A stretch of DNA of 64,000 nt. Source: an uncultured Phycisphaerales bacterium (lineage in GTDB: Bacteria > Planctomycetota > Phycisphaerae > Tepidisphaerales > Tepidisphaeraceae). This document shows, piece by piece, positions 1 through 64,000 of this stretch. Position 1 is the stretch's first letter, and every line of letters starts with the position of its first letter. The notes below the pieces were generated by a model. It made no database searches, was not told where the DNA came from, and saw only the letters and a list, made by a program, of their open reading frames with translations. Made by a program: the position numbers and the translations under genes. Location of the stretch: the NCBI GenBank assembly GCA_963755915.1, contig CAVWLP010000003.1, forward strand, positions 224,001 to 288,000, written 5' to 3'.

Positions 1-136
1 TGGCCGCAGACTCTCAAAACAGGACAAGAAAATCCAAAAATCGCGACAAAATTGCACGGAGTAGTCGGCCTCCAGCCTGAGTTTTGCGGAGTACCGCCCG
101 GCGGCCTCCAGCCGCCGCTTCCGTTAGAATCCCGGC

Positions 137-1672
137 GTGGACCACGACCGCACCTCCCCAGCCTGGGTTCCCGCGGCCCTTAGCGCAGCTTTGGCACTGG
201 GCCTTTATGCGGTCACCCTTGGCGGGACATATATTTACGACGACGCCGTCGTCATCGGGCTGGACCCGCGCGTCAAAGACCCGCATTTGTGGGGCCAATT
301 CTGGACGCACGACTGGTGGAACAACGGCGCGGTTGACAATCTCTATCGGCCGCTGGTGTCGCAGTCGTTTGGGCTTCAGTGGTGGGTCATGGGGGACCGG
401 GCGTGGGCATTCCATCTGGTTAATGTTCTGCTTCACGCGGGGGCGTCGGCCCTTGTGGCGGAGTTGGGGCGGCGGTTGGCGGGATGGCGCGTGGGGCTTA
501 TCGCGGGGCTTCTTTTTGCGGCACATCCCGTGCATAGCGAGGCCGTCGCTTCGATTGTGGGGCGGGCCGAGCTGGCATGCGCCGTGGGAATGTTTGCGGC
601 GCTGGTGCTGTTCCTAAAGCCGATCGTCACCACGCGGCGGGCGATCGCGATCGGCGCTGTTTCGCTTGTCGCGATGCTGAGCAAAGAGCAGGGACTGCTT
701 ATGCCGGGATTACTTGCGGCCTTACTTCCGGTGCGGCAGAAATTGTTTCCGGGGCCGCAGACCAAAAAGCAGCGGGAGCCGATTCTCCTGGCGTTTTGCC
801 TGGTCATCTGGGCGTTCATCGCGCTGTTTTATCTGCGCGAATATGTGCTGCACATGAAGTTCGAGTGGGACCGCAGCTTCCTCGATATCGCGATGCAGCC
901 GCTGGTGCTTTCGCACGGCATCGACCGCTGGCTGGTTCCGCTGGCGGTTTTGGGGAGATATTTCCTGCTGCTGGTGGCGCCAGTGAAACTGTCCATCGAT
1001 TATAACCTGGCGGTCATCGGGCCGACGATCAGCGCAAGCGATCCGTATCTGATCGTGGGGGCGATTGTGCTGGCGGGTTGGACCGTCGCGACGGTCGTTT
1101 GCATGGTCCGCCGGAATTGGGTGGCGCTTTTTTGCCTGATTGCGATGGCTCTCACTTATTCTGTGGCATCCAATATCGTCATCCTCGCCGCGATCTTCGG
1201 CGAAAGGCTCATGTACCTTCCATCCGCGTTCTTGCTGATTCTCGTGGGAATGGCACTCGCGAGGCTGCCTCGTTTATCGGGGAATCTTGTGCTGGCTGTG
1301 CTGCTTTGCCTCGCGTCTCTTCGCACTTTAACCTACGTCCAGCGGTGGAACGATCGGGATGATTTTTATCGATATTCGCTGCTCCAGCAGCCCCGATCGC
1401 TCAAGCTGCACCTGCTGCTGTCTTTCGCGGACTATGAGGAAAACAAACTGGCGGAGTCCCGGCAGATCATGGAGGATGCCGAGGCGATTTACCCGGACTA
1501 CTGGCAGCTTTGGAAAATGACGGCGCTCATCGACGAAAAGGAAAGCAAGTGGCCCCAGGCGGTGAAGGATTGGAAGCGGGCGTTTGACCTGTATCCTGCC
1601 GGCTCAATGCAGGCGCGGTGGGCGCACGCGATGGACATGGCGGCGAAGCAGCGCCCGGCAACCAAACCTTAG
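137..1672 (+). CDS. TMTC-like (GT-C fold, DUF1736) membrane glycosyltransferase with C-terminal TPRs; putative protein O-mannosyltransferase
   Basis: Multi-TM protein with TMTC-type motifs YDD, YRPL, HPVHSEAVASIVGRAEL, SKEQG, ERLMYLPS and a helical TPR-like C-terminus. Confidence 0.8.
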   Translation: MDHDRTSPAWVPAALSAALALGLYAVTLGGTYIYDDAVVIGLDPRVKDPHLWGQFWTHDWWNNGAVDNLYRPLVSQSFGLQWWVMGDRAWAFHLVNVLLHAGASALVAELGRRLAGWRVGLIAGLLFAAHPVHSEAVASIVGRAELACAVGMFAALVLFLKPIVTTRRAIAIGAVSLVAMLSKEQGLLMPGLLAALLPVRQKLFPGPQTKKQREPILLAFCLVIWAFIALFYLREYVLHMKFEWDRSFLDIAMQPLVLSHGIDRWLVPLAVLGRYFLLLVAPVKLSIDYNLAVIGPTISASDPYLIVGAIVLAGWTVATVVCMVRRNWVALFCLIAMALTYSVASNIVILAAIFGERLMYLPSAFLLILVGMALARLPRLSGNLVLAVLLCLASLRTLTYVQRWNDRDDFYRYSLLQQPRSLKLHLLLSFADYEENKLAESRQIMEDAEAIYPDYWQLWKMTALIDEKESKWPQAVKDWKRAFDLYPAGSMQARWAHAMDMAAKQRPATKP

Positions 1673-2583
1673 AGCGAAATCCATCCTGCCCGGCGGTGCA
1701 CGACGAGGTTTCCGGGGAAAATCTGGCGGCTGGGTGTGGCCGCGTCGCTGGCCATTTCGCGAAGGCGATCAAGCGCGTCGCCGCCCAATTCTCCTGCCGC
1801 GGCTCCCTGCGCGATCAGCCATCGCCGGGCTGATTCTCGTCCCAGAACCGCGGGCAATTCCGCGAGCCTGATCGCGGCAAACCGCGGCTCCAGCTTTGGA
1901 GCGGTTGCACGGACCCAGCGGTTAAGTTCCGCGCAGGCGTTTCCCAGGGTGATGATCGGCACATGGAGATCCTGACGCGATTGCAGGAATTGCCGGACGC
2001 GATTGCGGGCGTACCGATCGGACTGATTGCTCGCATCCTCGCGCCAGGTCTGGCCGCGCTGTTTGAGATACTCGCGCAATTCAGTTCGCCGAATCCCGAG
2101 CAGGGGTCGCACCACGGTTATTCCTGCGACGGTTCCCTTCGCCTTCATCCCCGCCAATCCCGCCGGGCCGGAGCCGCGAAGGAGCCGAAACAAAATCGTT
2201 TCCGACTGGTCATCGGCATGATGACCGAGGATGACGCCCATGAGCTTATGACCGAGGACAACGCGGCGGAATAGTTCAAATCGAATCGCGCGGTAACGGG
2301 CGGATGGATTTTTGGGCAGATCGGGCATCTCCGGCTCGAATTGATCGCGGCTGCGGATGGTCGCGGGAATCGAATGATGCTGCGCCAGCTCTGCCACGAA
2401 TGCCGAGTCTGCGGTGCTCTCCGGCCCGCGCGTCTGGTGATCGAGGTGAACGACGTGCAACTCAACCCCTGGCAACTCCTTGAGAAGCAGCAGCAATGCA
2501 ACGCTGTCCGCGCCCCCGCTGACGGCGACGGCCCAGGGGCCGGGCCGCAAAGATTCCGCGATCAAATCAGCGTTAAGCGCCAC
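1669..2583 (-). CDS. tilS: tRNA(Ile)-lysidine synthetase
   Basis: PP-loop AVSGGADS, HLDHQTR, GHHADDQSETILFRLLRGSG, VRPLL, EDASN..Y.RNRVR. Confidence 0.93.
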   Translation of the reverse strand: MALNADLIAESLRPGPWAVAVSGGADSVALLLLLKELPGVELHVVHLDHQTRGPESTADSAFVAELAQHHSIPATIRSRDQFEPEMPDLPKNPSARYRAIRFELFRRVVLGHKLMGVILGHHADDQSETILFRLLRGSGPAGLAGMKAKGTVAGITVVRPLLGIRRTELREYLKQRGQTWREDASNQSDRYARNRVRQFLQSRQDLHVPIITLGNACAELNRWVRATAPKLEPRFAAIRLAELPAVLGRESARRWLIAQGAAAGELGGDALDRLREMASDAATPSRQIFPGNLVVHRRAGWISL

Positions 2584-2597
2584 CGCACCATCTTACA

Positions 2598-2630
2598 AAC
2601 AAAAGCCCCCGGGGGTTTCCCGGGGGCTGT
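2598..2630 (-). terminator. Rho-independent terminator of the PEP-CTERM gene
   Basis: Inverted repeat agcccccggg/cccgggggct followed by TTTTGTTT on the minus strand. Confidence 0.75.
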
Positions 2631-2684
2631 TCAAGCACTACTTAAAGCACGTGGCGCTTGTGCCCTGCGCCTATGCTTGAGTAA

Positions 2685-3635
2685 CTACTTGGTCTTCTGG
2701 GTGCGGCGTCGATTCAGCAGGGCAAGACCTGCGAGGCCCAACAGCCCGATGCTGGCAGGCTCGGGGACTGCCGTTCCTGAGAGCGTTATATTATCGAAAC
2801 GCCAGTTTCCGGAGTTGTTGTTGTAGTCGCCGCCGGAAGCGGCCCAGTAATCCTGTCCGCCGCTGGTATCCCCAGTCACATACGCCGTGTAATCAGCGTC
2901 ACCCAAGGTTGGGCGCACCGACACCAGTTCGATCGCAAAATTGGGGTCGTTGGTGGCGCCGGCGGGAAGACCGGTCAAGTCGATGGTGATATTCGGCGAG
3001 GAATTGGAATAGAAAATGCTCCCAGCCGAAATCACGTAATCGCTGCCAAGATTCGTCCACGCGATGCTCGGATCCGCGACGCCCGGAGGATTCAGGCCAC
3101 CGGGAGGATTGGCCCCCTCATCACCGGTGTAATTGAAACCGGCACCGGCGGTATCGTCTAGGGTATAGGCCACCTGAAGATTTGCGGGGGCCTGGTTGGT
3201 GGAATACCAATCGAACGAGAAGGAGGTCGGTGCATAGCCGGTGGTTGGGATGGCAAAAGCGGCGCCCTGGGTGTAATTGGGGGCCGAATTGTTCCAGCCA
3301 TTGCCGGGCATACCGCTGGTATTGCTGGTCCCACGAACACGCCAGGTATCTTCGGTGATACTGCTCGCTGTGGTGCTGACAATGTCGTCGCTGGCGTTGG
3401 TCGGAGTGGTTTCTCCACCGGTGTAGGTGTAATTGTTGTTCATGCCAAGCGTAACAGCGCTTGAGGAACTTGCGTTGGTTCCTCCGGTCGCAGCGGGTGA
3501 ATTAACCCCGGGCGATCCCTGGGCCGCGGTCGCGGTAAACGACCATTGGGCGACAATGTCAGCCGAGGCAACTCGGACAGTCATGCCGGCGATTATCGCC
3601 GCCGAAAGAAGCGCGATGCTCTTTTTCGTCTTCAT
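2685..3635 (-). CDS. PEP-CTERM sorting domain surface protein
   Basis: Start MKTKKS after a GGAGGGGAG RBS; signal peptide; S/T/G/N-rich body; C-terminal VPEPASIGLLGLAGLALLNRRR. Confidence 0.9.
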   Translation of the reverse strand: MKTKKSIALLSAAIIAGMTVRVASADIVAQWSFTATAAQGSPGVNSPAATGGTNASSSSAVTLGMNNNYTYTGGETTPTNASDDIVSTTASSITEDTWRVRGTSNTSGMPGNGWNNSAPNYTQGAAFAIPTTGYAPTSFSFDWYSTNQAPANLQVAYTLDDTAGAGFNYTGDEGANPPGGLNPPGVADPSIAWTNLGSDYVISAGSIFYSNSSPNITIDLTGLPAGATNDPNFAIELVSVRPTLGDADYTAYVTGDTSGGQDYWAASGGDYNNNSGNWRFDNITLSGTAVPEPASIGLLGLAGLALLNRRRTQKTK

Positions 3636-4026
3636 CACAAAAAACTCCCCTCCCCTTTTTTGGGGATTCGTGGACAATCGGATGGGAATACGTATTTCGA
3701 ACCTATCGAAATGAATCGCGCCCAGCCGGTTCAATGCAACGCCGCAAAACGGTATCGCGAAACCGCAATTGATGAAGGCGAAGTTTACGCAGCAACATGA
3801 GCGCCTCATCAATCGGAGGTTTGCGTAACGAAAATGTTTGATGATACGGAAATGAAAAATGAGGCGATTCAAAATCGCGGTTCGCGCAACCAATCAGGCC
3901 TCGTTTCCAGATTTTTACGGCGAAACGTGACTTAAACAAGTCAGTAAAAAACCTGCGGTGGATGGCGATGCCTGGGACTGGGCGAGGGGGAATTGCGGAC
4001 AACCGGAAAAAGAGGCGAGCCTGCAA

Positions 4027-4062
4027 CAAACAAAACGGCCTTCGGCGATGCCGAAGGCCGTT
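4027..4062 (-). terminator. Rho-independent terminator
   Basis: 13-bp stem aacggccttcggc/gccgaaggccgtt with a T-rich tail on the minus strand, just after the 4092 stop. Confidence 0.8.
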
Positions 4063-4091
4063 CGGTTATTCAATTGTGCCCGGAGAAACGC

Positions 4092-5274
4092 CTAGGCCTT
4101 AACTTGTCGCCGGCGGCTTCGCCGTGCCATCAAGCCAAGCCCGCACGCAAGGAGGCCAATGCTGGCCGGCTCGGGAACGGCGACGGGGGTCGTCTCAACG
4201 CCGAAGAGATCGACGCCGGTCGGCGCATTGTAAAGCACTGTGGGCGTTCCGGAACTGGGGGTGAACGCGCTATCGTAGGCCGCAGTATCGACCACTTCTT
4301 CCAGGGATCCGGGATCGTTGGAGTTGCTCGTCGTGGTGAAATAAAGATCCACACCGCTTGATGTTTCCACGCCGACCAGATCAGCGGCCTTGCCGGTGGT
4401 TCCCGTGGCCGCGGTGATTGCGAACGAACCTTCGGCCGTCAGCGAGGGCGTACCGTTGGAATATGCGACGGCATACTTATAAATCGCGGTTGAATCGGCG
4501 ATGTAGAGCGTGTCATAGGTGCTTCCGTTCAAGCCCGACTGAAGCAGATCGAAGTCGGTGATGTTTCCGGTGTTGATGCCCGAGGGAAGGGTGACGGCAG
4601 TGGTGGTTCCGCCGCTATAGGTAAAAAGCGAATTGGTGTCGCCGGAACCCTGAGCCGAGACGAAGTCAATTCCGCCGAACCCGGCCAGATATCGGGAGTT
4701 GGTGGTGTTTAACTGGCCTGTTGGCCCGTAAATCCCGACCTTGTCTGTAAACAGGTAGTTGGCATTGGTGCCATCGGGCGTATATGCGGAACGAATCTGG
4801 CCGCCGGACGATTCCGTATACGTGGCGGCAGTGGTGAAGGTCCCATCGGCCGTCAGATACGCCGCTTGGCGAATTGGTTGCGCCAATTCGTTCGAAGAAT
4901 TATAACCCTGATAGCCACCGAACGTGACTTCGGTGCCCCCGTCCGACAAGGCCAACTGGCCGTTGCTTCCGTTGCTGTTGCTGTAGAGCGTTGTTCCGGA
5001 AGAAGAACTGCTGTCGCCGGTGAGATTGGTCACGTTCCACGTCTGCGAGATGGTGTTGCTGGTGGTATTGAAATCATCAATCGTAAGGGTTGACCCGCCA
5101 GCGGCATCGGCAACCGTGCTTGTCCCCGATTGATATACGAGCAAATCACTTGCGCCGATAACGGACGCGTTTGACCTTGTGGCCGTAATTCCCGAAACAG
5201 CCAGGGCCGCGATTGGTGCGGTCAAGAGCAGATTCGACGCCTTTGCTTTTCGGCGCTCTTAAGATTGACATCAT
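4092..5274 (-). CDS. PEP-CTERM sorting domain surface protein (likely frameshift in the signal peptide)
   Basis: C-terminal VPEPASIGLLACGLGLMARRSRRR; ATG at 5274 with a GGAGG RBS is one base out of frame with ORF 4092..5225. Confidence 0.85.
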
Positions 5275-5488
5275 TTTTTCGCCTCCGTGTGCGATGGTTA
5301 TTTTGAGTGTGAAGCGGCCGGCGAGATGCCGATAGAAACGCCTCTCCCCAATTCGGATGCTTAAAATAGGAAGCGGCTGTCGTTTTTAGAGAAGTGTCTC
5401 GCTAAATTCGCGTTAAGATTCGGCTAATACGCAGGCGCCTATAGGTTTGGCACCATTCGGCCTCAGCCGGCGTGTAATATGCCCCGTT

Positions 5489-7600
5489 ATGGCAGATTCC
5501 CCTCTGGCATCTGATCGTTCCTCGACGGCCGTCACGCCAGAGCTGCGCCACTCAGCCCTGCTTGCCGAGGGTGTAAAACATCAAAAAGAAGGACGCCTGA
5601 GGGAGGCCTCCACCTGTTTTCGACTTGTGCTGCGTGAGAATCCCCTTCATCCAGAAGCTCTGCATTCTTTGGGACTTGTGGCCAAAAACCAGGGGAACCC
5701 GGGGCGGGCCAAAAAACTCATCCGCGCCGCGATCGAAACCGGGCAGGGAAACACCGCGGTTTACTGCAACAACCTGGCCAATCTCCTGCGGCAGGACAGC
5801 TCCGATGAGGCACGCCAGCTCTATCTCAAGGCACTACAAATCCATCCGGCATACTGCGACGCCTGGTTAAACCTGGCAAGCTGCGAAGACCTGCGAGGAA
5901 ATGCAGTTAATGCCGTTGAGGCGCTTCAGGCGGGAATCGAAAAATGCCCCGGCGAACTGCCCCTGCTTCAGGCCCTGGCGGCGCCTCCTTCGACTGGAAC
6001 GGTTCTCGGAAGCGCTGCCCGTTCTCAAGCAGCTCATCGAAAGAAAACCGGACGATCCTGAGTTGTGGGTCAAGCTGGGACTCGTCTGGGTGGAGCTGCG
6101 CGACCCCGGCAGAGCAACCAAGGCGCTGCTGCATTCGCTGAAGCTGGACGCGGAAAACTCGGCGGCAAAGCTGCTGCTTTCCAAGGTGCTCGTCGGTTGC
6201 GCGGCCGCCCATGAAGCCGAGTCGCTCCTTATCGAAGCCGCCAAAACTGATGACCGCGCCTTTTCCGTTCTCGGTAATGTTTACAAGGATCTGGGGTATA
6301 TGGACCTGGCTCTGGATTGCTACGCCAGATCCCTGATCCATCACCCCAGTCATCCCGAGCAGAGCAATTTCCTCTATACGCTGCTGTACGACCCGGCTCA
6401 TGATCATCAGGAAGTCGCTGAAGAACATCGAAACTGGGGGCGCACTTATGCCGACCCGCTGCGCCCCGCCAAAATTTCGTTCGATCGCGATCGCGATCCC
6501 AACCGACCGCTGCGGATCGGATACGTCTCGGGCCACTATTGGGACCACGCCGTCAGCTTATTCAGCCTGCCGATGATTCAGGCACACGATCCGGACGCTT
6601 TCCAGCTATATTTGTATTACTCCGAGCGCAACGCGATTGGGCGACGGATGCCTTCCGCGCTCATGCCGCTCGATGGCACGAAATCGAGGAAAAGTCCGAC
6701 GCTGAGGTGGCGCGACTCGTCCAGGATGATCGGATCGATATTCTAGTCGATCTAGCCGGTCACATCGGTGGCAACCGCCTGCTGGTTTTCGCACGCAAGC
6801 CTGCGCCGATTCAGGTAACTTACCTGGGATATCAGGCGACCACGGGCATGGAGGTTATGGACTATCGCTTAACGGATTCGGTGGCCGACCCACCGGGCCA
6901 GACGGACTCGCTCTATATCGAAAAGCTGATCCGGCTGAATCCGAGTTTTTTTGCTTATCGCCCAAGCGACTATGCGCCGCCCGTGGCCCCGCTCCCCGCC
7001 GAAGCATGCGGCCGCATCACGTTTGGATGCCTGAATAACCCGTCAAAGACCGGCCCCTGGTTGGCCAGGGTCTGGGCCGCGATTCTACGATCCGTTCCTG
7101 ATTCCCAACTAATGCTTCTTGGTCCGAGCCGGCAGGACGCCGATCCACGCGTCAGCAATCTTTTCCGCGATGAGGGAATCGACCCGAAGCGAATCCTGAT
7201 CGTGGGCAAGCGATCCAGGTTCGACTATCTGCACGTCTACGACCGCATCGACATCGCCCTCGACCCATTCCCCTTCAGCGGCCACACCACGACCTGCGAT
7301 GCGCTCTGGCAGGGAGTGCCTGTGGTCACGCTGGCGGGGCAGACGTATGCGGGACGCATGAGCGCCAGCACGTTGACGCAGGCAAAGTTTCCGCAGTGGA
7401 TTGCCCAAACACCCCAGGAATATGTGCGGATCGCTGTTGGCCTCGCCGGAGATATTCCGTCACTGGCCAATCTCCGGCGCAATATGCGCGACCATCTTAC
7501 ATCGGCGCCGATTCTCGATGCGAAGGGATTTACGAGAAGCCTGGAAGCGGCGTATCGAAAGATGTGGCAATCCTACGTCGGCCGTGAAATCAGCGTTTGA
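5489..7600 (+). CDS. TPR-containing O-GlcNAc transferase/SPINDLY family (GT41), split by two frameshifts (~5975, ~6625)
   Basis: TPRs, then LRIGYVS, DILVDLAGH..GNRLLVFARKPAPIQVTYLGY, TFGCLNNPSK, DIALDPFPFSGHTTTCDALWQGVPVVTLAG across three overlapping ORFs. Confidence 0.88.
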
Positions 7601-9677
7601 CCTTCAATTTTCGCAGTTGCGCGGCGACCTGCTCGCCGAGCCCCGCCCAGTCCCCCGCCGATTCCTGGCGGAAAATCCGCATTGAGGGATACCAAGGAGA
7701 ATCGTCGCGATCGACCATCCACCGCCAATCGGCCACGTGGGGAAGCATCAGCCAGACCGGCTTGCCCATCGCCCCGGCGAGGTGGGCAACCGCCGTATCG
7801 CAGGCGATGACCAGATCCAAGTTCGCCAGCAGCGCCGCCGTGTCGGCGAAATCGTTCAGCTCGGCCGTCCAATCGGCGATCTGCATTCCCGCCGGCGGCG
7901 TCGCCGCCTGGCGCGCGGCCGGACCTTTCTGAAGGCTGCACAGCCACGTATCCGCGACCGCGCTCAGCGGCGCCAGCGCCTCCAGCGAAAACGAACGGCG
8001 CTGATCGTCCGAGTGCGTCGGATTCCCCCACCAGCAGAGGCCCACCTTCTTTCTCTCATCACGCGGAATCCGCGACTTCCAGCGCTCGACCAATTCCGCG
8101 TCCGGAAAAACATACGGGATGCTTAGCGGGATCGTTTCCACCGTCGTCCCAAGCCGGTAGGGAAGGCTCATCATCGGACACTGCAAATCGAATTGCGGCA
8201 GCTCCTGCGGCTGCGAAAGGATTTCGTCCAGGCATGGCACCGTCTTGAGCAACCGCCGCAGCTCCGGATGGGTGATCAGAATCGTTTTGGCGCCGCGCGG
8301 AAATCACCGGAATGAACCGCGCAAACTGGATCGAATCGCCAAAGCCCTGCTCGCTGTCGATGAGAAATCTCTTGCCCGCGACTTCTTCCCCCTCCCAGAT
8401 TCCCCGCTGGGCGTAGCGCGTCGGCTGGATGAGGTTGCGCGCTTTCCAGCGCGTCTCATATCCCGCCCATCCCTCCGTGAAATTTCCCGTCAGAAGCTGC
8501 ATCATCGCCAGGTTAAATCGCGCCAGATCGAACTGCGGATCGAGCGACAGCGCCTTCTGGAAAAGTTGCATCGCCTGCTTGTTCTGCCCAAGCTGGCGGT
8601 AAATGGCGCCCAGATTGTTGTAGACCGGCGGAATGCGGAATCCGCGCGACTCAGCCGCCTGATATTCCGCGATGGCCTCCTGAAGCCGGCCGCTTTCGAA
8701 ATACGCCGTGGCGAGGTTGTAGCGCACCTCGAGCGAATCCTCGATCTGAAGCGACTTGGCAAACGCTTCGATCGCCCCCTCGCGCAATTTAAGTCCCAGC
8801 ATCACGTTGCCCAGCTCGTTAAAAGCCATCGCAAACCGGCTATCCAGCGCCAGCGCCTGCCGAAGCTCCTGAGCCGATTCTTCAAAACGATTTTGCAGAT
8901 GCAGCGCCCGACCGAGGTTGAAATGCAGCGGCGCGGAATCGGGTCGGGCGACGAGGGCGCGGCGGGTCATGTCGATCGCCTCGTCGGTTTGCCCGCGCTG
9001 GCACAAAAGTCCGCCCAGCGTCGTCATCACCTCCGGATAATCCGGGCGAAGCGCCAGTGCCGTGCGGAACGACGCCACCGCCTCGTCGATGCGATTGAGA
9101 CGCAGCAGCGCGTTGCCCAGGTTGTGGTGCGTGGGCGCGTAGTCGGATCGAATCGCCAGCGCCCGCTGAAGAATCTCGACCGCCTCTTCCTGCCGACCGG
9201 CCTGGGAGAGCGCGCTGCCGAGGTGATCCAGGATCCGGAAATCGCTGGGGCGCGACGCAGCGCCTTCTGCAACGAATCGATCGCTTCCTGAAACCGCTTG
9301 AGCCGCAGTAGCGTCATCCCTTTGTTTTCGTGGGCATCGGCCAGGTCGGGCTGAAGGAGCAGCGCCCGTTCAAAGGCCTCAAGGGCCTGCTGCGAACGTC
9401 CGGCCGTCGCGTGGGCGGCGCCCAGGTTGGAATGAAAGTGCGCCGCCGTTGGATTCAGCGTAATCGCCCGGCGGATGTAATCGACCGCGACATCCGTCTG
9501 CCCCACCTGGCTGGCCAGAAGCCCCGTCAGATGCAGGGCATGGGCATTGTTGGGATCGGCGGCGAGGATTTTTCGGTAGATCGTATCGGCTTCGCGCAGG
9601 CGGCCCGCCTGATGGTGCTGTACCGCGAGGTCCAGCGCCTGCTGAAGGGACATGGTTGTACTGCCGGGTTTTTCCAT
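7590..9677 (-). CDS. TPR-repeat protein with C-terminal GT9-like glycosyltransferase domain, frameshifted
   Basis: TPRs (LQQALDLAVQHHQAG...), EGWAGYETRW, EQGFGDSIQFARF, DFADTAALLANLDLVIACDTAVAHLAGAMGKPVW, DWRW..DRDDSPWYPSMRIFRQ across three ORFs. Confidence 0.85.
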
Positions 9678-10041
9678 CGAGCCACTACGCGGGCGAATAC
9701 AATACTGCTGGCCTTGCATCCTTGCACGCCGGGAACATGGGGAACTCAGCCCGGCCCCGTCCGACCGGGAATTTGCTCGGCCAACAGGGATTCAGGGCTG
9801 CAAAATAATTCCGGCTCCATATTTCTTGCAGAAATCCAACCGTTTCGGATCGGCCCAGTCCGACGCAAATCTCCATCTAAAATCAATCATTATAGAAAGT
9901 TAAGACACGTATACCAACATGAATGTAACGACTTGTAATCGCTATAGGGAAAATCCCTATGCCAAAATGAGGGATCGTAATCATGACGAAAACTGCCAGC
10001 CACGGTCTGCTATGTGCGTCGTAATCGGCCTTGGCGAATCC

Positions 10042-10116
10042 AGCCGCCGTTTTCTTAGCGCGTCCGGGCTCCCAAGGGGGGGCCGGACTCGCGGATAACG
10101 GCGGCTCTTTTTTTTT
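10042..10116 (+). terminator. Long hairpin with U-tract; terminator for a plus-strand transcript
   Basis: agccgccgtt (10042-10051) pairs with aacggcggct (10097-10106); inner gtccgg/ccggac; followed by T9. Confidence 0.7.
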
Positions 10117-10148
10117 CCCTCCTCTTATTTCCTCCACCGCCCAACCAA

Positions 10149-11553
10149 TCAATAAGCCCGTTCGAGCTTTGCCTGCGGATATCCGTCCGCCAGGATCTGC
10201 TCGAAATTCTCTCCTGCCGCGGCCTGGGCATCGGCGGTCCACTGGCACATCCCCACGCCGTGGCCAAAGCCATGGCCATCGTAAAACGTCACCTGCGAAG
10301 AACCGGGACTGGCGCTGATCTTGCAAAAACTGCTCGGCAGCGTCGGGCCTTTGCCGGAATCGGTGTTCACCACGGCACGAAGCTGCTCGGCAGGCCAACT
10401 ATATTGTGTGCCGCGCATCGACGACCAGCACGCGGTTGGGGCGACCAAAGCGGTTATAGCTTTGGATCTGGATGGTAAGGACGTCGGCCATGCTTTGCTC
10501 TGCGATCGTGCGGCCAATCTGCTCCCCCGTGCGCTGTGCCCAGATGTGAATCCGCCGGGTGAGCTCCTGCTTGGAAATTGTGATCGGGCCCCAGTTAAAA
10601 TATTTACACCCGCTGGAGAGCGTGCCGTGCGACTGCTCCGCCAGCGGGGGAATATAGGGCTCGCCCGGAAAAGCATCCGACGCGGCCTGGGTGACTCCCC
10701 CGCAGCAACTGCTGAAATAGGAGCGGAAAATCGTGCCGTCGCCGGGTCCGTAGGTCAGCACGATCCCCTGCGTCGAGGCGACAGCCTGACGGCCGCTCGC
10801 CGTCTCTGCGTTCATGCCGCCGTACATCTGGCTGCGCTGATCTCCATAGACATCCCACGGCCTGCCCATGCCGCTTGTATGCGTCTCGTAAAGCGCGTAG
10901 GTCCGCGACGCGACGGCCTGGGCCTTGAGCGCCTCGACCGGCCAATCGGGATACATCTCCTTCGTCACGACGCCCGCAAGATAGTCTTCGACGGCAACAT
11001 TGTTGATGACATTGATTCGCCCCCCCGCCAACGGCACCAGGCGAACCGAGCCGCGATAAGTAATTCCGTCGACCGCAATCGGCCCCCCCGCCGTCGGCTG
11101 AAGGTCCAGCGTGCCGGAGCGAAGCATGAGACGCCCAATGCGCCATCCCTGCGGCGTCAGCGAGATGGGAACCGCCATCCCTCCGGGCAAACTCAGCGCC
11201 ACCGGCTGCGAATCAAGCAAAACCTGCGGACTATCGGCCTGGAAATTAATCAGCGACGCCCCCTGCACGATCAGCACGCGCAACTGCGGTGAATTCACCG
11301 CAATCGGCGCAACTGAGTTGTCTTCGCTACATCCAAAGGGAAGCAGGAGAAGGAGTGCCAGTGCTAAAAACACACCAAGCGGAAAGCCCCTCTTGTCCCC
11401 TCCCCTGGTACTCCGGGGGAGGGTGGGGGTGGGGGCTGGAACGCCAATCAGCGAGGATTTTAGTGCAACAATTCGATTCGAATTTCGAGTTTCGAATTTC
11501 GAGTTTCGCCGCAATGGCGCAACGATCTTCCGAAAAACTCTTCCCGGCATCAT
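10149..11553 (-). CDS. SpoIID/LytB family lytic transglycosylase lipoprotein (frameshift ~10410)
   Basis: YRGSVRL, INNVAVEDYLAGVVTKEM, EALKAQAVASRTYA, SQMYGG, GHGFGHGVGMCQW; lipobox-like LLLLPFGC; AAGGAGG RBS before ATG 11553. Confidence 0.88.
11397..11437. repeat. GC-rich palindromic REP-like repeat (CCCCTC...GGGAGGG..GGGGTG.GGG family)
   Basis: cccctcccctggtactccgggggagggtgggggtggggg; related copy at 16230-16271. Confidence 0.6.
11477..11508. repeat. Heptamer tandem repeat (TTCGA[A/G]T) x4.5
   Basis: ttcgaat ttcgagt ttcgaat ttcgagt ttcg. Confidence 0.8.
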
Positions 11554-11592
11554 GGCCTCCTTGCCAAGATTGCGGTCTCTATTTAAGGCGCT

Positions 11593-12498
11593 CTACTCTT
11601 CGAGCTTCCGCAGCGACATGCCAAACGTCGTAAGCTGCTGCTTGATCTCGTTGAGGCTCGTCTGGCCGAAATTCTTGCACCCCAGCAGCTCGTCTTCCGT
11701 GCGGGCCGCGAGGTCGCCCAGGGTGTTGATGTTCAGCCGCTGCAGCGCCTTGCGGCTGCGGACTGACAACTCCATATCGGTCACGTTCTTACCCAGAACT
11801 TCCGGCGGAACATTGCCCGCGATCGGAGCCGTGCGCCGCACCGCCGTCTTCGATTCATCGGCCGCCTGGCCCAGGCGCAAAGCCTTCTGCGCCAGCAGCG
11901 CCTTGATTTCGTTCAGGCTTGTCTCGCCGAAATTCTTGTAGCTCAGCAATTCCTGCTCGGTCGTCTTCAGCAGATCGCCCAGCGTGCGGATGTTCATCTT
12001 CTTCAGGCAATTCCGGCTCCGGACCGAAAGCTCGAAATCCGTGACCGGCACGCTGAGCACCGCGCTGCGGCGATCGCCCCGGCCGTCGAGATCGTCGTCG
12101 TAATGAATGCTCCGCGCCGATTCCACATCCTTCATATAAAGCCGGGCGCGAATGTTGTTGGGGCTGGTGCGAAGAACCGCATCGAGGCAACGATGGGCTT
12201 CATCGTAGTGATTGTTGTCTTCGTATAGGATCGCCAGGTTCATCAACGCATTGAGATGTACCGGCGGGCTGGTGCAGATGCGCTCATAAAGCTCAATCGC
12301 CTTGGCATCCTCCGCCCGGCGATCGTAGAGCACCGCCAGGTGAAACGCCGCCAGCTCGTGGTCCGGGTTTTCGTTGAGGGAGCGTTCGAAAAACTCGATC
12401 GCCTTTTCATGCAGTGCCTGCTGCTCTGCATCGATCCCACGCCGGTAATATTCTTCTGCCGCCCGCTCGTTAATAGAAGAGACTGTGGCTTCGCTCAT
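11593..12498 (-). CDS. TPR protein with two RNA polymerase alpha-subunit C-terminal-domain repeats (planctomycete-type)
   Basis: N-terminal TPRs and two copies of ELSVRSR..L....I.TLGDL....E.ELL..KNFG.TSLNEIK. Confidence 0.9.
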   Translation of the reverse strand: MSEATVSSINERAAEEYYRRGIDAEQQALHEKAIEFFERSLNENPDHELAAFHLAVLYDRRAEDAKAIELYERICTSPPVHLNALMNLAILYEDNNHYDEAHRCLDAVLRTSPNNIRARLYMKDVESARSIHYDDDLDGRGDRRSAVLSVPVTDFELSVRSRNCLKKMNIRTLGDLLKTTEQELLSYKNFGETSLNEIKALLAQKALRLGQAADESKTAVRRTAPIAGNVPPEVLGKNVTDMELSVRSRKALQRLNINTLGDLAARTEDELLGCKNFGQTSLNEIKQQLTTFGMSLRKLEE

Positions 12499-12714
12499 AT
12501 CGTCGTCATTCCAGTGGGAAAAAGAAAGTGTGCTCGTCCCGGCCGGCCGAAACGCAGCCGGGGCGGGAGGGCCTGCATCATAAGTGGCGTGCAGCGGTCG
12601 CGTCAACCGCTGGGGCATCTACCCCCTCCCCACGTCAGTCCAATCGCTTTCGCGCCCTACCCTCAAATTTTTTTCAGAAAATCCGCCGATTTCCTAAAAA
12701 TAGGTACAAAACGT

Positions 12715-14204
12715 TAATCCCGTTCGGCACGCAGGCTTCATCGGAGCATTCCAAAGCTGTGGAGGACGCGAAACAATTGAAGCTTAGATACTTTTACTTT
12801 CCCCTGCTGCACGCCGGCGTCCGCAAGAGCGCAGCATCAACCGCGAGGTCTCCGCGGCGACGGATTCCCCTTCAGTTTACTCCCAGTTTTTTCAAGGCCT
12901 CCGCTCTTGCCCTCAGCTTAATCCCGGTGTTATCCGGCTTGTTCAGGAATCGAAGCACGTCCTGTTCCTCGGCCAGCCCCAGCAGATACCAGCCGATCAT
13001 GTTCCGCATCGCCTTGTTCGGCTTCCTGCCGCTGATCAGCTGAATCAGCACGCAGACGATCAGCGCGCAGTGGATTTGGATGTCGATCCCCTCCTGGCGT
13101 TGGCTCAGCAGGTGACGCATGCCCAGCAGTTGCTTGAAGATCCGGAAGAACAACTCAACGGTGTAGCGGTACAGATAAATCAGGGCGATCAATTCCGCCG
13201 GCAGGTCCAGCAGGTTCGTGTACAGGATGATCAGGTCCGTCGGCTTGTTGCCGCTGCGCGTGCGGCGCGGATGGGGTTTCACCTGCACTTCCACCCGTCG
13301 CACCACCCTATCCGCCGCCGTCTCCAGGCCGTCGAGTTTCACCAGCGCGTCTCGCACCACGCCGCCGTCCAATGCTTCCTGTGAAAGCAATCGTTCTTCA
13401 AACAGCTCAAACACCGAGTTTTCCGCGGCCCGCATCACAAAGGAGCTTTGCGCCGCGGCGATGTCCGCAAAGAGGCTCCGGTCGGCGTAGCCGCCGTCTC
13501 CTACATAGCACCGTCCTGCTTCCAGGCTGCGCCGCAGGACGTTGTTTTCACGGTTGGCCCCCGCGTTGCGAGCGCCAGTGCGGTCGAGGCGATGGACTTT
13601 GAACGTCTCCAGATCGAATTGAACGTGCAAACGCCAGCCATAGACCGCTTTCCCGTCCCGGGAGGTGTTGTAGCGCGCATCGATGCCGCAAGCGGATTTG
13701 GCCAGCCGACTCAGCGCCGTCAGCACCGTCCCGTCGACCAGCGTGATCGCCTGCCCAAAGTCCGCAAGACGCGGATCGGGCGCCTGGGGCAGTTCCCCCG
13801 CCAATTCCTCAATCAGCGGCGTCAAACGCCCCGGCTCGAACACCCGAACCGATTCAGAGAAACTGCCCACGGAAAAACGCTTAATTCCCAGCGCCTTGGC
13901 CACCTTGGGCAGTTCAGCAACCTCCTGAAGATCCCGCAGGGATTGGATCAGCGGATTCCAGGTGTAAAGCAAAACCAGCTTGCAATAATCGTCGAAGTGA
14001 AGCTGGCGGTTCCCGGCTCGATCCCGCTCACAGCCCACATCCCGCAGCGTGGGCAGCAGCGCGAAGACGCGCCGCAGATGTCCGAGGCACAGGATCTCTT
14101 TTTCCTTCAGTCTTGCCTGCACGTCCGGCAGCATGCCATAAAAAGATCAAAGGCGCAATCTCAATATCTTGCTGCTTGCGCGAACCCCGTGCCGAACGGG
14201 ATTA
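12715..14204 (-). mobile_element. Complete IS4-family insertion sequence (1490 bp)
   Basis: Perfect 17-bp TIRs taatcccgttcggcacg (12715-12731; reverse complement at 14188-14204) flanked by the 9-bp direct repeat acaaaacgt (12706-12714, 14205-14213). Confidence 0.92.
12872..14134 (-). CDS. IS4 family DDE transposase
   Basis: LVDGT, YVGDGGY and the Y..RY.VELFFR..K (YREK) signature. Confidence 0.9.
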   Translation of the reverse strand: MLPDVQARLKEKEILCLGHLRRVFALLPTLRDVGCERDRAGNRQLHFDDYCKLVLLYTWNPLIQSLRDLQEVAELPKVAKALGIKRFSVGSFSESVRVFEPGRLTPLIEELAGELPQAPDPRLADFGQAITLVDGTVLTALSRLAKSACGIDARYNTSRDGKAVYGWRLHVQFDLETFKVHRLDRTGARNAGANRENNVLRRSLEAGRCYVGDGGYADRSLFADIAAAQSSFVMRAAENSVFELFEERLLSQEALDGGVVRDALVKLDGLETAADRVVRRVEVQVKPHPRRTRSGNKPTDLIILYTNLLDLPAELIALIYLYRYTVELFFRIFKQLLGMRHLLSQRQEGIDIQIHCALIVCVLIQLISGRKPNKAMRNMIGWYLLGLAEEQDVLRFLNKPDNTGIKLRARAEALKKLGVN

Positions 14205-14365
14205 ACAAAACGTACACCTTTTGGACCTGTATATAATAGATGCATCTTATTTTCGACCCATATACCGCTGCAATCTTCCCCGGATCACCAATCCCAGCTC
14301 AGGGAGAAAATAACTCGCGCTCAAATCCCGGGCATTTCCGGACATTTTCGGACATCCCCGTTTAG

Positions 14366-14408
14366 CGGCCCCGCTCGACTTCGGTGAGCTCGGTCGAACC
14401 GCGGGGCG
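14366..14408. repeat. Intergenic palindromic REP-like hairpin
   Basis: gccccgc...tcgacttcggtgagctcggtcga...gcggggc; preceded by 10-bp-period repeats cgg[g/a]cat at ~14329-14358. Confidence 0.45.
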
Positions 14409-14499
14409 CGTTCCCATGGCCCAAAAACCCAATACATTACTTTAGAAATACACCCGTAAGACTGCTATCGTACCGAGCTTGTCACCCGCACCCGCAAAA

Positions 14500-15392
14500 A
14501 TGGCCTCGATCGAAACAGTCGCGATAGTTGCCAACCCCATCGCCGGCCAAGGCAAGGGCCGGGCCACCGCCGATCGCGTCTGCGCCACCCTCCGGCGAGA
14601 AGGAATGAATGCCATCGAGATTTTCGACCTGACCGCCGATCCGATCGGCCCGCTCAGCTCGGCTGACGCGGTCGTCGCCATAGGTGGCGACGGCACGCTG
14701 CGCACCGTCGCCCGCCGCTGCCTGGCTGCCGGCGGTACGATGCCCCCCCTGCTCCCCGTCCCCATGGGAACCGCCAACCTGATGGGCCGGCACCTGGGAA
14801 TCGACTGGCAGGCCGCCGACCTCGAGGATCGGATCTTTCAGTCCCTCCGCCGCGCACAAACCGCCATGTTCGACGCCGCCCAGTGCAACGGCGAGCTTTT
14901 TCTGCTCATGGCCGGCGTCGGAATCGACGGCCAGATCGTCCACGAGCTCGACCGCATGCGCCGCGGGCCGATCAATTACGCCAGCTACGCCCTGCCCGCC
15001 GCGCTGGCGATCGCGAGTTATCGTTACCCGCCGATCCAGGTCATCGCCGACGAGGAGGAGATTTTTCCCGCGGCGCCCGCGGTGGCGCTCGTCGCCAACA
15101 TCAGCGAATATGGCACCGGCTTTCCCCTGGCGCCCACGCGCGGCCCGACGATGGCATGCTCGACGTCTGCGTGATTCCGGTCGATTCGCCCATCGACGCG
15201 GTCCAGAAATTCCTCCACGCCGCCGCCGGCGAGCACCTGCTTATCGAAGGCGTCGTCTATTCGCGCGCCAAACAAATCGAGATCAGCTCCGCCGAGCCCG
15301 TACCGATTCAAATCGACGGCGATCCCGCCGGCTACACGCCGGTGCGGATCGAGTTGCTTCCCATGCGCGTGCCGTTTATCGTGCCGGTGTGA
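14500..15392 (+). CDS. Diacylglycerol/lipid kinase family protein (frameshift ~15135)
   Basis: IVANPIAG, GGDGT, PMGTANL, AGVGIDG, then PDDGMLDV and QIDGD in the second frame. Confidence 0.88.
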
Positions 15393-16204
15393 GTCAATCT
15401 GCCGATATTCTCCACCGCGACCGCAGCCCACTCTTCGTCATTGCCGGGCCCTGCGTCATCGAATCCGAGGAATTGTGTCTTCTCGTCGCATCGAAAGTAA
15501 AAAAGATTTGCGAGAAGCTCGGCCTTCCATACATCTTTAAAGCCAGCTTCGACAAGGCCAACCGCTCCAGCAAAGACACGTTCCGCGGCCCGGGCCTTTC
15601 AGGTGGTCTGAAGATCCTCGAAAAAGTTAAACGGGAGATCGATGTTCCGGTCCTGACGGACGTTCACGAAACCGCCCAGGCCACTGAAGCCGGCAAAGTC
15701 ATCGACTTATTGCAGGTCCCCGCGTTTCTCGCCCGCCAGACCGATCTGCTATTGGCGTGCGGCGCCACCGGCCGCTGGATCAACGTGAAAAAGGGTCAGT
15801 TCATGTCCCCCGCCGAGATGGCCAACGCCATCGACAAGATCAAATCCACAGGAAACAACCAGATCATCCTGACCGAGCGCGGCACATTTTTCGGCTATAA
15901 CCGCCTCGTAAACGATTTCACAGGGTTAGCGGTGATGAAAGACCTCGGCCATCCCGTCGTCTTCGACATCACCCACAGCACCCAGCAGCCCGCCGGCCAG
16001 GGAAACCAAAGCGGCGGCAACCCCAAATATTCCCCGCTGCTTGCCCGCGCCGCCGTCGCCGCCGGCGTCGACGGCCTCTTCCTCGAATGTCACCCCGACC
16101 CCAAAAACGCCAAAAGTGACGCCGCCACAATGCTCAACCTCAACGAGGTAGAGCCGATCCTCAAGCAATGCGTCGAAATCGCGCGGTTGCGCGCGCGTTG
16201 GTAA
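15389..16204 (+). CDS. kdsA: 3-deoxy-D-manno-octulosonate 8-phosphate (KDO8P) synthase
   Basis: IAGPCVIES, FKASFDKANRSS, LTDVHE, QVPAFLARQTDLL, NVKKGQF, TERG, DITHS, LECHPDP..AKSD; GTG start overlaps the upstream TGA. Confidence 0.95.
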   Translation: MSQSADILHRDRSPLFVIAGPCVIESEELCLLVASKVKKICEKLGLPYIFKASFDKANRSSKDTFRGPGLSGGLKILEKVKREIDVPVLTDVHETAQATEAGKVIDLLQVPAFLARQTDLLLACGATGRWINVKKGQFMSPAEMANAIDKIKSTGNNQIILTERGTFFGYNRLVNDFTGLAVMKDLGHPVVFDITHSTQQPAGQGNQSGGNPKYSPLLARAAVAAGVDGLFLECHPDPKNAKSDAATMLNLNEVEPILKQCVEIARLRARW

Positions 16205-16229
16205 GCACCCAATTTTCTCAAAGCATTTT

Positions 16230-16271
16230 CCCCCTCGCCCTGTACCCAGGGAGAGGGCCGGGGTGAGGGCC
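16230..16271. repeat. Palindromic REP-like repeat
   Basis: ccccctcgccctgtacccagggagagggccggggtgagggcc; same family as 11397-11437. Confidence 0.65.
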
Positions 16272-16348
16272 TTGGAAAAGTCGGAGATGCTATCCGCGCT
16301 CTCCACGTAGACCGCGGCGAGATGTTTTTGAAAGATCGGCCTCGGCTC

Positions 16349-16585
16349 TTATGACCGCAACGCCGCCCTTGCGGCGGTAAAAACGCGCCCCGCCGCAATC
16401 CCGCGGTTTTGCCCCCGGCAATGCGCCTTGATTCGGCGTTCGATTTCCTGGGCCCACGCCCGCTCGATCTCAGCCGGATCATCAGATTCCAGAGTCGAAA
16501 GCAGCGCCGCCGCTAGCTGGCCGCGAACCTTGAGAGGAAGCTTCATGGCCGCATTTTCTTTAGATTTCCGCGTCATAATCGGCAT
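16349..16585 (-). CDS. Putative addiction-module antitoxin (TIGR02574/Unstab_antitox-like)
   Basis: LP...R.QLA..LL.TL......IE.AW.QEIERR pattern; about 75 aa. Confidence 0.75.
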   Translation of the reverse strand: MPIMTRKSKENAAMKLPLKVRGQLAAALLSTLESDDPAEIERAWAQEIERRIKAHCRGQNRGIAAGRVFTAARAALRS

Positions 16586-16598
16586 TCCAAATCACGAG

Positions 16599-18395
16599 TC
16601 ATTTCACCTGAATATGCACATGCCGCCAGATCCAGGTAATCGCAAACACCAGGATCGGAATGGCCATCGAGATCAGCACCAGCCGATACCGCTGCCAGTT
16701 CGCGGACGCCGGGCTCGGTGTCACCAGCCGATCCGCCCGCCCCGTCACCTGCACGGCATCGGGATGATCCAGATCTTGCTTCATGTCCAGCGCGGTCGCA
16801 TATCGCTCCTGCGGAAGCCGCGCCATCGCGTGCAGAATAATCTCCTCCACCTGCGGCGAAATCTTGTCGTTTCGTCGCCGCGGCGCAATCGGATCCCCCG
16901 ACAGGCGGCTGTTCATGATGATGAACGGATTGGCCCCCTCAAACGGCACGCTGCCGGTCACCATCTCATAAAGAATCGCCCCCAAACTGTAGATATCCGT
17001 GCGGGCATCACCGCGCTTTCCCTTCACCTGCTCAGGCGCCATATAGTCCGGCGTCCCCATTGCCGGCGTAAACCCGCCAAACGTGAGCCTTCGCGCGCTC
17101 TCAAATTTCGCGATCCCGAAATCCATAATCCGGATGCTCCCGTCGCTGCAGATCATGATGTTGTCGGGCTTGAGATCGCGATGCACCACCTCATGCTCGT
17201 GCATGTAGTGCAGCGCCTCGCAAATCCGGCTCGCGATCTTGAGCGAATCCGGAACCGGCATCGGCCGGATCGTGTGCATCAGGTGCCCCAGCGTCTGCCC
17301 CTCCAGATATTCCATCACAATATAGGGCCGGCTCTTCTGCATCGACTCATCGTCGAACATCTTCAGGATGTATGGATGCTGCAGCGCCTTGCCGATCGCC
17401 TGCTCGCGCTGGAATCGCTGGAAAAATCCCGGATCAGATTCAAACTGCATGAACGGAACTTTCAGCGCCACGATCCGATCCGCGGTCTGATCGATGGCCT
17501 TGAATATCGACGCCATCCCCGAGCGGCTGATGATGTCGATGATCCGGAACCGGCCGTCCAGCACCTGTCCCACTTCAAGTTCGCTTCCCATGATTGCCGG
17601 GCTCTCTTTCTGGAATGTTGGCAAACCGCGGTAATAGCTCAGCCTCTCAATTGCCTGAACCTGGATGACCTGCACCGAGAGATTGTCATCCGCGCCGCGC
17701 CGCTCGGCTGACCGCACCAGTTGCTGGCACGCATCCTCCGGCGAATTCTTCGAAACGATGTTCAGAATCTCCCCCTCCGTGATCTGCGACCAGAGCCCGT
17801 CGCACATCTGCACGATGATGTCTCCCCCATGAACGCTGATGGTATGGAAATCCACCCGAAGCGTCGGCTCCTGACCAACCGTCCGGGTTAGGACCGACCG
17901 CATCTGGCTGCTCGCCGCCTCTTCAACCGTAATCAGTCCCAGCTTCAGTTGGACTCCCGCATATGAATGATCGTTGGTCACCCTCCGAATGCGCCCCTGC
18001 TGGACGACATAAACCCGGCAATCCCCGACGTGCCCGATGTTCACCTCGTTATGCCGAAAGATGCTCACCGTCAGGGTCGTCGCCATCCGCCCGCTGCCGT
18101 TGTTCCGCATGTTTTCGTCATAGATCGCGATGTTCGCAGCGGTGAACATCTGGTAGAGCGTCTGGGCCGGCGGGGCGAGGGGTTTGGAGTCGAGGAATAT
18201 CTTTAAAGCCGTATCACAGGCCAACTTGCTGGCGACCTCCCCTTTGTGTTGCCCCCCCACTCCATCGGCCAGGATCACAATCGCCCCATGCTTGCGCCAG
18301 TCAGCCTCTGATTTAGGCTGCCAAGTGCCAATGCTGTCCTCATTGTTGGGACGAACGGGACCCGCGGTACTCAGAGCCGCATAGGAAATCTGCAT
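16599..18395 (-). CDS. Bifunctional PP2C phosphatase / Hanks-type Ser/Thr kinase with C-terminal TM helix
   Basis: PP2C motifs RPNNED, ADGVGG, HVGDCR, DHS, CDGL, DDNLS; kinase motifs VALK, HRDLKPDN, DFG, GTPDYMAPE, DIYSLG; hydrophobic C-terminus. Confidence 0.92.
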   Translation of the reverse strand: MQISYAALSTAGPVRPNNEDSIGTWQPKSEADWRKHGAIVILADGVGGQHKGEVASKLACDTALKIFLDSKPLAPPAQTLYQMFTAANIAIYDENMRNNGSGRMATTLTVSIFRHNEVNIGHVGDCRVYVVQQGRIRRVTNDHSYAGVQLKLGLITVEEAASSQMRSVLTRTVGQEPTLRVDFHTISVHGGDIIVQMCDGLWSQITEGEILNIVSKNSPEDACQQLVRSAERRGADDNLSVQVIQVQAIERLSYYRGLPTFQKESPAIMGSELEVGQVLDGRFRIIDIISRSGMASIFKAIDQTADRIVALKVPFMQFESDPGFFQRFQREQAIGKALQHPYILKMFDDESMQKSRPYIVMEYLEGQTLGHLMHTIRPMPVPDSLKIASRICEALHYMHEHEVVHRDLKPDNIMICSDGSIRIMDFGIAKFESARRLTFGGFTPAMGTPDYMAPEQVKGKRGDARTDIYSLGAILYEMVTGSVPFEGANPFIIMNSRLSGDPIAPRRRNDKISPQVEEIILHAMARLPQERYATALDMKQDLDHPDAVQVTGRADRLVTPSPASANWQRYRLVLISMAIPILVFAITWIWRHVHIQVK

Positions 18396-18656
18396 AAAAA
18401 CACGTGAAAACGCGGTTGAGGCGGCGATTTTAGGTTTCCCGGTCCACAATACAAGCGCGATCTGATTTCAGCAGGCTTTTCAACATTTGCTTCGCCACCG
18501 CCCAACATTGCGGCTTTCCCTTTCAACGCCGTAAATATATGCGCACTTTTTAGGCGGGACCCCACCAACCGCCAAATCCCCATAAAAACGGCCGAAAGTT
18601 GATAATCGCCCGACCCCACAGCAGCGGGACGTTTGCAAATTGCAAGTCTTATAGCC

Positions 18657-18673
18657 TTGGCACATATTTTGTA
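18657..18673 (+). promoter_or_regulatory. Sigma54-like -24/-12 promoter of the APC permease
   Basis: TTGGCAC-atatt-TTGTA vs consensus TGGCAC-N5-TTGCW (one mismatch), ~55 bp upstream of the start. Confidence 0.55.
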
Positions 18674-18727
18674 ATTGCGATCATCAACCTCGCGCTCTGC
18701 GTCTTTCATGCCTGAAAAGGAGAGATT

Positions 18728-20821
18728 GTGGCAACAGACAACCCAGCACCTTCGTCGGCATCGGGGTCCGGACAAGGCACGATGAAACCAACGCTCGGTT
18801 TGACCGGGCTGACAGCCAATGCCGCGGCGTTGATCGCGCCGGGCGCATTTTTGTGGCTGACGTTTGCGGAACAGTCGGCCTATGGATCTCCATCCGCCGC
18901 TGCTTCCATGTGGTTTGGCATGTTCGCATGCCTGATGCTCTGTTTGGCCACCGCGATCTCCTATGGTCAGCTTGCCAAGCTCTACCCCGGCGCCGGTTCT
19001 TCATACTTCTTCGCCGAACAAGCGTTTCTGTCCAAAAAGCAAGTCTATCGATGGGCACGAATTAACAAATTCATCGTCGGCTGGGCCAGTCACCTCTACT
19101 ATTGGGTATACCCCGGCGTGATGGTTGGCGTCACGGCCATATTCATAGCCTACATGGCCGGCGTTTTCTGGCCCAATACGTTCAACAGTACAATTGGCAG
19201 TCCCCCTTTGATGCTCATGGTCTGCGTTGTCTTCGCTCTTGGAGTTTCCTATATCGCCTATAGAGGCATCGTCGGTTCTACCGTTGTGGCGGTGAGCATC
19301 AATGTTATCCAGATCGTGGCCCTGGTCATTTTCTCATGCCTGGCCATTGATCACCGCTTGAAAGTTCATGAAGGAGATTTGGATTACAACCTGGTCAATG
19401 GCGTCGCTTCGCCTTACGTCCAGGACAGCTATACAGCCGCCGGCGCGTCTTCCTCGACCAGTAAAGTCGACGCCAATGGCAACCCGGTCTTCTGCTACTA
19501 CGTTGCCAATGCCGACGGCAGCGTCGTCCAGCCCAACGTCAACGGCCAAAACATCAAGGTCGATCCCAAAGGCCAGAGCTACACCGTCGACAACACTGAC
19601 AATCCCGTTCAGGTCACCACCGACAACAACGGTGTGCCAGAAGATTCTCACTGGCAGCTTGACGCCAAGAGCGGAAACCTTGTCGTAACCGGTGGCGCCA
19701 CCACTCAGCCCGCCGCGTATAAAGTCGGCACCGTCGCCGTGCCCCAGTGGAACACCACCACCTATCAGGGCGGTATGTTGCAGGATCCCAAGTCCGGAAC
19801 GTGGACATTTCTTTATCACGAATCCGCCAAATCCGTCGTCGCCCCGCATAAATTCAGCTTTTTGATCATCCAGATGGGCATGGCGATTCTGTGCTTCTGT
19901 GGTTTCGAGTCCTGCTCCGCCCTCGGCGCCGAGGCCAAGAACCCCAAGAAGCATATTCCCATTGCCATTGTCCTTGCGCTGCTCATCCAGGGCGGTTTCT
20001 GTTATCTCTTCGAATACTTTGCCGCCAATTACTTCCAAAGCTCCTCTTACACCAGCTCGACGGCATCCGGCTCTTCGGCGCCCATTGGCGACATGATGCA
20101 GATCGTCGGCGCCTGGGCATTCGGCTCTCCCACCGCCGGATATTATTTTGTCGTTGTCGAAGCCGTAACCGTCTTCCTCGCACTCGTCGGCACTACGCTC
20201 TCGTGCATCAACACGGGCGCTCGCGTGACCTATGCCATGGGTCGCGATGAGGAAGTCCCCTCTCACTTCGGCCTGATTCACGGTAAGAATGACACCCCCC
20301 ACCGGTGCATCTGGACCTTGGCGTTCATTTCCCTTATTGTCGGTTTCCTGGTCGTACTCTTCTACCTCTGCGGCCCCTCTGCAACTTTCCCCGACAGCAC
20401 CTTGACCGATGCCCAGAAGGCCAGCTTCTGGTACAAGCTGGCATTCACAACCTCCGAAGAGGCCGCTAAATTCCCCAACGCGTTCATCTTCTTGTCGCTC
20501 GTGAGCAACTTCGGCATGTTCATGCTCTATATGTTGACTTGCATTTGCACGATGGTGGCTTGGCACGAGCGCGAAGGTCGCAATATCCTCATGCACGTTC
20601 TGATCCCGCTGTTTGGAGCTATAGCCAACTTTTTAGGCATGTTGTTCTATTTGCTTGGTCCGCTCCCGGCTTTTGGGATCAGCGGAATGCGTTGGCAAGA
20701 ACCGTATATTGCGCTCGGCATCGCTGCGGTATGGGGGATCTATGGAACGATCTACTTCTCAATGCGCAGCAAGAAAATGGGCAAAGAGGTGTTCATCACC
20801 AAGCCCACAATTACGGCGTAA
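18728..20821 (+). CDS. APC-superfamily amino acid/amine permease with a large extracytoplasmic insertion
   Basis: IAPGAF, PGAGSSY, GFESCSALGAEAKNPKK, ARVTYAMGRD, TPH motifs; ~12 TM helices; hydrophilic T/N/G/V-rich insert at about aa 210-370. Confidence 0.88.
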   Translation: MATDNPAPSSASGSGQGTMKPTLGLTGLTANAAALIAPGAFLWLTFAEQSAYGSPSAAASMWFGMFACLMLCLATAISYGQLAKLYPGAGSSYFFAEQAFLSKKQVYRWARINKFIVGWASHLYYWVYPGVMVGVTAIFIAYMAGVFWPNTFNSTIGSPPLMLMVCVVFALGVSYIAYRGIVGSTVVAVSINVIQIVALVIFSCLAIDHRLKVHEGDLDYNLVNGVASPYVQDSYTAAGASSSTSKVDANGNPVFCYYVANADGSVVQPNVNGQNIKVDPKGQSYTVDNTDNPVQVTTDNNGVPEDSHWQLDAKSGNLVVTGGATTQPAAYKVGTVAVPQWNTTTYQGGMLQDPKSGTWTFLYHESAKSVVAPHKFSFLIIQMGMAILCFCGFESCSALGAEAKNPKKHIPIAIVLALLIQGGFCYLFEYFAANYFQSSSYTSSTASGSSAPIGDMMQIVGAWAFGSPTAGYYFVVVEAVTVFLALVGTTLSCINTGARVTYAMGRDEEVPSHFGLIHGKNDTPHRCIWTLAFISLIVGFLVVLFYLCGPSATFPDSTLTDAQKASFWYKLAFTTSEEAAKFPNAFIFLSLVSNFGMFMLYMLTCICTMVAWHEREGRNILMHVLIPLFGAIANFLGMLFYLLGPLPAFGISGMRWQEPYIALGIAAVWGIYGTIYFSMRSKKMGKEVFITKPTITA

Positions 20822-20844
20822 AATCACCCCTGGACAACCCAGAA

Positions 20845-20880
20845 GCGACGGCCACCCTCTCGGGTGGCCGTCGTGTTTTC
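20845..20880 (+). terminator. Rho-independent terminator between the APC gene and amtB
   Basis: gcgacggccaccc/gggtggccgtcgt stem followed by gttttc. Confidence 0.7.
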
Positions 20881-20933
20881 TGGGATGCCTATTCTTGTCC
20901 CCATGCCGCGCCGTCTGTAACTTGACGCCACTT

Positions 20934-22385
20934 ATGACCGACATCAATTCGCAACTGGCCGATCACGCCCGCGCCATCAACTTCATCTGGACGCTGGTTG
21001 CCGGTTTTTTAGTCATGTTCATGCAGGCCGGCTTCGCCCTGATCGAAACCGGCATGTGCCGCGCCAAAAACGCCGCGCACACCATGAGCATGAACCTCCT
21101 CGTCTACTGCCTCTCCATGATGGGATTCTTCGTCTGCGGCTTCGCCCTGATGATGGGCGGCGTTAACGGTTCTCCCGCCGGTTCCGGTGCACCACTGATC
21201 GGCGGCCCCAAATCCCTCGGCCTCTACGGCGGAAGCACCCTCAGCCACATGATCTACCTCCCCATCGCCGGCAAAAGCTGGGGACTCATCGGCGCCAGCG
21301 GCTTTTTCCTCAGCGGCCACTCCATCACTCCCGCCTCCCTCGTCCTCTTCTTCTACATGATGGTTTTCATGGACACCACCGCCACCATCCCCACCGGCGC
21401 ACTGGCCGAACGCTGGAGCTTCAAGAGCTTCACCATCTTCAGCGTCTGCGTCGGCGCCTTCATCTACAGCTTCTACGGCTGCTGGATGTGGGGCGGTGGC
21501 TGGCTTGCCGAACTGGGGGTCAACGCCGGCCTCGGTCACGGCGCCGTCGATTACGCGGGTTCTTCCGTCGTCCATCTCCAGGGCGGATCACTCGCTTTCA
21601 TCATGACCTACATGATCGGCGCTCGCATCGGAAAATATGATGAGATGGGAAACCCCCGCCCGATCTTCGGCCATCACATGCCAATGGTCATGTTCGGAAC
21701 CCTTCTTCTGGCCTTCGGATGGTTTGGATTCAACTCCGGCTCCGGCCTCTCGGGCATCAGCGACCGCATCGGTCTCATTGCCGTCAACACCATGCTCTCC
21801 TCCGGCTCCGCCACCGTCGCCGCCTGTTTCGCCATGTGGCGAATCTACGGCAAGCCCGACCCTTCCATGATGTGCAACGGAATGCTCGGCGGGCTCGTCG
21901 CCATCACTGCGTCGTGCGCCTTCGTCTCCCCCTTCGCCGCATTCTTCATAGGAATCATCGCCGGTCTTATCGTCGTCTGGAGCGTCCTGTTCCTCGAACG
22001 CAAAGGCATCGACGACCCCGTCGGCGCCATCAGCGTTCATGGCATCGCAGGAATCTGGGGAATCCTTTCCGTCGGAATCTTCGCCAACGGCACCTACGGC
22101 GACGGCGTTAACAACGTCTCCGGAAACGTCGTCGGAATCCTTTACGGCGATCATTCCCCCAAACAGCTCCTCGCCCAAACCATCGCCGCCGTCACCTGCG
22201 TCGCCTGGAACATCATCGTCGGCGGCCTGGTCTTCCGCGCCATCGGCAAATGGATCGGCTCCAACCGCGTGCGCCCGGAAGTTGAAGTCGCCGGTCTCGA
22301 TATCCCCGAAATGGGCGCCCCCGGCTACACGGAATTCATCACCCACATCTCCCAGGAACAAATCGGCGCCTCGGAAATTCCCTGA
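20934..22385 (+). CDS. amtB: Ammonium transporter (Amt family)
   Basis: FMQAGFALIETG..RAKN, GALAER, DYAGSSVVH, GWFGFNSGS, NGMLGGLVAITASC, DDPVGAISVHG, GLDIPEMG. Confidence 0.95.
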   Translation: MTDINSQLADHARAINFIWTLVAGFLVMFMQAGFALIETGMCRAKNAAHTMSMNLLVYCLSMMGFFVCGFALMMGGVNGSPAGSGAPLIGGPKSLGLYGGSTLSHMIYLPIAGKSWGLIGASGFFLSGHSITPASLVLFFYMMVFMDTTATIPTGALAERWSFKSFTIFSVCVGAFIYSFYGCWMWGGGWLAELGVNAGLGHGAVDYAGSSVVHLQGGSLAFIMTYMIGARIGKYDEMGNPRPIFGHHMPMVMFGTLLLAFGWFGFNSGSGLSGISDRIGLIAVNTMLSSGSATVAACFAMWRIYGKPDPSMMCNGMLGGLVAITASCAFVSPFAAFFIGIIAGLIVVWSVLFLERKGIDDPVGAISVHGIAGIWGILSVGIFANGTYGDGVNNVSGNVVGILYGDHSPKQLLAQTIAAVTCVAWNIIVGGLVFRAIGKWIGSNRVRPEVEVAGLDIPEMGAPGYTEFITHISQEQIGASEIP

Positions 22386-22387
22386 GG

Positions 22388-22415
22388 TTGACCGATCCGC
22401 CCCACCGTCTAAAAT
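22388..22415 (+). promoter_or_regulatory. Sigma70 promoter of the tRNA
   Basis: TTGACC-N16-TAAAAT ending 16 bp before the tRNA. Confidence 0.6.
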
Positions 22416-22431
22416 CCCGTAGACGAAAATC

Positions 22432-22504
22432 GGCAGCGTAGCTCAGTTGGTAGAGCGCGGGATTCATAAGCCCAAGGTCCCCGGTTCGAGTCCGGGCGCT
22501 GCTA
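22432..22504 (+). tRNA. tRNA with CAT anticodon, most likely elongator tRNA-Met
   Basis: Cloverleaf: acceptor ggcagcg/cgctgct, D arm gctc-agttggta-gagc, anticodon loop ttCATaa, T arm ccgg-ttcgagt-ccgg; CCA not encoded. Confidence 0.9.
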
Positions 22505-22897
22505 TTGAGAATTTCGCGGAAATTCGGCAGTTTCGCCTCACCGCGTGTTATGCCTGATGTGCCTTCGACACAGGTTTCGACACAGGAGGTGGCCGATGTC
22601 CGCCACGCCAACCTTTCCCAGATTGCCATATTCAGGATTCCCCCTGCGGCCTCATCGAAATGGTCAAGCGGTGTGCTCATCATAGCAGCATCTGCCACGT
22701 GTGGCAGAAGTTGGCAAAACGCTGACGCGACTAAGGTGGCGGTCGCAATCCGAAAGCCACCGTTAAATCTCTTTCACGAAAGGAGGCTCCAATGAGAGCT
22801 TCAAGCAGTATCGTTTCCGGTTCTTTCTGCGGTGCGGATATCGAACCCGGAACTTTTCATTTTTTTGCGACTTCGGGCCCTTGCCTAGCATCTGGTC

Positions 22898-23389
22898 TCA
22901 ATGCAGACCGGACGGTGCGGCTCGATGGACGAGATGACGGTTCCGACGGGCGTGCCGTTCCACGAGGTTGCGATAAATGCAGTTTTCCATGACCGGCGAA
23001 ATCTGGTTTGGAGAATCAATGACGATGAATTCAAACGGACGGGTTAAAGAGAAAAGCAGTCGGGAAAGAATTGTCTGATAGCCTTCCACCTCGGTGATTT
23101 GCCGCCCCAAATCCTCCAGACCCTGGCTGGATGGGATGAATGACAAGTTTTCAAACTTGGTCGTCTGAATCACCGAATCGAGCGTCGCCCTGCCTTCCAT
23201 CGCAGCCACAAGCGTTCCCTCGGAAGATAGGCCATCGCCGGCGCCGAGCCACTGCGTTACCTGGGCCTGGGGATCCATGTCGATGAGAAGCGTGGGCAGG
23301 CCGCGAATCGCTAGCCCCGACGCGAGGCTCATGGCGATCGTACTCTTGCCGCAGCCCCCCTTTGCGTTGATGACGGTGATGATATTCAT
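22898..23389 (-). pseudogene. parA: Truncated ParA/Soj-family ATPase
   Basis: INAKGGCGKST deviant Walker A, LIDMDPQA, FIVIDSP; family resemblance stops after ~aa 140. Confidence 0.75.
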
Positions 23390-24480
23390 GATGACAGTGA
23401 ATCGTCTAGGCGGCGCTCGATGTCCCGTACAGCGGCTTGAAGGTTTGTACGAAGTGGATTGTCGTCTTCTCGGCTTTGGGGGACGGCATTTCGAATCTCA
23501 GGCCGTGCCCAATCCTCCTCAATCGCCCGGCGAAGCATTCCCAGACGATTCTTCCTCACCTTCCGCCGATCAATCCAGTCAATTTGACGCGCGATGCAAT
23601 GAAATGGAAACTGGCTGGCCATCAGCTCTGCTGCCGCGTCGTCGAAACCAGCGTCTTTGAGCTTTTCAAAGGAAGCAGCAGCTTCGGGTGATAGCTCCTG
23701 TTGTTTAAGAGTGTTATTTAATTCTGTTATTTCAAGATCGGTACGATTTTCTAACTGTTCCCCCGGTACGTTTTTCAAACCGTTCCCGGTACGATTTTCT
23801 AACCGTTTTTCGGGTTCATTTTCTTCCGGTACGGTTTTCCAACTGTGCGTGAAATCCGCCTTGCCGTAGAGCCATTTAATCGCATAGACCGCCGCCGTGC
23901 TTGTGATGCCAGCATTGCGATCAAACTTGCCCGGCTCCACGATCCGGATGTAATTGGAATCCAGGGCACGGTGGATGGCGGCGCTAATGGTGTTTCGATT
24001 GCCGATGCGGGAATAGTTCTGAATATGCTGGTAGGAAAGCGCTACCTTTTGCAGGCGATGCCCCCATTTGTTCTGAAAGCCGATCGAAAAACGAATGATC
24101 GATCCCACCACCTTGACCACAGCCAGGTTTTCGTTCGGAACGACGACATCGAAGAATTGGTTGGGGATATACGTCCGATTGCCCTCGCCGGCGAAGAAGC
24201 CACGGAATTTCCTGGGGTCTTTGATGTATTGCGGGCGCTGGTCCCACTTCAATTCGTACATCCCTGATACCGTTTCCTGACCACGCCGCTGTTGTCGTGG
24301 CTCCCGAACACATTCAACAAAATGGCCTTTTATGGCCTCCTCCAGCGCCGGACGGATCATGTTCCGGCTGATGCCAGCGTCCTCAAAATCGTCGTAGGTG
24401 GCCAAGTGGCGCACCACCTGAGGATTCCCCGCGTCGTCGTAGACATAAGCAGCATCGGTTGTCCCGTTGACGGCATATCC
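23386..24480 (-). CDS. Replication-initiator-like (winged-helix) protein, apparently 5'-truncated
   Basis: TYIPNQFFD...VVKVVG.IIR...SY..I.....I HTH-like segment; C-terminal KNRLGMLRRAIEEDW; internal iteron-like repeats; coupled to ParA. Confidence 0.55.
   Translation of the reverse strand, partial: GYAVNGTTDAAYVYDDAGNPQVVRHLATYDDFEDAGISRNMIRPALEEAIKGHFVECVREPRQQRRGQETVSGMYELKWDQRPQYIKDPRKFRGFFAGEGNRTYIPNQFFDVVVPNENLAVVKVVGSIIRFSIGFQNKWGHRLQKVALSYQHIQNYSRIGNRNTISAAIHRALDSNYIRIVEPGKFDRNAGITSTAAVYAIKWLYGKADFTHSWKTVPEENEPEKRLENRTGNGLKNVPGEQLENRTDLEITELNNTLKQQELSPEAAASFEKLKDAGFDDAAAELMASQFPFHCIARQIDWIDRRKVRKNRLGMLRRAIEEDWARPEIRNAVPQSREDDNPLRTNLQAAVRDIERRLDDSLSS
23739..23843. repeat. Four 17-bp iteron-like direct repeats
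   Basis: cggtacgattttctaac (23739, 23787), cggtacgtttttcaaac (23764), cggtacggttttccaac (23827); AT-rich tract at 23700-23735. Confidence 0.8.
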
Positions 24481-24620
24481 GTGGTGCTGTCGGCGAGAGT
24501 ATTGACCATCAGCGACAACAGAATCCGTTGTTCCAAGGCTTCAATTACGGCTTTTGCAATCGCTGATCGCCGATGCTGAATCCTTCGCCTTCGAAAGAGC
24601 CTGCCAGTGATCGACTTCAA
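24480..24620 (-). pseudogene. N-terminal fragment of a planctomycete LEPRxLL-motif extracellular protein
   Basis: MKSITGRLFRRRR...IEALEQRILLSLMVNTLADS; the large mature domain is missing. Confidence 0.6.
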
Positions 24621-25087
24621 TCGCCCCAGACCGAGAGAGCGCCAGCCATAAACTGCCTCCTTCCCCGATTTTTCCCTTTTTACAACGCCGCAAAGGGTAT
24701 ACCTAGCCCCAGATCCGCCCGTACAAAACTGATATGAACAACAGACTGCGGCGGTAGAATAACGTGTGATTCTTACGTTTGCAACGCTATTATCTGTGGT
24801 AAAAAATTTGTCGCAACAGTAAGATACTACGTTTGAGCACAGAAAATATCCGCAATGTCACCACGAGATTGAATGTTGCGCTAACCGACCGAAACGGAGC
24901 ACCATAATATGTTTGAACGTGGTCTTATTTGAGGGGGAGGGAAGACGACCATTGTCGCATTGACCTTCCCCACGTTCGGTGGGCGCTGCTATTCAAAATT
25001 TGGCGCGAATTCGGCTTTCTGCGCCTCGCTGCGTGTATATTCTCGCCGACGCGATCTGGCGGCCCGTGGAAAATGTGATCGGCGCCC

Positions 25088-27105
25088 CTACTTCTTGCTG
25101 GCGTATTCACCGCCCAGCGCCTCAAACAGTGTTTCCAGATGTTTCTCGTAATGCTTCCAGCGCCCGACTGATTTCTGATAGATCGGTTTGCGCACCTGCC
25201 GGATGCTGGCGGTAAGCACCGCCGTCTCGGCGCGGTAAAACTCAAGGCAAGCCGGTTCCCATGGCAAACCCAGGAACTCAATGAGCCGCCGGCTTTGACC
25301 CTCCAGGTCGTTCACAAGGGTTTCGTAATGCATCTCCATCATCGCGACGGGCCCCACGCTCAGCCAATACGCTGCCAGGCGGTCCGTCTCGACATGCCGG
25401 CGGCCGCTATCGCGCAGGTCCAGTGAAAAAGATAGCCCTTGCGCGAACCGCTGGAAAAAGCAAGAGAGACAGGTGTCGCGCGCATCGCGCCGGCAGAAGA
25501 TCACTCGCGCACGCGGAAACAGCGTCGCGATCTGCCCGACCCGGATCACGTTGCCGGGCATCTTGTCGACAATCCGCGCCGCCTTGGGGCCGAGCGCCTG
25601 AAGGCGCTTCAGATAAATCTGCGCGACCTTCTTCACTTTCGACGCATCCCAGTGCGCCGTTGACAGTTTCTCGCTGTCCCCCCGAATTCGGTTTCGATCT
25701 GCCGTAACAGGTTTAATTCCCCCGCTCCGTGAACTTGCGAATGACTCGCGGCAATCTGATGCACCAACGTCGTTCCTGAACGCGGCATCCCTACGATAAA
25801 TACCGGGACGTCGGACGGATCGCCCCATTCCCGGCGGTGCGAAATAACTCGGCGTGAATGTGCTGATGATCCGATCGACCGATTCACGAAATCGCGCATG
25901 ATCGTACGATTCCCCCGCCAACTCCCGCTGCCGTTTCACCAGGACATTCGCCTCGGCCATGTGCGCGAATGCCTCATCATATCTGCCGGCTTCGTCCAGA
26001 ATTCTCGCCAACCCCGACTCGACGTAAATTCGCTCTTCCGCGGTAAGGTTCGGGCGGGTGCCCATTTCCGTGAGACGGGCGAGTTCCGCCTCGTCGCTCT
26101 CGTTTTCCGGCACCCCCCGGCGGAGCGAGAAAGCAACGCGACCCGACCCTGGATTTCCTGCTGCTTCTTGTTGCACTGATCTGCCTCTTCGAGTCTTCCC
26201 ATCGACTCCAGCGCACGCCAGGGATCCCCAGGCGGTTGGGCTATTGGGATCTGCCTGGACCGCGCCGAAAGCTGAGTTCCGCCTGCCGGGGATCCTGCTG
26301 ATGATATTGGATTAGTCCCAGCGCCTCGTGCGTGAGGGGCGAATCGGGCGCCAGCGCCGCGGCATCGCGCCAGCTCTGTATGGCCGCATCAAATAGCTGA
26401 AGTTGAGCCAGGGCGGCCGCCAGGCGAACGTGCGCCAAAAGCATTTTCTGATCGGCCTGGAGCGCCATTCGATACCACTTGGCGGCGTCCTGGAAGCTCG
26501 AAATCGTTTGATGACATTCACCGAGATTGAAGCAAACGACGGCAAACTCGCCGGCTACACTATTGGGGAGGTGATCAGTTCTAACCTGCGTAACACTGAT
26601 CCCGCCGGCAACGATCGCGCGACGGTAAGCGGCGATCGCGTCGTCGATTCTGCCTTGTGCTCGCAGGGCATTTCCCAGGTTATTGAAGCTCGCGACTGAA
26701 CGTGGGTTAACCTCAACGGCCCGATTGTTGATCTTGATCGCTTCCTCGTATTCCCCGGCATCGCAGAGACATTTTCCCAGGTTCAGCAGAGACTCGAAAA
26801 GCCTGGGGTTTAGCGAGATGGATTTGCGCCAGGCCTGGATGGCATCGGCTTCCTTGCCCACGGCCTGGAGAGCGCGGCCGAGGGTGTTGTATAAATCCGC
26901 GATGTCAGGTCTCAGGGCAATGGCTTTTTGGATATAGGGCAGCGCAAGGGGAGGCGCTGGCCTGCTGAAGGTAGGCGATGGCGAGAAGGTTGAGGGCGTC
27001 GGCGTTGGTTGGGTCAGATTCGAGGAGCTTGAGGTAAATGGGGATGGCGTCGGCAGGCTTGCCGGATTGGTGGAGGGCGAAGGCTTGCTGAAGCAAATGT
27101 CGCAT
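25088..27105 (-). CDS. TPR-containing sulfotransferase family protein, multiply frameshifted
   Basis: MRHLLQQAFALHQSG TPR start, PVFIVGMPRSGTTL (PAPS loop), VDKMPGN, RDARDTCLSCF, TASIRQVRKPIY..SVGRWKHY. Confidence 0.85.
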
Positions 27106-27197
27106 AGAGTGGATTTTAGGGCATTCAAAAAGTTCGAATAGGACTGAGCCCTTTTAGGATTTTTGAGCATTATTCATTCGGCAATGGCGACCGAAAT

Positions 27198-27206
27198 TGA
27201 TATAAT
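27198..27206 (+). promoter_or_regulatory. Extended -10 promoter element of araFGH
   Basis: TG-A-TATAAT about 20 bp upstream of the ATG, followed by a GGAG RBS. Confidence 0.5.
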
Positions 27207-27225
27207 ACCAGACCTTGGAGATTAA

Positions 27226-28251
27226 ATGGTAATTAGAGAATTAGTAAAATTTAGATATATCTCCGTGTTGGTAGGGATGGTTCTCCTTGTCAGTTGCAGC
27301 AAGCAGAACAGCTCTCAAACCAGTTCTGCGGGCGGTGAGGAGAAGATCAAGATCGGGTTTATCGTCAAGCAGCCCGAGGAGCCGTGGTTTCAGCTTGAAT
27401 GGAGATTTGCGCAGGACGCAGCGGATAAGGATGGATTTGAGCTCGTTAAGATCGCGGCTCCCGATGGCGAAAAAGCGCTGGGCGCCATCGACAATCTCGC
27501 AGCCAGCGGCGCACAGGGGTTCGTGATCTGCACGCCCGACGTCAAGCTCGGCCCGGCGATTGTCGCGAAAGCTCAGAGCGACGACCTGAAAGTAATCGCG
27601 GTAGACGACCAGTTTATTGGCGGAGACGGAAAACCAATGACCGATGTGCCGTACCTGGGCATCGCGGCGCCAAAGATTGGCGAATCGGTGGGTCAGGCAC
27701 TGATGGACGAATTCAAAAAGCATAACTGGTCCCAAGATGACACCGCTGTCTGCGTCATCACGTTTGACGAGTTAGACACGGCCCGTGAACGCACCGAAGG
27801 GGCAATTGAAGCGATCGAAGCCGCGGGGTTTCCTGACAGCCGGATATTCAAAGCCCCGCAAAAAACCAGCGATGTGCCTGGCGATTTTGACGCGGCTAAC
27901 ATCCTGCTGACGCAGCATCCCGAGACCAAGCGATGGCTGATCTGCGGGATGAATGACAGCGCGGTGCTGGGCGCGGTGCGAGCCACCGAGGGCCGCGGGT
28001 TCAACGCCGACAACGTCATAGGCATCGGCATCGACGGCACAGACTGTATCGCTGAATTCGAAAAGCCCGCAAGGACCGGCTTCTACGCGTCGGCATTGCT
28101 TCAGGCCAAACTGCACGGCTATCAGACCGCCGACATGATGTTTAACTGGATCAAGAACGGCACCGAGCCGCCCAAGGACACGCGAACGATCGGCGTTCTG
28201 ATCGATCGCGACAATTTCCAGCAGGTGCTCAAAGACCAGGGAATTCGGTGA
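27226..28251 (+). CDS. araF: L-arabinose ABC transporter substrate-binding lipoprotein
   Basis: KIGFIVKQPEEPWFQLEWRFA, PDGEKALGAIDNLAASGAQGFVICTPDVKLGPAI, GMNDSAVLGAVRATEGRGF; lipobox LVSC. Confidence 0.93.
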   Translation: MVIRELVKFRYISVLVGMVLLVSCSKQNSSQTSSAGGEEKIKIGFIVKQPEEPWFQLEWRFAQDAADKDGFELVKIAAPDGEKALGAIDNLAASGAQGFVICTPDVKLGPAIVAKAQSDDLKVIAVDDQFIGGDGKPMTDVPYLGIAAPKIGESVGQALMDEFKKHNWSQDDTAVCVITFDELDTARERTEGAIEAIEAAGFPDSRIFKAPQKTSDVPGDFDAANILLTQHPETKRWLICGMNDSAVLGAVRATEGRGFNADNVIGIGIDGTDCIAEFEKPARTGFYASALLQAKLHGYQTADMMFNWIKNGTEPPKDTRTIGVLIDRDNFQQVLKDQGIR

Positions 28252-29834
28252 CGTCACAAGCAGCAACAGCATCTGTTTTTGATGACCGGGGCTCTTTCGG
28301 CGGCGCTGCGCTGGAATTCTGCGCCGTCACCAAAACGTATCCGGGCGTGCGCGCGCTTCAGGACGTGAGCTTTGCCGTCCGCCCCGGCAGCGTACACGCG
28401 CTGCTCGGCGAAAACGGCGCCGGCAAGAGCACGCTGCTGAAAACGCTCAGCGGCGCTCAGCTGCCGAGCGGTGGCCACCTTCGCATCGATGGCCGGGACG
28501 TGCTTTTCCACAATACTGCCGATGCCATCGCCGCCGGGGTTGCCGTGATCTACCAGGAGTTGCACCTCGTACCGCAACTGAGTGTCGCGGAGAATCTGTT
28601 CCTGGGTCATCTGCCTGCGCACGGCGGGATCGCCGATCGACGGACTTTACGCGACCAAACGATCCAGCAGCTCCGCCGATTTGGCGAGGAGATCGACCCG
28701 CGCACGCTGGTGGCACGTCTCTCCATTGGCCAGCGGCAGATGATCGAAATCGCCAAGGCTCTTTCGCGCAGCGCACGGATGATCGCATTTGATGAGCCCA
28801 CGAGTTCGTTGTCGGCGCGGGAGATTGAAAAGCTGTTCGAGGTAATCAAGCAGCTCAAGGAGCAGAACTGCGCGATTCTATACGTGACGCATCGCATGGA
28901 AGAGGTTTTCCGCATTTGCGACGCCGGCACGGTGCTGCGCGATGGCCGCCATGTCGTGACCTGGGATCCGATGCGCAACGTAAGCCAGCATGACGTCGTG
29001 AAGGCAATGGTCGGACGGGAGCTGAAGGACATTTATAATTACCGGTCCAGGCCGCAGCGCACGGATGTTCCGCCGGCGATTGAGGTAAACGATCTGCATG
29101 GACCGGGCGTGAGCTCGCCGGTCAGCTTCAGTGTCCGGCGCGGCGAAATCCTGGGTGTTTTTGGCCTGGTGGGCGCGGGGCGAAGCGAGTTGATGAAGCT
29201 GATCTTCGGAGCTGAACGCCGGCGGCAAGGGTCGATTCTCGTCGATGGCCGCGAGCTGCAAATCGACGGGCCGGCAGATGCGATCCGCGCCGGGATCGTT
29301 CTTTGTCCGGAGGATCGCAAAAAAGAGGGCATCGTTCCTATCGGGTCGATCATGGAAAACATCAATTTCAGCGCCCGGCGGAACCATGTGGCCCTGGGCC
29401 TGGTTATCCGTAACCGCTGGGAACGGGAAAACGCTTCGCAGAAGATCAAGCAGCTCAGCATCAAAACGCCCAGCCTGACGCAGCTGATCCGAAACCTCTC
29501 TGGCGGTAACCAGCAGAAGGTGATTTTGGCCCGCTGGCTCAGCGAGCAAGTGAAAGTCATTCTCCTCGACGAGCCCACGCGCGGCATCGATGTTGGGGCC
29601 AAGAGCGAGATTTACTCCATTATCTATCGGCTGGCGGAACAAGGAGTGGGCGTGGTCGTGGTCTCCAGCGATCTGCCCGAAGTGCTGGGCGTGGCCGATC
29701 GGATCATGGTGATGAGAAAAGGACAAGTCGTGGAGGTGCTGGATCGCGCTTCGGCAACACCGGAAAAAATATTGGCCTTGGCCCTGCCGATGAGTAATGA
29801 AACAACAAGCCATGAACCTGAGGGAAACGCATGA
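28248..29834 (+). CDS. araG: L-arabinose ABC transporter ATP-binding protein
   Basis: Two ABC domains: GENGAGKSTL, IYQELHLVP, LCPEDRK, LSGGNQQKVILARWL, DEPTRGIDVGAK. Confidence 0.93.
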   Translation: MTSQAATASVFDDRGSFGGAALEFCAVTKTYPGVRALQDVSFAVRPGSVHALLGENGAGKSTLLKTLSGAQLPSGGHLRIDGRDVLFHNTADAIAAGVAVIYQELHLVPQLSVAENLFLGHLPAHGGIADRRTLRDQTIQQLRRFGEEIDPRTLVARLSIGQRQMIEIAKALSRSARMIAFDEPTSSLSAREIEKLFEVIKQLKEQNCAILYVTHRMEEVFRICDAGTVLRDGRHVVTWDPMRNVSQHDVVKAMVGRELKDIYNYRSRPQRTDVPPAIEVNDLHGPGVSSPVSFSVRRGEILGVFGLVGAGRSELMKLIFGAERRRQGSILVDGRELQIDGPADAIRAGIVLCPEDRKKEGIVPIGSIMENINFSARRNHVALGLVIRNRWERENASQKIKQLSIKTPSLTQLIRNLSGGNQQKVILARWLSEQVKVILLDEPTRGIDVGAKSEIYSIIYRLAEQGVGVVVVSSDLPEVLGVADRIMVMRKGQVVEVLDRASATPEKILALALPMSNETTSHEPEGNA

Positions 29835-30892
29835 GCCAGGATCTTCTCACAACCAATCGCCCCGAGCCAGCGACCGCTGGCGCTTCGCCCGCCCCTGCTC
29901 CGCCATGGATTCGCAGTCAGCTCGGCAACTGGCTCGAGCAGGCCGGCATGCTGGCCATTCTGGCGGTGCTTGTCATCGTTTGCTCGCTCACCGTGAACGA
30001 CTTTTTCACGCTGCGAAACCTCGATTCGCTGCTGCTGGCGGTTTCCACCGTCGGAATGATCTCCTGCACGATGCTTTTCTGCCTGGCGTCGGGAAACTTC
30101 GATCTGTCAGTGGGCACAATCGTTCCATGCGCCGGCGTTGTGGCGGCGGTGATGATCAACAAATCCGACAGCATTCTCATTGGCATCGTCGCCGGACTCG
30201 GATTTGGCGCGCTCGTCGGCTTGGTCAACGGCGTCGTCGTCGCCAAATGCAAGATCAACGCACTGATCACCACCCTGGCGACGTATCAGATCGTAAAAGG
30301 ACTGGCGTTCATCTTCTCGGGCGGAAAATCGGTCGGCATCACGCGGCAAGCTTTCTTCACCCTGGGCAACGCCGCATGGCCGGTGGTGCGCGACGTTCAT
30401 CATCGTCTGATTTTTCAACTCACCACCCCAGTTTGGATCTGCATCGGCTGTTTTCTGTTTTTCGGCTTTCTTCTTCAGCGTACAACCTTTGGCCGAAATA
30501 CCCTTGCCATTGGCGGCAACGAAGAAGCAGCGCGGCTGGCCGGCATTGGCGTCGCGCGCATTAAGATTCTCATCTTCGTCATGCAGGGGATCGTCGCCGC
30601 AATGGCGGGAATTGTGCTGGCCAGCCGGATGACCAGCGGCCAGCCTAAAAGTTCCGACGGACTTGAGCTTCAGGTCATCAGCGCCTGTGTGCTGGGCGGT
30701 GTATCGCTGACCGGCGGTATTGGACGCATGAGCTTTGTCATTGCCGGCGTTTTCATCATGGGCGTGGTGCAGAACGCGATGAACCTTGAAAATGTCGATC
30801 CGTTTTATCAATACGTCGTCAGCGGAACGATCCTTCTACTGGCAGTGTTATTTGATCGCCTTAAGCAGATGCGCAGCGGCACGGCGATTTGA
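29831..30892 (+). CDS. araH: L-arabinose ABC transporter permease
   Basis: MLFCLASGNFDLSV, INALITTLAT, TTFGRNTLAIGGNEEAARLAG, SRMTSGQP, VISACVLGGVSL. Confidence 0.93.
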   Translation: MSQDLLTTNRPEPATAGASPAPAPPWIRSQLGNWLEQAGMLAILAVLVIVCSLTVNDFFTLRNLDSLLLAVSTVGMISCTMLFCLASGNFDLSVGTIVPCAGVVAAVMINKSDSILIGIVAGLGFGALVGLVNGVVVAKCKINALITTLATYQIVKGLAFIFSGGKSVGITRQAFFTLGNAAWPVVRDVHHRLIFQLTTPVWICIGCFLFFGFLLQRTTFGRNTLAIGGNEEAARLAGIGVARIKILIFVMQGIVAAMAGIVLASRMTSGQPKSSDGLELQVISACVLGGVSLTGGIGRMSFVIAGVFIMGVVQNAMNLENVDPFYQYVVSGTILLLAVLFDRLKQMRSGTAI

Positions 30893-33131
30893 GGGCCCAT
30901 CAAACGGGAGTTCAGTTGCGATTGTCGTTTTTCCTCATCACAGTTTTGATGCTGGGTCTCATTGCGCGGGCCGATATCTCGATTGATCGCCGGGGCCCAA
31001 TGGTGATAGCGGGCAATGGGCGGATGATTCTTCAAATTCATTTGGACACTGGCACGGTTGACTATCTCCCCGTCGATGCGCCCGGGCGGATCGTCGGCGC
31101 ATCCGCCGGCATCGTCTTGCAGCCAGCGGGTTCGCGCTTGCTCACGACACAATATCCGTCGCATTCGCTTGTCGAGCCGGAGCTTTCGCCGCTCGACGAT
31201 CGAATCGGCACAGGGCAGCGGTTGGTCGTGCGCCATTCTGGTCTGAACGGCGCACCAATGCTCGAGCAGGTCTTTCGTTTTTATAACGACCGACCTGCCG
31301 TGCTCATCGAATTGCGGGCGATTGCATCGCAATCGATTCAATCGAACTGGGTCTCGCCTCTGATTGTCGATCGAAAGACTGACGACGCGGAATTGACCGC
31401 CGGGCCCGCGGGCGATCCGCGTTTGCTGGTAGTGCCGTTTGATAATGACGATTGGTCTCGCTTCGACGCGCGGCGTCTGGACGGGGCCGCGACTTTCACC
31501 GGTACCGGATTTGAGTTCACCACGATCTTCGATCTCCCCTCCGATCGCGGTTGGGTAATCGGCTCTGTCACTCACGATTTCTGGAAGACAGGGATCGATT
31601 TTCGGGCAGGATCATCAACCGGACGCGTGGATGGATTGACCGTATACGGCGGCGCCGCGACATCGGATCGGGCGGACGACAAACGGCTGCCTTATAACCC
31701 TGGAGGAACGCATGACGTCTGCCCACACGGCGCTATGGTCGGCACGACGATTGAATCGCCGACAATTTTCGTCGGATTTTTCAGCGATTTTCGCGATGGA
31801 CTGGACGAATTTGGCAAGGTGAGCGCGGCAATCGCGCCGCCACTTCTATGGAAAGGCGGGCCGCCGTTTGGGTGGTTGACATTTGGGGCTGTGCCGGACG
31901 TCCGGCTCAGTGACGTGATCGGCGCGTCAGATTTTGCGCCGATCATTTGCAGCCCAAGGGGTTTTGCGATACCCGCGGCCGCGTCTGCATTAATATTGAC
32001 GGCAACAACCTCTCCGCCGACGAGCTTCGCGAGGCGGCGGATCACATTCACCACAACGGCCAACTTGCCGGCTATTATCTGAGCCCATTCGTCTGCTGGC
32101 CCTCGGGCAATGAAGACCCGCTGGCGCAACCGGTCGATCAGACCGGTCTGACCTTTTCCCAAATCGCCCTGCACGACGAGCAAGGCCGGCCAATTTCGGT
32201 GGAAGGAAAGGCGTACGCTCTCGACGCCACTCATCCCGGCACGTTGGAATGGATCGGCCGGCAGATTCGGCAGGCCAGGCAAATGGGCTTCGATTATTTC
32301 AAGCTCGATTTCCTCTCCACCGGCGCCATGGAGGGCCGTCATTTCGATCCCCAAATTCTCTCCGGCATCGAGGCATATAACCGCGCAATGCGGTTCATCG
32401 TCCAGACAATCGGGCCGGACAAGTTTATCAGCCTGTCGATCGCACCGATGTTTCCCAGCCAGTATGGCCATTCACGCCGAGTCTCCTGCGATATTTACAG
32501 CCAGCTCACCGATCTGCATTGGCCGCAATTCCGCAATTTTGGATCGACCGAATATATGTTGAGCTGCGACACCTTTCTCTGGTGGATGGCGGGAAGCGTT
32601 TACCCGTTCAATGATCCCGACGAGATCAACCTGACCCGATTTCAGCGCGGCAACGAGCTGCCCGAGGCGTGGGCCAAAACTCGCATTATCTCGGCGGTCG
32701 TGTCCGGCGGCAATTTTCTCGATACCGATCCTTTTGACGATCCTTTTGCGGAGAAGCGCGCCGTCGAGCTGCTGACGAACCCGCGTATCGACGCCGTCGC
32801 CCGGCAGGGAATTGCATTTCGCCCAGTGATTGGCTCGCTTGGCTCGCAGTGGTCGCCGAACCATACGGGCGCCGATGCCGCCGATATTTTCTATCGTGAC
32901 GATTCAGGCGAACGCGGGAAAGCCGTGCTGGTCGCCATCTTCAATTTCGATTCGGATCGTGCCGTGGAAAAGAAATTTTCATTCGATGACATCGGACTGA
33001 GTTCATATCAACATCTTCACATCACCGACCTGTGGACCGGGAATACGATCGAGTGCAATGAAGGGGAACATGCCTGGAAGCTGTCGCCGGGAGAAGCGGC
33101 GTTGGTTCGGATCGCGGCCGACGGCCGATGA
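30889..33131 (+). CDS. Secreted clan-D glycoside hydrolase (GH27/GH36-like alpha-galactosidase or beta-L-arabinopyranosidase), frameshift ~31935
   Basis: Signal peptide; LDATHP, GFDYFKLDFL (nucleophile), RRVSCD, NDPD, C-terminal AIFN...DLWTG beta domain. Confidence 0.72.
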
Positions 33132-33141
33132 ACCCGACAAT

Positions 33142-36100
33142 TCAGATCACCGCGGCGCGGACGGGCTCGGAGGGGACATCCTCGGAAAATTCTCGCAACA
33201 GACCTGCAGCCAGCAACTGGCTGGGATCGCGCTGCAAAATATCTCGAAGCAGATCCTTGGCAATCTCATGCTCGCCTAATCCGATTTGCGCTGCGCCTCC
33301 AGAAGCATGGCATTGACCCGCTGTCGCGCCGCCAGATCATCCTCGAACAACAGCATCGCGGGCAGAGAGGTGGCGAAGTAGTCAATTTTTGGGTCGCTGG
33401 CGGCGAGTGTTTTGGCGTAGGTGAGCAGTTCTTCAAAGAGCCTTTCCGCCTCGGCCGCGCGGCCCAGCCGCTGCATCGCCATCGCGGAAAAATAGGTCAT
33501 TTCCGAGTACTGGCGGACGCTCATTTCCTGGAAATCGCCCCGCGCCTGCGCGGCGAAGAGGAAATACTTTCTCGCGGCTGATTCGTCACAGACGGCCTGG
33601 CAGGCAACACCCTGCCAGTAGTGCACGTTATTTCGGTTGGCCAGAAGATGTTTCGTTTCGCCAAGGTTAGGCGGACTCTGCAAGGCCTGTGCAAAATGGC
33701 GCCTCGCCGCATCGGGATGCTCGGACTTGAGCGCCATTTTTCCCAGGGCCAGATGCGCGTGAACAAACTGGGACAGCGCCAGACCTTCACCCCCCTCCCA
33801 AGGTTGAAATTGCCGGGAATTGAGGATTCGCAGCGATTCATCATGGCGGCCGGCAAGGTTCAGCAGCTCGCAAAATTCCACGGACAGATCATCGCGCGAC
33901 GACACAAGCTGCGGATATTTTTCCAGCTCCACCAGCCGTTTCCCCGGCGCAATGCCCAGGCGTTTGGAGAGCTGATCGCGCTCAAATAACAGCCGCGCGT
34001 CGCCGGCGCCATACTCCCAGGCACGGTCGTATGCATCGCGCGCCGCGGCAAAATCGCGGCGATGATTGAAATAGGCGATGCCGAGATTTCGCCACGTCAT
34101 CGCATTACGCGGATTAATTGCGGCGGCCTTTTCCCACATCTCGATAGCGTCGGCCCGCCGGCCGCGATCGTAATAGAGCGTGCCGAGCAGGTATGGCGCA
34201 TGGGCATCGGCGGGACTTGCCCGCATCGCCGATTGGAGAATCAATATCTCCTCGAGCCTGGCGGGAAAGCAGTAATCAATCGATCCGAATGCAGCTTCGG
34301 CAAAGTGCTTTGCCGCCATCGATGCATCGCCAAGCGACTGGCTGAAATACGCACGGTAATAATGCGCCAGGGCCTGCGCCCCGCTGAAGGGTTCGACAGA
34401 CATGTCATCGAGCATATGGATTGCTTCAGCGAAGAATCCCGCGCAGAGAGATTGATCGCCAGATCGAGTTTCACCTGTCCGTCACAGCCCAGCGGCTCGT
34501 TGACCAGCCAGCGCGCCCAGAAATCCAGCGGATCGATCCGCAGTGTCTGTCTCGCCAGAGCGTCGGCTTCCTCCGCGCGATCGAGCTTGCGGAGCACCAT
34601 GACCATCAGATCGCGGGCGTTTAGATGATCCAGCTCCGCGGCCAGCGCGCGGTCGAGGTGGTCCCGCGCGATCTCCCAGCGCTGCGCGCGACAATCGATC
34701 TCCGCCAGCGCAAAAAATGCCGGCGCACGCCAGGCTGCATTCCAGATCGATTTATAAAACGAGTCGTACGCTTCCTTCTCGCGGCCCAGATAACGCAACG
34801 TCAGACCCAGGTTGTAGAATGGTTCGCCGTCGTATGGATTTGGGTTGCGGCTGGTCAAACGACTAATCGCGGCTCGAAAATGCTGCTCGGCCTTCTCGAA
34901 CTCGCCGCGGCGCAGATGCCAGCGGCCCAGTGCGTTGTTGCATCGACTGTCCAACGGATCGCGCCGCAGCGCCTCCCGCCAATACGGCTCTGGTGAGCGG
35001 GTGGCATGCCGATATTGCTCCAGATGAAGTCCAGTCGTGAACAGCTCATCACAGCTGGCGATTTCCGCGGGCAGGGGCGACTCGGAGGCCGCGGGGGGAG
35101 CGGCGCCGGTTGGTATCGTGCCAGGCGCGAATTTCAGGATCGTGCGCGCCCCCTGCTTCAGCTCAAGCTCCAGATCATTTCTTGAGACTCCCGGCGGTAG
35201 CTGCAAATCATCCTGAATGAGCGGCTGGTCCGGCGCCAGCATCGCTGCCTGCCGCCAGAGAGTTTGCGATCCTGCACGCAAAACTGCTTCGATTTCCATT
35301 GTTGAGGTAACGCCGATGCCGATTCGGGCCCGATCACGATCGACGCGAACGCTGCATGCCGCATCAAGATTCGCCCAATCGGCCGGTCCGATCTGGCGTA
35401 TCGGGTACCAATACTGGCTGAAAGACTTGGTTTCGCCAGGCATAAGGAAAGAAAAGTCCGGCTGATTGTCGGTGTAGACGCCCGCCATGAGTTCGATATA
35501 CGGCGCTTCATCGTCGCTTAGGTTGCGATCCCACGTGTACCCGAAATCGTGATTCCCCCAGGTCCACTGTTTTTTCCCGGGCGAAATGTGATGGTCGGCG
35601 ATGTGAATGATCCCTGCGTCAGCGGCGTGATCGTACCCGCCAAAAAAATCGCCCTGCGAGCCGACGCACATATAACTTGTCGGCACAGGAATGTTCGCAT
35701 ACCAGGAAAGGTCGTTCGCAGCGTATCGATTTGCGGACGGAACGTGCCGTGACGGCAATTCGTCTTGGGGCACTCCGTCTCTCGCTCGGCTGGCGTAATC
35801 CACGCCATAATATTTCCCGTCACACAAGGGATAGCTGCTCGTAGCCCGCTTGGCGTGGTCAGCAATTCCCTGCACGTCTGCGGGAAAAAACGACTGATAC
35901 AGCTCATGCACCTTCGTCGCTGCGTTCGCCCACCACAAAAACGTCTGCACCATCGGCGTGCGGTTGTACAGTTGGACTTTCAGCTCGACGAATGATTTTC
36001 CAGGATGAAGGCAAACACCGTGCATTCCCTTCATCCGGCCAATCGGGTCGTGCTCACTCATCCAAACCGTAACGCTGCCGTCGGCATGTGATTCGATGGA

Positions 36101-36511
36101 CGTGTCCACCGGCATGAACGTGCTGGGGCGATGATGCTGTGGCCAGTTGAATTCGATCCCACCACTGATCCACGGTCCCGCCAGGCCCACCAGCGCCGGC
36201 TTGATCACGTCGTGGCGGTAGATCGCATCGTAGTCGTTGGTCTTGTCAAGGATGGCATGAATCCGTCCCCCAATCTCGGGGAGGAGCATCACCTGGATAT
36301 ATTCGTTTTCCAGGAAAATCGCCCGCCAGGCACGGTCGGATTTGCTCGTACTAACGCGATCCGTAAACGGCAGGGGATATACCTTTCCAGAGCTGCCTTG
36401 ATATACGCGCTTGTCCAGGAACATGGGCTGGCGCAAGGGTGCGTACGGTTCATAGGTCGGTATGAGGACCGACTCATTCCACACCTCAACCGCTCGCGCA
36501 TCGCTCGTCAT
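33142..36511 (-). CDS. DUF5107-domain TPR protein (YphG-like), split by two frameshifts (~34420, ~33290)
   Basis: RVYQGSSGKVYP, LENEY...LPEIGGRI, IKPALVGLAGPWISGGIEFNWPQHHRP, GKKQWTWG, YIELMAGVYTDNQPDF, FQPWEGGEG; AGGAG RBS before ATG 36511. Confidence 0.85.
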
Positions 36512-36674
36512 CGCCAACTCCTGGCCAATTCCGGCCAAATTGCCAAAGGCACAGTACTCGGCAGATGCGGGGGTGTCGTTTTCGTTTCGCATCTTAAGAT
36601 TTCATTTTTTCGTCACGTTGCGGTAAAATACGCCTTGGGGGTCGGAGCCGTTTCGCGAGGGTTGCGCGATTTCT

Positions 36675-37860
36675 ATGCGACGTCGCCCGCGTGTAATCCT
36701 GCTGATCGAGCCGGGCCTATGGCCGCGGCTGCCTGCAGGGGATTGCCGCATACGTGCGGGTCCGGGGGCCATGGTCATGCCTCCATCTGGAGCGTGGACT
36801 GGCAGAAGGGGTGCCGGCGTGGATGGAGCGGCTGCCCGCGGACGGCATTATCGCGCGCATTGAAAATGCCGCTCTCGCCACTTTTCTGCAGCACCGGCGT
36901 CTCCCCACAGTCGATTTGCGCGGCCGGTTCAACATTCCCGGTTTCGCCATGTTCGACAGCGACCATGATGCAATCGTGCGCCTGGCGGTCGAGCATTTCC
37001 TGGAGCGCGGCTTTCGCCATATCGGATTCTGCGGCTTCGCGGGATTGGACTTTTCCGACCGCCGCCGCGATGCGCTGATCCGTCTGCTGGCGAAACATGG
37101 GCTGGTTCCGCTGATGTATGAAATGACGGACGTTGCGGCCAGTGCCAGCACTGTCACCCTTGAATCGGCCGGCTCACGACATCTCAGGGAGCTGGCCGCG
37201 TGGTTGAAGCGACTGCCAAAGCCCGCTGCGATTCTGGCCTGCAACGACAGCCGCGGCCGACAGGTGCTGGACGCGTGCGCGGCCGCTGAATTAGCGGTAC
37301 CGGAGCAGATTGCGGTTGTCGGAGTAGACAACGACGAGGTGCTCTGTGATCTTTCCGACCCACCGCTCAGCAGTGTGCAGCCTGACGCCATGCGCATTGG
37401 GTTCGACGGGGCGGCGGCCCTCGATCGCATGATCCGACTGGGTAAGCCCGCGCCCTGCCGCGTGCGCCTCGTTTCACCCCGACAACTGGTCGTGCGCAGA
37501 TCCTCAGACGTGCTGGCGATAAACGATCCCGTGGTGTCGTCGGCGCTCCAGATCATTCAACGGGAGGCATGCACCGGATTGAACGTCGAAAAACTCCTCG
37601 ATCAAATGACGATTTCCCGTGCAACGCTGGAGCGGCGGTTCGAGCGATTTCTTGGCCGCTCGCCAAAAGATGAAATTCTTCGCTTGCGGCTGAACCGCGT
37701 GCGCTTACAGCTCGCAGAGAGCGAAGATACACTGGCACAGATCGCTGAGGCAACGGGATTCAGCAGCGTCGCACATCTGAGCGTGGCGTTCAAAAACGCA
37801 ACGTCGCTTTCTCCGGGCGAATTCCGGCGCCGCCACCGGCCTGCCGCCAAACAACATTGA
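36675..37860 (+). CDS. XylR-type regulator (LacI-like ligand domain + AraC HTH), frameshift ~36715
   Basis: DGIIAR, AVEHFLERGFRH, LPKPAAILACND, VPEQIAVVGVDND, PPLSSV, RATLERRF..FLGRSP, IAEATGFS. Confidence 0.9.
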
Positions 37861-37921
37861 CGAAAAAATATAATGCACTGACAAAGTTTCATATTGTCGC
37901 TCAATCAGCCGTTGATATCGT

Positions 37922-40139
37922 TTGAGCAGGAGCGTTGTAGTGAGACTTGCACATCTCGCGGCGATCATCATTTGTCTCATGGCCCGCACGGATTTATTTG
38001 CCCAGGACACTCAGCCGATTACGCAGGCGCAGGAAGCCGGCTCCATGGTGTGGAAAATCCGCACCGCCAGTTCGCTATATGAAATCGGGCTCGCCAGCGA
38101 CGGCATTGTGGTGCCGCTCTACTACGGTCCGCGGGATGGGCCGATCAACCTGCCGACGGATCGCCTCAATGTCGACGCGAAGATCGGCAGCACCATGCGG
38201 GAGGTTCCGTTCCGCGGCGGCCTCGGTGAACAGGTGCCGGCGATCGAAGTCGTCTATCCAGACGGCGTGCGGGATGCGGATTTGGTCTACGATTCCTCAT
38301 CCATTGTGCAGATCGAGAACCAGCCGGCATTGCAAATCAATCTGAAGGATGCGGCTTATGGATTGAGGGTCAGCGCCTATTACCGCGTGCTGCCCGAGCT
38401 GGATCTCATGCAGCGATGGATCGTGCTGAGCAACGGGGGCAACCGGCCGATCACGGTGGAAAACGCGCAGTCCGCGTCGTGTCAGCTCCCTGCGGGAGAA
38501 TACGAGTTGATGCATCTGGCCGGCGATTGGGCGCGTGAGTTTATGCCGCAAACGGCGCGGCTCACGCCGGGCGTTAAGACCCTGCAATCGCGAAATTTCC
38601 AATCGTTCGCCACGCCGCCCTGGATCGCGGTCTGCGCGGCCGGCGCGGACGAAACCCGCGGCGGCGTCTTTTTCGCCTCGCTCCACTACAGCGGCAACTG
38701 GCGGCTGGATATCGCTCAAAGCTTTCCAGGCGACGTGCAGATCGTCGGTGGAATCAATTTCTGGGACACCGCGCTTCAGCTCGATCCCGGCGAAACATTT
38801 ACCACGCCGAGGATGGTCATCGGGTTTTCTCCCGATGGTATCCAAGGCGCTTCGCGACGGATGCATGAATACGTGCGGCAGGATGTTCTACCGGCGAATT
38901 TTCGCAACAAAATCCGTCCCGTCATTTACAACAGTTGGTTCGCCACCACGTTCAATGTTCATGAGCAGCAACAGGTCGAGCTGGCGAAACTCGCCAGCCA
39001 AATCGGCGTGGAATTGTTCGTAGTGGACGACGGCTGGTTCAAGGGCCGGAACGACGATCACGCGGGCCTGGGGGATTGGAGCCCCGATCCAAATAAATTT
39101 CCCAACGGTCTGGGGCCGATGATCAAGCAGATCAACGATCTCGGCATGGACTTCGGCATCTGGGTTGAACCGGAAATGGTGAATCCCAACAGCGATCTTT
39201 ATCGTGCGCATCCCGACTGGGTCTTCAATTATCCCACTCGCACGCGGCACGAACAGCGGAACCAGCTCATGCTCAATTTGGCTAGGCAGGATGTCTACGA
39301 CTATCTGCTCGACGCGATGACAAAATTGCTTTCTCAAAACAACATCAAATTCATCAAGTGGGATCGGAATCGCGGCCTCAGCGAGCCGGGCTGGCCCGAT
39401 GCGGCTCCCCAGCAGCAGCGGGCGGTGCGAATTTTATACATGCAAAATCTTTACAACTTGATCGATTCGCTACGCGCACGCTTCCCGGAGGTGATGTTCG
39501 AGGACTGCTCCGGCGGCGGTGGGCGCGGACCTGGGGATGCTGCAACGCATGGATCAGATCTGGCCTAGCGACAATACCAATCCGACCGATCGCCTGTTCA
39601 TCCAATCCGGATTTCTGCGGATGTTTCCGCCCAACACCATGGTCGATTGGGTCACCGACGACAACTGGCATCACGCGGCGGTGTCGATGAAATACCGCTT
39701 TGCCGTCTCCATGGCCGGCGTGCTCGGCGTCGGAGGGGACATCGCGAAATGGAGCGAAGATGACCGCGATACTGCGAAAAAAATGATCGCCCTCTATAAG
39801 GAAATCCGTCCCATCATCCAGCAAGGAACCGTTTACCAACTCATGCTTCCTACAACCAGCGATCGCGTCGCTCTCGAGTATCTATCGGCCGATCGAGATC
39901 AGGGCGTCGTGCTGCTCTATACGATGCGCGACCCACTGGCTGGCAGCACGGACGCCGAACAGCTCACGCGCGTCCTGCGATTTGAGGGCTTGGACCCCAA
40001 TGCGTCTTACTCGATTCGAAACGCTCCCGAAGATGGCTCGCAGCAGGTCGCGTCCGGTCGGACGTTGATGAACGTCGGAATGCCCTGGCCAATCTTCAGC
40101 GATTACAATTGCGCCATCCTGCGGCTTCAGAAACAATGA
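37922..40139 (+). CDS. GH36 alpha-galactosidase, secreted (frameshift ~39520)
   Basis: YSGNW, YNSWFAT, ELFVVDDGWF..RNDD..GLGDW, FGIWVEPEMVN, FIKWDRNR, EDCSGGGG, WPSDNT...DR. Confidence 0.92.
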
Positions 40140-40146
40140 AATCGAC

Positions 40147-41217
40147 TCATGATGCGCCTTGCCCGTCCAATGATGGGGCAACGAGGGTGCGCTTGGCGGG
40201 TTCGGCGGGATTGGCGATGCGGCGGATCAGCCGCTCGAATGCCGCCCGGCCAATCGCTTCTGAGCCGATATCGATGCTGATAGGTTCGGGAATCAACGCG
40301 GCGCGGCGCAGATATTCGTTGGTGACCGTCGCCACCATTAGATCGCGGCCCGGGACGATCTTGTTTTGATACAGCAGCGGATAGACCTGCGCCGCCAGCA
40401 GATCGGTCGGCAGAAACAGGCCAGGTTTCGTTTCCGGCGCGATTTTTCCGGCCAGGATTTGGGCAAGCTGCTCCAGGCTGTCGCCGACGGATAAATGAGA
40501 GCCAAATGAATCCAGAACCAGCGCATCGCGGCGCCGGAGGATAAAATGCACCAGGCTGGAATCTTCTGCGGCGGCGTGCGAAAAGGCCTGGCAACGGCCC
40601 CGCATCGGTTCACGTTCCGGCTGATCGCATAAACAGAAGAATTGTCCGCAGCCGACGCCGGCGAGCTTCTGATACGCGAGGCATCCAATCGCCGCGTCGT
40701 CGGCCCACACCTGCTCAACCTTCACCGTCGAAGCCAATACCGCTGCACTGGCGATCCATACCAGCGGCACAAAATCGGCGCATCGTTGGAAGATTACTTT
40801 CGATGTTTCAGGTTCAGCCAAAACAATAGCGCCGGCGGCGCCGCGGTTTTGCAGCAGATTCGCAATGTCACAGTGCGCGGGATCCAATTCTTCCAGCAGA
40901 ACACGCATTTTCGCCTGCCGGGCGGCGCCGGTGATGCCTGCCAGGACTCCTCCCATCGCGGGTTGTTCCAACCACCGCAGGCTCTTACCAACGGCCAGAA
41001 CGGCGATCTGGTTTGGCCGGGACCCACTCGTGCGCGGGCCGATCTTCGGCCCCCGGCGCACCGTTGGCAGCGAATATCCCAACTGCTGCATCGCCGCATG
41101 GACGCGGTCGGCGGTTTCGGTGCGCACACTTCCTGGGGCGTTCAACACCCGGGAGACGGTCGCGGTAGAAACCTCAGCAATTCTCGCAACATCGACGATC
41201 GACATTGTCGCTCTCAT
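40147..41217 (-). CDS. LacI-family transcriptional regulator
   Basis: SIVDVARIAEVSTATVSRVLN HTH followed by a periplasmic-binding-like domain. Confidence 0.9.
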   Translation of the reverse strand: MRATMSIVDVARIAEVSTATVSRVLNAPGSVRTETADRVHAAMQQLGYSLPTVRRGPKIGPRTSGSRPNQIAVLAVGKSLRWLEQPAMGGVLAGITGAARQAKMRVLLEELDPAHCDIANLLQNRGAAGAIVLAEPETSKVIFQRCADFVPLVWIASAAVLASTVKVEQVWADDAAIGCLAYQKLAGVGCGQFFCLCDQPEREPMRGRCQAFSHAAAEDSSLVHFILRRRDALVLDSFGSHLSVGDSLEQLAQILAGKIAPETKPGLFLPTDLLAAQVYPLLYQNKIVPGRDLMVATVTNEYLRRAALIPEPISIDIGSEAIGRAAFERLIRRIANPAEPAKRTLVAPSLDGQGAS

Positions 41218-41725
41218 TATCGTCGCTTTGTTACCTGATTTGGCCTCGCGATGCGACTCACTACCCCCGCCGCGGTACAGTCGATTTTCCGGCCAACTTC
41301 AGGCATCAATTCGACGATCCTTTAAAAATCTGCACTTCAAATTCGAATCCTCCGCCGCCGCTCGGAGAAACCGAGCAACTGGCGACGAGGCGAAAGTCTC
41401 AAAAAATCCGAGGTTCTCGGATGAGCAAGCCGAACGACCTGTCGGCAAAGCCAACGATCCGGCCGCGATTGACAAATTTTCAGCGGCTAACGTGTTAGTG
41501 TCCATGGCGTTGACTGCGGCACTATCTAAATCGCCACCGGTTCCGCCCTGGCAAGCACCAGAGCTTCAAACAGCATAATCTCTTTGCACCGGCAAGCCAA
41601 TGAAAATTTGAAAATTTTATATAATTTGATTTATTTTGTCATTTAGCCGGTTAGATTAATCGAACCGCGCTAAGAATTTCATTTGGAGCTTGCAGGAGGG
41701 CGCGGTGGCCTCGGAGGAGTCTTTC

Positions 41726-42622
41726 ATGTCCAACGCTTTCCGAAAAAGCGACCTGCCACGACTCGGATTTACACTCGTCGAACTCCTCGTCGTGATCGCC
41801 ATTATTGCCCTGCTGATTTCCATCTTGTTGCCGGCTCTCAACAAGGCCCGCTACCAGGCCATCGTCACCCAGTGCGAATCCAACGAGCGGCAACTCGGCG
41901 CGGCAATGATCATGTACGCCGGCGACAACAGCGGATTTCTCCCTCGCTTTGATCTGCCCACCGGGTACGGCGCGGGCAACCTCTCTGACCTGCTGGGCGA
42001 CGGCGCTGGCACCAACCTTCAAATTAGCTGCGCCACCGGCTTCTATGGTTATCTCAATTCCCTTTATAAAGTGACGCAGCCCATCTTCTTCTGCCCGGCG
42101 GGCAACACTGACACTTACAATACGATCTTCACTGAGTACAACACCGGCACTTTTCCCATGCAGGCGATTTCCTATGCCGTCTGGGTGCCGCACATCAGCG
42201 ATGGCGTAGAAGTGCCGCCCGTCTATTACAGCTATCCACCCCCCATATCTTCTGTAGCATGGTCGGGCACAGGCCCGCCCGTAGTCCCCCCCTCCGGCGC
42301 CGTTTCCAACAAGCTGATCATTATGTACAAGGCGGCGCCCATCCATGCCCCGATCAAGCTTGGCGACAAGGGGCTGACTGCAAATCCGATGCTGACCGAT
42401 GCCGTTTACCTCAGTCAAAACGTCGATTTCGCCGACCACGGCACGGCTATCAATTTCACGACCGTGCCCCAGATCAATTATCAGACGCAATACGGCGGCC
42501 ATTACCGCGGAGGAGTTTTGGAATCGGTCAACGCCTGCTATGTCGATGGGCACGTTGATCGCATCCCGGCCGCACAGGTGCAAGTGCGCTACGGAAGCCT
42601 CAATGCATGGGTTTGCCGGTGA
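41726..42622 (+). CDS. Prepilin-type N-terminal cleavage/methylation protein with H-X(n)-DG C-terminus (DUF1559-like)
   Basis: [29 protein letters not shown]...C.SN.RQLG.A..MY, FFCPA, GH...NACYVDGHV. Confidence 0.92.
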
Positions 42623-42668
42623 ATAGTTAAATCTGCGAACAACACATTCTTGATGTGGAGGATAGAAA

Positions 42669-44900
42669 ATGAAGTCGAAAGCTTCCCAGTTCATCGTACC
42701 ATCCAAAAAGCGTGCGGCTCTAATCTGTTCCGCCGCCGCGCTGACGGCGCTCAGCGGACGGAAGGCCTGGGCCAATCCGGGAATGACGAACCTGGCGCTC
42801 GACGCGGCTGCCGGCGGCAACGCCACCGCGACAGCCACGAACTCTGACTATGGTTCGACACCCAATCTTGCCATTGCCGGCACTACAGACGGGAATTTCG
42901 GCGATGGGACGGTATGGTATGGAAACTCTCCCAGCTCTGAAGGGACAAATACCAGTCCGTCGACAACCTATAACTACACGGTCAATCTGGGACAAAACGA
43001 CTACATCGATCGCGTTCAGTTCCTGCCCCGCACCGACGCCGATCAAAACATCTTCGGCAACTTCAGTATTTCCATCTATCAGGGCGTCGCCGGCCCCGAC
43101 AACACTGTCGTCCCCGCCGCTACCCCTTCGTTCTCCGAAGACTATAACAGCGGTTATTTCGGAGATACTTTCGCCACAGCCGACCCCGGGAACTCGGCCA
43201 ATGGTGGCTCGGCCAACGGGAGCTATGGCCAGTTTGTCCGCATTACGCGGCTCGACAACAACTATTGGATGACGTTCGCTGCAATGCAAGTCGTCGGCTC
43301 ACCGGTGCCCATGCAGGACACGATAAGCAACGACCTTGCCCTGAATAAACCGGTGACGACTTCCTCACCGGCGGGATTTGGGGGCTCTATTAGCGGCGGC
43401 AACGATGGCAATATCAGCGGCGATCTCAACGCCCCCAGCTCGCCCGACTTCTGTTCTTCGACGGCCGGCGCAGGTCAATACTGGCAGGTCGATCTCGGCG
43501 CAAACACCTCGCTCTCGACTGCCGAACTATTTTGCCGCGAGAACGTGAATGAAAACACCACGAGCCAGTTCGATGTGGAAGTGTTCAACAGCTCGATGCA
43601 AGAGGTTGACTCGGTAATCGTGAACAATAACGAGTCGGCTGGAAATTTTGATCACGAGATTAATCTGAGCGGCGTTACCGGCGAGTTCATACGCCTGGCA
43701 ACGACGCAAAATCAGTATCTTTCCTTTTCGGAGTTGGAGGTGTTCGGAACTTCCCAAACGGAGCAATGGGCCTCTACGAATTCCGGCGACTGGAACAACA
43801 TCGACAACTGGAACGGCGGTACCGTGCCCAACGCCGTGGGCGCCGAGGCCGATTTCTTCGGCGCGATCTCCTCCAATCAGACTGTCTTCACCAATGCTCC
43901 TGTCACCGTGGGAACGCTCAACTTCAACAATTCAAGCACCTACGAGATCACCGGAAATGGTTCCCTCACTCTTCAGGCGACCAGCGGCAACGCCCAGGTC
44001 ATCGTTCAGCAGGGAACGCATGTGCTGGATCTCCCGGTGACGATCGCCAGCAACACGAACTTGGACGTCGCCTCCGGTGCAACCCTCGTCGTTGCCAACC
44101 CAATCACCATCAACTCCGGCAACAGCATCGCCAGCACGGGCAGTGGAACCGTCAACTTTCAGTCCATCATCACCGTCGACAGCAACGCCTCGATCGCTTT
44201 CGGGAACTCCACCTACGCCAACAAGCTTTCCGTTGCCTCCAGCGGTACAGCCTCCATTCAGGGCTCCGGCAACGTTGTTGAAGTAGACAGTCTTTCCAAC
44301 CTCGGCACCGTCGATATCACCAAAAACGAGTTGCTCATCAACTACGCCGGTCAGGGTGATCCAATTTCTTCCATCGCCCAAGAGCTCAAGAGTGGCTACA
44401 ACAACGGCGGCTGGAACGGTACGGGAATTATTTCCTCCGCCGCTCAAACCACGCAAGGTGGCTTGCGCTACGGCGTCGGCTGGGCCGACGGCGCGGATAA
44501 CGTCGTCTCCGGCCTGTCTTCCGGAGAAATCGAAGTCAAATATACGCTCCTCGGCGACGCCAACCTTGATGGCGTCGTAAATGGATCCGACTTCAGCATA
44601 CTCGCGGCGAACTTCGGGCTCGGTCATACGAACTGGGATCAGGGCAATTTCCTCTTTTCGTCTTCGGTCAACGGCGCCGATTTCGCCGCTCTGGCGGCAA
44701 ATTTCGGGCAGGGAGACAATCTCTCCGCTGTCACGGTTTCACCCGCCGACATCGCGGCCCTCGACGCCTTCGCCGCCGCCAATGGCCTGCTGGCGGATGT
44801 GCCGGAACCGGTGACACTGGGCCCGCTGGCTTTGGGTGCCTTGGCCATATTCGCGCGCGGCGCAGTCGCGCCCGCACTCATCGTCGAAATTAAAACCTAA
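42669..44900 (+). CDS. PEP-CTERM protein with two F5/8-type C/F-type-lectin-like domains and a dockerin-like C-terminal module
   Basis: NLAL...A.DG...VNLG...IDRV...PRTD...GQFVRI...FAAMQV; second repeat NDLALNKPV...YWQVDLG...FSELEVF; GDANLDG.VNGSDF; VPEP (tail likely frameshifted from ...RRRSR). Confidence 0.85.
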   Translation: MKSKASQFIVPSKKRAALICSAAALTALSGRKAWANPGMTNLALDAAAGGNATATATNSDYGSTPNLAIAGTTDGNFGDGTVWYGNSPSSEGTNTSPSTTYNYTVNLGQNDYIDRVQFLPRTDADQNIFGNFSISIYQGVAGPDNTVVPAATPSFSEDYNSGYFGDTFATADPGNSANGGSANGSYGQFVRITRLDNNYWMTFAAMQVVGSPVPMQDTISNDLALNKPVTTSSPAGFGGSISGGNDGNISGDLNAPSSPDFCSSTAGAGQYWQVDLGANTSLSTAELFCRENVNENTTSQFDVEVFNSSMQEVDSVIVNNNESAGNFDHEINLSGVTGEFIRLATTQNQYLSFSELEVFGTSQTEQWASTNSGDWNNIDNWNGGTVPNAVGAEADFFGAISSNQTVFTNAPVTVGTLNFNNSSTYEITGNGSLTLQATSGNAQVIVQQGTHVLDLPVTIASNTNLDVASGATLVVANPITINSGNSIASTGSGTVNFQSIITVDSNASIAFGNSTYANKLSVASSGTASIQGSGNVVEVDSLSNLGTVDITKNELLINYAGQGDPISSIAQELKSGYNNGGWNGTGIISSAAQTTQGGLRYGVGWADGADNVVSGLSSGEIEVKYTLLGDANLDGVVNGSDFSILAANFGLGHTNWDQGNFLFSSSVNGADFAALAANFGQGDNLSAVTVSPADIAALDAFAAANGLLADVPEPVTLGPLALGALAIFARGAVAPALIVEIKT

Positions 44901-44926
44901 TACCCTTGTTATGCGGAGGAAAGAAA

Positions 44927-46104
44927 ATGAAATCGAAAGCTATACAGTTCATGTCGCAATCTAGGATCCGTGTTGCGCTTATCTGCTCTTCCAGCGCTGC
45001 GGTGGCGCTCGTCGGATCGAGTAAGGCCTGGGCCGACCCGGGGATGACGAACTTGGCGCTCGACGCCGCTGCCGGCGGGATAGCCACCGCCACGGCGACG
45101 AACTCTGATTATGGAACGACGCCTGACCTCGGCATTGACGGCGATCGAGACGGGAACTTCTACGACGGCTCGGTGTACTATGGAAACTCCCCCAACGATG
45201 AGGGGACCAACACCAGTCCATCGACAACTTATTTCTACCAGGTCAACCTGGGCCAAAACGACTACATCAACCGCATTCAGTTCCTGCCGCGCACCGACAC
45301 GACGCAGAACGTCTTTGGCAACTTCAATATTTCGATCTATCCGGCCATGTCCAACGGTCAGCCGGCGGCGACTCCTTCGTACTCCCAGAACTTTAACACC
45401 GGCTATTTCGGCCCTGAATTCGCTACCGCCCTCCCCGGGGCTCCGGCCGGCGGCGTTAATGGCCAATATGTTCGCATCACCCGCCTCGACAACAACTACT
45501 GGCTCACCTTCGCTGAAATGGAAGTGATCGGCTCATCCACGCCGGTCCAGTACAATCTGAGCAACGACATCGCCCTCGGTAAACCCGTGACGTTGGATCC
45601 GGGGGATTCGGCCGGATATGGATCAACGAATGCCTCCGGCAACGACGGCGATATCAACGGTGATTTCTACGCCCCGAACCAGGGCGTCACCAACGCGGGC
45701 GGCACCCCGTCTTTTTCTCGAATAATTACGGTACCACCAATCAAGTATACTGGCAGGTCGACCTCGGCGCGGACATCCCGCTTTCCTACGCCGAACTATT
45801 TGCCCGCATGGGTTCCAATTCGACGTCCGAATTCGAAGTAGAGGTGTACGACAGTTCAATGGACCTCGTCGATACCTCGATCGTGAGCAACAACGACGTG
45901 AATGGAACGGACCCCGGTTATGATCACGAAATCGACTTTAAAGGCGTTGTCGGCGAGTACGTGCGGGTGACACCCGGCCCCGACGCTGGCTCTTCGTACC
46001 TGTCGTTTTCGGAACTTGAGGTATTTGCCGTTCCGGAGCCATCGACGTTTGTTCTCGGTGTGGCCTGTCTCGCTGGGTTCATGCACCGCCGCCGCACTCG
46101 TTGA
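44927..46104 (+). CDS. PEP-CTERM protein with two F5/8-type C/F-type-lectin-like domains; paralog of the previous gene (frameshift ~45720)
   Basis: Near-identical N-terminus (MKSKA...PGMTNLALDAAAGG...NSDYG); ends FSELEVFAVPEPSTFVLG...RRRTR. Confidence 0.85.
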
Positions 46105-46143
46105 AGCATTGGGTTTGCGGCACGTACCAATAGTATCTCGGCA

Positions 46144-48569
46144 ATGAAATTTTGTTTGCTCGCTCTTTTGATTTTCGCCGCGCCGTTCCGGTGTGCGGCA
46201 CAAACGATTTCTTCAGCCCCCGAAACCCTGATCTGGTTCGACGCCCAGGCTTCTAACTTCACGGAATCCACGCCATTGGGCAACGGCCGCCTCGGGGCAA
46301 TGATGTTCGGCGGCGTGGACGAAGAGCGGATCGTCCTGAACGAGAATTCAGTGTGGTCCGGTTCACGTCAAGATGCCGACCGGCCGCAGGCCTACAAGGC
46401 CTTACCAGAAATCCAGCGGTTGTTGCTCGAGGGAAAAAATTCCCAGGCCGAAGCGCTCGTTAATGCGCAGTTCGTCTGCCAGGGACCCGGGTCCAACTCC
46501 GGCACCGGCGACAGCCAATTCGGATGCTATCAAACGCTGGGAAATCTACATCTATCATTTTCGGGCGACACCAACACACCCGTCGAAAATTATCGCCGCG
46601 AATTGAATCTCAACGATGCCGTGGGACGTGTGGAATTCAATCGGGGCGGCACAACTTTCTCCCGCGAAATGTTTGTAAGTTGGCCGGATCAGGTGATGGT
46701 TTTACACCTGACCGCCGATCGCCCTCAGGCGATTTCTTTTGACGCACGGCTCGACCGGCCGGAGCGATTCGCAACCGCCGGGGACGGTGAAAACGGTTTG
46801 CTGATGACCGGTCAATTGAATGATGGCCTGGGTGGAAAAGGCATCTCCTATGCCGCTCGAATTCGCGTTTTGGCTCGTAGTGGCCAGGTATCCGTTCATG
46901 AAAATCTGTTAAGTGTCAAGAACGCCGACGAGGTAACTTTGCTGATAGCGGCGGCAACCGACTACCAGGGCTTCGCCGGCCGTCAAACCAAAGACCCTTT
47001 GACTGCAACATCAGATGATTTGAACAAAGCTGAACAGAAAATCTTACGACTCGCTGCGCACGGCGCAGCGTGGCAGACTACCAAAAGTATTTCCAGCGCG
47101 TTTCACTGCAACTCGGTCCGGGAAATTCGGCCGCGGCAACCCAGCCCACACCGAAGAGAATTGAAGCCGCGGCCGAGAGGCCGGGCGATCCAAGTTTGGC
47201 CGCCTTGTATTTCAATTTCGGCCGCTACTTGTTGATTTCCTCGTCTCGACCAGGCGGCCTACCGGCTAATTTGCAAGGCATTTGGGCCGAGGAAACTCAT
47301 ACGCCCTGGACCGGCGACTGGCACTTGGACATGAATGTCGAAATGAACTACTGGCCGGCAGAAGTCTGCAATCTTTCGGATCTGACTGAGCCATTGTTCG
47401 CCTTGATCAACTCGTTACAAGTCCCCGGCGCTAAAACAGCCCATGACTATTACAACGCACGCGGGTGGGTCGCACATGTGATAACAAATCCGTGGGGCTA
47501 TACGTCGCCCGGGGAAGCCGCATCGTGGGGTTCTTACTGTGGAGGATCGGCCTGGTTGTGCCAGCATCTCTACGATCACTATCTCTTCACCCGCGATCGG
47601 AAATTCCTGCAATGGGCTTATCCGATTCTGAAGGGCGCCGCGCGTTTCTATAGTGACGTATTGATCGAAGAACCGACACATCACTGGCTGGTGATCGCCC
47701 CGTCCAACTCACCCGAGAACCATTTTAAAACGGCCGATGGCACCGATGTGTGTATTGCTGCCGGTCCAACTATGGTTCAGCAACAGGTGCGATATCTGTT
47801 TACGGCCTGCATAGACTCAGCTCAGACGCTTGGCATCGATGAGGAATTCCAGAAGGAACTGACGGCCAAGCGCGCACGGCTGGCCCCAACGCAAATCGGT
47901 TCCGATGGACGCATCCTGGAGTGGCTGGCTGAATATAAGGAATCGGATCCCCATCATCGTCACGTTTCGCATTTATGGGGATTGTATCCCGGCAACGAAA
48001 TCTCGCCCTACTCGACTCCGCAGCTCGCAGAAGCGGCTCGCAAATCTTTGGACGTTCGCGGCGATCTACCCAACCTTGCATCGGGCGAAGGCGGAATTGG
48101 ATGGTCGCTCGCCTGCAAGGCCGCCATGCGAGCCCGGCTCGGCGAGGGGAACAATGCTTGGAGCCTGGTGCGAATGGCACTTGAACCCGCATACGGCACA
48201 CACCACGACCCCAACTCCGGCGGAGGGGTGTATGCCAATCTGTTTGATGTCTGCCCTCCATTTCAAATTGACGGAAACTTTGGAATGACTGCGGCGATTG
48301 GTGAAATGTTGGTTCAAAGCGACAACCACGTCATTTATCTGCTGCCCGCGCTCCCAGACGCTTGGAAGCAAGGGAAAGTGACCGGATTGCGGGCGCGCGG
48401 GGGCTTTGAAGTCTCCATGACCTGGAACGACGGAAAGCTTACTTCAGCAACCGTCCGGTCTGACCAGGGTGAGCCAATCCGCATCTGTTACAAAGGCTCG
48501 GCATTGGACCCTAACCTTGCAAGCGGAGAGGGCGTTACGTTGGATGGAAATCTTACCGTGAAGCCCTGA
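46144..48569 (+). CDS. GH95 alpha-L-fucosidase, secreted (frameshift ~47050-47070)
   Basis: PLGNGRLGAM, LNENSVWSG, FNFGRYLLISSSR, PANLQGIW, EMNYWPAE, HRHVSHLWGLYPG, PPFQIDGNFG, LLPALP. Confidence 0.93.
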
Positions 48570-48599
48570 GCTTCATTCCCGGCAATGAGACTATTCCAA

Positions 48600-49631
48600 T
48601 CAGATCCGACGCGCGCGGCGGCGAAGTAAACCGCAACCACATAGTCCCAACAGGGACAAAGCAGCGGGCTCGGGGACGGAGATGTCAGAGACTATCAATG
48701 AGCTGTAATCAATCCGCTGTGTGGCGCCACGCATGCCGAAGCCAATCCCGTCGTAGGTGAGATTGGGCGTGGACGCGGCGGTGGCCGTGGAAGTGTTCCC
48801 TTCCTCAAATGTTCCCGCCGTGCCGCTACCCGAGCCAGTGTTCAAGTACAGCGAGTTGCTGATACTCAGCGAGCCATTGGCGTTGAGTGTAATCGTCAGG
48901 TCCTGAGTGTAGGTGTCCCCGAGGACTGCGATGTAATTCGCACCCGTATTCGCACCGAGCGAGGTTTGGGCAGACGCGCTACCGACACCCCCGATGACCA
49001 GATCCTGGTTGATCTGTTGGGTCGCCCCCGTCTGGGCTGCCCGCGAAAATATATAGTTACCGTTGCCGGCCGTAGAGGAAATCTGGCCGACATATCCGGC
49101 CCAGTTCTGTACGCCTCCGTCGGCTTCCGTGCCACTGGATGACAATCCGGAATTCTGCAGATTGGTGTAGGGCACCACCGAGGGAGCTGCCGAAACATTT
49201 CCGTTCGAATTGAACAAACCAAGATCGGTATAATCGCCCGTCGTCTGCAGGACGGCGCCGCTCGTGGCTACGAACGTCAGGTCTGCCTCGATGGTAGTAA
49301 CACCGGTCAAGGATAAGGTAACGGGCGTTTGCGTGAACAGCGATTCAAACTCGGCATAACCAGAGCTACTGGTGTAGTTCAGTTCCAGATCGCCCGATGC
49401 GATGCTGGCGCTGGCGCCCTTGTTGGATGCGGCATCGTAGCTGGTGGAAGTCGAGGTGACATTGCTGCTCGTCAGCGTTTGGTTGAGCGACGAACTGCCG
49501 AAGCCATCATCAAAGATAGTGTTGGCTTGGCCGTGCGATGAAGACAACGCGACAAGGCATCCCGCCGCAACTCCCACAAAGAGGTTGCCGGCCCGTTTGT
49601 CCGTACGACTCAAAAGATCCCTCGTTCTCAT
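48600..49631 (-). CDS. PEP-CTERM sorting domain surface protein
   Basis: Start MRTRDLL after AGGAG; signal peptide; S/T/G-rich; VPEPAALSLLGLCGCGLLRRRARRI. Confidence 0.88.
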   Translation of the reverse strand: MRTRDLLSRTDKRAGNLFVGVAAGCLVALSSSHGQANTIFDDGFGSSSLNQTLTSSNVTSTSTSYDAASNKGASASIASGDLELNYTSSSGYAEFESLFTQTPVTLSLTGVTTIEADLTFVATSGAVLQTTGDYTDLGLFNSNGNVSAAPSVVPYTNLQNSGLSSSGTEADGGVQNWAGYVGQISSTAGNGNYIFSRAAQTGATQQINQDLVIGGVGSASAQTSLGANTGANYIAVLGDTYTQDLTITLNANGSLSISNSLYLNTGSGSGTAGTFEEGNTSTATAASTPNLTYDGIGFGMRGATQRIDYSSLIVSDISVPEPAALSLLGLCGCGLLRRRARRI

Positions 49632-49974
49632 TTTCTCTCCTGTAAAGATGTGTCTCAAATCAAGCGAAATGCTCGAAACTTGTTTCAATCCAGAGCCCGC
49701 CATCTCCCACCTCCGATTAAGCGTCGCATCGGTTTGCATTCACGACACAATCGGCAGGAAGGAGATGCCGACTGGTTTCCTGCTGCTTATTTCATGGCCG
49801 AAATATACCCCTTCAAAAACCTCGCAACAGTGCTATATCGCGAACGGATAGGCCAAATTGCGTTTTGGCGGCGACATTGATTTTTGGAGTTTGTGACTGG
49901 AATTCTCATCGATTCCGCGACGACCTTGCGATCAAAGTCAAATTAGACGCCGCGGCCGATACTTTTCGGGATTT

Positions 49975-52448
49975 TTAAATCGATGCCCTGCGGCGGCGGG
50001 CCGCAAGCGTCAAGAGCCCTAGGCGACCAGGCCCATCGAGGCGGGTTCGGGAACATAAGTCAACGTGAGTTCGTTGTTGGCCAGGCTGAAGGTCCAATTG
50101 TTCGCGTCGGTTGGTGACAAAGTTGGAGTCCCGGCTTCCGTGCCGTTCCAGCTCATTAGGATAAATTTGGAACCGAGCGTGAGGCTGTTGTCCTGAATGA
50201 CATCCAGCAGGGAGCCGCTGGCGAAATTGACGTTGCCAGTTATGTCGATGGTGGAAAGCCCGGTTGAATTTATCTCGGCGGTCAAAGTCGAACGGGTGTT
50301 TTCCTGGTAGTTTCCGGTGATATCGATGCTTGAGTCACCGCCAACCACCTGGAAATTTCCAGTGCCGCCGGAACTGGCGCCCGTCCAGGTGTAGCCGAGC
50401 GTTAATCCGCCCTGATCGACGATGAGGGAACCGCCGGATATTTTATAGGTTCCGGTGCCGCTTCCGCTTTGGGCAAGACGGAGCCCAAGATTGGTGAGCG
50501 CGCTTTCGCCGGAATAGGTAATGGAATCGAGGGTGACCGTTCCCGCGGTTTGATTGAAAAGCGCGGTTCCACTTTCACCGACGGCCATGCAGCCGAAATT
50601 CATAGCGGCGGTTGAGCCGGTGAGATTCCATGTGGAAACGGCGTTCGTCGCCTGGCCGAGTTCAAATTCTTCCTGTCCCGCAAACGAATTGCCGTATTGT
50701 TCGACGGTTCCACCGCTTTGGTTGCCGGTATAGGTACCGGCCGCCGCGCCGATGTAGAAGTTAATGCCCACGAACGTCCCACCGCTCATGTTGAACGTAA
50801 ATTTTCCACCGGCGCCGTTTGTGCCCAATTGGAGCCCGTAGGTGCTGTCCATCTCCGGCGAAGAAGGCGTCCCCGACATATTCACCACCGACGTCCCTGA
50901 GCCGGAATCGATCACCCGGAGATCGTCCGAATCGGTCGCCTCGATGTTAAAGGTGGCCGAATCCGCGGAGTTGGGAGCCAGAATCACAATCGGCCCCAGG
51001 CCCGTCGAACCAAGATGCAGGGAACCGGTGTGAACGGTTATCGTGCCGGATGGCCACGCGCCGTTCGAATTCGTCCACGAGGCAACGTCGAGCGATGATC
51101 CGTTTTCAATAGTCAACTGGTCGTTTTGATTTCCGCTGTCGATCCTGGGGACGCTGAGCGCTCCGCCGTTGAGAATCAGCGAGCTCCCGCCGTCGAGGTG
51201 GAGCAGGCCGGTGACATTGAGCGCACCGCCGGAGCCGATTGTCAGCGTGGACGGTGTGCCACCCGTATTGGCGCCACCGGCGGCGGGGACTCCGACATCA
51301 AGCGTATCGACGTTAGCCGTGCTGGAAAGAATGACGGCGGCACTGGTCGCCGGTTCGATATAGATTCCCTGCCCCGCGGCCGGAAGGGCGCTCGAAGACC
51401 AATCCGCTGCGGTTTCCCATGTTCCATTTCCTCCCTGCCAGACGATGGGAACGAGCGGCACTGTGGGGTTCCAGCCGCTTAACACTTTCGTCGCAGACAT
51501 AAATGGCGCCGCCTGCGTAGCGGTCAATTGATACGGCCAGATCGCGGTTGAACTCCAACTGCTCGCCGAAGTATTGATCGGGTTATCGCTGGAATTCACC
51601 AATCCATAGGTGGTGAGCCGTTCAGTTGTGTAGGTTGTTCCAGCTCCAAAGCTGCCCCATCCGGCGATGTTGTTGCTGGCCAGCGTGTCATCCACAAACG
51701 CCGACATACCGAACGCAGAATTCCATGAGCGAGCCAGTGTCGTTGAACCGGAAGAGAGTGAGTTCAGTGTATCGTTGTAGAAAACGAATCCGTAGTTGCT
51801 GCTCTGCGGGGTGCTGGGCGCGGTGAAACCCGTGCCGCCGGTTGATAGCTGAGTGATCGTGTCGTTCGTGAAGAACCCCGTCGCCGAACCGTAGATAAAA
51901 TCGACGGTGCCCTGGATCGTGCTGTTGACGATATAAAACCGGCCGGTGTTTTCCGCCTGAAGCGTGTCCTGATACGCGTTAATTGCGACGTTGTTATAGA
52001 TCTGCTTATCGCCCTGGATATACAACGTATTTTGCTGCCCGGCGCTCGGGCCGCCGGTGTTGGCGAAGGTCATGTTCTCAAAGGTGAGATCATTTCCCGC
52101 GGCGGTCATCTGAACCGCACCGGCGCCGCCAGTGATGGTCACCGCGCTTGGCGTGGCGCCCATTCCCTGAAGGGTAATGTATTGCTGGCTGGAACTGATT
52201 GTGTCGGACTCATGGTATGTCCCCGGAAAAATCTGAATGTCATAGGGCGTCAGGCTGTTAAAAGGCACGGCATTTATCGCCGCCTGAATGGTCGTGTAAT
52301 TATTGCCGCTTTGCGTCTGGGCGGGATTGACCGTAAAAACGACCTGGCTGAAGGCGGCGGATGATAGAGCGGCGATCGCGACGGCAAAAGCCGATTGGGT
52401 CAATAAGCCAGCTCGTTTCCGATCGCGACGATGGAGTTTTGGGTTCAT
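49975..52448 (-). CDS. PEP-CTERM-anchored pectin methylesterase (CE8) with beta-repeat stalk (frameshift in the TM tail ~50020)
   Basis: YTTIQAAINA, PGTYHE, ENMTFANT, YQDTL, GTVDFIYG, LARSW; C-terminal VPEPASMGLVA / LGLLTLAARRRR. Confidence 0.85.
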
Positions 52449-52502
52449 GGAATTTCGAAAAAAGGATTCTACAAATAAAGACTCGAACTTCCGGGGTTTT
52501 AA

Positions 52503-53888
52503 TCAGACGGCGATCCGCCGACCGCGCCAGCGGGCGGCGCAAAGGCAAGTCGCGACCGCCGCAATCAAGGCGGATAACGATCCGGGTTCCGGGACGGACA
52601 CGGTGTATTGAGCGTCGTATGAACTGGCGATATTGACTTTGGAGTTCACGAAAGAGACGCCGGTGGCGAAATTAATCTCCATGCCGGTCGGGGCGGTGAC
52701 GCTGTCGTTAATGAAACTGACGTTGGAAATCGGGATGTCCGGCAATCCCCAGAGGATTCCCGCGTCGGCGCCGCTTTGATTATCGACGGACGTCAGGCCG
52801 CTGATGGTGATATTTTCCCAGGTTGGCTCCTCCGACATTCCGGCTCCGCTGGGACTGCTCGCGGGAGTTGACGGCACGTTCGGATAATAGCTTTCGATGC
52901 TGACCGGCGTAGGCACGTTGGTCATGGTCAGGTTTGAATAGGTGAGGTTTTCGACAATTCCCCCGCGCCCGACGGCTGATTTCAGGCGAATGCCATTGCT
53001 TGTGCCGTTGAAGGTGCAGTTGGTGACGGTCAGGCCGTTCAGACCGATGCCACCGGCGCCACCATCGGTGAAACTGCCGATCGAACACCCGTGCCCAGAC
53101 CCGAAGATGACGTTATTGACCGTAATATTGGAGCTCAGGGTATCGCCGCCGATCGCGATATTGTCGTCGCCGTCCGAGATGCTGCTGTTCTCGATCAGCG
53201 CATTCTGGGCGGATATGTCGATTCCATCCGTGTTAGGCGAACTTGCAGTCGTATTGATGGTGACACCGTTCACCGTAACATTGGTGCAGGCATCGATGTT
53301 AATGTGGGTATTGGGCGGGTTCTCAAGCGTAACGCCGGCGACCTCGACTTCGGCACAGTTCTGAAAAGCCACCATTTGCGGCCGCGCAAAGTTGCTCGCC
53401 TCGTAAGCGGACCACCATGGAGCTCCCTGGCCGTTGATGATGCCCGTGCCGCTGACTTCCACATTGGACAGATTGGCGCCGTTGATAAAGTTCGTGTAAG
53501 TGTTGCCGGCGTTCGCTGGATAGGTTCCGTAGGGAAGCATCTGCAGCTCGCCATTTACCTCCAGATTCACGTGGCTCGCCATCGTCAGGGGGCCGGAGAG
53601 GTAGCTTCCGGCGGCGTTATCCGTACCCGAGATGACAACGGTACCTCCGCCGGCGGCCGAAGCCGCATTAATCGCATCCTGAATGGCAGTCGTGTCGTTC
53701 ATGCTGTCGTTGCCGACGGCCCCGTAGGTCGTGACGTTGAAGGTATTGCTCGAAATCGTCGGCAACGTCGGATTCGACCTGGCGCTGGCGGTCCACAGCA
53801 TCGACACGCCCAGCGCCAGCGGAAAAGCTCCACGATGGAGCGCATTGTTCAATCGAGTTACACGACGGCAGTTTTCTCGGTTGAGCAT
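52503..53888 (-). CDS. PEP-CTERM-anchored GH28 polygalacturonase
   Basis: NVTTYGAVG, PNTDGID, GDDNIAI, GHGCSIGS, GIRLKS; C-terminal VPEPGSL...ARWRGRR. Confidence 0.9.
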   Translation of the reverse strand: MLNRENCRRVTRLNNALHRGAFPLALGVSMLWTASARSNPTLPTISSNTFNVTTYGAVGNDSMNDTTAIQDAINAASAAGGGTVVISGTDNAAGSYLSGPLTMASHVNLEVNGELQMLPYGTYPANAGNTYTNFINGANLSNVEVSGTGIINGQGAPWWSAYEASNFARPQMVAFQNCAEVEVAGVTLENPPNTHINIDACTNVTVNGVTINTTASSPNTDGIDISAQNALIENSSISDGDDNIAIGGDTLSSNITVNNVIFGSGHGCSIGSFTDGGAGGIGLNGLTVTNCTFNGTSNGIRLKSAVGRGGIVENLTYSNLTMTNVPTPVSIESYYPNVPSTPASSPSGAGMSEEPTWENITISGLTSVDNQSGADAGILWGLPDIPISNVSFINDSVTAPTGMEINFATGVSFVNSKVNIASSYDAQYTVSVPEPGSLSALIAAVATCLCAARWRGRRIAV

Positions 53889-54072
53889 CGTTCCTTCCTC
53901 ATCGCGATCTGATCGGTTAGCGGTGCGAGTGAAAACGGGCGGTGGGCCAAGCCGATCAACAAAATTTAGGATCGTTATTCCGCGCTCGTTCAACTTACCC
54001 CAGGCTGATGGACGCACAAGAGCCTAAATGCGAACCGATGGGCCAGATTGCGCAATGAAGGACGTATGATGT

Positions 54073-55100
54073 TCAGGATGGAACTTTTTGCCCAGACCCG
54101 CTGGGCTGGGAGGAGGAATCTGCAGCATTTGCCCCGTGCATGCGAGGGTCCCAGCCGTCGTCTCCGCCAAGGAGATTTTCGATTGTCAGATTTGCCGCTT
54201 CATCATCGGTAAGTTCCCTCGACCATGAAACGCGCCCGCTGCGGTCTGCGCCGGGCCGGTGCAGTCGTATTCCGCGAATCGCGCCGTCTTCTCTTTGGCC
54301 GGATTCCCAAAGTTATTCCACCCAAGCGGATTGATGTGGGCGCCCATTTCGCAGCGAACATAGGCAACTGAAGCATAGTCGTACCAGGGCCGGCCCAGCT
54401 CGGCCATTTGGCCATCGCCCGTCAGCTTGCAATCGAGAAAAACGTACCCCCAAGGTTTGTTCTTATTCGTACTACCGGCCGTAACGTAACCCCCATTCTT
54501 GCTGTGAAGCTCACAATGGTCGAACACGGCCTGCGCGTTTCCAAATATGAAGTCGGTGCGGCCTTCGATATAGCAGTGATCGTAATACTGCCGCCCTCCG
54601 TTGGAGTAAAGCGTGTCCTGCCAGCCAAGGATCCGGCAATTTCGAAAAATCTGCCGGTCGCCCGTTGCCGACAGAGCCAGCGCCTGCCCGGTATCTCCGG
54701 CCGTGTTTTCGAAGGTGATGTTTTCCGCCACAAAATCATGTGGCTGAATCAGCACGCTGAAGCTGCCGGAAGTGCCCACCGCCTTTCCATTGGGTCCGAT
54801 GTGCTTCGCGTTCCAGTCGTTGGTGAGAATCGTGGTCTTGGCGTCATCGCCAAGGAAAGTCACAAAGGGTTTATCCTTGAGGAGCTTTGTCTGTCCCGTA
54901 TACGTGCCCGGTTTGATATGAATCGTCACCGGCTGCTTATTTTTCCCTGGAATCGCGTCAATTGCGGCCTGAACGGTTTGAAAATCACCGCTACCGTCGG
55001 ACGCGACAGTCAATGTTGTTCCCTCAGCGAAGGCGGTGCGCTGCCCGAGCACGCAAACCAGGCACAGCATGACAACAGAACAAATCGCCAAACTTCGCAT
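54073..55100 (-). CDS. Secreted pectin methylesterase (CE8), frameshift ~54250
   Basis: VASDGSGDFQTVQAAIDA, ENITFEN, GQALAL, GWQDTLY, EGRTDFIFG, LGRPW; alternate frame continues ..GGDDGWDP. Confidence 0.92.
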
Positions 55101-55114
55101 ATTGTGTCTTCCCT

Positions 55115-56322
55115 CTACCTCAGGGCGTCACCATTTCGCGAAAGTCCCTTTCCGTTTTTGCGATATACGTTTGGCGTCGCATTTTCTACTCGCATGAAAA
55201 CACGCCGAAATTGCCGCAGATCGGTGAAGCCGCAGGCCTGCGATATCCGGCTAAGCGTCATGTTCCTCTCCCGAAGCAATTCCTTCGCCCGCTGCACGCG
55301 AATTTCCGCAATGTATTCCGCGGGCGTTCGATTCAGGACGCTGTCGAACAATATTTCCAGTTGCCGGCGCAAACGCCCGCCGCGGTAACCAGCGCTTTCA
55401 CTCCGAACGGCTCGCCCGGATGGCTTTGCACAAATTCGACCGCCTTGGCGACCACCGGATGATCGATGACCATCACGTCGGTGGATTCGCGCTGAATAAC
55501 TCCATTGGGAGCGATCAGTTGATCGCATGACGGCCGCGGTTTTCCGTTCATCAGCTCGTCGAGCAGATGTGCGACCTGAAACCCGACTTTCCACCAGTCG
55601 CACTCAATTGTGGTCAACTTCGGCGAGCCAAATTCGCAGTCGATTTCGTTATTGTCGACGCCAATGATGCCCATTTCCTCCGGCACCTTTAGGCCCGCCT
55701 GCAGGCAGGCGTCGGCCAGCATCCGCGCTCGAGCGTCGCTAACGGCGAACACACCGATCGGCTTCGGCAGCTTCTTAATCCACTTGCACAGCCCGTAAAT
55801 CGCGTCGTCCCACAGTTGCTCGTGCATGAGCATGTTCGGGGAAATGTATCGAAACACGGACGAGGTTTTGGAGGCAAGCCGTGCGCAAAATTCCGATTCG
55901 CGCGTGATCGAATACCCGGCGCCTTCAACGCCATAAAACCCGAAATGCCGGAACCCCCGGTAGAGCAGATGTTCAGCCGCCATCCGGCCGATGGCCGCCT
56001 GATCCATCATGACCCGCGGAATTCCCGGATTCTGCACCAATGCCACGAACGTAACCACCGGTATTTTCATCCGCCGAGCGGCCTTGGCTTCCGCTTCCGT
56101 GCCGAAGGAAGTGATGATGCCGTCGCCCTGCCAGCGTCGGAGCGATCGGATCGAAAGATCGTTCGCCTCTCCGCTCGTCGTGAAGACCCAATTCCCGTGT
56201 TCATGCGCGTAATCGGCGATTCCCTGCACGACCGTGTGTAAATGGGCCAGCCGCACCGGGAAGGCAAGCGCAACCCGGCGCGGAGAATGTTTTTGCTTTG
56301 GCGCTATCCGTTTAGGAATCAT
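55115..56322 (-). CDS. XylR-type regulator (LacI-like ligand domain + AraC HTH), frameshift ~55375
   Basis: GIADYA, AAEHLLYRGFRHF, LPKPIGVFAVSD, GVDN; RQLEILF...RTPAEYI..IRV..AK.LL, ACGF. Confidence 0.88.
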
Positions 56323-56335
56323 GGCTTGCAAAATT

Positions 56336-57750
56336 CTAAGGACCTACCTGGTTTTCCAGTACAACAACTTGCCAGTGCGGGATGAACATGTGTACGGCCA
56401 AAAACGCGCAGGGGAAACCGCACCCGGCAAGAACGAACAGCAACGAGTAGTTCCCGCCGGTGTGCTGAAGATACCACCCGGCGAACTCCGCGAAGGCCAT
56501 CGAACCGATGGCGCCCGCTGCCGTGCCCAACCCCACCATCGAAGCGATGGCGCGCTTCGGATACAGGTCGGTTGTGATCGAGTAACTGTTGGCCGACCAC
56601 CCCTGCATCGCGGCCATCGCGAATCCCACCACCAGGATTGCCGGCCACATCAGCGGGATCAGACCCACAAAAGCAATCGGAATCACACAAAACGCGCAGA
56701 GCCCAAGCGAAAACTTGCGGGCGAAATGCACCGACTTTCCGTTCGAGATCAACCACGTCGCAAGCACGCCGCCCAAAATGCTCCCGATGAGCTGCATGCT
56801 GAACGCCGTGGCCAGCGGCCACCCCGCCTGCGAAATGCTTACCTTGAACCGGGAGGCAAGAAACTTCGGAAGCCAGAAAACCTGGAACCACATCACCGGC
56901 ACAACCAGCGCGGCCGATATCAGAATCCCCCAGGTCTGCGGAAAACGAAACAACTCAAACCAATGCACTCGGCCAACGTCCTCGTTGGCCGCCGAACGCG
57001 CAATCTCCGGATCGTCATCCGTCCGGATGAACGAAACGTCGGCCTCCGAAAGATAGCGAGACTTTTCCGGACGCTGGTAGAACAAAAGCCACAGCACGAT
57101 CCAGACGAATCCTAACGCGCAAGAACAATGAACGCCATCTCCCAATTCCAGGTCTTTACGATCCACGGGACGAGCAGAGGCGCAATGATGGCGCCGCTGC
57201 TCGTTCCGGTGTTAAACAAGCCCGTCGCCAGAGACCGCTCGCGGCGCGGGAACCATTCCCCGACCGTTTTCGTAGCGGCCGGAAAATTACCGGCTTCCCC
57301 AAGGCCAAGAGCGAAACGCGCCGCCGCGAATCCAAGAAGAGTCGTCGTCAACGCCGTCGCGCAAGCGGCCAGGCTCCACACCGCAATTGCGAAGATATAC
57401 CCCACCTTCAACCCACATCGATCGATGAACCAGCCCACGCCCAGCAGGCCGATCATATAGGCAAGCTGAAACGCGAAGACGAGGTGGCCGTATTCCTGCT
57501 CGTTCCAACCGAATTTTCCCTGCAGTATCGGGGCGAGGATCGCCATGACCTGCCGGTCCATGTAGTTGATCGACGTCGCCAGGAAGAGCAGCCCGCAGAT
57601 GAGCCAGCGAAAGGAAGCACCGTGAAAAAGTCTCCCGGAAGGTCGATTCCAGGCGACTCCCCGGCCCGCGGAAATTGATTTGGACGGCTCGGTGAAGGCC
57701 GAACGCGCCTGGCTCTCACTGCCTTCCTGCCGGGACGTGCGTAACATCAC
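56336..57750 (-). CDS. MFS hexuronate (ExuT-like, ACS family) transporter, frameshift ~57115
   Basis: INYMDRQ, LGLGEAGNFPAA.K.V.EWFP.RER.LATGLFN.G, FWLPKF, MQGWSAN. Confidence 0.88.
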
Positions 57751-57861
57751 GAACCTCGTCTTTCGATTCCGCTGATCGGAAATGATACCGTCGATCCCGT
57801 TGCTCGCATAAAAGCGAGCCTGCGTACCAACGCGCTTAATTGCGCAGCCCTTGTTCCGGGA

Positions 57862-59313
57862 CTACGAACCGGCCGGCCTCGTCGCCGGATGATCAATGGC
57901 CAGCGTTTGTGAATCAATGTCGCTGCAATCCCGCGTCAAAAGGCCGGCCTCATCTTCCGTCTCAAACACGCAATCCTGGAAATGAACGCCGGTCGCATTT
58001 GTGCATGAAAAGCCGTGCCGGGACCGTACATGCACGTTACTGAAAGTAATGTCCGAGACAGGCATTTCGCGTAAACCGGTTATCGTGCCGGCGTCCGTCG
58101 CCCCGCGGACGGTTACGTTGGTGATCAGGATGTCCCGCAGCCGGGGAGTTGAGTCGCTCACCGGATATGTTTCGCCGGGCTTGTCCTTGCCCATGTAGAA
58201 CGTGGTAATTACGAACGGATGCGGAACGTCCTCCATAACGATGTTGTCAAACGCCACTCCCTCAATGACGCCGCCTCTTCCTCGCTGGCTTTTGATGCGG
58301 ATACCGCTGTCGGTTCCATGAAATACGCAATTGTTAACGGTGATGTTACGAACACCGCCCGACATTTCGCTGCCGATGGTCACACCACCATGACCATGGT
58401 AAGTCGTGCAGTTGGCGATGAGGATATCCTCGTCCGGCCGTCCCATCCTGCGGCCCGACTCATCTTCCCCGCTTTTCAGCGTGATGCAGTCATCCCCGTC
58501 GTCCACCCGGCAATTCAGAATCTGCACGCTTCGGCAGGATTCCGGATCAATACCATCTGTATTCGGCGAGGGAATGTGGGCTGAAATCGTTACCCCATCG
58601 ATGCGCACGCCGTCGCAAAGCAATGGATGAATATTCCATTCCGGCGAATCCAACAGAGTAACGTGCTCGACCACCACACTTGTACAGCGCAGAAACCGAA
58701 TCAACTGCGGACGGCCCAGCGGGAGGCCGGGCAGCGAGCCCACAATCTGAGGCTGCGGCGGCGCCGGCGGAGGGTCATACGTGCCGGTCGGGTCTTCGCT
58801 ACGTGCGTGCCGCTTGGCCTTCATCGCCAGTATGGGCCCCCACCACGATGCGCCCCGACCGTCAATCGTCCCGTTGCCGGTAACCGTGATGTCCGCCGCA
58901 TCATGCGCATAGATCAGCGCCGACATCCATCGTTTTTCTGGCTCCCACGGACTTTCCACCATCGGATAATCGGACGAGTTTTGGCTGGCAAGAAGCGTGG
59001 CGCCCTCGTCAATCTCCAGACAGACGTGAGACTTCAGCTCAAGCGCGCCGGTCAGATAGCGCCCGCCCGGGATAAGGACAGTGCCTCCGCCAGCCTCGAA
59101 GCATGCGGTAATCGCCTTCGAAATCGCCCCCGTGTCCAGAGTCCTGCCGTCGCCAACTGCACCGAAATCGGCAACATTCCAGATCGGCGGTCTGAGAGAA
59201 GCAGCTCGCGTGTCGGCGCAAATGCCGGCGGCGATCAGGGCGGCGATGAATAGTGAGCTTAATCCCGGCCGCGTCATAGAAGAATTCCTGGCGCCGCCAA
59301 GTCGCAGCCTCAT
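57862..59313 (-). CDS. GH28 polygalacturonase / exo-polygalacturonosidase, secreted
   Basis: DFGAVGDG, YLTGALELKS, PNTDGIDPESC, GDDCITLKSG, GHGGVTIGSEMSGG, GIRIKS.RGRGG; ATG overlaps the upstream stop (TAATG). Confidence 0.93.
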   Translation of the reverse strand: MRLRLGGARNSSMTRPGLSSLFIAALIAAGICADTRAASLRPPIWNVADFGAVGDGRTLDTGAISKAITACFEAGGGTVLIPGGRYLTGALELKSHVCLEIDEGATLLASQNSSDYPMVESPWEPEKRWMSALIYAHDAADITVTGNGTIDGRGASWWGPILAMKAKRHARSEDPTGTYDPPPAPPQPQIVGSLPGLPLGRPQLIRFLRCTSVVVEHVTLLDSPEWNIHPLLCDGVRIDGVTISAHIPSPNTDGIDPESCRSVQILNCRVDDGDDCITLKSGEDESGRRMGRPDEDILIANCTTYHGHGGVTIGSEMSGGVRNITVNNCVFHGTDSGIRIKSQRGRGGVIEGVAFDNIVMEDVPHPFVITTFYMGKDKPGETYPVSDSTPRLRDILITNVTVRGATDAGTITGLREMPVSDITFSNVHVRSRHGFSCTNATGVHFQDCVFETEDEAGLLTRDCSDIDSQTLAIDHPATRPAGS

Positions 59314-60206
59314 TAAAACAAAGGCTGGCCGTATTTATTCCAAGACGTCGCCCAGGCGCCGTTTTTCCAATATCCAACCAGGTAGTCCTTGGTTGTAAAC
59401 GAACTAAAAGCACTTCCACTGGGAGGCGAATTGTAAAGCCATGGGATATTGGTGATGTTGATGCTTCCGCCCCCTGGCATCACGAAATTATTCGGGGTCA
59501 CCAGGGCAACATGGCCGTCTGCGCATAGGACATTGGCTTGGGTTCGCTTGGTGTGGGGGAACCACATGAATGGGCACTGCTGCGATGCGGGAGCCCATGT
59601 GGCCCAGTGATTGCCAAGAAGGTAGTTTATTTCAGCGAACAGACTTATCCGCCATTGGTTGCTGTTACCGCCACCGCCTTCGGCATAAGCCTTATCGATG
59701 TCCGTCGCGAGAATCACGTTCCCCGGAATTCCGCTCACCTTTTGCACTGGCGCTGGGGCGGGCGACGTTGCGGGAATCACAATACTTCCGATATTTCCAT
59801 TGTACGTGTAGTCGCCCCAGTAATTATTCGTCCCAATGGGACCGGTTATGTCCAACGTGTGGTCCGCCGACGGGCAATAGAGATATTTGAGGACCGTCTG
59901 GTCGTTTTGGTTTGAGTTGTCGTTTGCGTTGTTGCCCCCCACCTCATTGCCGATCAATCCCGGAGACCACCAGAAAGTAAGCACGTTCGGCGTGCTCATC
60001 TCGGCAGGCAGTGCATAGCCCTGATAATCATCTGAATAAAGGACATAAAGAGCGTATATCTGCCGAAGATTCGACTGACACGCCACCGTATTCGCCTGCT
60101 CCCTCGCTTTCTGCAGCGCCGGCAGGAGAATTCCAATCAAAACGGCGATGATTCCGATGACCACAAGCAATTCGACAAGAGTAAATCCGGGTTTAGGTCT
60201 CCGCAT
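59313..60206 (-). CDS. Prepilin-type N-terminal cleavage/methylation protein with H-X(n)-DG C-terminus (DUF1559-like)
   Basis: [32 protein letters not shown]...CQSNLRQ, YCPSA, PH....[10 protein letters not shown]. Confidence 0.92.
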
Positions 60207-60306
60207 ACTGTCCGCCTCGTAAAGTCATTTCGCTCCGTCCGAGAGATGGTGGGCGAATCGCGCCCAGCTACGGAGGAACTATGACACGCCCTCGATATGC
60301 GCACTA

Positions 60307-60341
60307 GTGCTTTCTTGCGCATTGATGTGCTATTTTGCGCA
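60307..60341 (-). promoter_or_regulatory. AraC/XylR-type direct-repeat operator upstream of the DUF1559-GH28 operon
   Basis: gtgctttcttgcgca (60307-60321) and gtgctattttgcgca (60327-60341); 20-bp period. Confidence 0.6.
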
Positions 60342-60562
60342 AGATATTCAGATGGTCTCCGCGCGCTCGCCCGATCGTAATTTAGTCTTTGAGATTCACG
60401 CTCCGCCGCGGCGCGACCCGCTTCGCAAAACGGATCATCCATTCGCAATATGGCTCTTTCGCGAACTGCGGGCGCCGCTATATTTCCGGCAACACAACAG
60501 GCAATTCGGTCAAGGCGGTCGAATTCTCAAACGAGCTCATTCAACGTAATTGGAGGGTTATC

Positions 60563-63500
60563 ATGAAAGAGTCGAGCAGCGGCTTCCTCTCGGGCACTTT
60601 GAACAATTTCTCGCGGAACGCTCGGCGCACCCGCCGCTCCGCGGCAGTCCTGGCCTCGGCCACGGCCGTCAGCTTCCTCACGTTGAGGGGGCACGCGCAA
60701 ACGACCAATCTCACGTGGGACCCGGCACAGAATGCCAACAACTCCCTTCCCGCCAGCGGCGGCAGCGGAACCTGGAACACGACCCTTGCCAACTGGTCCA
60801 ACGGCACCGCGGACGTCGTCTGGGCGGACACCTCCGGAACGCTCGATAACGCCATCTTCGGCGGCACGGCCGGAACGGTTACGCAGAATGCAAACCTCGG
60901 TGCTGCCGAGGTGATCTTCCAAACACCGGGCTATTCCATCAACAGCGGTTCGAACATTCTGCTCCTGGCGACAGCAGGCACAACCATCGACACCAGCGAC
61001 ATCGGTTCCGGGTCCGCCAGCCTGGGCAACGTGGATATCGGCGCCAGCGCGGAAACCTGGAACGTCGGCTCGGCTGCTCTCGCCTTTAACGGCGCGGTTC
61101 GCGACAACGGGCAGTCCAGCACCACCCTCACCGTCAACGGAAGCGGCACGACTCAGCTCTCGGGCGGCCTCACGCTTACCAGTGGCAATTTTACGGCCAG
61201 GTGGACCGTTGCCGGCAGCGAAAACATTAACATTGCGGGACTCGTGCAGGACGGGAATACCGGCGGCAACTTCCTCACCTATGACGGCACGGGGACGCTC
61301 TCCCTGTCGGGAACATCCAATACGTTTGGGACCTCGACGTCATCAAATCTGGCCGTGGATAGCGGCGTGCTGGCCGTCGCCGCCGCCGGCTCGCTTGGAA
61401 GCTCCTCTAACCCGCTGGTACTTGGAAACAACACTGCCACCGCGACCTTCCAGGGCATTGGATCGAGCACCATCGCCGTTGCTAACCCCGTCACCCTCGG
61501 CGGCGGCGGTGGTGGTACCTCCATCATTGGCGGGTCTACGCCGCTGGTTTTCACCAACGTCACTGGCCAGGGCAGCTCCGATGATCTGAACGTAAATAAC
61601 ACCGCTTCCACCACCTTCAGCGGCAGCTTCTATCTTTCCGGCAGCGAAGGCAACCGAAGGGTCTTGATCGGCGGAACCGGCAGTCTCCTGATCAGCGCCG
61701 TCGTTAGCGATAATCCTTTGGAAGGACCGGGCATCAATCCTTCAACCCTTGCTTATCTCGGCACGGGAACGATGACCCTCACCAACGTCGACAACAATTT
61801 CTCGGGCGACCTGGCGGTCCAAAACGGCACAGTCGTCGTCACCAACGATGCAGTTCTCGGCGTCGGCAGCACTTTGTTCTTCGGCCCGGCTAGCGGCAGT
61901 ACGCCCGCGGGAGCGGGCATTTTTGAGGGTTCGGGCACTTCCACACTAACGATCGCCCACCCGGTGACGATAGATACCAGCACCGCGGATGACATCACCC
62001 TCGCCGGCACGACTCCGCTGCTGTTCACCAATACCATCACCTTCGACACCGCCAGTTCAACCACCAACACAGTCATCGTTAACGACACAGGCGGCGTCGT
62101 CTGGAATGCGCCCGTTTACCTTGCAACAGGCGGTAGCAATCGAACCACAACATTCGGCGGAGCCAACAATATCACTATCGACGGAGTCGTCGCCACCGGT
62201 ACGGTGGGCGTTACCACCACGTGTAATCTGGCCTATAGCGGAACCGGCACGATGACGCTCGCCAACGCCAACACCTACACCGGAACGAACACCGTTAACA
62301 GTGGCGTATTCGATGTCGCCAACACTTCCGGCTCCGCCACCGGAACCGGCAACGTAACATTGAATGGCGGCGTCCTCGCCAGCGGAAGCGTCGGCTCCAT
62401 TGCCGGCAATGTCATCGCCGGCAGCGGCGCGCACGCGATCGCCCCCGGCGGCGTCGGAAGCGTTGGAACACTGACTGTTGGCGGACTCACCACCAGTACG
62501 CTCACCACCCTGGACTTCGACCTCGGCACCGGCAGCGGCCTCGTCACCAATGGCGACAATCTCATCCTGGGCTCGGGACTCGTCAGCATTGCCAGCGGCA
62601 CACTCCTCACCTTTGGCGGCGCCACACCGGTTGCCGGCAATGACTACCAGCTCATTGGCGATACCAGTGGCTCCGGCGCCGTCGTCAGTCAGATCCAACT
62701 GGCGAATTTTACGCTCCCAGCAGCGCCGGCCGGCCTGGCCTACAGCCTCGCGGAAAGCGCCAACTTTATCGATCTCGATGTGATCAGCACCGGACCGGTT
62801 TCGCTCTTCTGGGATAATGCCGGCGGCAGTGGCAATGGCACCACCTGGGATACCAGCAACCAGAACTGGAACAACGGTTCAGCCGCAACGACCTACGCCG
62901 ACGGTGCGGCCGTCACCTTCAACGACACCAACGCCCTCCACTATGCCGTAACCCTCACCACCACCGTCAGTCCCGCCTCGGTGACGGTCAACAGCTCCGG
63001 CAACTACTCCATCACCGGCGGTGGTCTCATCGTCGCCACCGGCGGATTCACGAAGATGGGCACGAGCACTCTGACGCTCGGCGTTGGTCTGACCGCCAGC
63101 AGCCTGGCCATCAACGGTGGAAACGTCGTGCTTGCGAGCAACACGACCGCCAGCAGCGGCTGGACCGCCACCAATCCCGTCAGCAATATCAACGTCTCCT
63201 CGCTGACCATTGCGGCCAACAGCGTTCTGGACATCTCCAATAACCACGTGATCATCGACTACGGCGCCACCGACCCGATGTCTACCATCCTGGGCTACCT
63301 CAAGTCCGGCTTCAACAACGGCGCCTGGAACGGGACCTCTGGAATCATCTCGTCCGCCGCCCAGACCAAAACCAACGGCTTGACCTACAGCATCGGTTGG
63401 GCCGACGGAAACGACAAAACCGGGGCCGTGAAAAACCTCACCAGCGGCGAGATCGAATTGAAGTACACGCTGGTCGGCGACGCCAATCTCGACGGCACCG

Positions 63501-63811
63501 TCAACGGCTCCGACTTCTCGATCCTGGCCGCCAACTTCGGCCTCGGCGTCACCAACTGGGACCAGGGGAACTTCCTGTATGGCAGTTCGGTCAACGGCTC
63601 CGACTTCAGCGCCTTGGCGGCGAACTTCGGCCAGGGCGATAGCGGCGCTGCCGTGACGGTTACGCCCGCAGACGTGCAGGCGCTCGACGCCTTCGCGGCC
63701 GCCAACGGCCTGCCAGCGCCGACGATCGCCGCGGTGCCGGAACCTGCGAGCCTTGGCCTCTTGGCGCTGGGCGCCACCAGTTTACTGGCCCGCCGCCGGC
63801 GGTCTGAGTGA
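60563..63811 (+). CDS. Large PEP-CTERM protein with autotransporter-associated beta-strand repeats and a dockerin-like C-terminal module
   Basis: GGAGG RBS before MKESSSG; repeated GTGTL.L...NT[FY].G...V..G.L; GDANLDGTVNGSDF; VPEPASLGLLALGATSLLARRRR. Confidence 0.9.
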   Translation: MKESSSGFLSGTLNNFSRNARRTRRSAAVLASATAVSFLTLRGHAQTTNLTWDPAQNANNSLPASGGSGTWNTTLANWSNGTADVVWADTSGTLDNAIFGGTAGTVTQNANLGAAEVIFQTPGYSINSGSNILLLATAGTTIDTSDIGSGSASLGNVDIGASAETWNVGSAALAFNGAVRDNGQSSTTLTVNGSGTTQLSGGLTLTSGNFTARWTVAGSENINIAGLVQDGNTGGNFLTYDGTGTLSLSGTSNTFGTSTSSNLAVDSGVLAVAAAGSLGSSSNPLVLGNNTATATFQGIGSSTIAVANPVTLGGGGGGTSIIGGSTPLVFTNVTGQGSSDDLNVNNTASTTFSGSFYLSGSEGNRRVLIGGTGSLLISAVVSDNPLEGPGINPSTLAYLGTGTMTLTNVDNNFSGDLAVQNGTVVVTNDAVLGVGSTLFFGPASGSTPAGAGIFEGSGTSTLTIAHPVTIDTSTADDITLAGTTPLLFTNTITFDTASSTTNTVIVNDTGGVVWNAPVYLATGGSNRTTTFGGANNITIDGVVATGTVGVTTTCNLAYSGTGTMTLANANTYTGTNTVNSGVFDVANTSGSATGTGNVTLNGGVLASGSVGSIAGNVIAGSGAHAIAPGGVGSVGTLTVGGLTTSTLTTLDFDLGTGSGLVTNGDNLILGSGLVSIASGTLLTFGGATPVAGNDYQLIGDTSGSGAVVSQIQLANFTLPAAPAGLAYSLAESANFIDLDVISTGPVSLFWDNAGGSGNGTTWDTSNQNWNNGSAATTYADGAAVTFNDTNALHYAVTLTTTVSPASVTVNSSGNYSITGGGLIVATGGFTKMGTSTLTLGVGLTASSLAINGGNVVLASNTTASSGWTATNPVSNINVSSLTIAANSVLDISNNHVIIDYGATDPMSTILGYLKSGFNNGAWNGTSGIISSAAQTKTNGLTYSIGWADGNDKTGAVKNLTSGEIELKYTLVGDANLDGTVNGSDFSILAANFGLGVTNWDQGNFLYGSSVNGSDFSALAANFGQGDSGAAVTVTPADVQALDAFAAANGLPAPTIAAVPEPASLGLLALGATSLLARRRRSE

Positions 63812-63847
63812 GTGTCGATGATCTGCACGACCAACAGGTCCTCCTCT

Positions 63848-63893
63848 GCCGACCGCGACCATCCCTCCGAGGCGCGGTCGGTTTCTTATTTGT
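63848..63893 (+). terminator. Probable Rho-independent terminator
   Basis: gccgaccgcg/cgcggtcggt stem followed by ttcttatttg. Confidence 0.55.
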
Positions 63894-64000
63894 TTCCCGG
63901 GGAGGCTTACGTTATTCCGGCAGAAGTTCGAAGGGGATGATTCACGCTAACGCTTCGTGTGTTCGCGACACTCTGATGACTCAATATCATCCACTTCTGG

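Follow-up and report, generated by a model that had tools for sequence, protein, structure and literature searches.

Pilin-like genes in two putative sugar-regulated glycan-utilisation operons of a soil Phycisphaerae genome: a possible link between a DUF1559-related family and polysaccharide use

Described systems closest to the locus

The two gene clusters described here resemble the polysaccharide utilisation loci (PULs) of Bacteroidota, in that both are regulator-controlled, substrate-specific clusters that bring together glycan-binding proteins at the surface, CAZymes at the surface and in the periplasm, and a sugar transporter of the inner membrane, and both occur many times per genome. 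They differ from PULs in three respects: the SusC/SusD pair is absent, so that they are not PULs in the strict sense; surface proteins are sorted by the PEP-CTERM/exosortase route instead of by lipidation; and the recurring marker gene encodes a pilin-like protein. A first-pass annotation of this DNA had pointed out the lack of a TonB-dependent receptor and of SusD, and neither domain was found in the 54 open reading frames (ORFs) scanned in the window, that is, the whole 64,000-nucleotide stretch analysed. The same holds for a SusCD-like pair elsewhere in the genome, where SusD (PF07980) gave no match while a Bacteroides control was positive, and where the three TonB receptors (PF00593) had neither a CAZyme nor SusD among the 30 surrounding genes scanned; because the genome is 81% complete with 8% contamination, this absence of SusD is not proof.

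In Klebsiella, the pul secreton, a type II secretion system (T2SS), is co-regulated with a surface-anchored pullulanase by the maltose regulator, so that, as here, pseudopilin genes adjoin a surface-anchored glycoside hydrolase under the same sugar regulator. There, however, the whole machine is encoded once, whereas here each locus has one private pilin-like gene and the machine would be shared. A second precedent comes from the archaeal bindosome: sugar-binding proteins of Sulfolobus carry class III signal peptides and require a dedicated assembly system (PMC3047682), and thus join sugar uptake to a pilin-type signal peptide and type-IV-like assembly. Those proteins are true ABC solute-binding proteins, whereas the model of one of the proteins studied here (pilin B) resembles a pilin fold, and the pilin loci of this genome mostly have MFS or SSF transporters or none.

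The closest idea within the phylum is the published “fishing rod” hypothesis (PMC5394234; review PMC12078418), in which pilin-like fibres bind polysaccharide and help to bring the polymer into the planctomycete periplasm; for Planctopirus and Gemmata, Boedeker et al. (2017, PMC5394234) describe pili-like fibres to which dextran binds. The accessible parts of these papers name no pilin genes, draw no link to DUF1559 or CAZyme loci and concern Planctomycetia, not Phycisphaerae. DUF1559-type proteins form the largest paralogue family of many planctomycetes, Planctopirus having 68, including two that are essential (PMC10632474), and their function is given as unknown in the accessible passages of the papers that name DUF1559 (including PMC10632474, PMC2754498 and PMC4807772). 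In the literature searched we found no link of this family to CAZyme operons and sugar regulators; the supplementary files of PMC11685898, so far as accessible, mention none of prepilin, DUF1559, type II secretion, pseudopilin or GspG, and a study of Kiritimatiellia synteny (bioRxiv 10.64898/2026.10.06.756941) mentions none of pilin, pseudopilin, prepilin, type II secretion or PEP-CTERM.

Two convergent modules and their conservation

Two modules converge in the window. The fucoside module consists of a LacI regulator, a pilin-like gene, two discoidin-like PEP-CTERM proteins and GH95; the pectin module holds a pilin-like gene overlapping GH28, an MFS transporter, a XylR-type regulator, CE8, a PEP-CTERM GH28, a PEP-CTERM CE8 and one more PEP-CTERM protein. 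This layout had been proposed in the first-pass annotation, and all the genes named there were found in place by ORFs, Pfam and NCBIfam models:

40147-41217, minus strand: LacI-family regulator, divergent from the fucoside operon (PF00356, 60.3 bits, plus Peripla_BP_3)
41648-41667, no strand: candidate operator between LacI and pilin A, CGGTTAGATTAATCGAACCG, an imperfect palindrome of 20 bp
41690-42622, plus strand: pilin-like gene A, likely start ATG at 41726, with class III signal peptide and terminal H-X14-DGH
42669-44900, plus strand: secreted F5/8-type-C (discoidin-like) protein (PF22633 and PF00754), PEP-CTERM tail broken at its end
44906-46104, plus strand: second discoidin-like PEP-CTERM protein, whose frame is interrupted in the window near 45704
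46144-48569, plus strand: GH95 (alpha-L-fucosidase family; Glyco_hyd_65N_2 227.9 bits, GH95 catalytic domain 550.5 bits, GH95_C)
48600-49739, minus strand: PEP-CTERM protein with no other recognised domain (PF07589, 22.6 bits)
50019-52448, minus strand: CE8 pectin methylesterase with a long extension (PF01095, 85.9 bits), PEP-CTERM tail cut after VPEPASMGLVA
52503-54017, minus strand: GH28 polygalacturonase (PF00295, 179.6 bits) with PEP-CTERM anchor, VPEPGSLSALIAAVATCLCAARWRGRR, at 52515-52595
54186-55100, minus strand: CE8 pectin methylesterase with signal peptide and without anchor (PF01095, 199.8 bits)
55115-56331, minus strand: XylR-type regulator, sugar-binding domain plus AraC HTH (Peripla_BP_3 98.1 bits, PBP1_XylR), split in the window
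56336-57750, minus strand: MFS transporter of the ACS / D-galactonate-hexuronate type (MFS_1 on both halves), split in the window
57862-59313, minus strand: GH28 with signal peptide and without anchor (PF00295, 159.3 bits)
59313-60206, minus strand: pilin-like gene B, with class III signal peptide and C-terminal H-X11-DGH, its stop overlapping the GH28 start (TAATG)
60315-60342, no strand: candidate operator in the spacer between pilin B and the divergent gene at 60389, made up of two TTGCGCA boxes 20 bp apart
60389-63811, plus strand: 1140-aa PATR-repeat protein with dockerin-like module and PEP-CTERM, divergent from pilin B

Both pilin-like genes lie close against a neighbour, with 46 bp between pilin A and the next same-strand gene (42669) and an outright overlap of pilin B with GH28, the arrangement read earlier as translational coupling. 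That GH28 (57862-59313) has PglA (237 bits) and a BT4155-type enzyme (215 bits) as best NCBIfam matches, both under their cut-offs, and from these it is probably a periplasmic or secreted exo-acting galacturonidase. The MFS transporter matches TIGR00893 with 133.9 and 78.3 bits, also under the cut-off, and the HTH of the XylR-type regulator (HTH_18, 66 bits) lies in an overlapping ORF, 55115-55603. By eye, every enzyme of both modules has a hydrophobic, signal-peptide-like N-terminus. The two discoidin-like proteins are related to each other over their N-terminal ~260 aa (64% identity over 259 aa), and the C-terminal 190 aa of the first are 69% identical to the end of the 1140-aa protein; the dockerin-like module of the first scores 17.7 bits against Dockerin_1, below the cut-off of 22.9.

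Complete PEP-CTERM tails are present at 46030-46095 (the end of the second discoidin-like protein, VPEPSTFVLGVACLAGFMHRRR, in a different frame), 48606-48677, 52515-52595 and 63734-63802, and tails broken by frameshifts in two more proteins: the F5/8C protein, in which VPEP and the hydrophobic stretch are in frame and the RR tail lies in a different one, and the CE8 at 50019, where the remainder (LLTLAARRRR) is likewise found in a different frame. With a C-terminal PEP motif, a hydrophobic span and a basic tail, and with three Exosortase_EpsH matches in the genome (best 165.7 bits), these proteins belong to the PEP-CTERM/exosortase system.

Within the window, frame breaks that the first-pass annotation had not noticed interrupt six genes, namely GH95, the MFS transporter, XylR, the second lectin-like gene and, in their tails, the F5/8C and CE8 genes. 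We compared these breaks with short-read contigs of four soil-metagenome runs, all from one study, which differ from the window by one base exactly at 45704, 47037, 47068, 55370 and 57119, plus 54250 in the CE8. The GH95 split is due to two extra window bases, at 47037 and 47068, both absent from X1 and X2 contigs, and GH95 is in a single frame in genome G124. In contigs of runs X1 and X2 the XylR gene has one more G after position 55370; the second lectin gene gains an extra C behind 45704 in one X2 contig only, and the MFS gene an extra C behind 57119 in one X4 contig only; an extra C behind 54250, in X1, X2 and X4 contigs, alters the last residues of the CE8 at 54186-55100. Near 44857 and 50030, where the breaks fall in PEP-CTERM tails, the contigs give no such correction. 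GH95, XylR, MFS and the second lectin are intact in the population, and a reading of these four as pseudogenes, which we also considered, is largely rejected by the restored frames and by the intact GH95 of G124.

The whole fucoside locus is syntenic in G124, where LacI is 94-98% identical. The candidate operator there differs by 2 changes, in a spacer that is 95% identical as a whole. The TTGCGCA pair before pilin B recurs with the same spacing in the orthologous spacer of metagenome contig L120. Across the window, TTGCGCAA with one mismatch is not enriched (35 matches against 46.5 expected), and we retain as an operator lead only its two exact matches and, ahead of pilin B, the conserved pair; a scan of 44001-64000 for promoters and terminators found neither above expectation, with 4 promoter-like sites (9.4 expected) and 22 terminator-like sites (22.3 expected). 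A search with positions 46000-55900 found no RNA-seq run that carries this DNA.

Relatives of pilin B sit with GH28, MFS, CE8 or XylR in G124, G115, G116, G010 (two loci) and L120. Direct pilin-GH28 adjacency is not kept, as MFS lies between the two in G124 and G115, and the association outlasts such changes of gene order across genera. A metagenome scan for pilin B gave 25 loci, mostly of 1-4 kb, and among the five metagenome loci compared (L119-L123) L120 alone has all three neighbours found in the window. Orthologues of the 1140-aa protein are 72% identical in G124 and 52-55% in L120, in the latter again divergent from the pilin-B orthologue, and a 38% homologue of the 48600-49739 protein adjoins a pilin-B relative in G130.

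A constant stem and variable heads

The two proteins had been called DUF1559/H-X9-DG prepilins, a description whose prepilin part stands and whose DUF1559/H-X9-DG part does not hold in the strict sense. As prepilins they are clear: PF07963 (N_methyl; cut-off 21.2) scores 27.6 bits for pilin A and 30.9 for pilin B, TIGR02532 (cut-off 16.3) scores 25.5 and 25.1, and the class III signal peptide has G-1, F+1, E+5 and P+22. PF07596 (DUF1559; cut-off 23.3), in contrast, reaches 14.9 bits for pilin B, over profile positions 1-20 only, and gives no match at E<=10 for pilin A; neither protein matches TIGR04294 (H-X9-DG; cut-off 19 bits) at E<=0.01, and the C-terminal spacing is H-X11-DG in pilin B and H-X14-DG in pilin A. 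What they share with the DUF1559/TIGR04294 family of Planctomycetota is the prepilin N-terminus followed by LLPA(L/V)xxAR, a C-terminal His...Asp-Gly and tens of paralogues per genome, of which 21 here pass PF07596 and 18 TIGR04294. A jackhmmer search seeded with both pilins recovered 72 ORFs in 63 loci, the PF07596-positive ones included, and the nearest Atlas clusters (score 0.98) carry PF07596 on 27-42% of their members. By sequence, pilins A and B are divergent members of the DUF1559 superfamily in the wide sense, and both come from a DUF1559-related family with about 60 type-IV-pilin-like members.

Conservation within this family is uneven. The stem, the first 45 mature residues, is nearly identical among paralogues while the heads are unrelated, with a mean pairwise identity of 69% against 21% over 39 paralogues. 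Among 83 homologues E12 (mature E5) and P29 (mature P22) are invariant, as are H218, N225 and G231, and D230 is at least 90% conserved. Modelled with AF2 (pLDDT 90.3), pilin B has a helix at 10-60 and an alpha/beta head, and ranks 1-21 of the model's 33 structural matches with Z>=2 are type IV pilins or pseudopilins, the best at Z 4.8, where a Z under 8 can reflect a common arrangement. Foldseek returned nothing for this model at E<=0.001, the family profile matches only pilins in the PDB, over the stem only, and the head of pilin B has no recognisable carbohydrate-binding fold. We also considered a solute-binding fold for pilin B, which is not supported, since no solute-binding protein occurs among the 33 chains, a list whose silence is itself not proof of absence. 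The model of pilin A is poor (pLDDT 50.5, from a 22-sequence alignment), with only the helix at 17-67 confident.

Pilin clades had been expected to follow the neighbouring CAZyme family, and for GH28 they do so within and across genomes, the three GH28-linked paralogues of this genome being mutual best matches; the expectation failed for the GH10, GH16, GH43 and GH2 pilin pairs, which are not nearest paralogues. It also failed for the more distant relatives of pilin A: in G036 a 48-53% relative adjoins GH92, not GH95, and one in G041 has no such neighbour. The weak structural matches, the failure of the pilin A model and the failed tracking in those four enzyme families and in the pilin-A relatives count against the explanation that links pilins to glycans.

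Distribution of the family and its possible roles

Pilin-like genes proved to lie beside CAZymes and sugar regulators far more often than random genes do, as the earlier proposal had predicted. In this genome, a GH/PL gene or a PBP-type sugar regulator is at most two genes away at 32 of the 61 other pilin-like loci and at 3 of the 36 random loci that were scanned out of 40 (Fisher one-sided p 5.7e-6), counts that are based on a crude purpose-made gene caller and on our own reading of Pfam names. The regulators are of LacI, GntR or XylR type and lie upstream of the pilin in 16 of 19 placements, immediately so in 10 loci; CAZymes lie downstream in 17 of 27, and the downstream same-strand gene is less than 150 bp away in 27 of 61 loci. 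PEP-CTERM ORFs occur at most 3 kb from 31 of 61 loci compared to 17% of random sites (p 1.9e-9). Glycan loci therefore do not account for the whole family: 29 of the 61 lack both a CAZyme and a sugar regulator over that two-gene range.

These data partly confirm the earlier observation as a whole and partly support its interpretation. We consider it a real, if slightly less than even, possibility that the window holds two sugar-regulated glycan-utilisation operons of a soil member of Phycisphaerae, the first acting on fucosylated glycans (GH95), the second on pectin (GH28, CE8 and a hexuronate-type MFS), each with a private pilin-like protein that acts on the glycan of its locus via a shared filament. 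The sugar regulator would turn the operon on, prepilin peptidase would cleave the private pilin, and the common stem would allow it to be built into a shared type IV filament. The locus-specific head could then work on its glycan at the cell envelope, holding the polymer or passing pieces of it through the outer membrane, alongside the lectins, GH28 and CE8 that are anchored at the surface, while the unanchored GH28 and CE8 would finish breakdown and the MFS transporter import the monomer. The genome encodes a prepilin peptidase (PF01478, 75.5 bits), one T2SS operon (L011), 17 T2SSE-family matches, with several PilB/GspE ATPases, and 5 secretin matches, of which the peptidase, ATPases and secretins show opportunity only for cleavage and assembly.

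More speculatively, and on balance rather unlikely, the whole DUF1559-type family could work as a modular kit, in which exchangeable heads sit on a single polymerisation stem and every sugar regulator switches on its own head along with its CAZymes, so that a shared type IV filament is re-tipped or re-coated as required with a glycan-specific subunit; fibre and dockerin-like, PEP-CTERM-anchored proteins would together be the planctomycete counterpart of SusC/SusD, catching polysaccharide and passing it through the outer membrane. A pilin-like gene at the head of fucoside, pectin and many other sugar clusters gives this large family a testable link to polysaccharides. The genomic rule (sugar regulator, private pilin, then surface-anchored lectins and CAZymes, with variable heads on a constant stem) opens two questions to ordinary experiments, namely, DUF1559 function and planctomycete polysaccharide uptake without SusC/SusD, and the substrates of two family members, pectin and a fucosylated glycan, can be guessed from their neighbours. 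Should the proteins turn out to be glycan-specific fibre subunits or cargo-specific pseudopilins, an abundant group of soil and aquatic degraders would be shown to use polysaccharides in a new way.

The second of these options, that private pilins are pseudopilins which enter a shared T2SS pseudopilus on induction and promote export of the enzymes and PEP-CTERM proteins of the operon across the outer membrane, acting on cargo and not on glycan, strikes us as unlikely, and a secretion role fits the same data as glycan capture does. It agrees with the canonical T2SS operon, with the signal-peptide-like N-termini of all module enzymes, several of which must reach the surface, with the coupling of pilin B to a secreted GH28 and with the Klebsiella secreton. 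The best named NCBIfam matches are also of this kind, GspG for pilin A (30.8 bits), and ComGC (32.7) followed by GspG (27.8) for pilin B, all under their cut-offs; the GspG matches (TIGR01710, cut-off 88.85) cover the N-terminal stem only. Yet the pilin-GH28 adjacency gives way to an intervening MFS in G124 and G115, the stem of the family is unlike that in L050, the single separate pilin-gene cluster compared, and some 60 cargo-specific pseudopilins would have no known precedent. Pilin A also diverges faster than GH95 (67% against 84-94% identity between G000 and G124), and such faster-evolving heads fit an exposed, ligand-facing surface at least as well.

We regard as distinctly improbable a membrane-anchored periplasmic binder or sensor akin to the bindosome, in which the stem anchors or loosely assembles a glycan-fragment-binding head at the inner membrane, where it feeds an MFS, SSF or ABC transporter or signals to the regulator. 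The Pfam name of DUF1559, SBP_bac_10, and its description as a solute-binding family in the accessible parts of PMC2754498 and PMC4807772 would suit such a role, as would the Sulfolobus proteins with class III signal peptides (PMC3047682) and the transporters or solute-binding proteins within two genes of several family loci (MFS at L027, L034 and L051, SSF at L014 and L054, ABC parts at L012 and L022, solute-binding proteins at L043 and L048). Many loci, however, have no transporter nearby, in the pilin B model a two-lobed solute-binding fold is not apparent, with pilins or pseudopilins at all of ranks 1-21 and nothing below resembling a solute-binding protein, and conservation over 45 mature residues (69%), past the membrane span, exceeds the needs of a membrane anchor.

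Very improbable, finally, is the absence of any functional link, with pilin-like genes for adhesion, motility or an unrelated role and CAZyme operons gathering as abundant, fast-evolving accessory genes in the same flexible regions: the 29 loci without CAZyme or regulator, the transposases within two genes of a few loci (L012, L017 and L038) and the salt, cold and heat-shock response of some Rhodopirellula DUF1559 genes (accessible parts of PMC2754498) would fit it, but the enrichment was measured at a two-gene range and not at island scale, the window genes either overlap or are separated by 46 bp on one strand, a regulator stands immediately upstream in those 10 loci, and the pairing of pilin B with GH28 survives changes of gene order across genera.

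The same window also contains a CAZyme module without a pilin gene, composed of a sugar ABC transporter (27226-30892), a XylR-type regulator (36754-37860) and GH36 (37922-40139), an arrangement that counts against the pilin-glycan explanation.

Two convergent modules and their frame breaks

Two glycan modules converge in the window, a fucoside module on the + strand and a pectin module on the − strand, each with a prepilin-type gene of its own, pilin A in the former and pilin B in the latter. Our ORF listing and Pfam/NCBIfam scans recovered the genes as the first-pass annotation had named them and, in agreement with its claim that the window lacks a TonB-dependent receptor and SusD, neither domain was present in any of the 54 ORFs scanned.

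Features of the window (positions, strand where applicable, description)
40147–41217, −, LacI-family gene, divergent from the fucoside operon
41690–42622, +, pilin A, prepilin-type gene (ORF listing, Pfam/NCBIfam)
42669–44900, +, secreted 743-aa F5/8-type-C protein, starting 46 bp after pilin A
44906–46104, +, second lectin-like protein, five bases after the F5/8-type-C gene
46144–48569, +, GH95, final gene of the fucoside operon
59313–60206, −, pilin B, prepilin-type gene, its stop overlapping the GH28 start (TAATG)
After pilin B, −, GH28, ACS-family MFS transporter, XylR-type regulator
Further pectin genes, −, CE8, GH28 with PEP-CTERM, CE8 with PEP-CTERM, PEP-CTERM protein without other domain
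Divergent from pilin B, PATR/PEP-CTERM gene, 1140 aa
27226–40139, third sugar module, without a pilin-like gene, comprising the next five entries
27226–30892, sugar ABC transporter with its own binding protein
31947–33131, Melibiase_C-containing gene
34241–36592, DUF5107/TPR protein
36754–37860, second XylR-type regulator
37922–40139, GH36, split by a frame break
2685–3893 and 4092–5225, two PEP-CTERM proteins at the window start

The second lectin-like protein is 64% identical to the F5/8-type-C protein over 259 aa, and the XylR-type regulator of the pectin module combines a sugar-binding domain with an AraC HTH. A further pilin gene of the family lies across the window's left edge (C3:223128–224057 of the source genome, G000), with no CAZyme or sugar regulator among its four neighbours. 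There is a DDE transposase gene (PF01609) at 12872–14134, and transposase genes also lie at most two genes from a few pilin loci elsewhere in the genome (L012, L017 and L038).

The earlier gene list made no mention of frame breaks, yet six genes of both modules are split or cut by them, namely GH95, XylR, MFS, the second lectin-like gene and two PEP-CTERM tails; upstream genes such as GH36 are split as well. We compared positions 44000–60500 with contigs, at least 99% alike, from four soil-metagenome runs (short reads, a single study) and found single-base indels at 45704, 47037, 47068, 54250, 55370 and 57119, with support from a single contig each at 45704 (run X2) and 57119 (run X4). Apart from one at the end of the unanchored CE8, the indels coincide exactly with frame breaks: two in GH95 and one each in XylR, MFS and the second lectin gene. 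Because the short-read contigs differ at these positions, and because the related genome G124 has GH95 as a single uninterrupted frame, the simplest explanation of these breaks is sequence error in this assembly (3 contigs, 81% complete, 8% contamination) rather than gene decay. For the breaks near 44857 and 50030, in the PEP-CTERM tails, the short-read contigs gave no verdict either way. One-base indel errors are frequent, with six confirmed in 16.5 kb, and therefore the gene calls and the 81% completeness of this genome are likely underestimates.

Association with CAZymes in the genome and across the order

The label "DUF1559" originally given to the two pilins does not hold by the curated models: pilin B scores 14.9 bits against PF07596 (cut-off 23.3), pilin A has no match to that profile, and neither matches TIGR04294 at E ≤ 0.01, with both passing the cut-offs of N_methyl and TIGR02532. 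It does hold in the sense of kinship, since jackhmmer seeded with the two pilins gathered 72 ORFs at 63 loci in the source genome, among which 21 loci are above the cut-off for PF07596 and 18 for TIGR04294; in the closest Atlas clusters, which are from Planctomycetota, 27–42% of members carry PF07596. Judged by sequence, pilin A and pilin B are relatives of the DUF1559 family that fall outside its curated models. This family is very large, as 7817 of 8000 scored candidates in a word-indexed search reached E ≤ 1e-5.

The neighbourhoods of these genes in the source genome were examined at the 61 loci outside the two window genes, taking two called genes per side (simple codon-bias scheduler), and all 231 neighbours were Pfam-scanned, as were 144 genes from the first 36 of 40 fixed-seed random loci. 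The anticipated enrichment of CAZyme and sugar-regulator genes was borne out, with a GH/PL or a PBP-type sugar regulator at 32/61 family loci compared to 3/36 random loci (one-sided Fisher test here and below, p = 5.7e-6). Taken separately, a GH or PL occurs at 21/61 loci compared to 1/36 (p = 1.3e-4), and a PBP-type sugar regulator at 18/61 compared to 2/36 (p = 3.5e-3). Counted by gene, regulators make up 18/231 neighbours compared to 2/144 (p = 4.5e-3), and CAZymes 25/231 compared to 3/144 (p = 8.6e-4), where the CAZyme count leaves out glycosyltransferases, GDSL esterases and lectin-only proteins and the classes are our reading of Pfam names. The arrangement is oriented: the regulator is upstream of the pilin gene in 16 of 19 placements (10 directly adjacent), the CAZyme is downstream in 17 of 27, and a same-strand gene follows within 150 bp at 27 of the 61 loci. 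PEP-CTERM ORFs, 167 by regular expression, lie within 3 kb of 31/61 family loci compared to 17% of 2000 random sites, at a median distance of 2.6 kb compared to 16.4 kb. Counting against the rule, 29 of the 61 loci have neither a CAZyme nor a sugar regulator, and one (L011) is an ordinary T2SS operon. The association is nonetheless statistically solid in this genome.

For the pectin pilin, association with a GH28 module is conserved. Six of 140 further genomes from the order contain a match to pilin B at E ≤ 1e-40, and tblastn searches of the flanks there with the window proteins revealed a row of pilin, MFS, GH28 and CE8 in G124—with a GH28-PEP-CTERM gene, a 72% identical PATR protein and a XylR-type gene nearby—the order pilin, MFS, GH28, CE8 in G115, and a pilin adjoining a GH28-PEP-CTERM gene in G116. 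A genome of another genus (G010) has two such loci, one with two GH28 genes and XylR, the other with XylR adjacent to the pilin and GH28 at 8 kb. In G130, a 6.5-kb contig holds XylR, the pilin and a homologue of the PEP-CTERM gene at 48600, with no GH28, and a metagenome contig (L120, pilin 75% identical) keeps the window's order of PATR protein, divergent pilin and GH28. For pilin A, three of the 140 genomes give a match at E ≤ 1e-35: the entire fucoside locus is syntenic in G124, the relative in G036 (48–53%) is flanked by a GH92 and a 1497-aa PATR protein, and no CAZyme adjoins the one in G041. Within the source genome, the three GH28-adjacent pilins are each other's best hits, as are the two pilins of DHDPS/GntR loci, one of which also has a sialidase-type (BNR_2) gene; the GH10, GH16, GH43 and GH2 pilin pairs are not. 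The idea that pilin clades track the neighbouring CAZyme family is thus borne out for pectin, with a mixed picture elsewhere.

Constant stems and free-running heads

Averaged over 39 full-length paralogues, identity is 69% in the first 45 mature residues and 21% in the remainder, and pilin A and pilin B show the same division (71% and 17%); the one separate pilin-gene cluster that was read, L050, has a stem unlike that of the family. Every residue of pilin B from T9 to A21 except G18 is invariant in 83 homologues, and so are E12 (mature E5), P29 (mature P22), C43, C111, H218, N225 and G231. A stem conserved well past the membrane span, together with heads that run free, is what would be expected of subunits fitting one filament or assembly platform. 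Comparison of the fucoside locus with that of G124 shows pilin A (67% identical) and the second lectin-like protein (62–65%) evolving fastest, compared to 94–98% for LacI and 84–94% for GH95.

The AF2 model of pilin B from the 83-homologue alignment (pLDDT 90.3, pTM 0.85) predicts a helix at residues 10–60 and an alpha/beta head; the pilin A model, built on a shallow alignment, is unusable (pLDDT 50.5). Foldseek returned no match to the pilin B model at E ≤ 0.001. An independent structure search gave 33 chains at Z ≥ 2, of which the top 21 are without exception type IV pilins or T2SS pseudopilins (Z for PilA4, 4.8; ComGC-type pilus, 3.8; EpsG, 3.6; PulG and GspK, 2.8); none of the 33 is a solute-binding protein, notwithstanding the Pfam name SBP_bac_10. 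Since these Z values are low, the model points to a structural resemblance to type IV pilins and pseudopilins, short of proof. A profile search of PDB sequences matched pilins only, restricted to the stem.

A C-terminal cassette is conserved at 44250–44897 and 63170–63808 and genome-wide. Its two copies in the window share 69% identity across 190 aa and reach 17.7 bits against Pfam Dockerin_1, under the cut-off of 22.9. The dockerin-like calcium-loop motif is found on 70 of the 167 PEP-CTERM ORFs, fixed 104–125 residues from the C-end, and a PEP-CTERM gene carrying it lies within 3 kb of 19/63 pilin loci compared to 9.6% of random sites.

Possible roles of the private pilins

A SusCD-like pair elsewhere in the genome, which would have argued against the proposal, did not appear in our search of this 81% complete genome: SusD gave no hit (Bacteroides was positive in a control), and the three TonB-dependent receptors—in the context of peptidases and PdxA, a signalling cluster, and ExbB/ExbD—have no CAZyme among the 30 genes around them. 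The genome does encode 17 T2SS/T4P ATPase-family hits (about five near-complete, at >350 bits), five secretin hits, a prepilin peptidase and three exosortases. We infer, as a tentative preference, that each operon on induction would contribute a private head to a common type IV filament, where it may work on the locus's glycan at the envelope beside exosortase-anchored lectins and enzymes. For pectin, the anchored GH28 and CE8 would act outside, the unanchored GH28 and CE8 after them, and a hexuronate-type MFS would provide import. The main rival, which we consider rather unlikely, is that the private pilins are pseudopilins aiding export of the operon's own proteins; the same genomics fit it, as does the up-regulation of "Type II Secretion system" and 28 "secretion system" proteins in a planctomycete on fucoidan, reported in PMC11685898. 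A bindosome-like periplasmic role appears distinctly improbable, and mere co-location of pilin-like and CAZyme genes more improbable still.

Glycan-binding pili are already in print: Boedeker et al. 2017 (PMC5394234) demonstrated dextran, labelled with gold, on the pili-like fibres of two Planctomycetia, and a 2025 review (PMC12078418) offers the hypothesis of "dedicated pilin-like proteins" as "fishing rods". The papers found treat DUF1559 as an unknown or putative solute-binding family, and "H-X9-DG" occurred in unrelated work only. A 2024 survey describes the CAZyme gene clusters of 1425 planctomycete genomes as functionally uncharacterised, with 30–34% of genes unassigned, and its main text does not contain "pilin"; our search for prepilin or pseudopilin with CAZyme or planctomycete gave no link of the family to CAZyme loci. 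The gene-level rule is therefore not in print, as far as the literature searched reaches. The first-pass annotation had proposed a SusC/SusD-independent analogue of a PUL; its observation is real, its family label and its silence on assembly errors aside, and we file the modules as a CAZyme gene cluster or PUL analogue marked by a private type-IV-pilin-like gene and PEP-CTERM proteins.

As to control, the exact palindrome TTGCGCAA has two copies only in the 64-kb window (54048–54055 and 57840–57847), both in pectin-module spacers. Ahead of pilin B (60315–60342), two TTGCGCA boxes stand at a spacing of 20 bp, an arrangement that recurs in the orthologous spacer of L120 (2235–2262) and is a candidate operator of the XylR-type regulator. 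At another locus of the genome (L041, C2:4295630–4307351), two pilin-like genes accompany two GH27 genes, an ECF sigma factor and a FecR/NPCBM protein, a sigma/anti-sigma pair there replacing the LacI- or XylR-type regulator.
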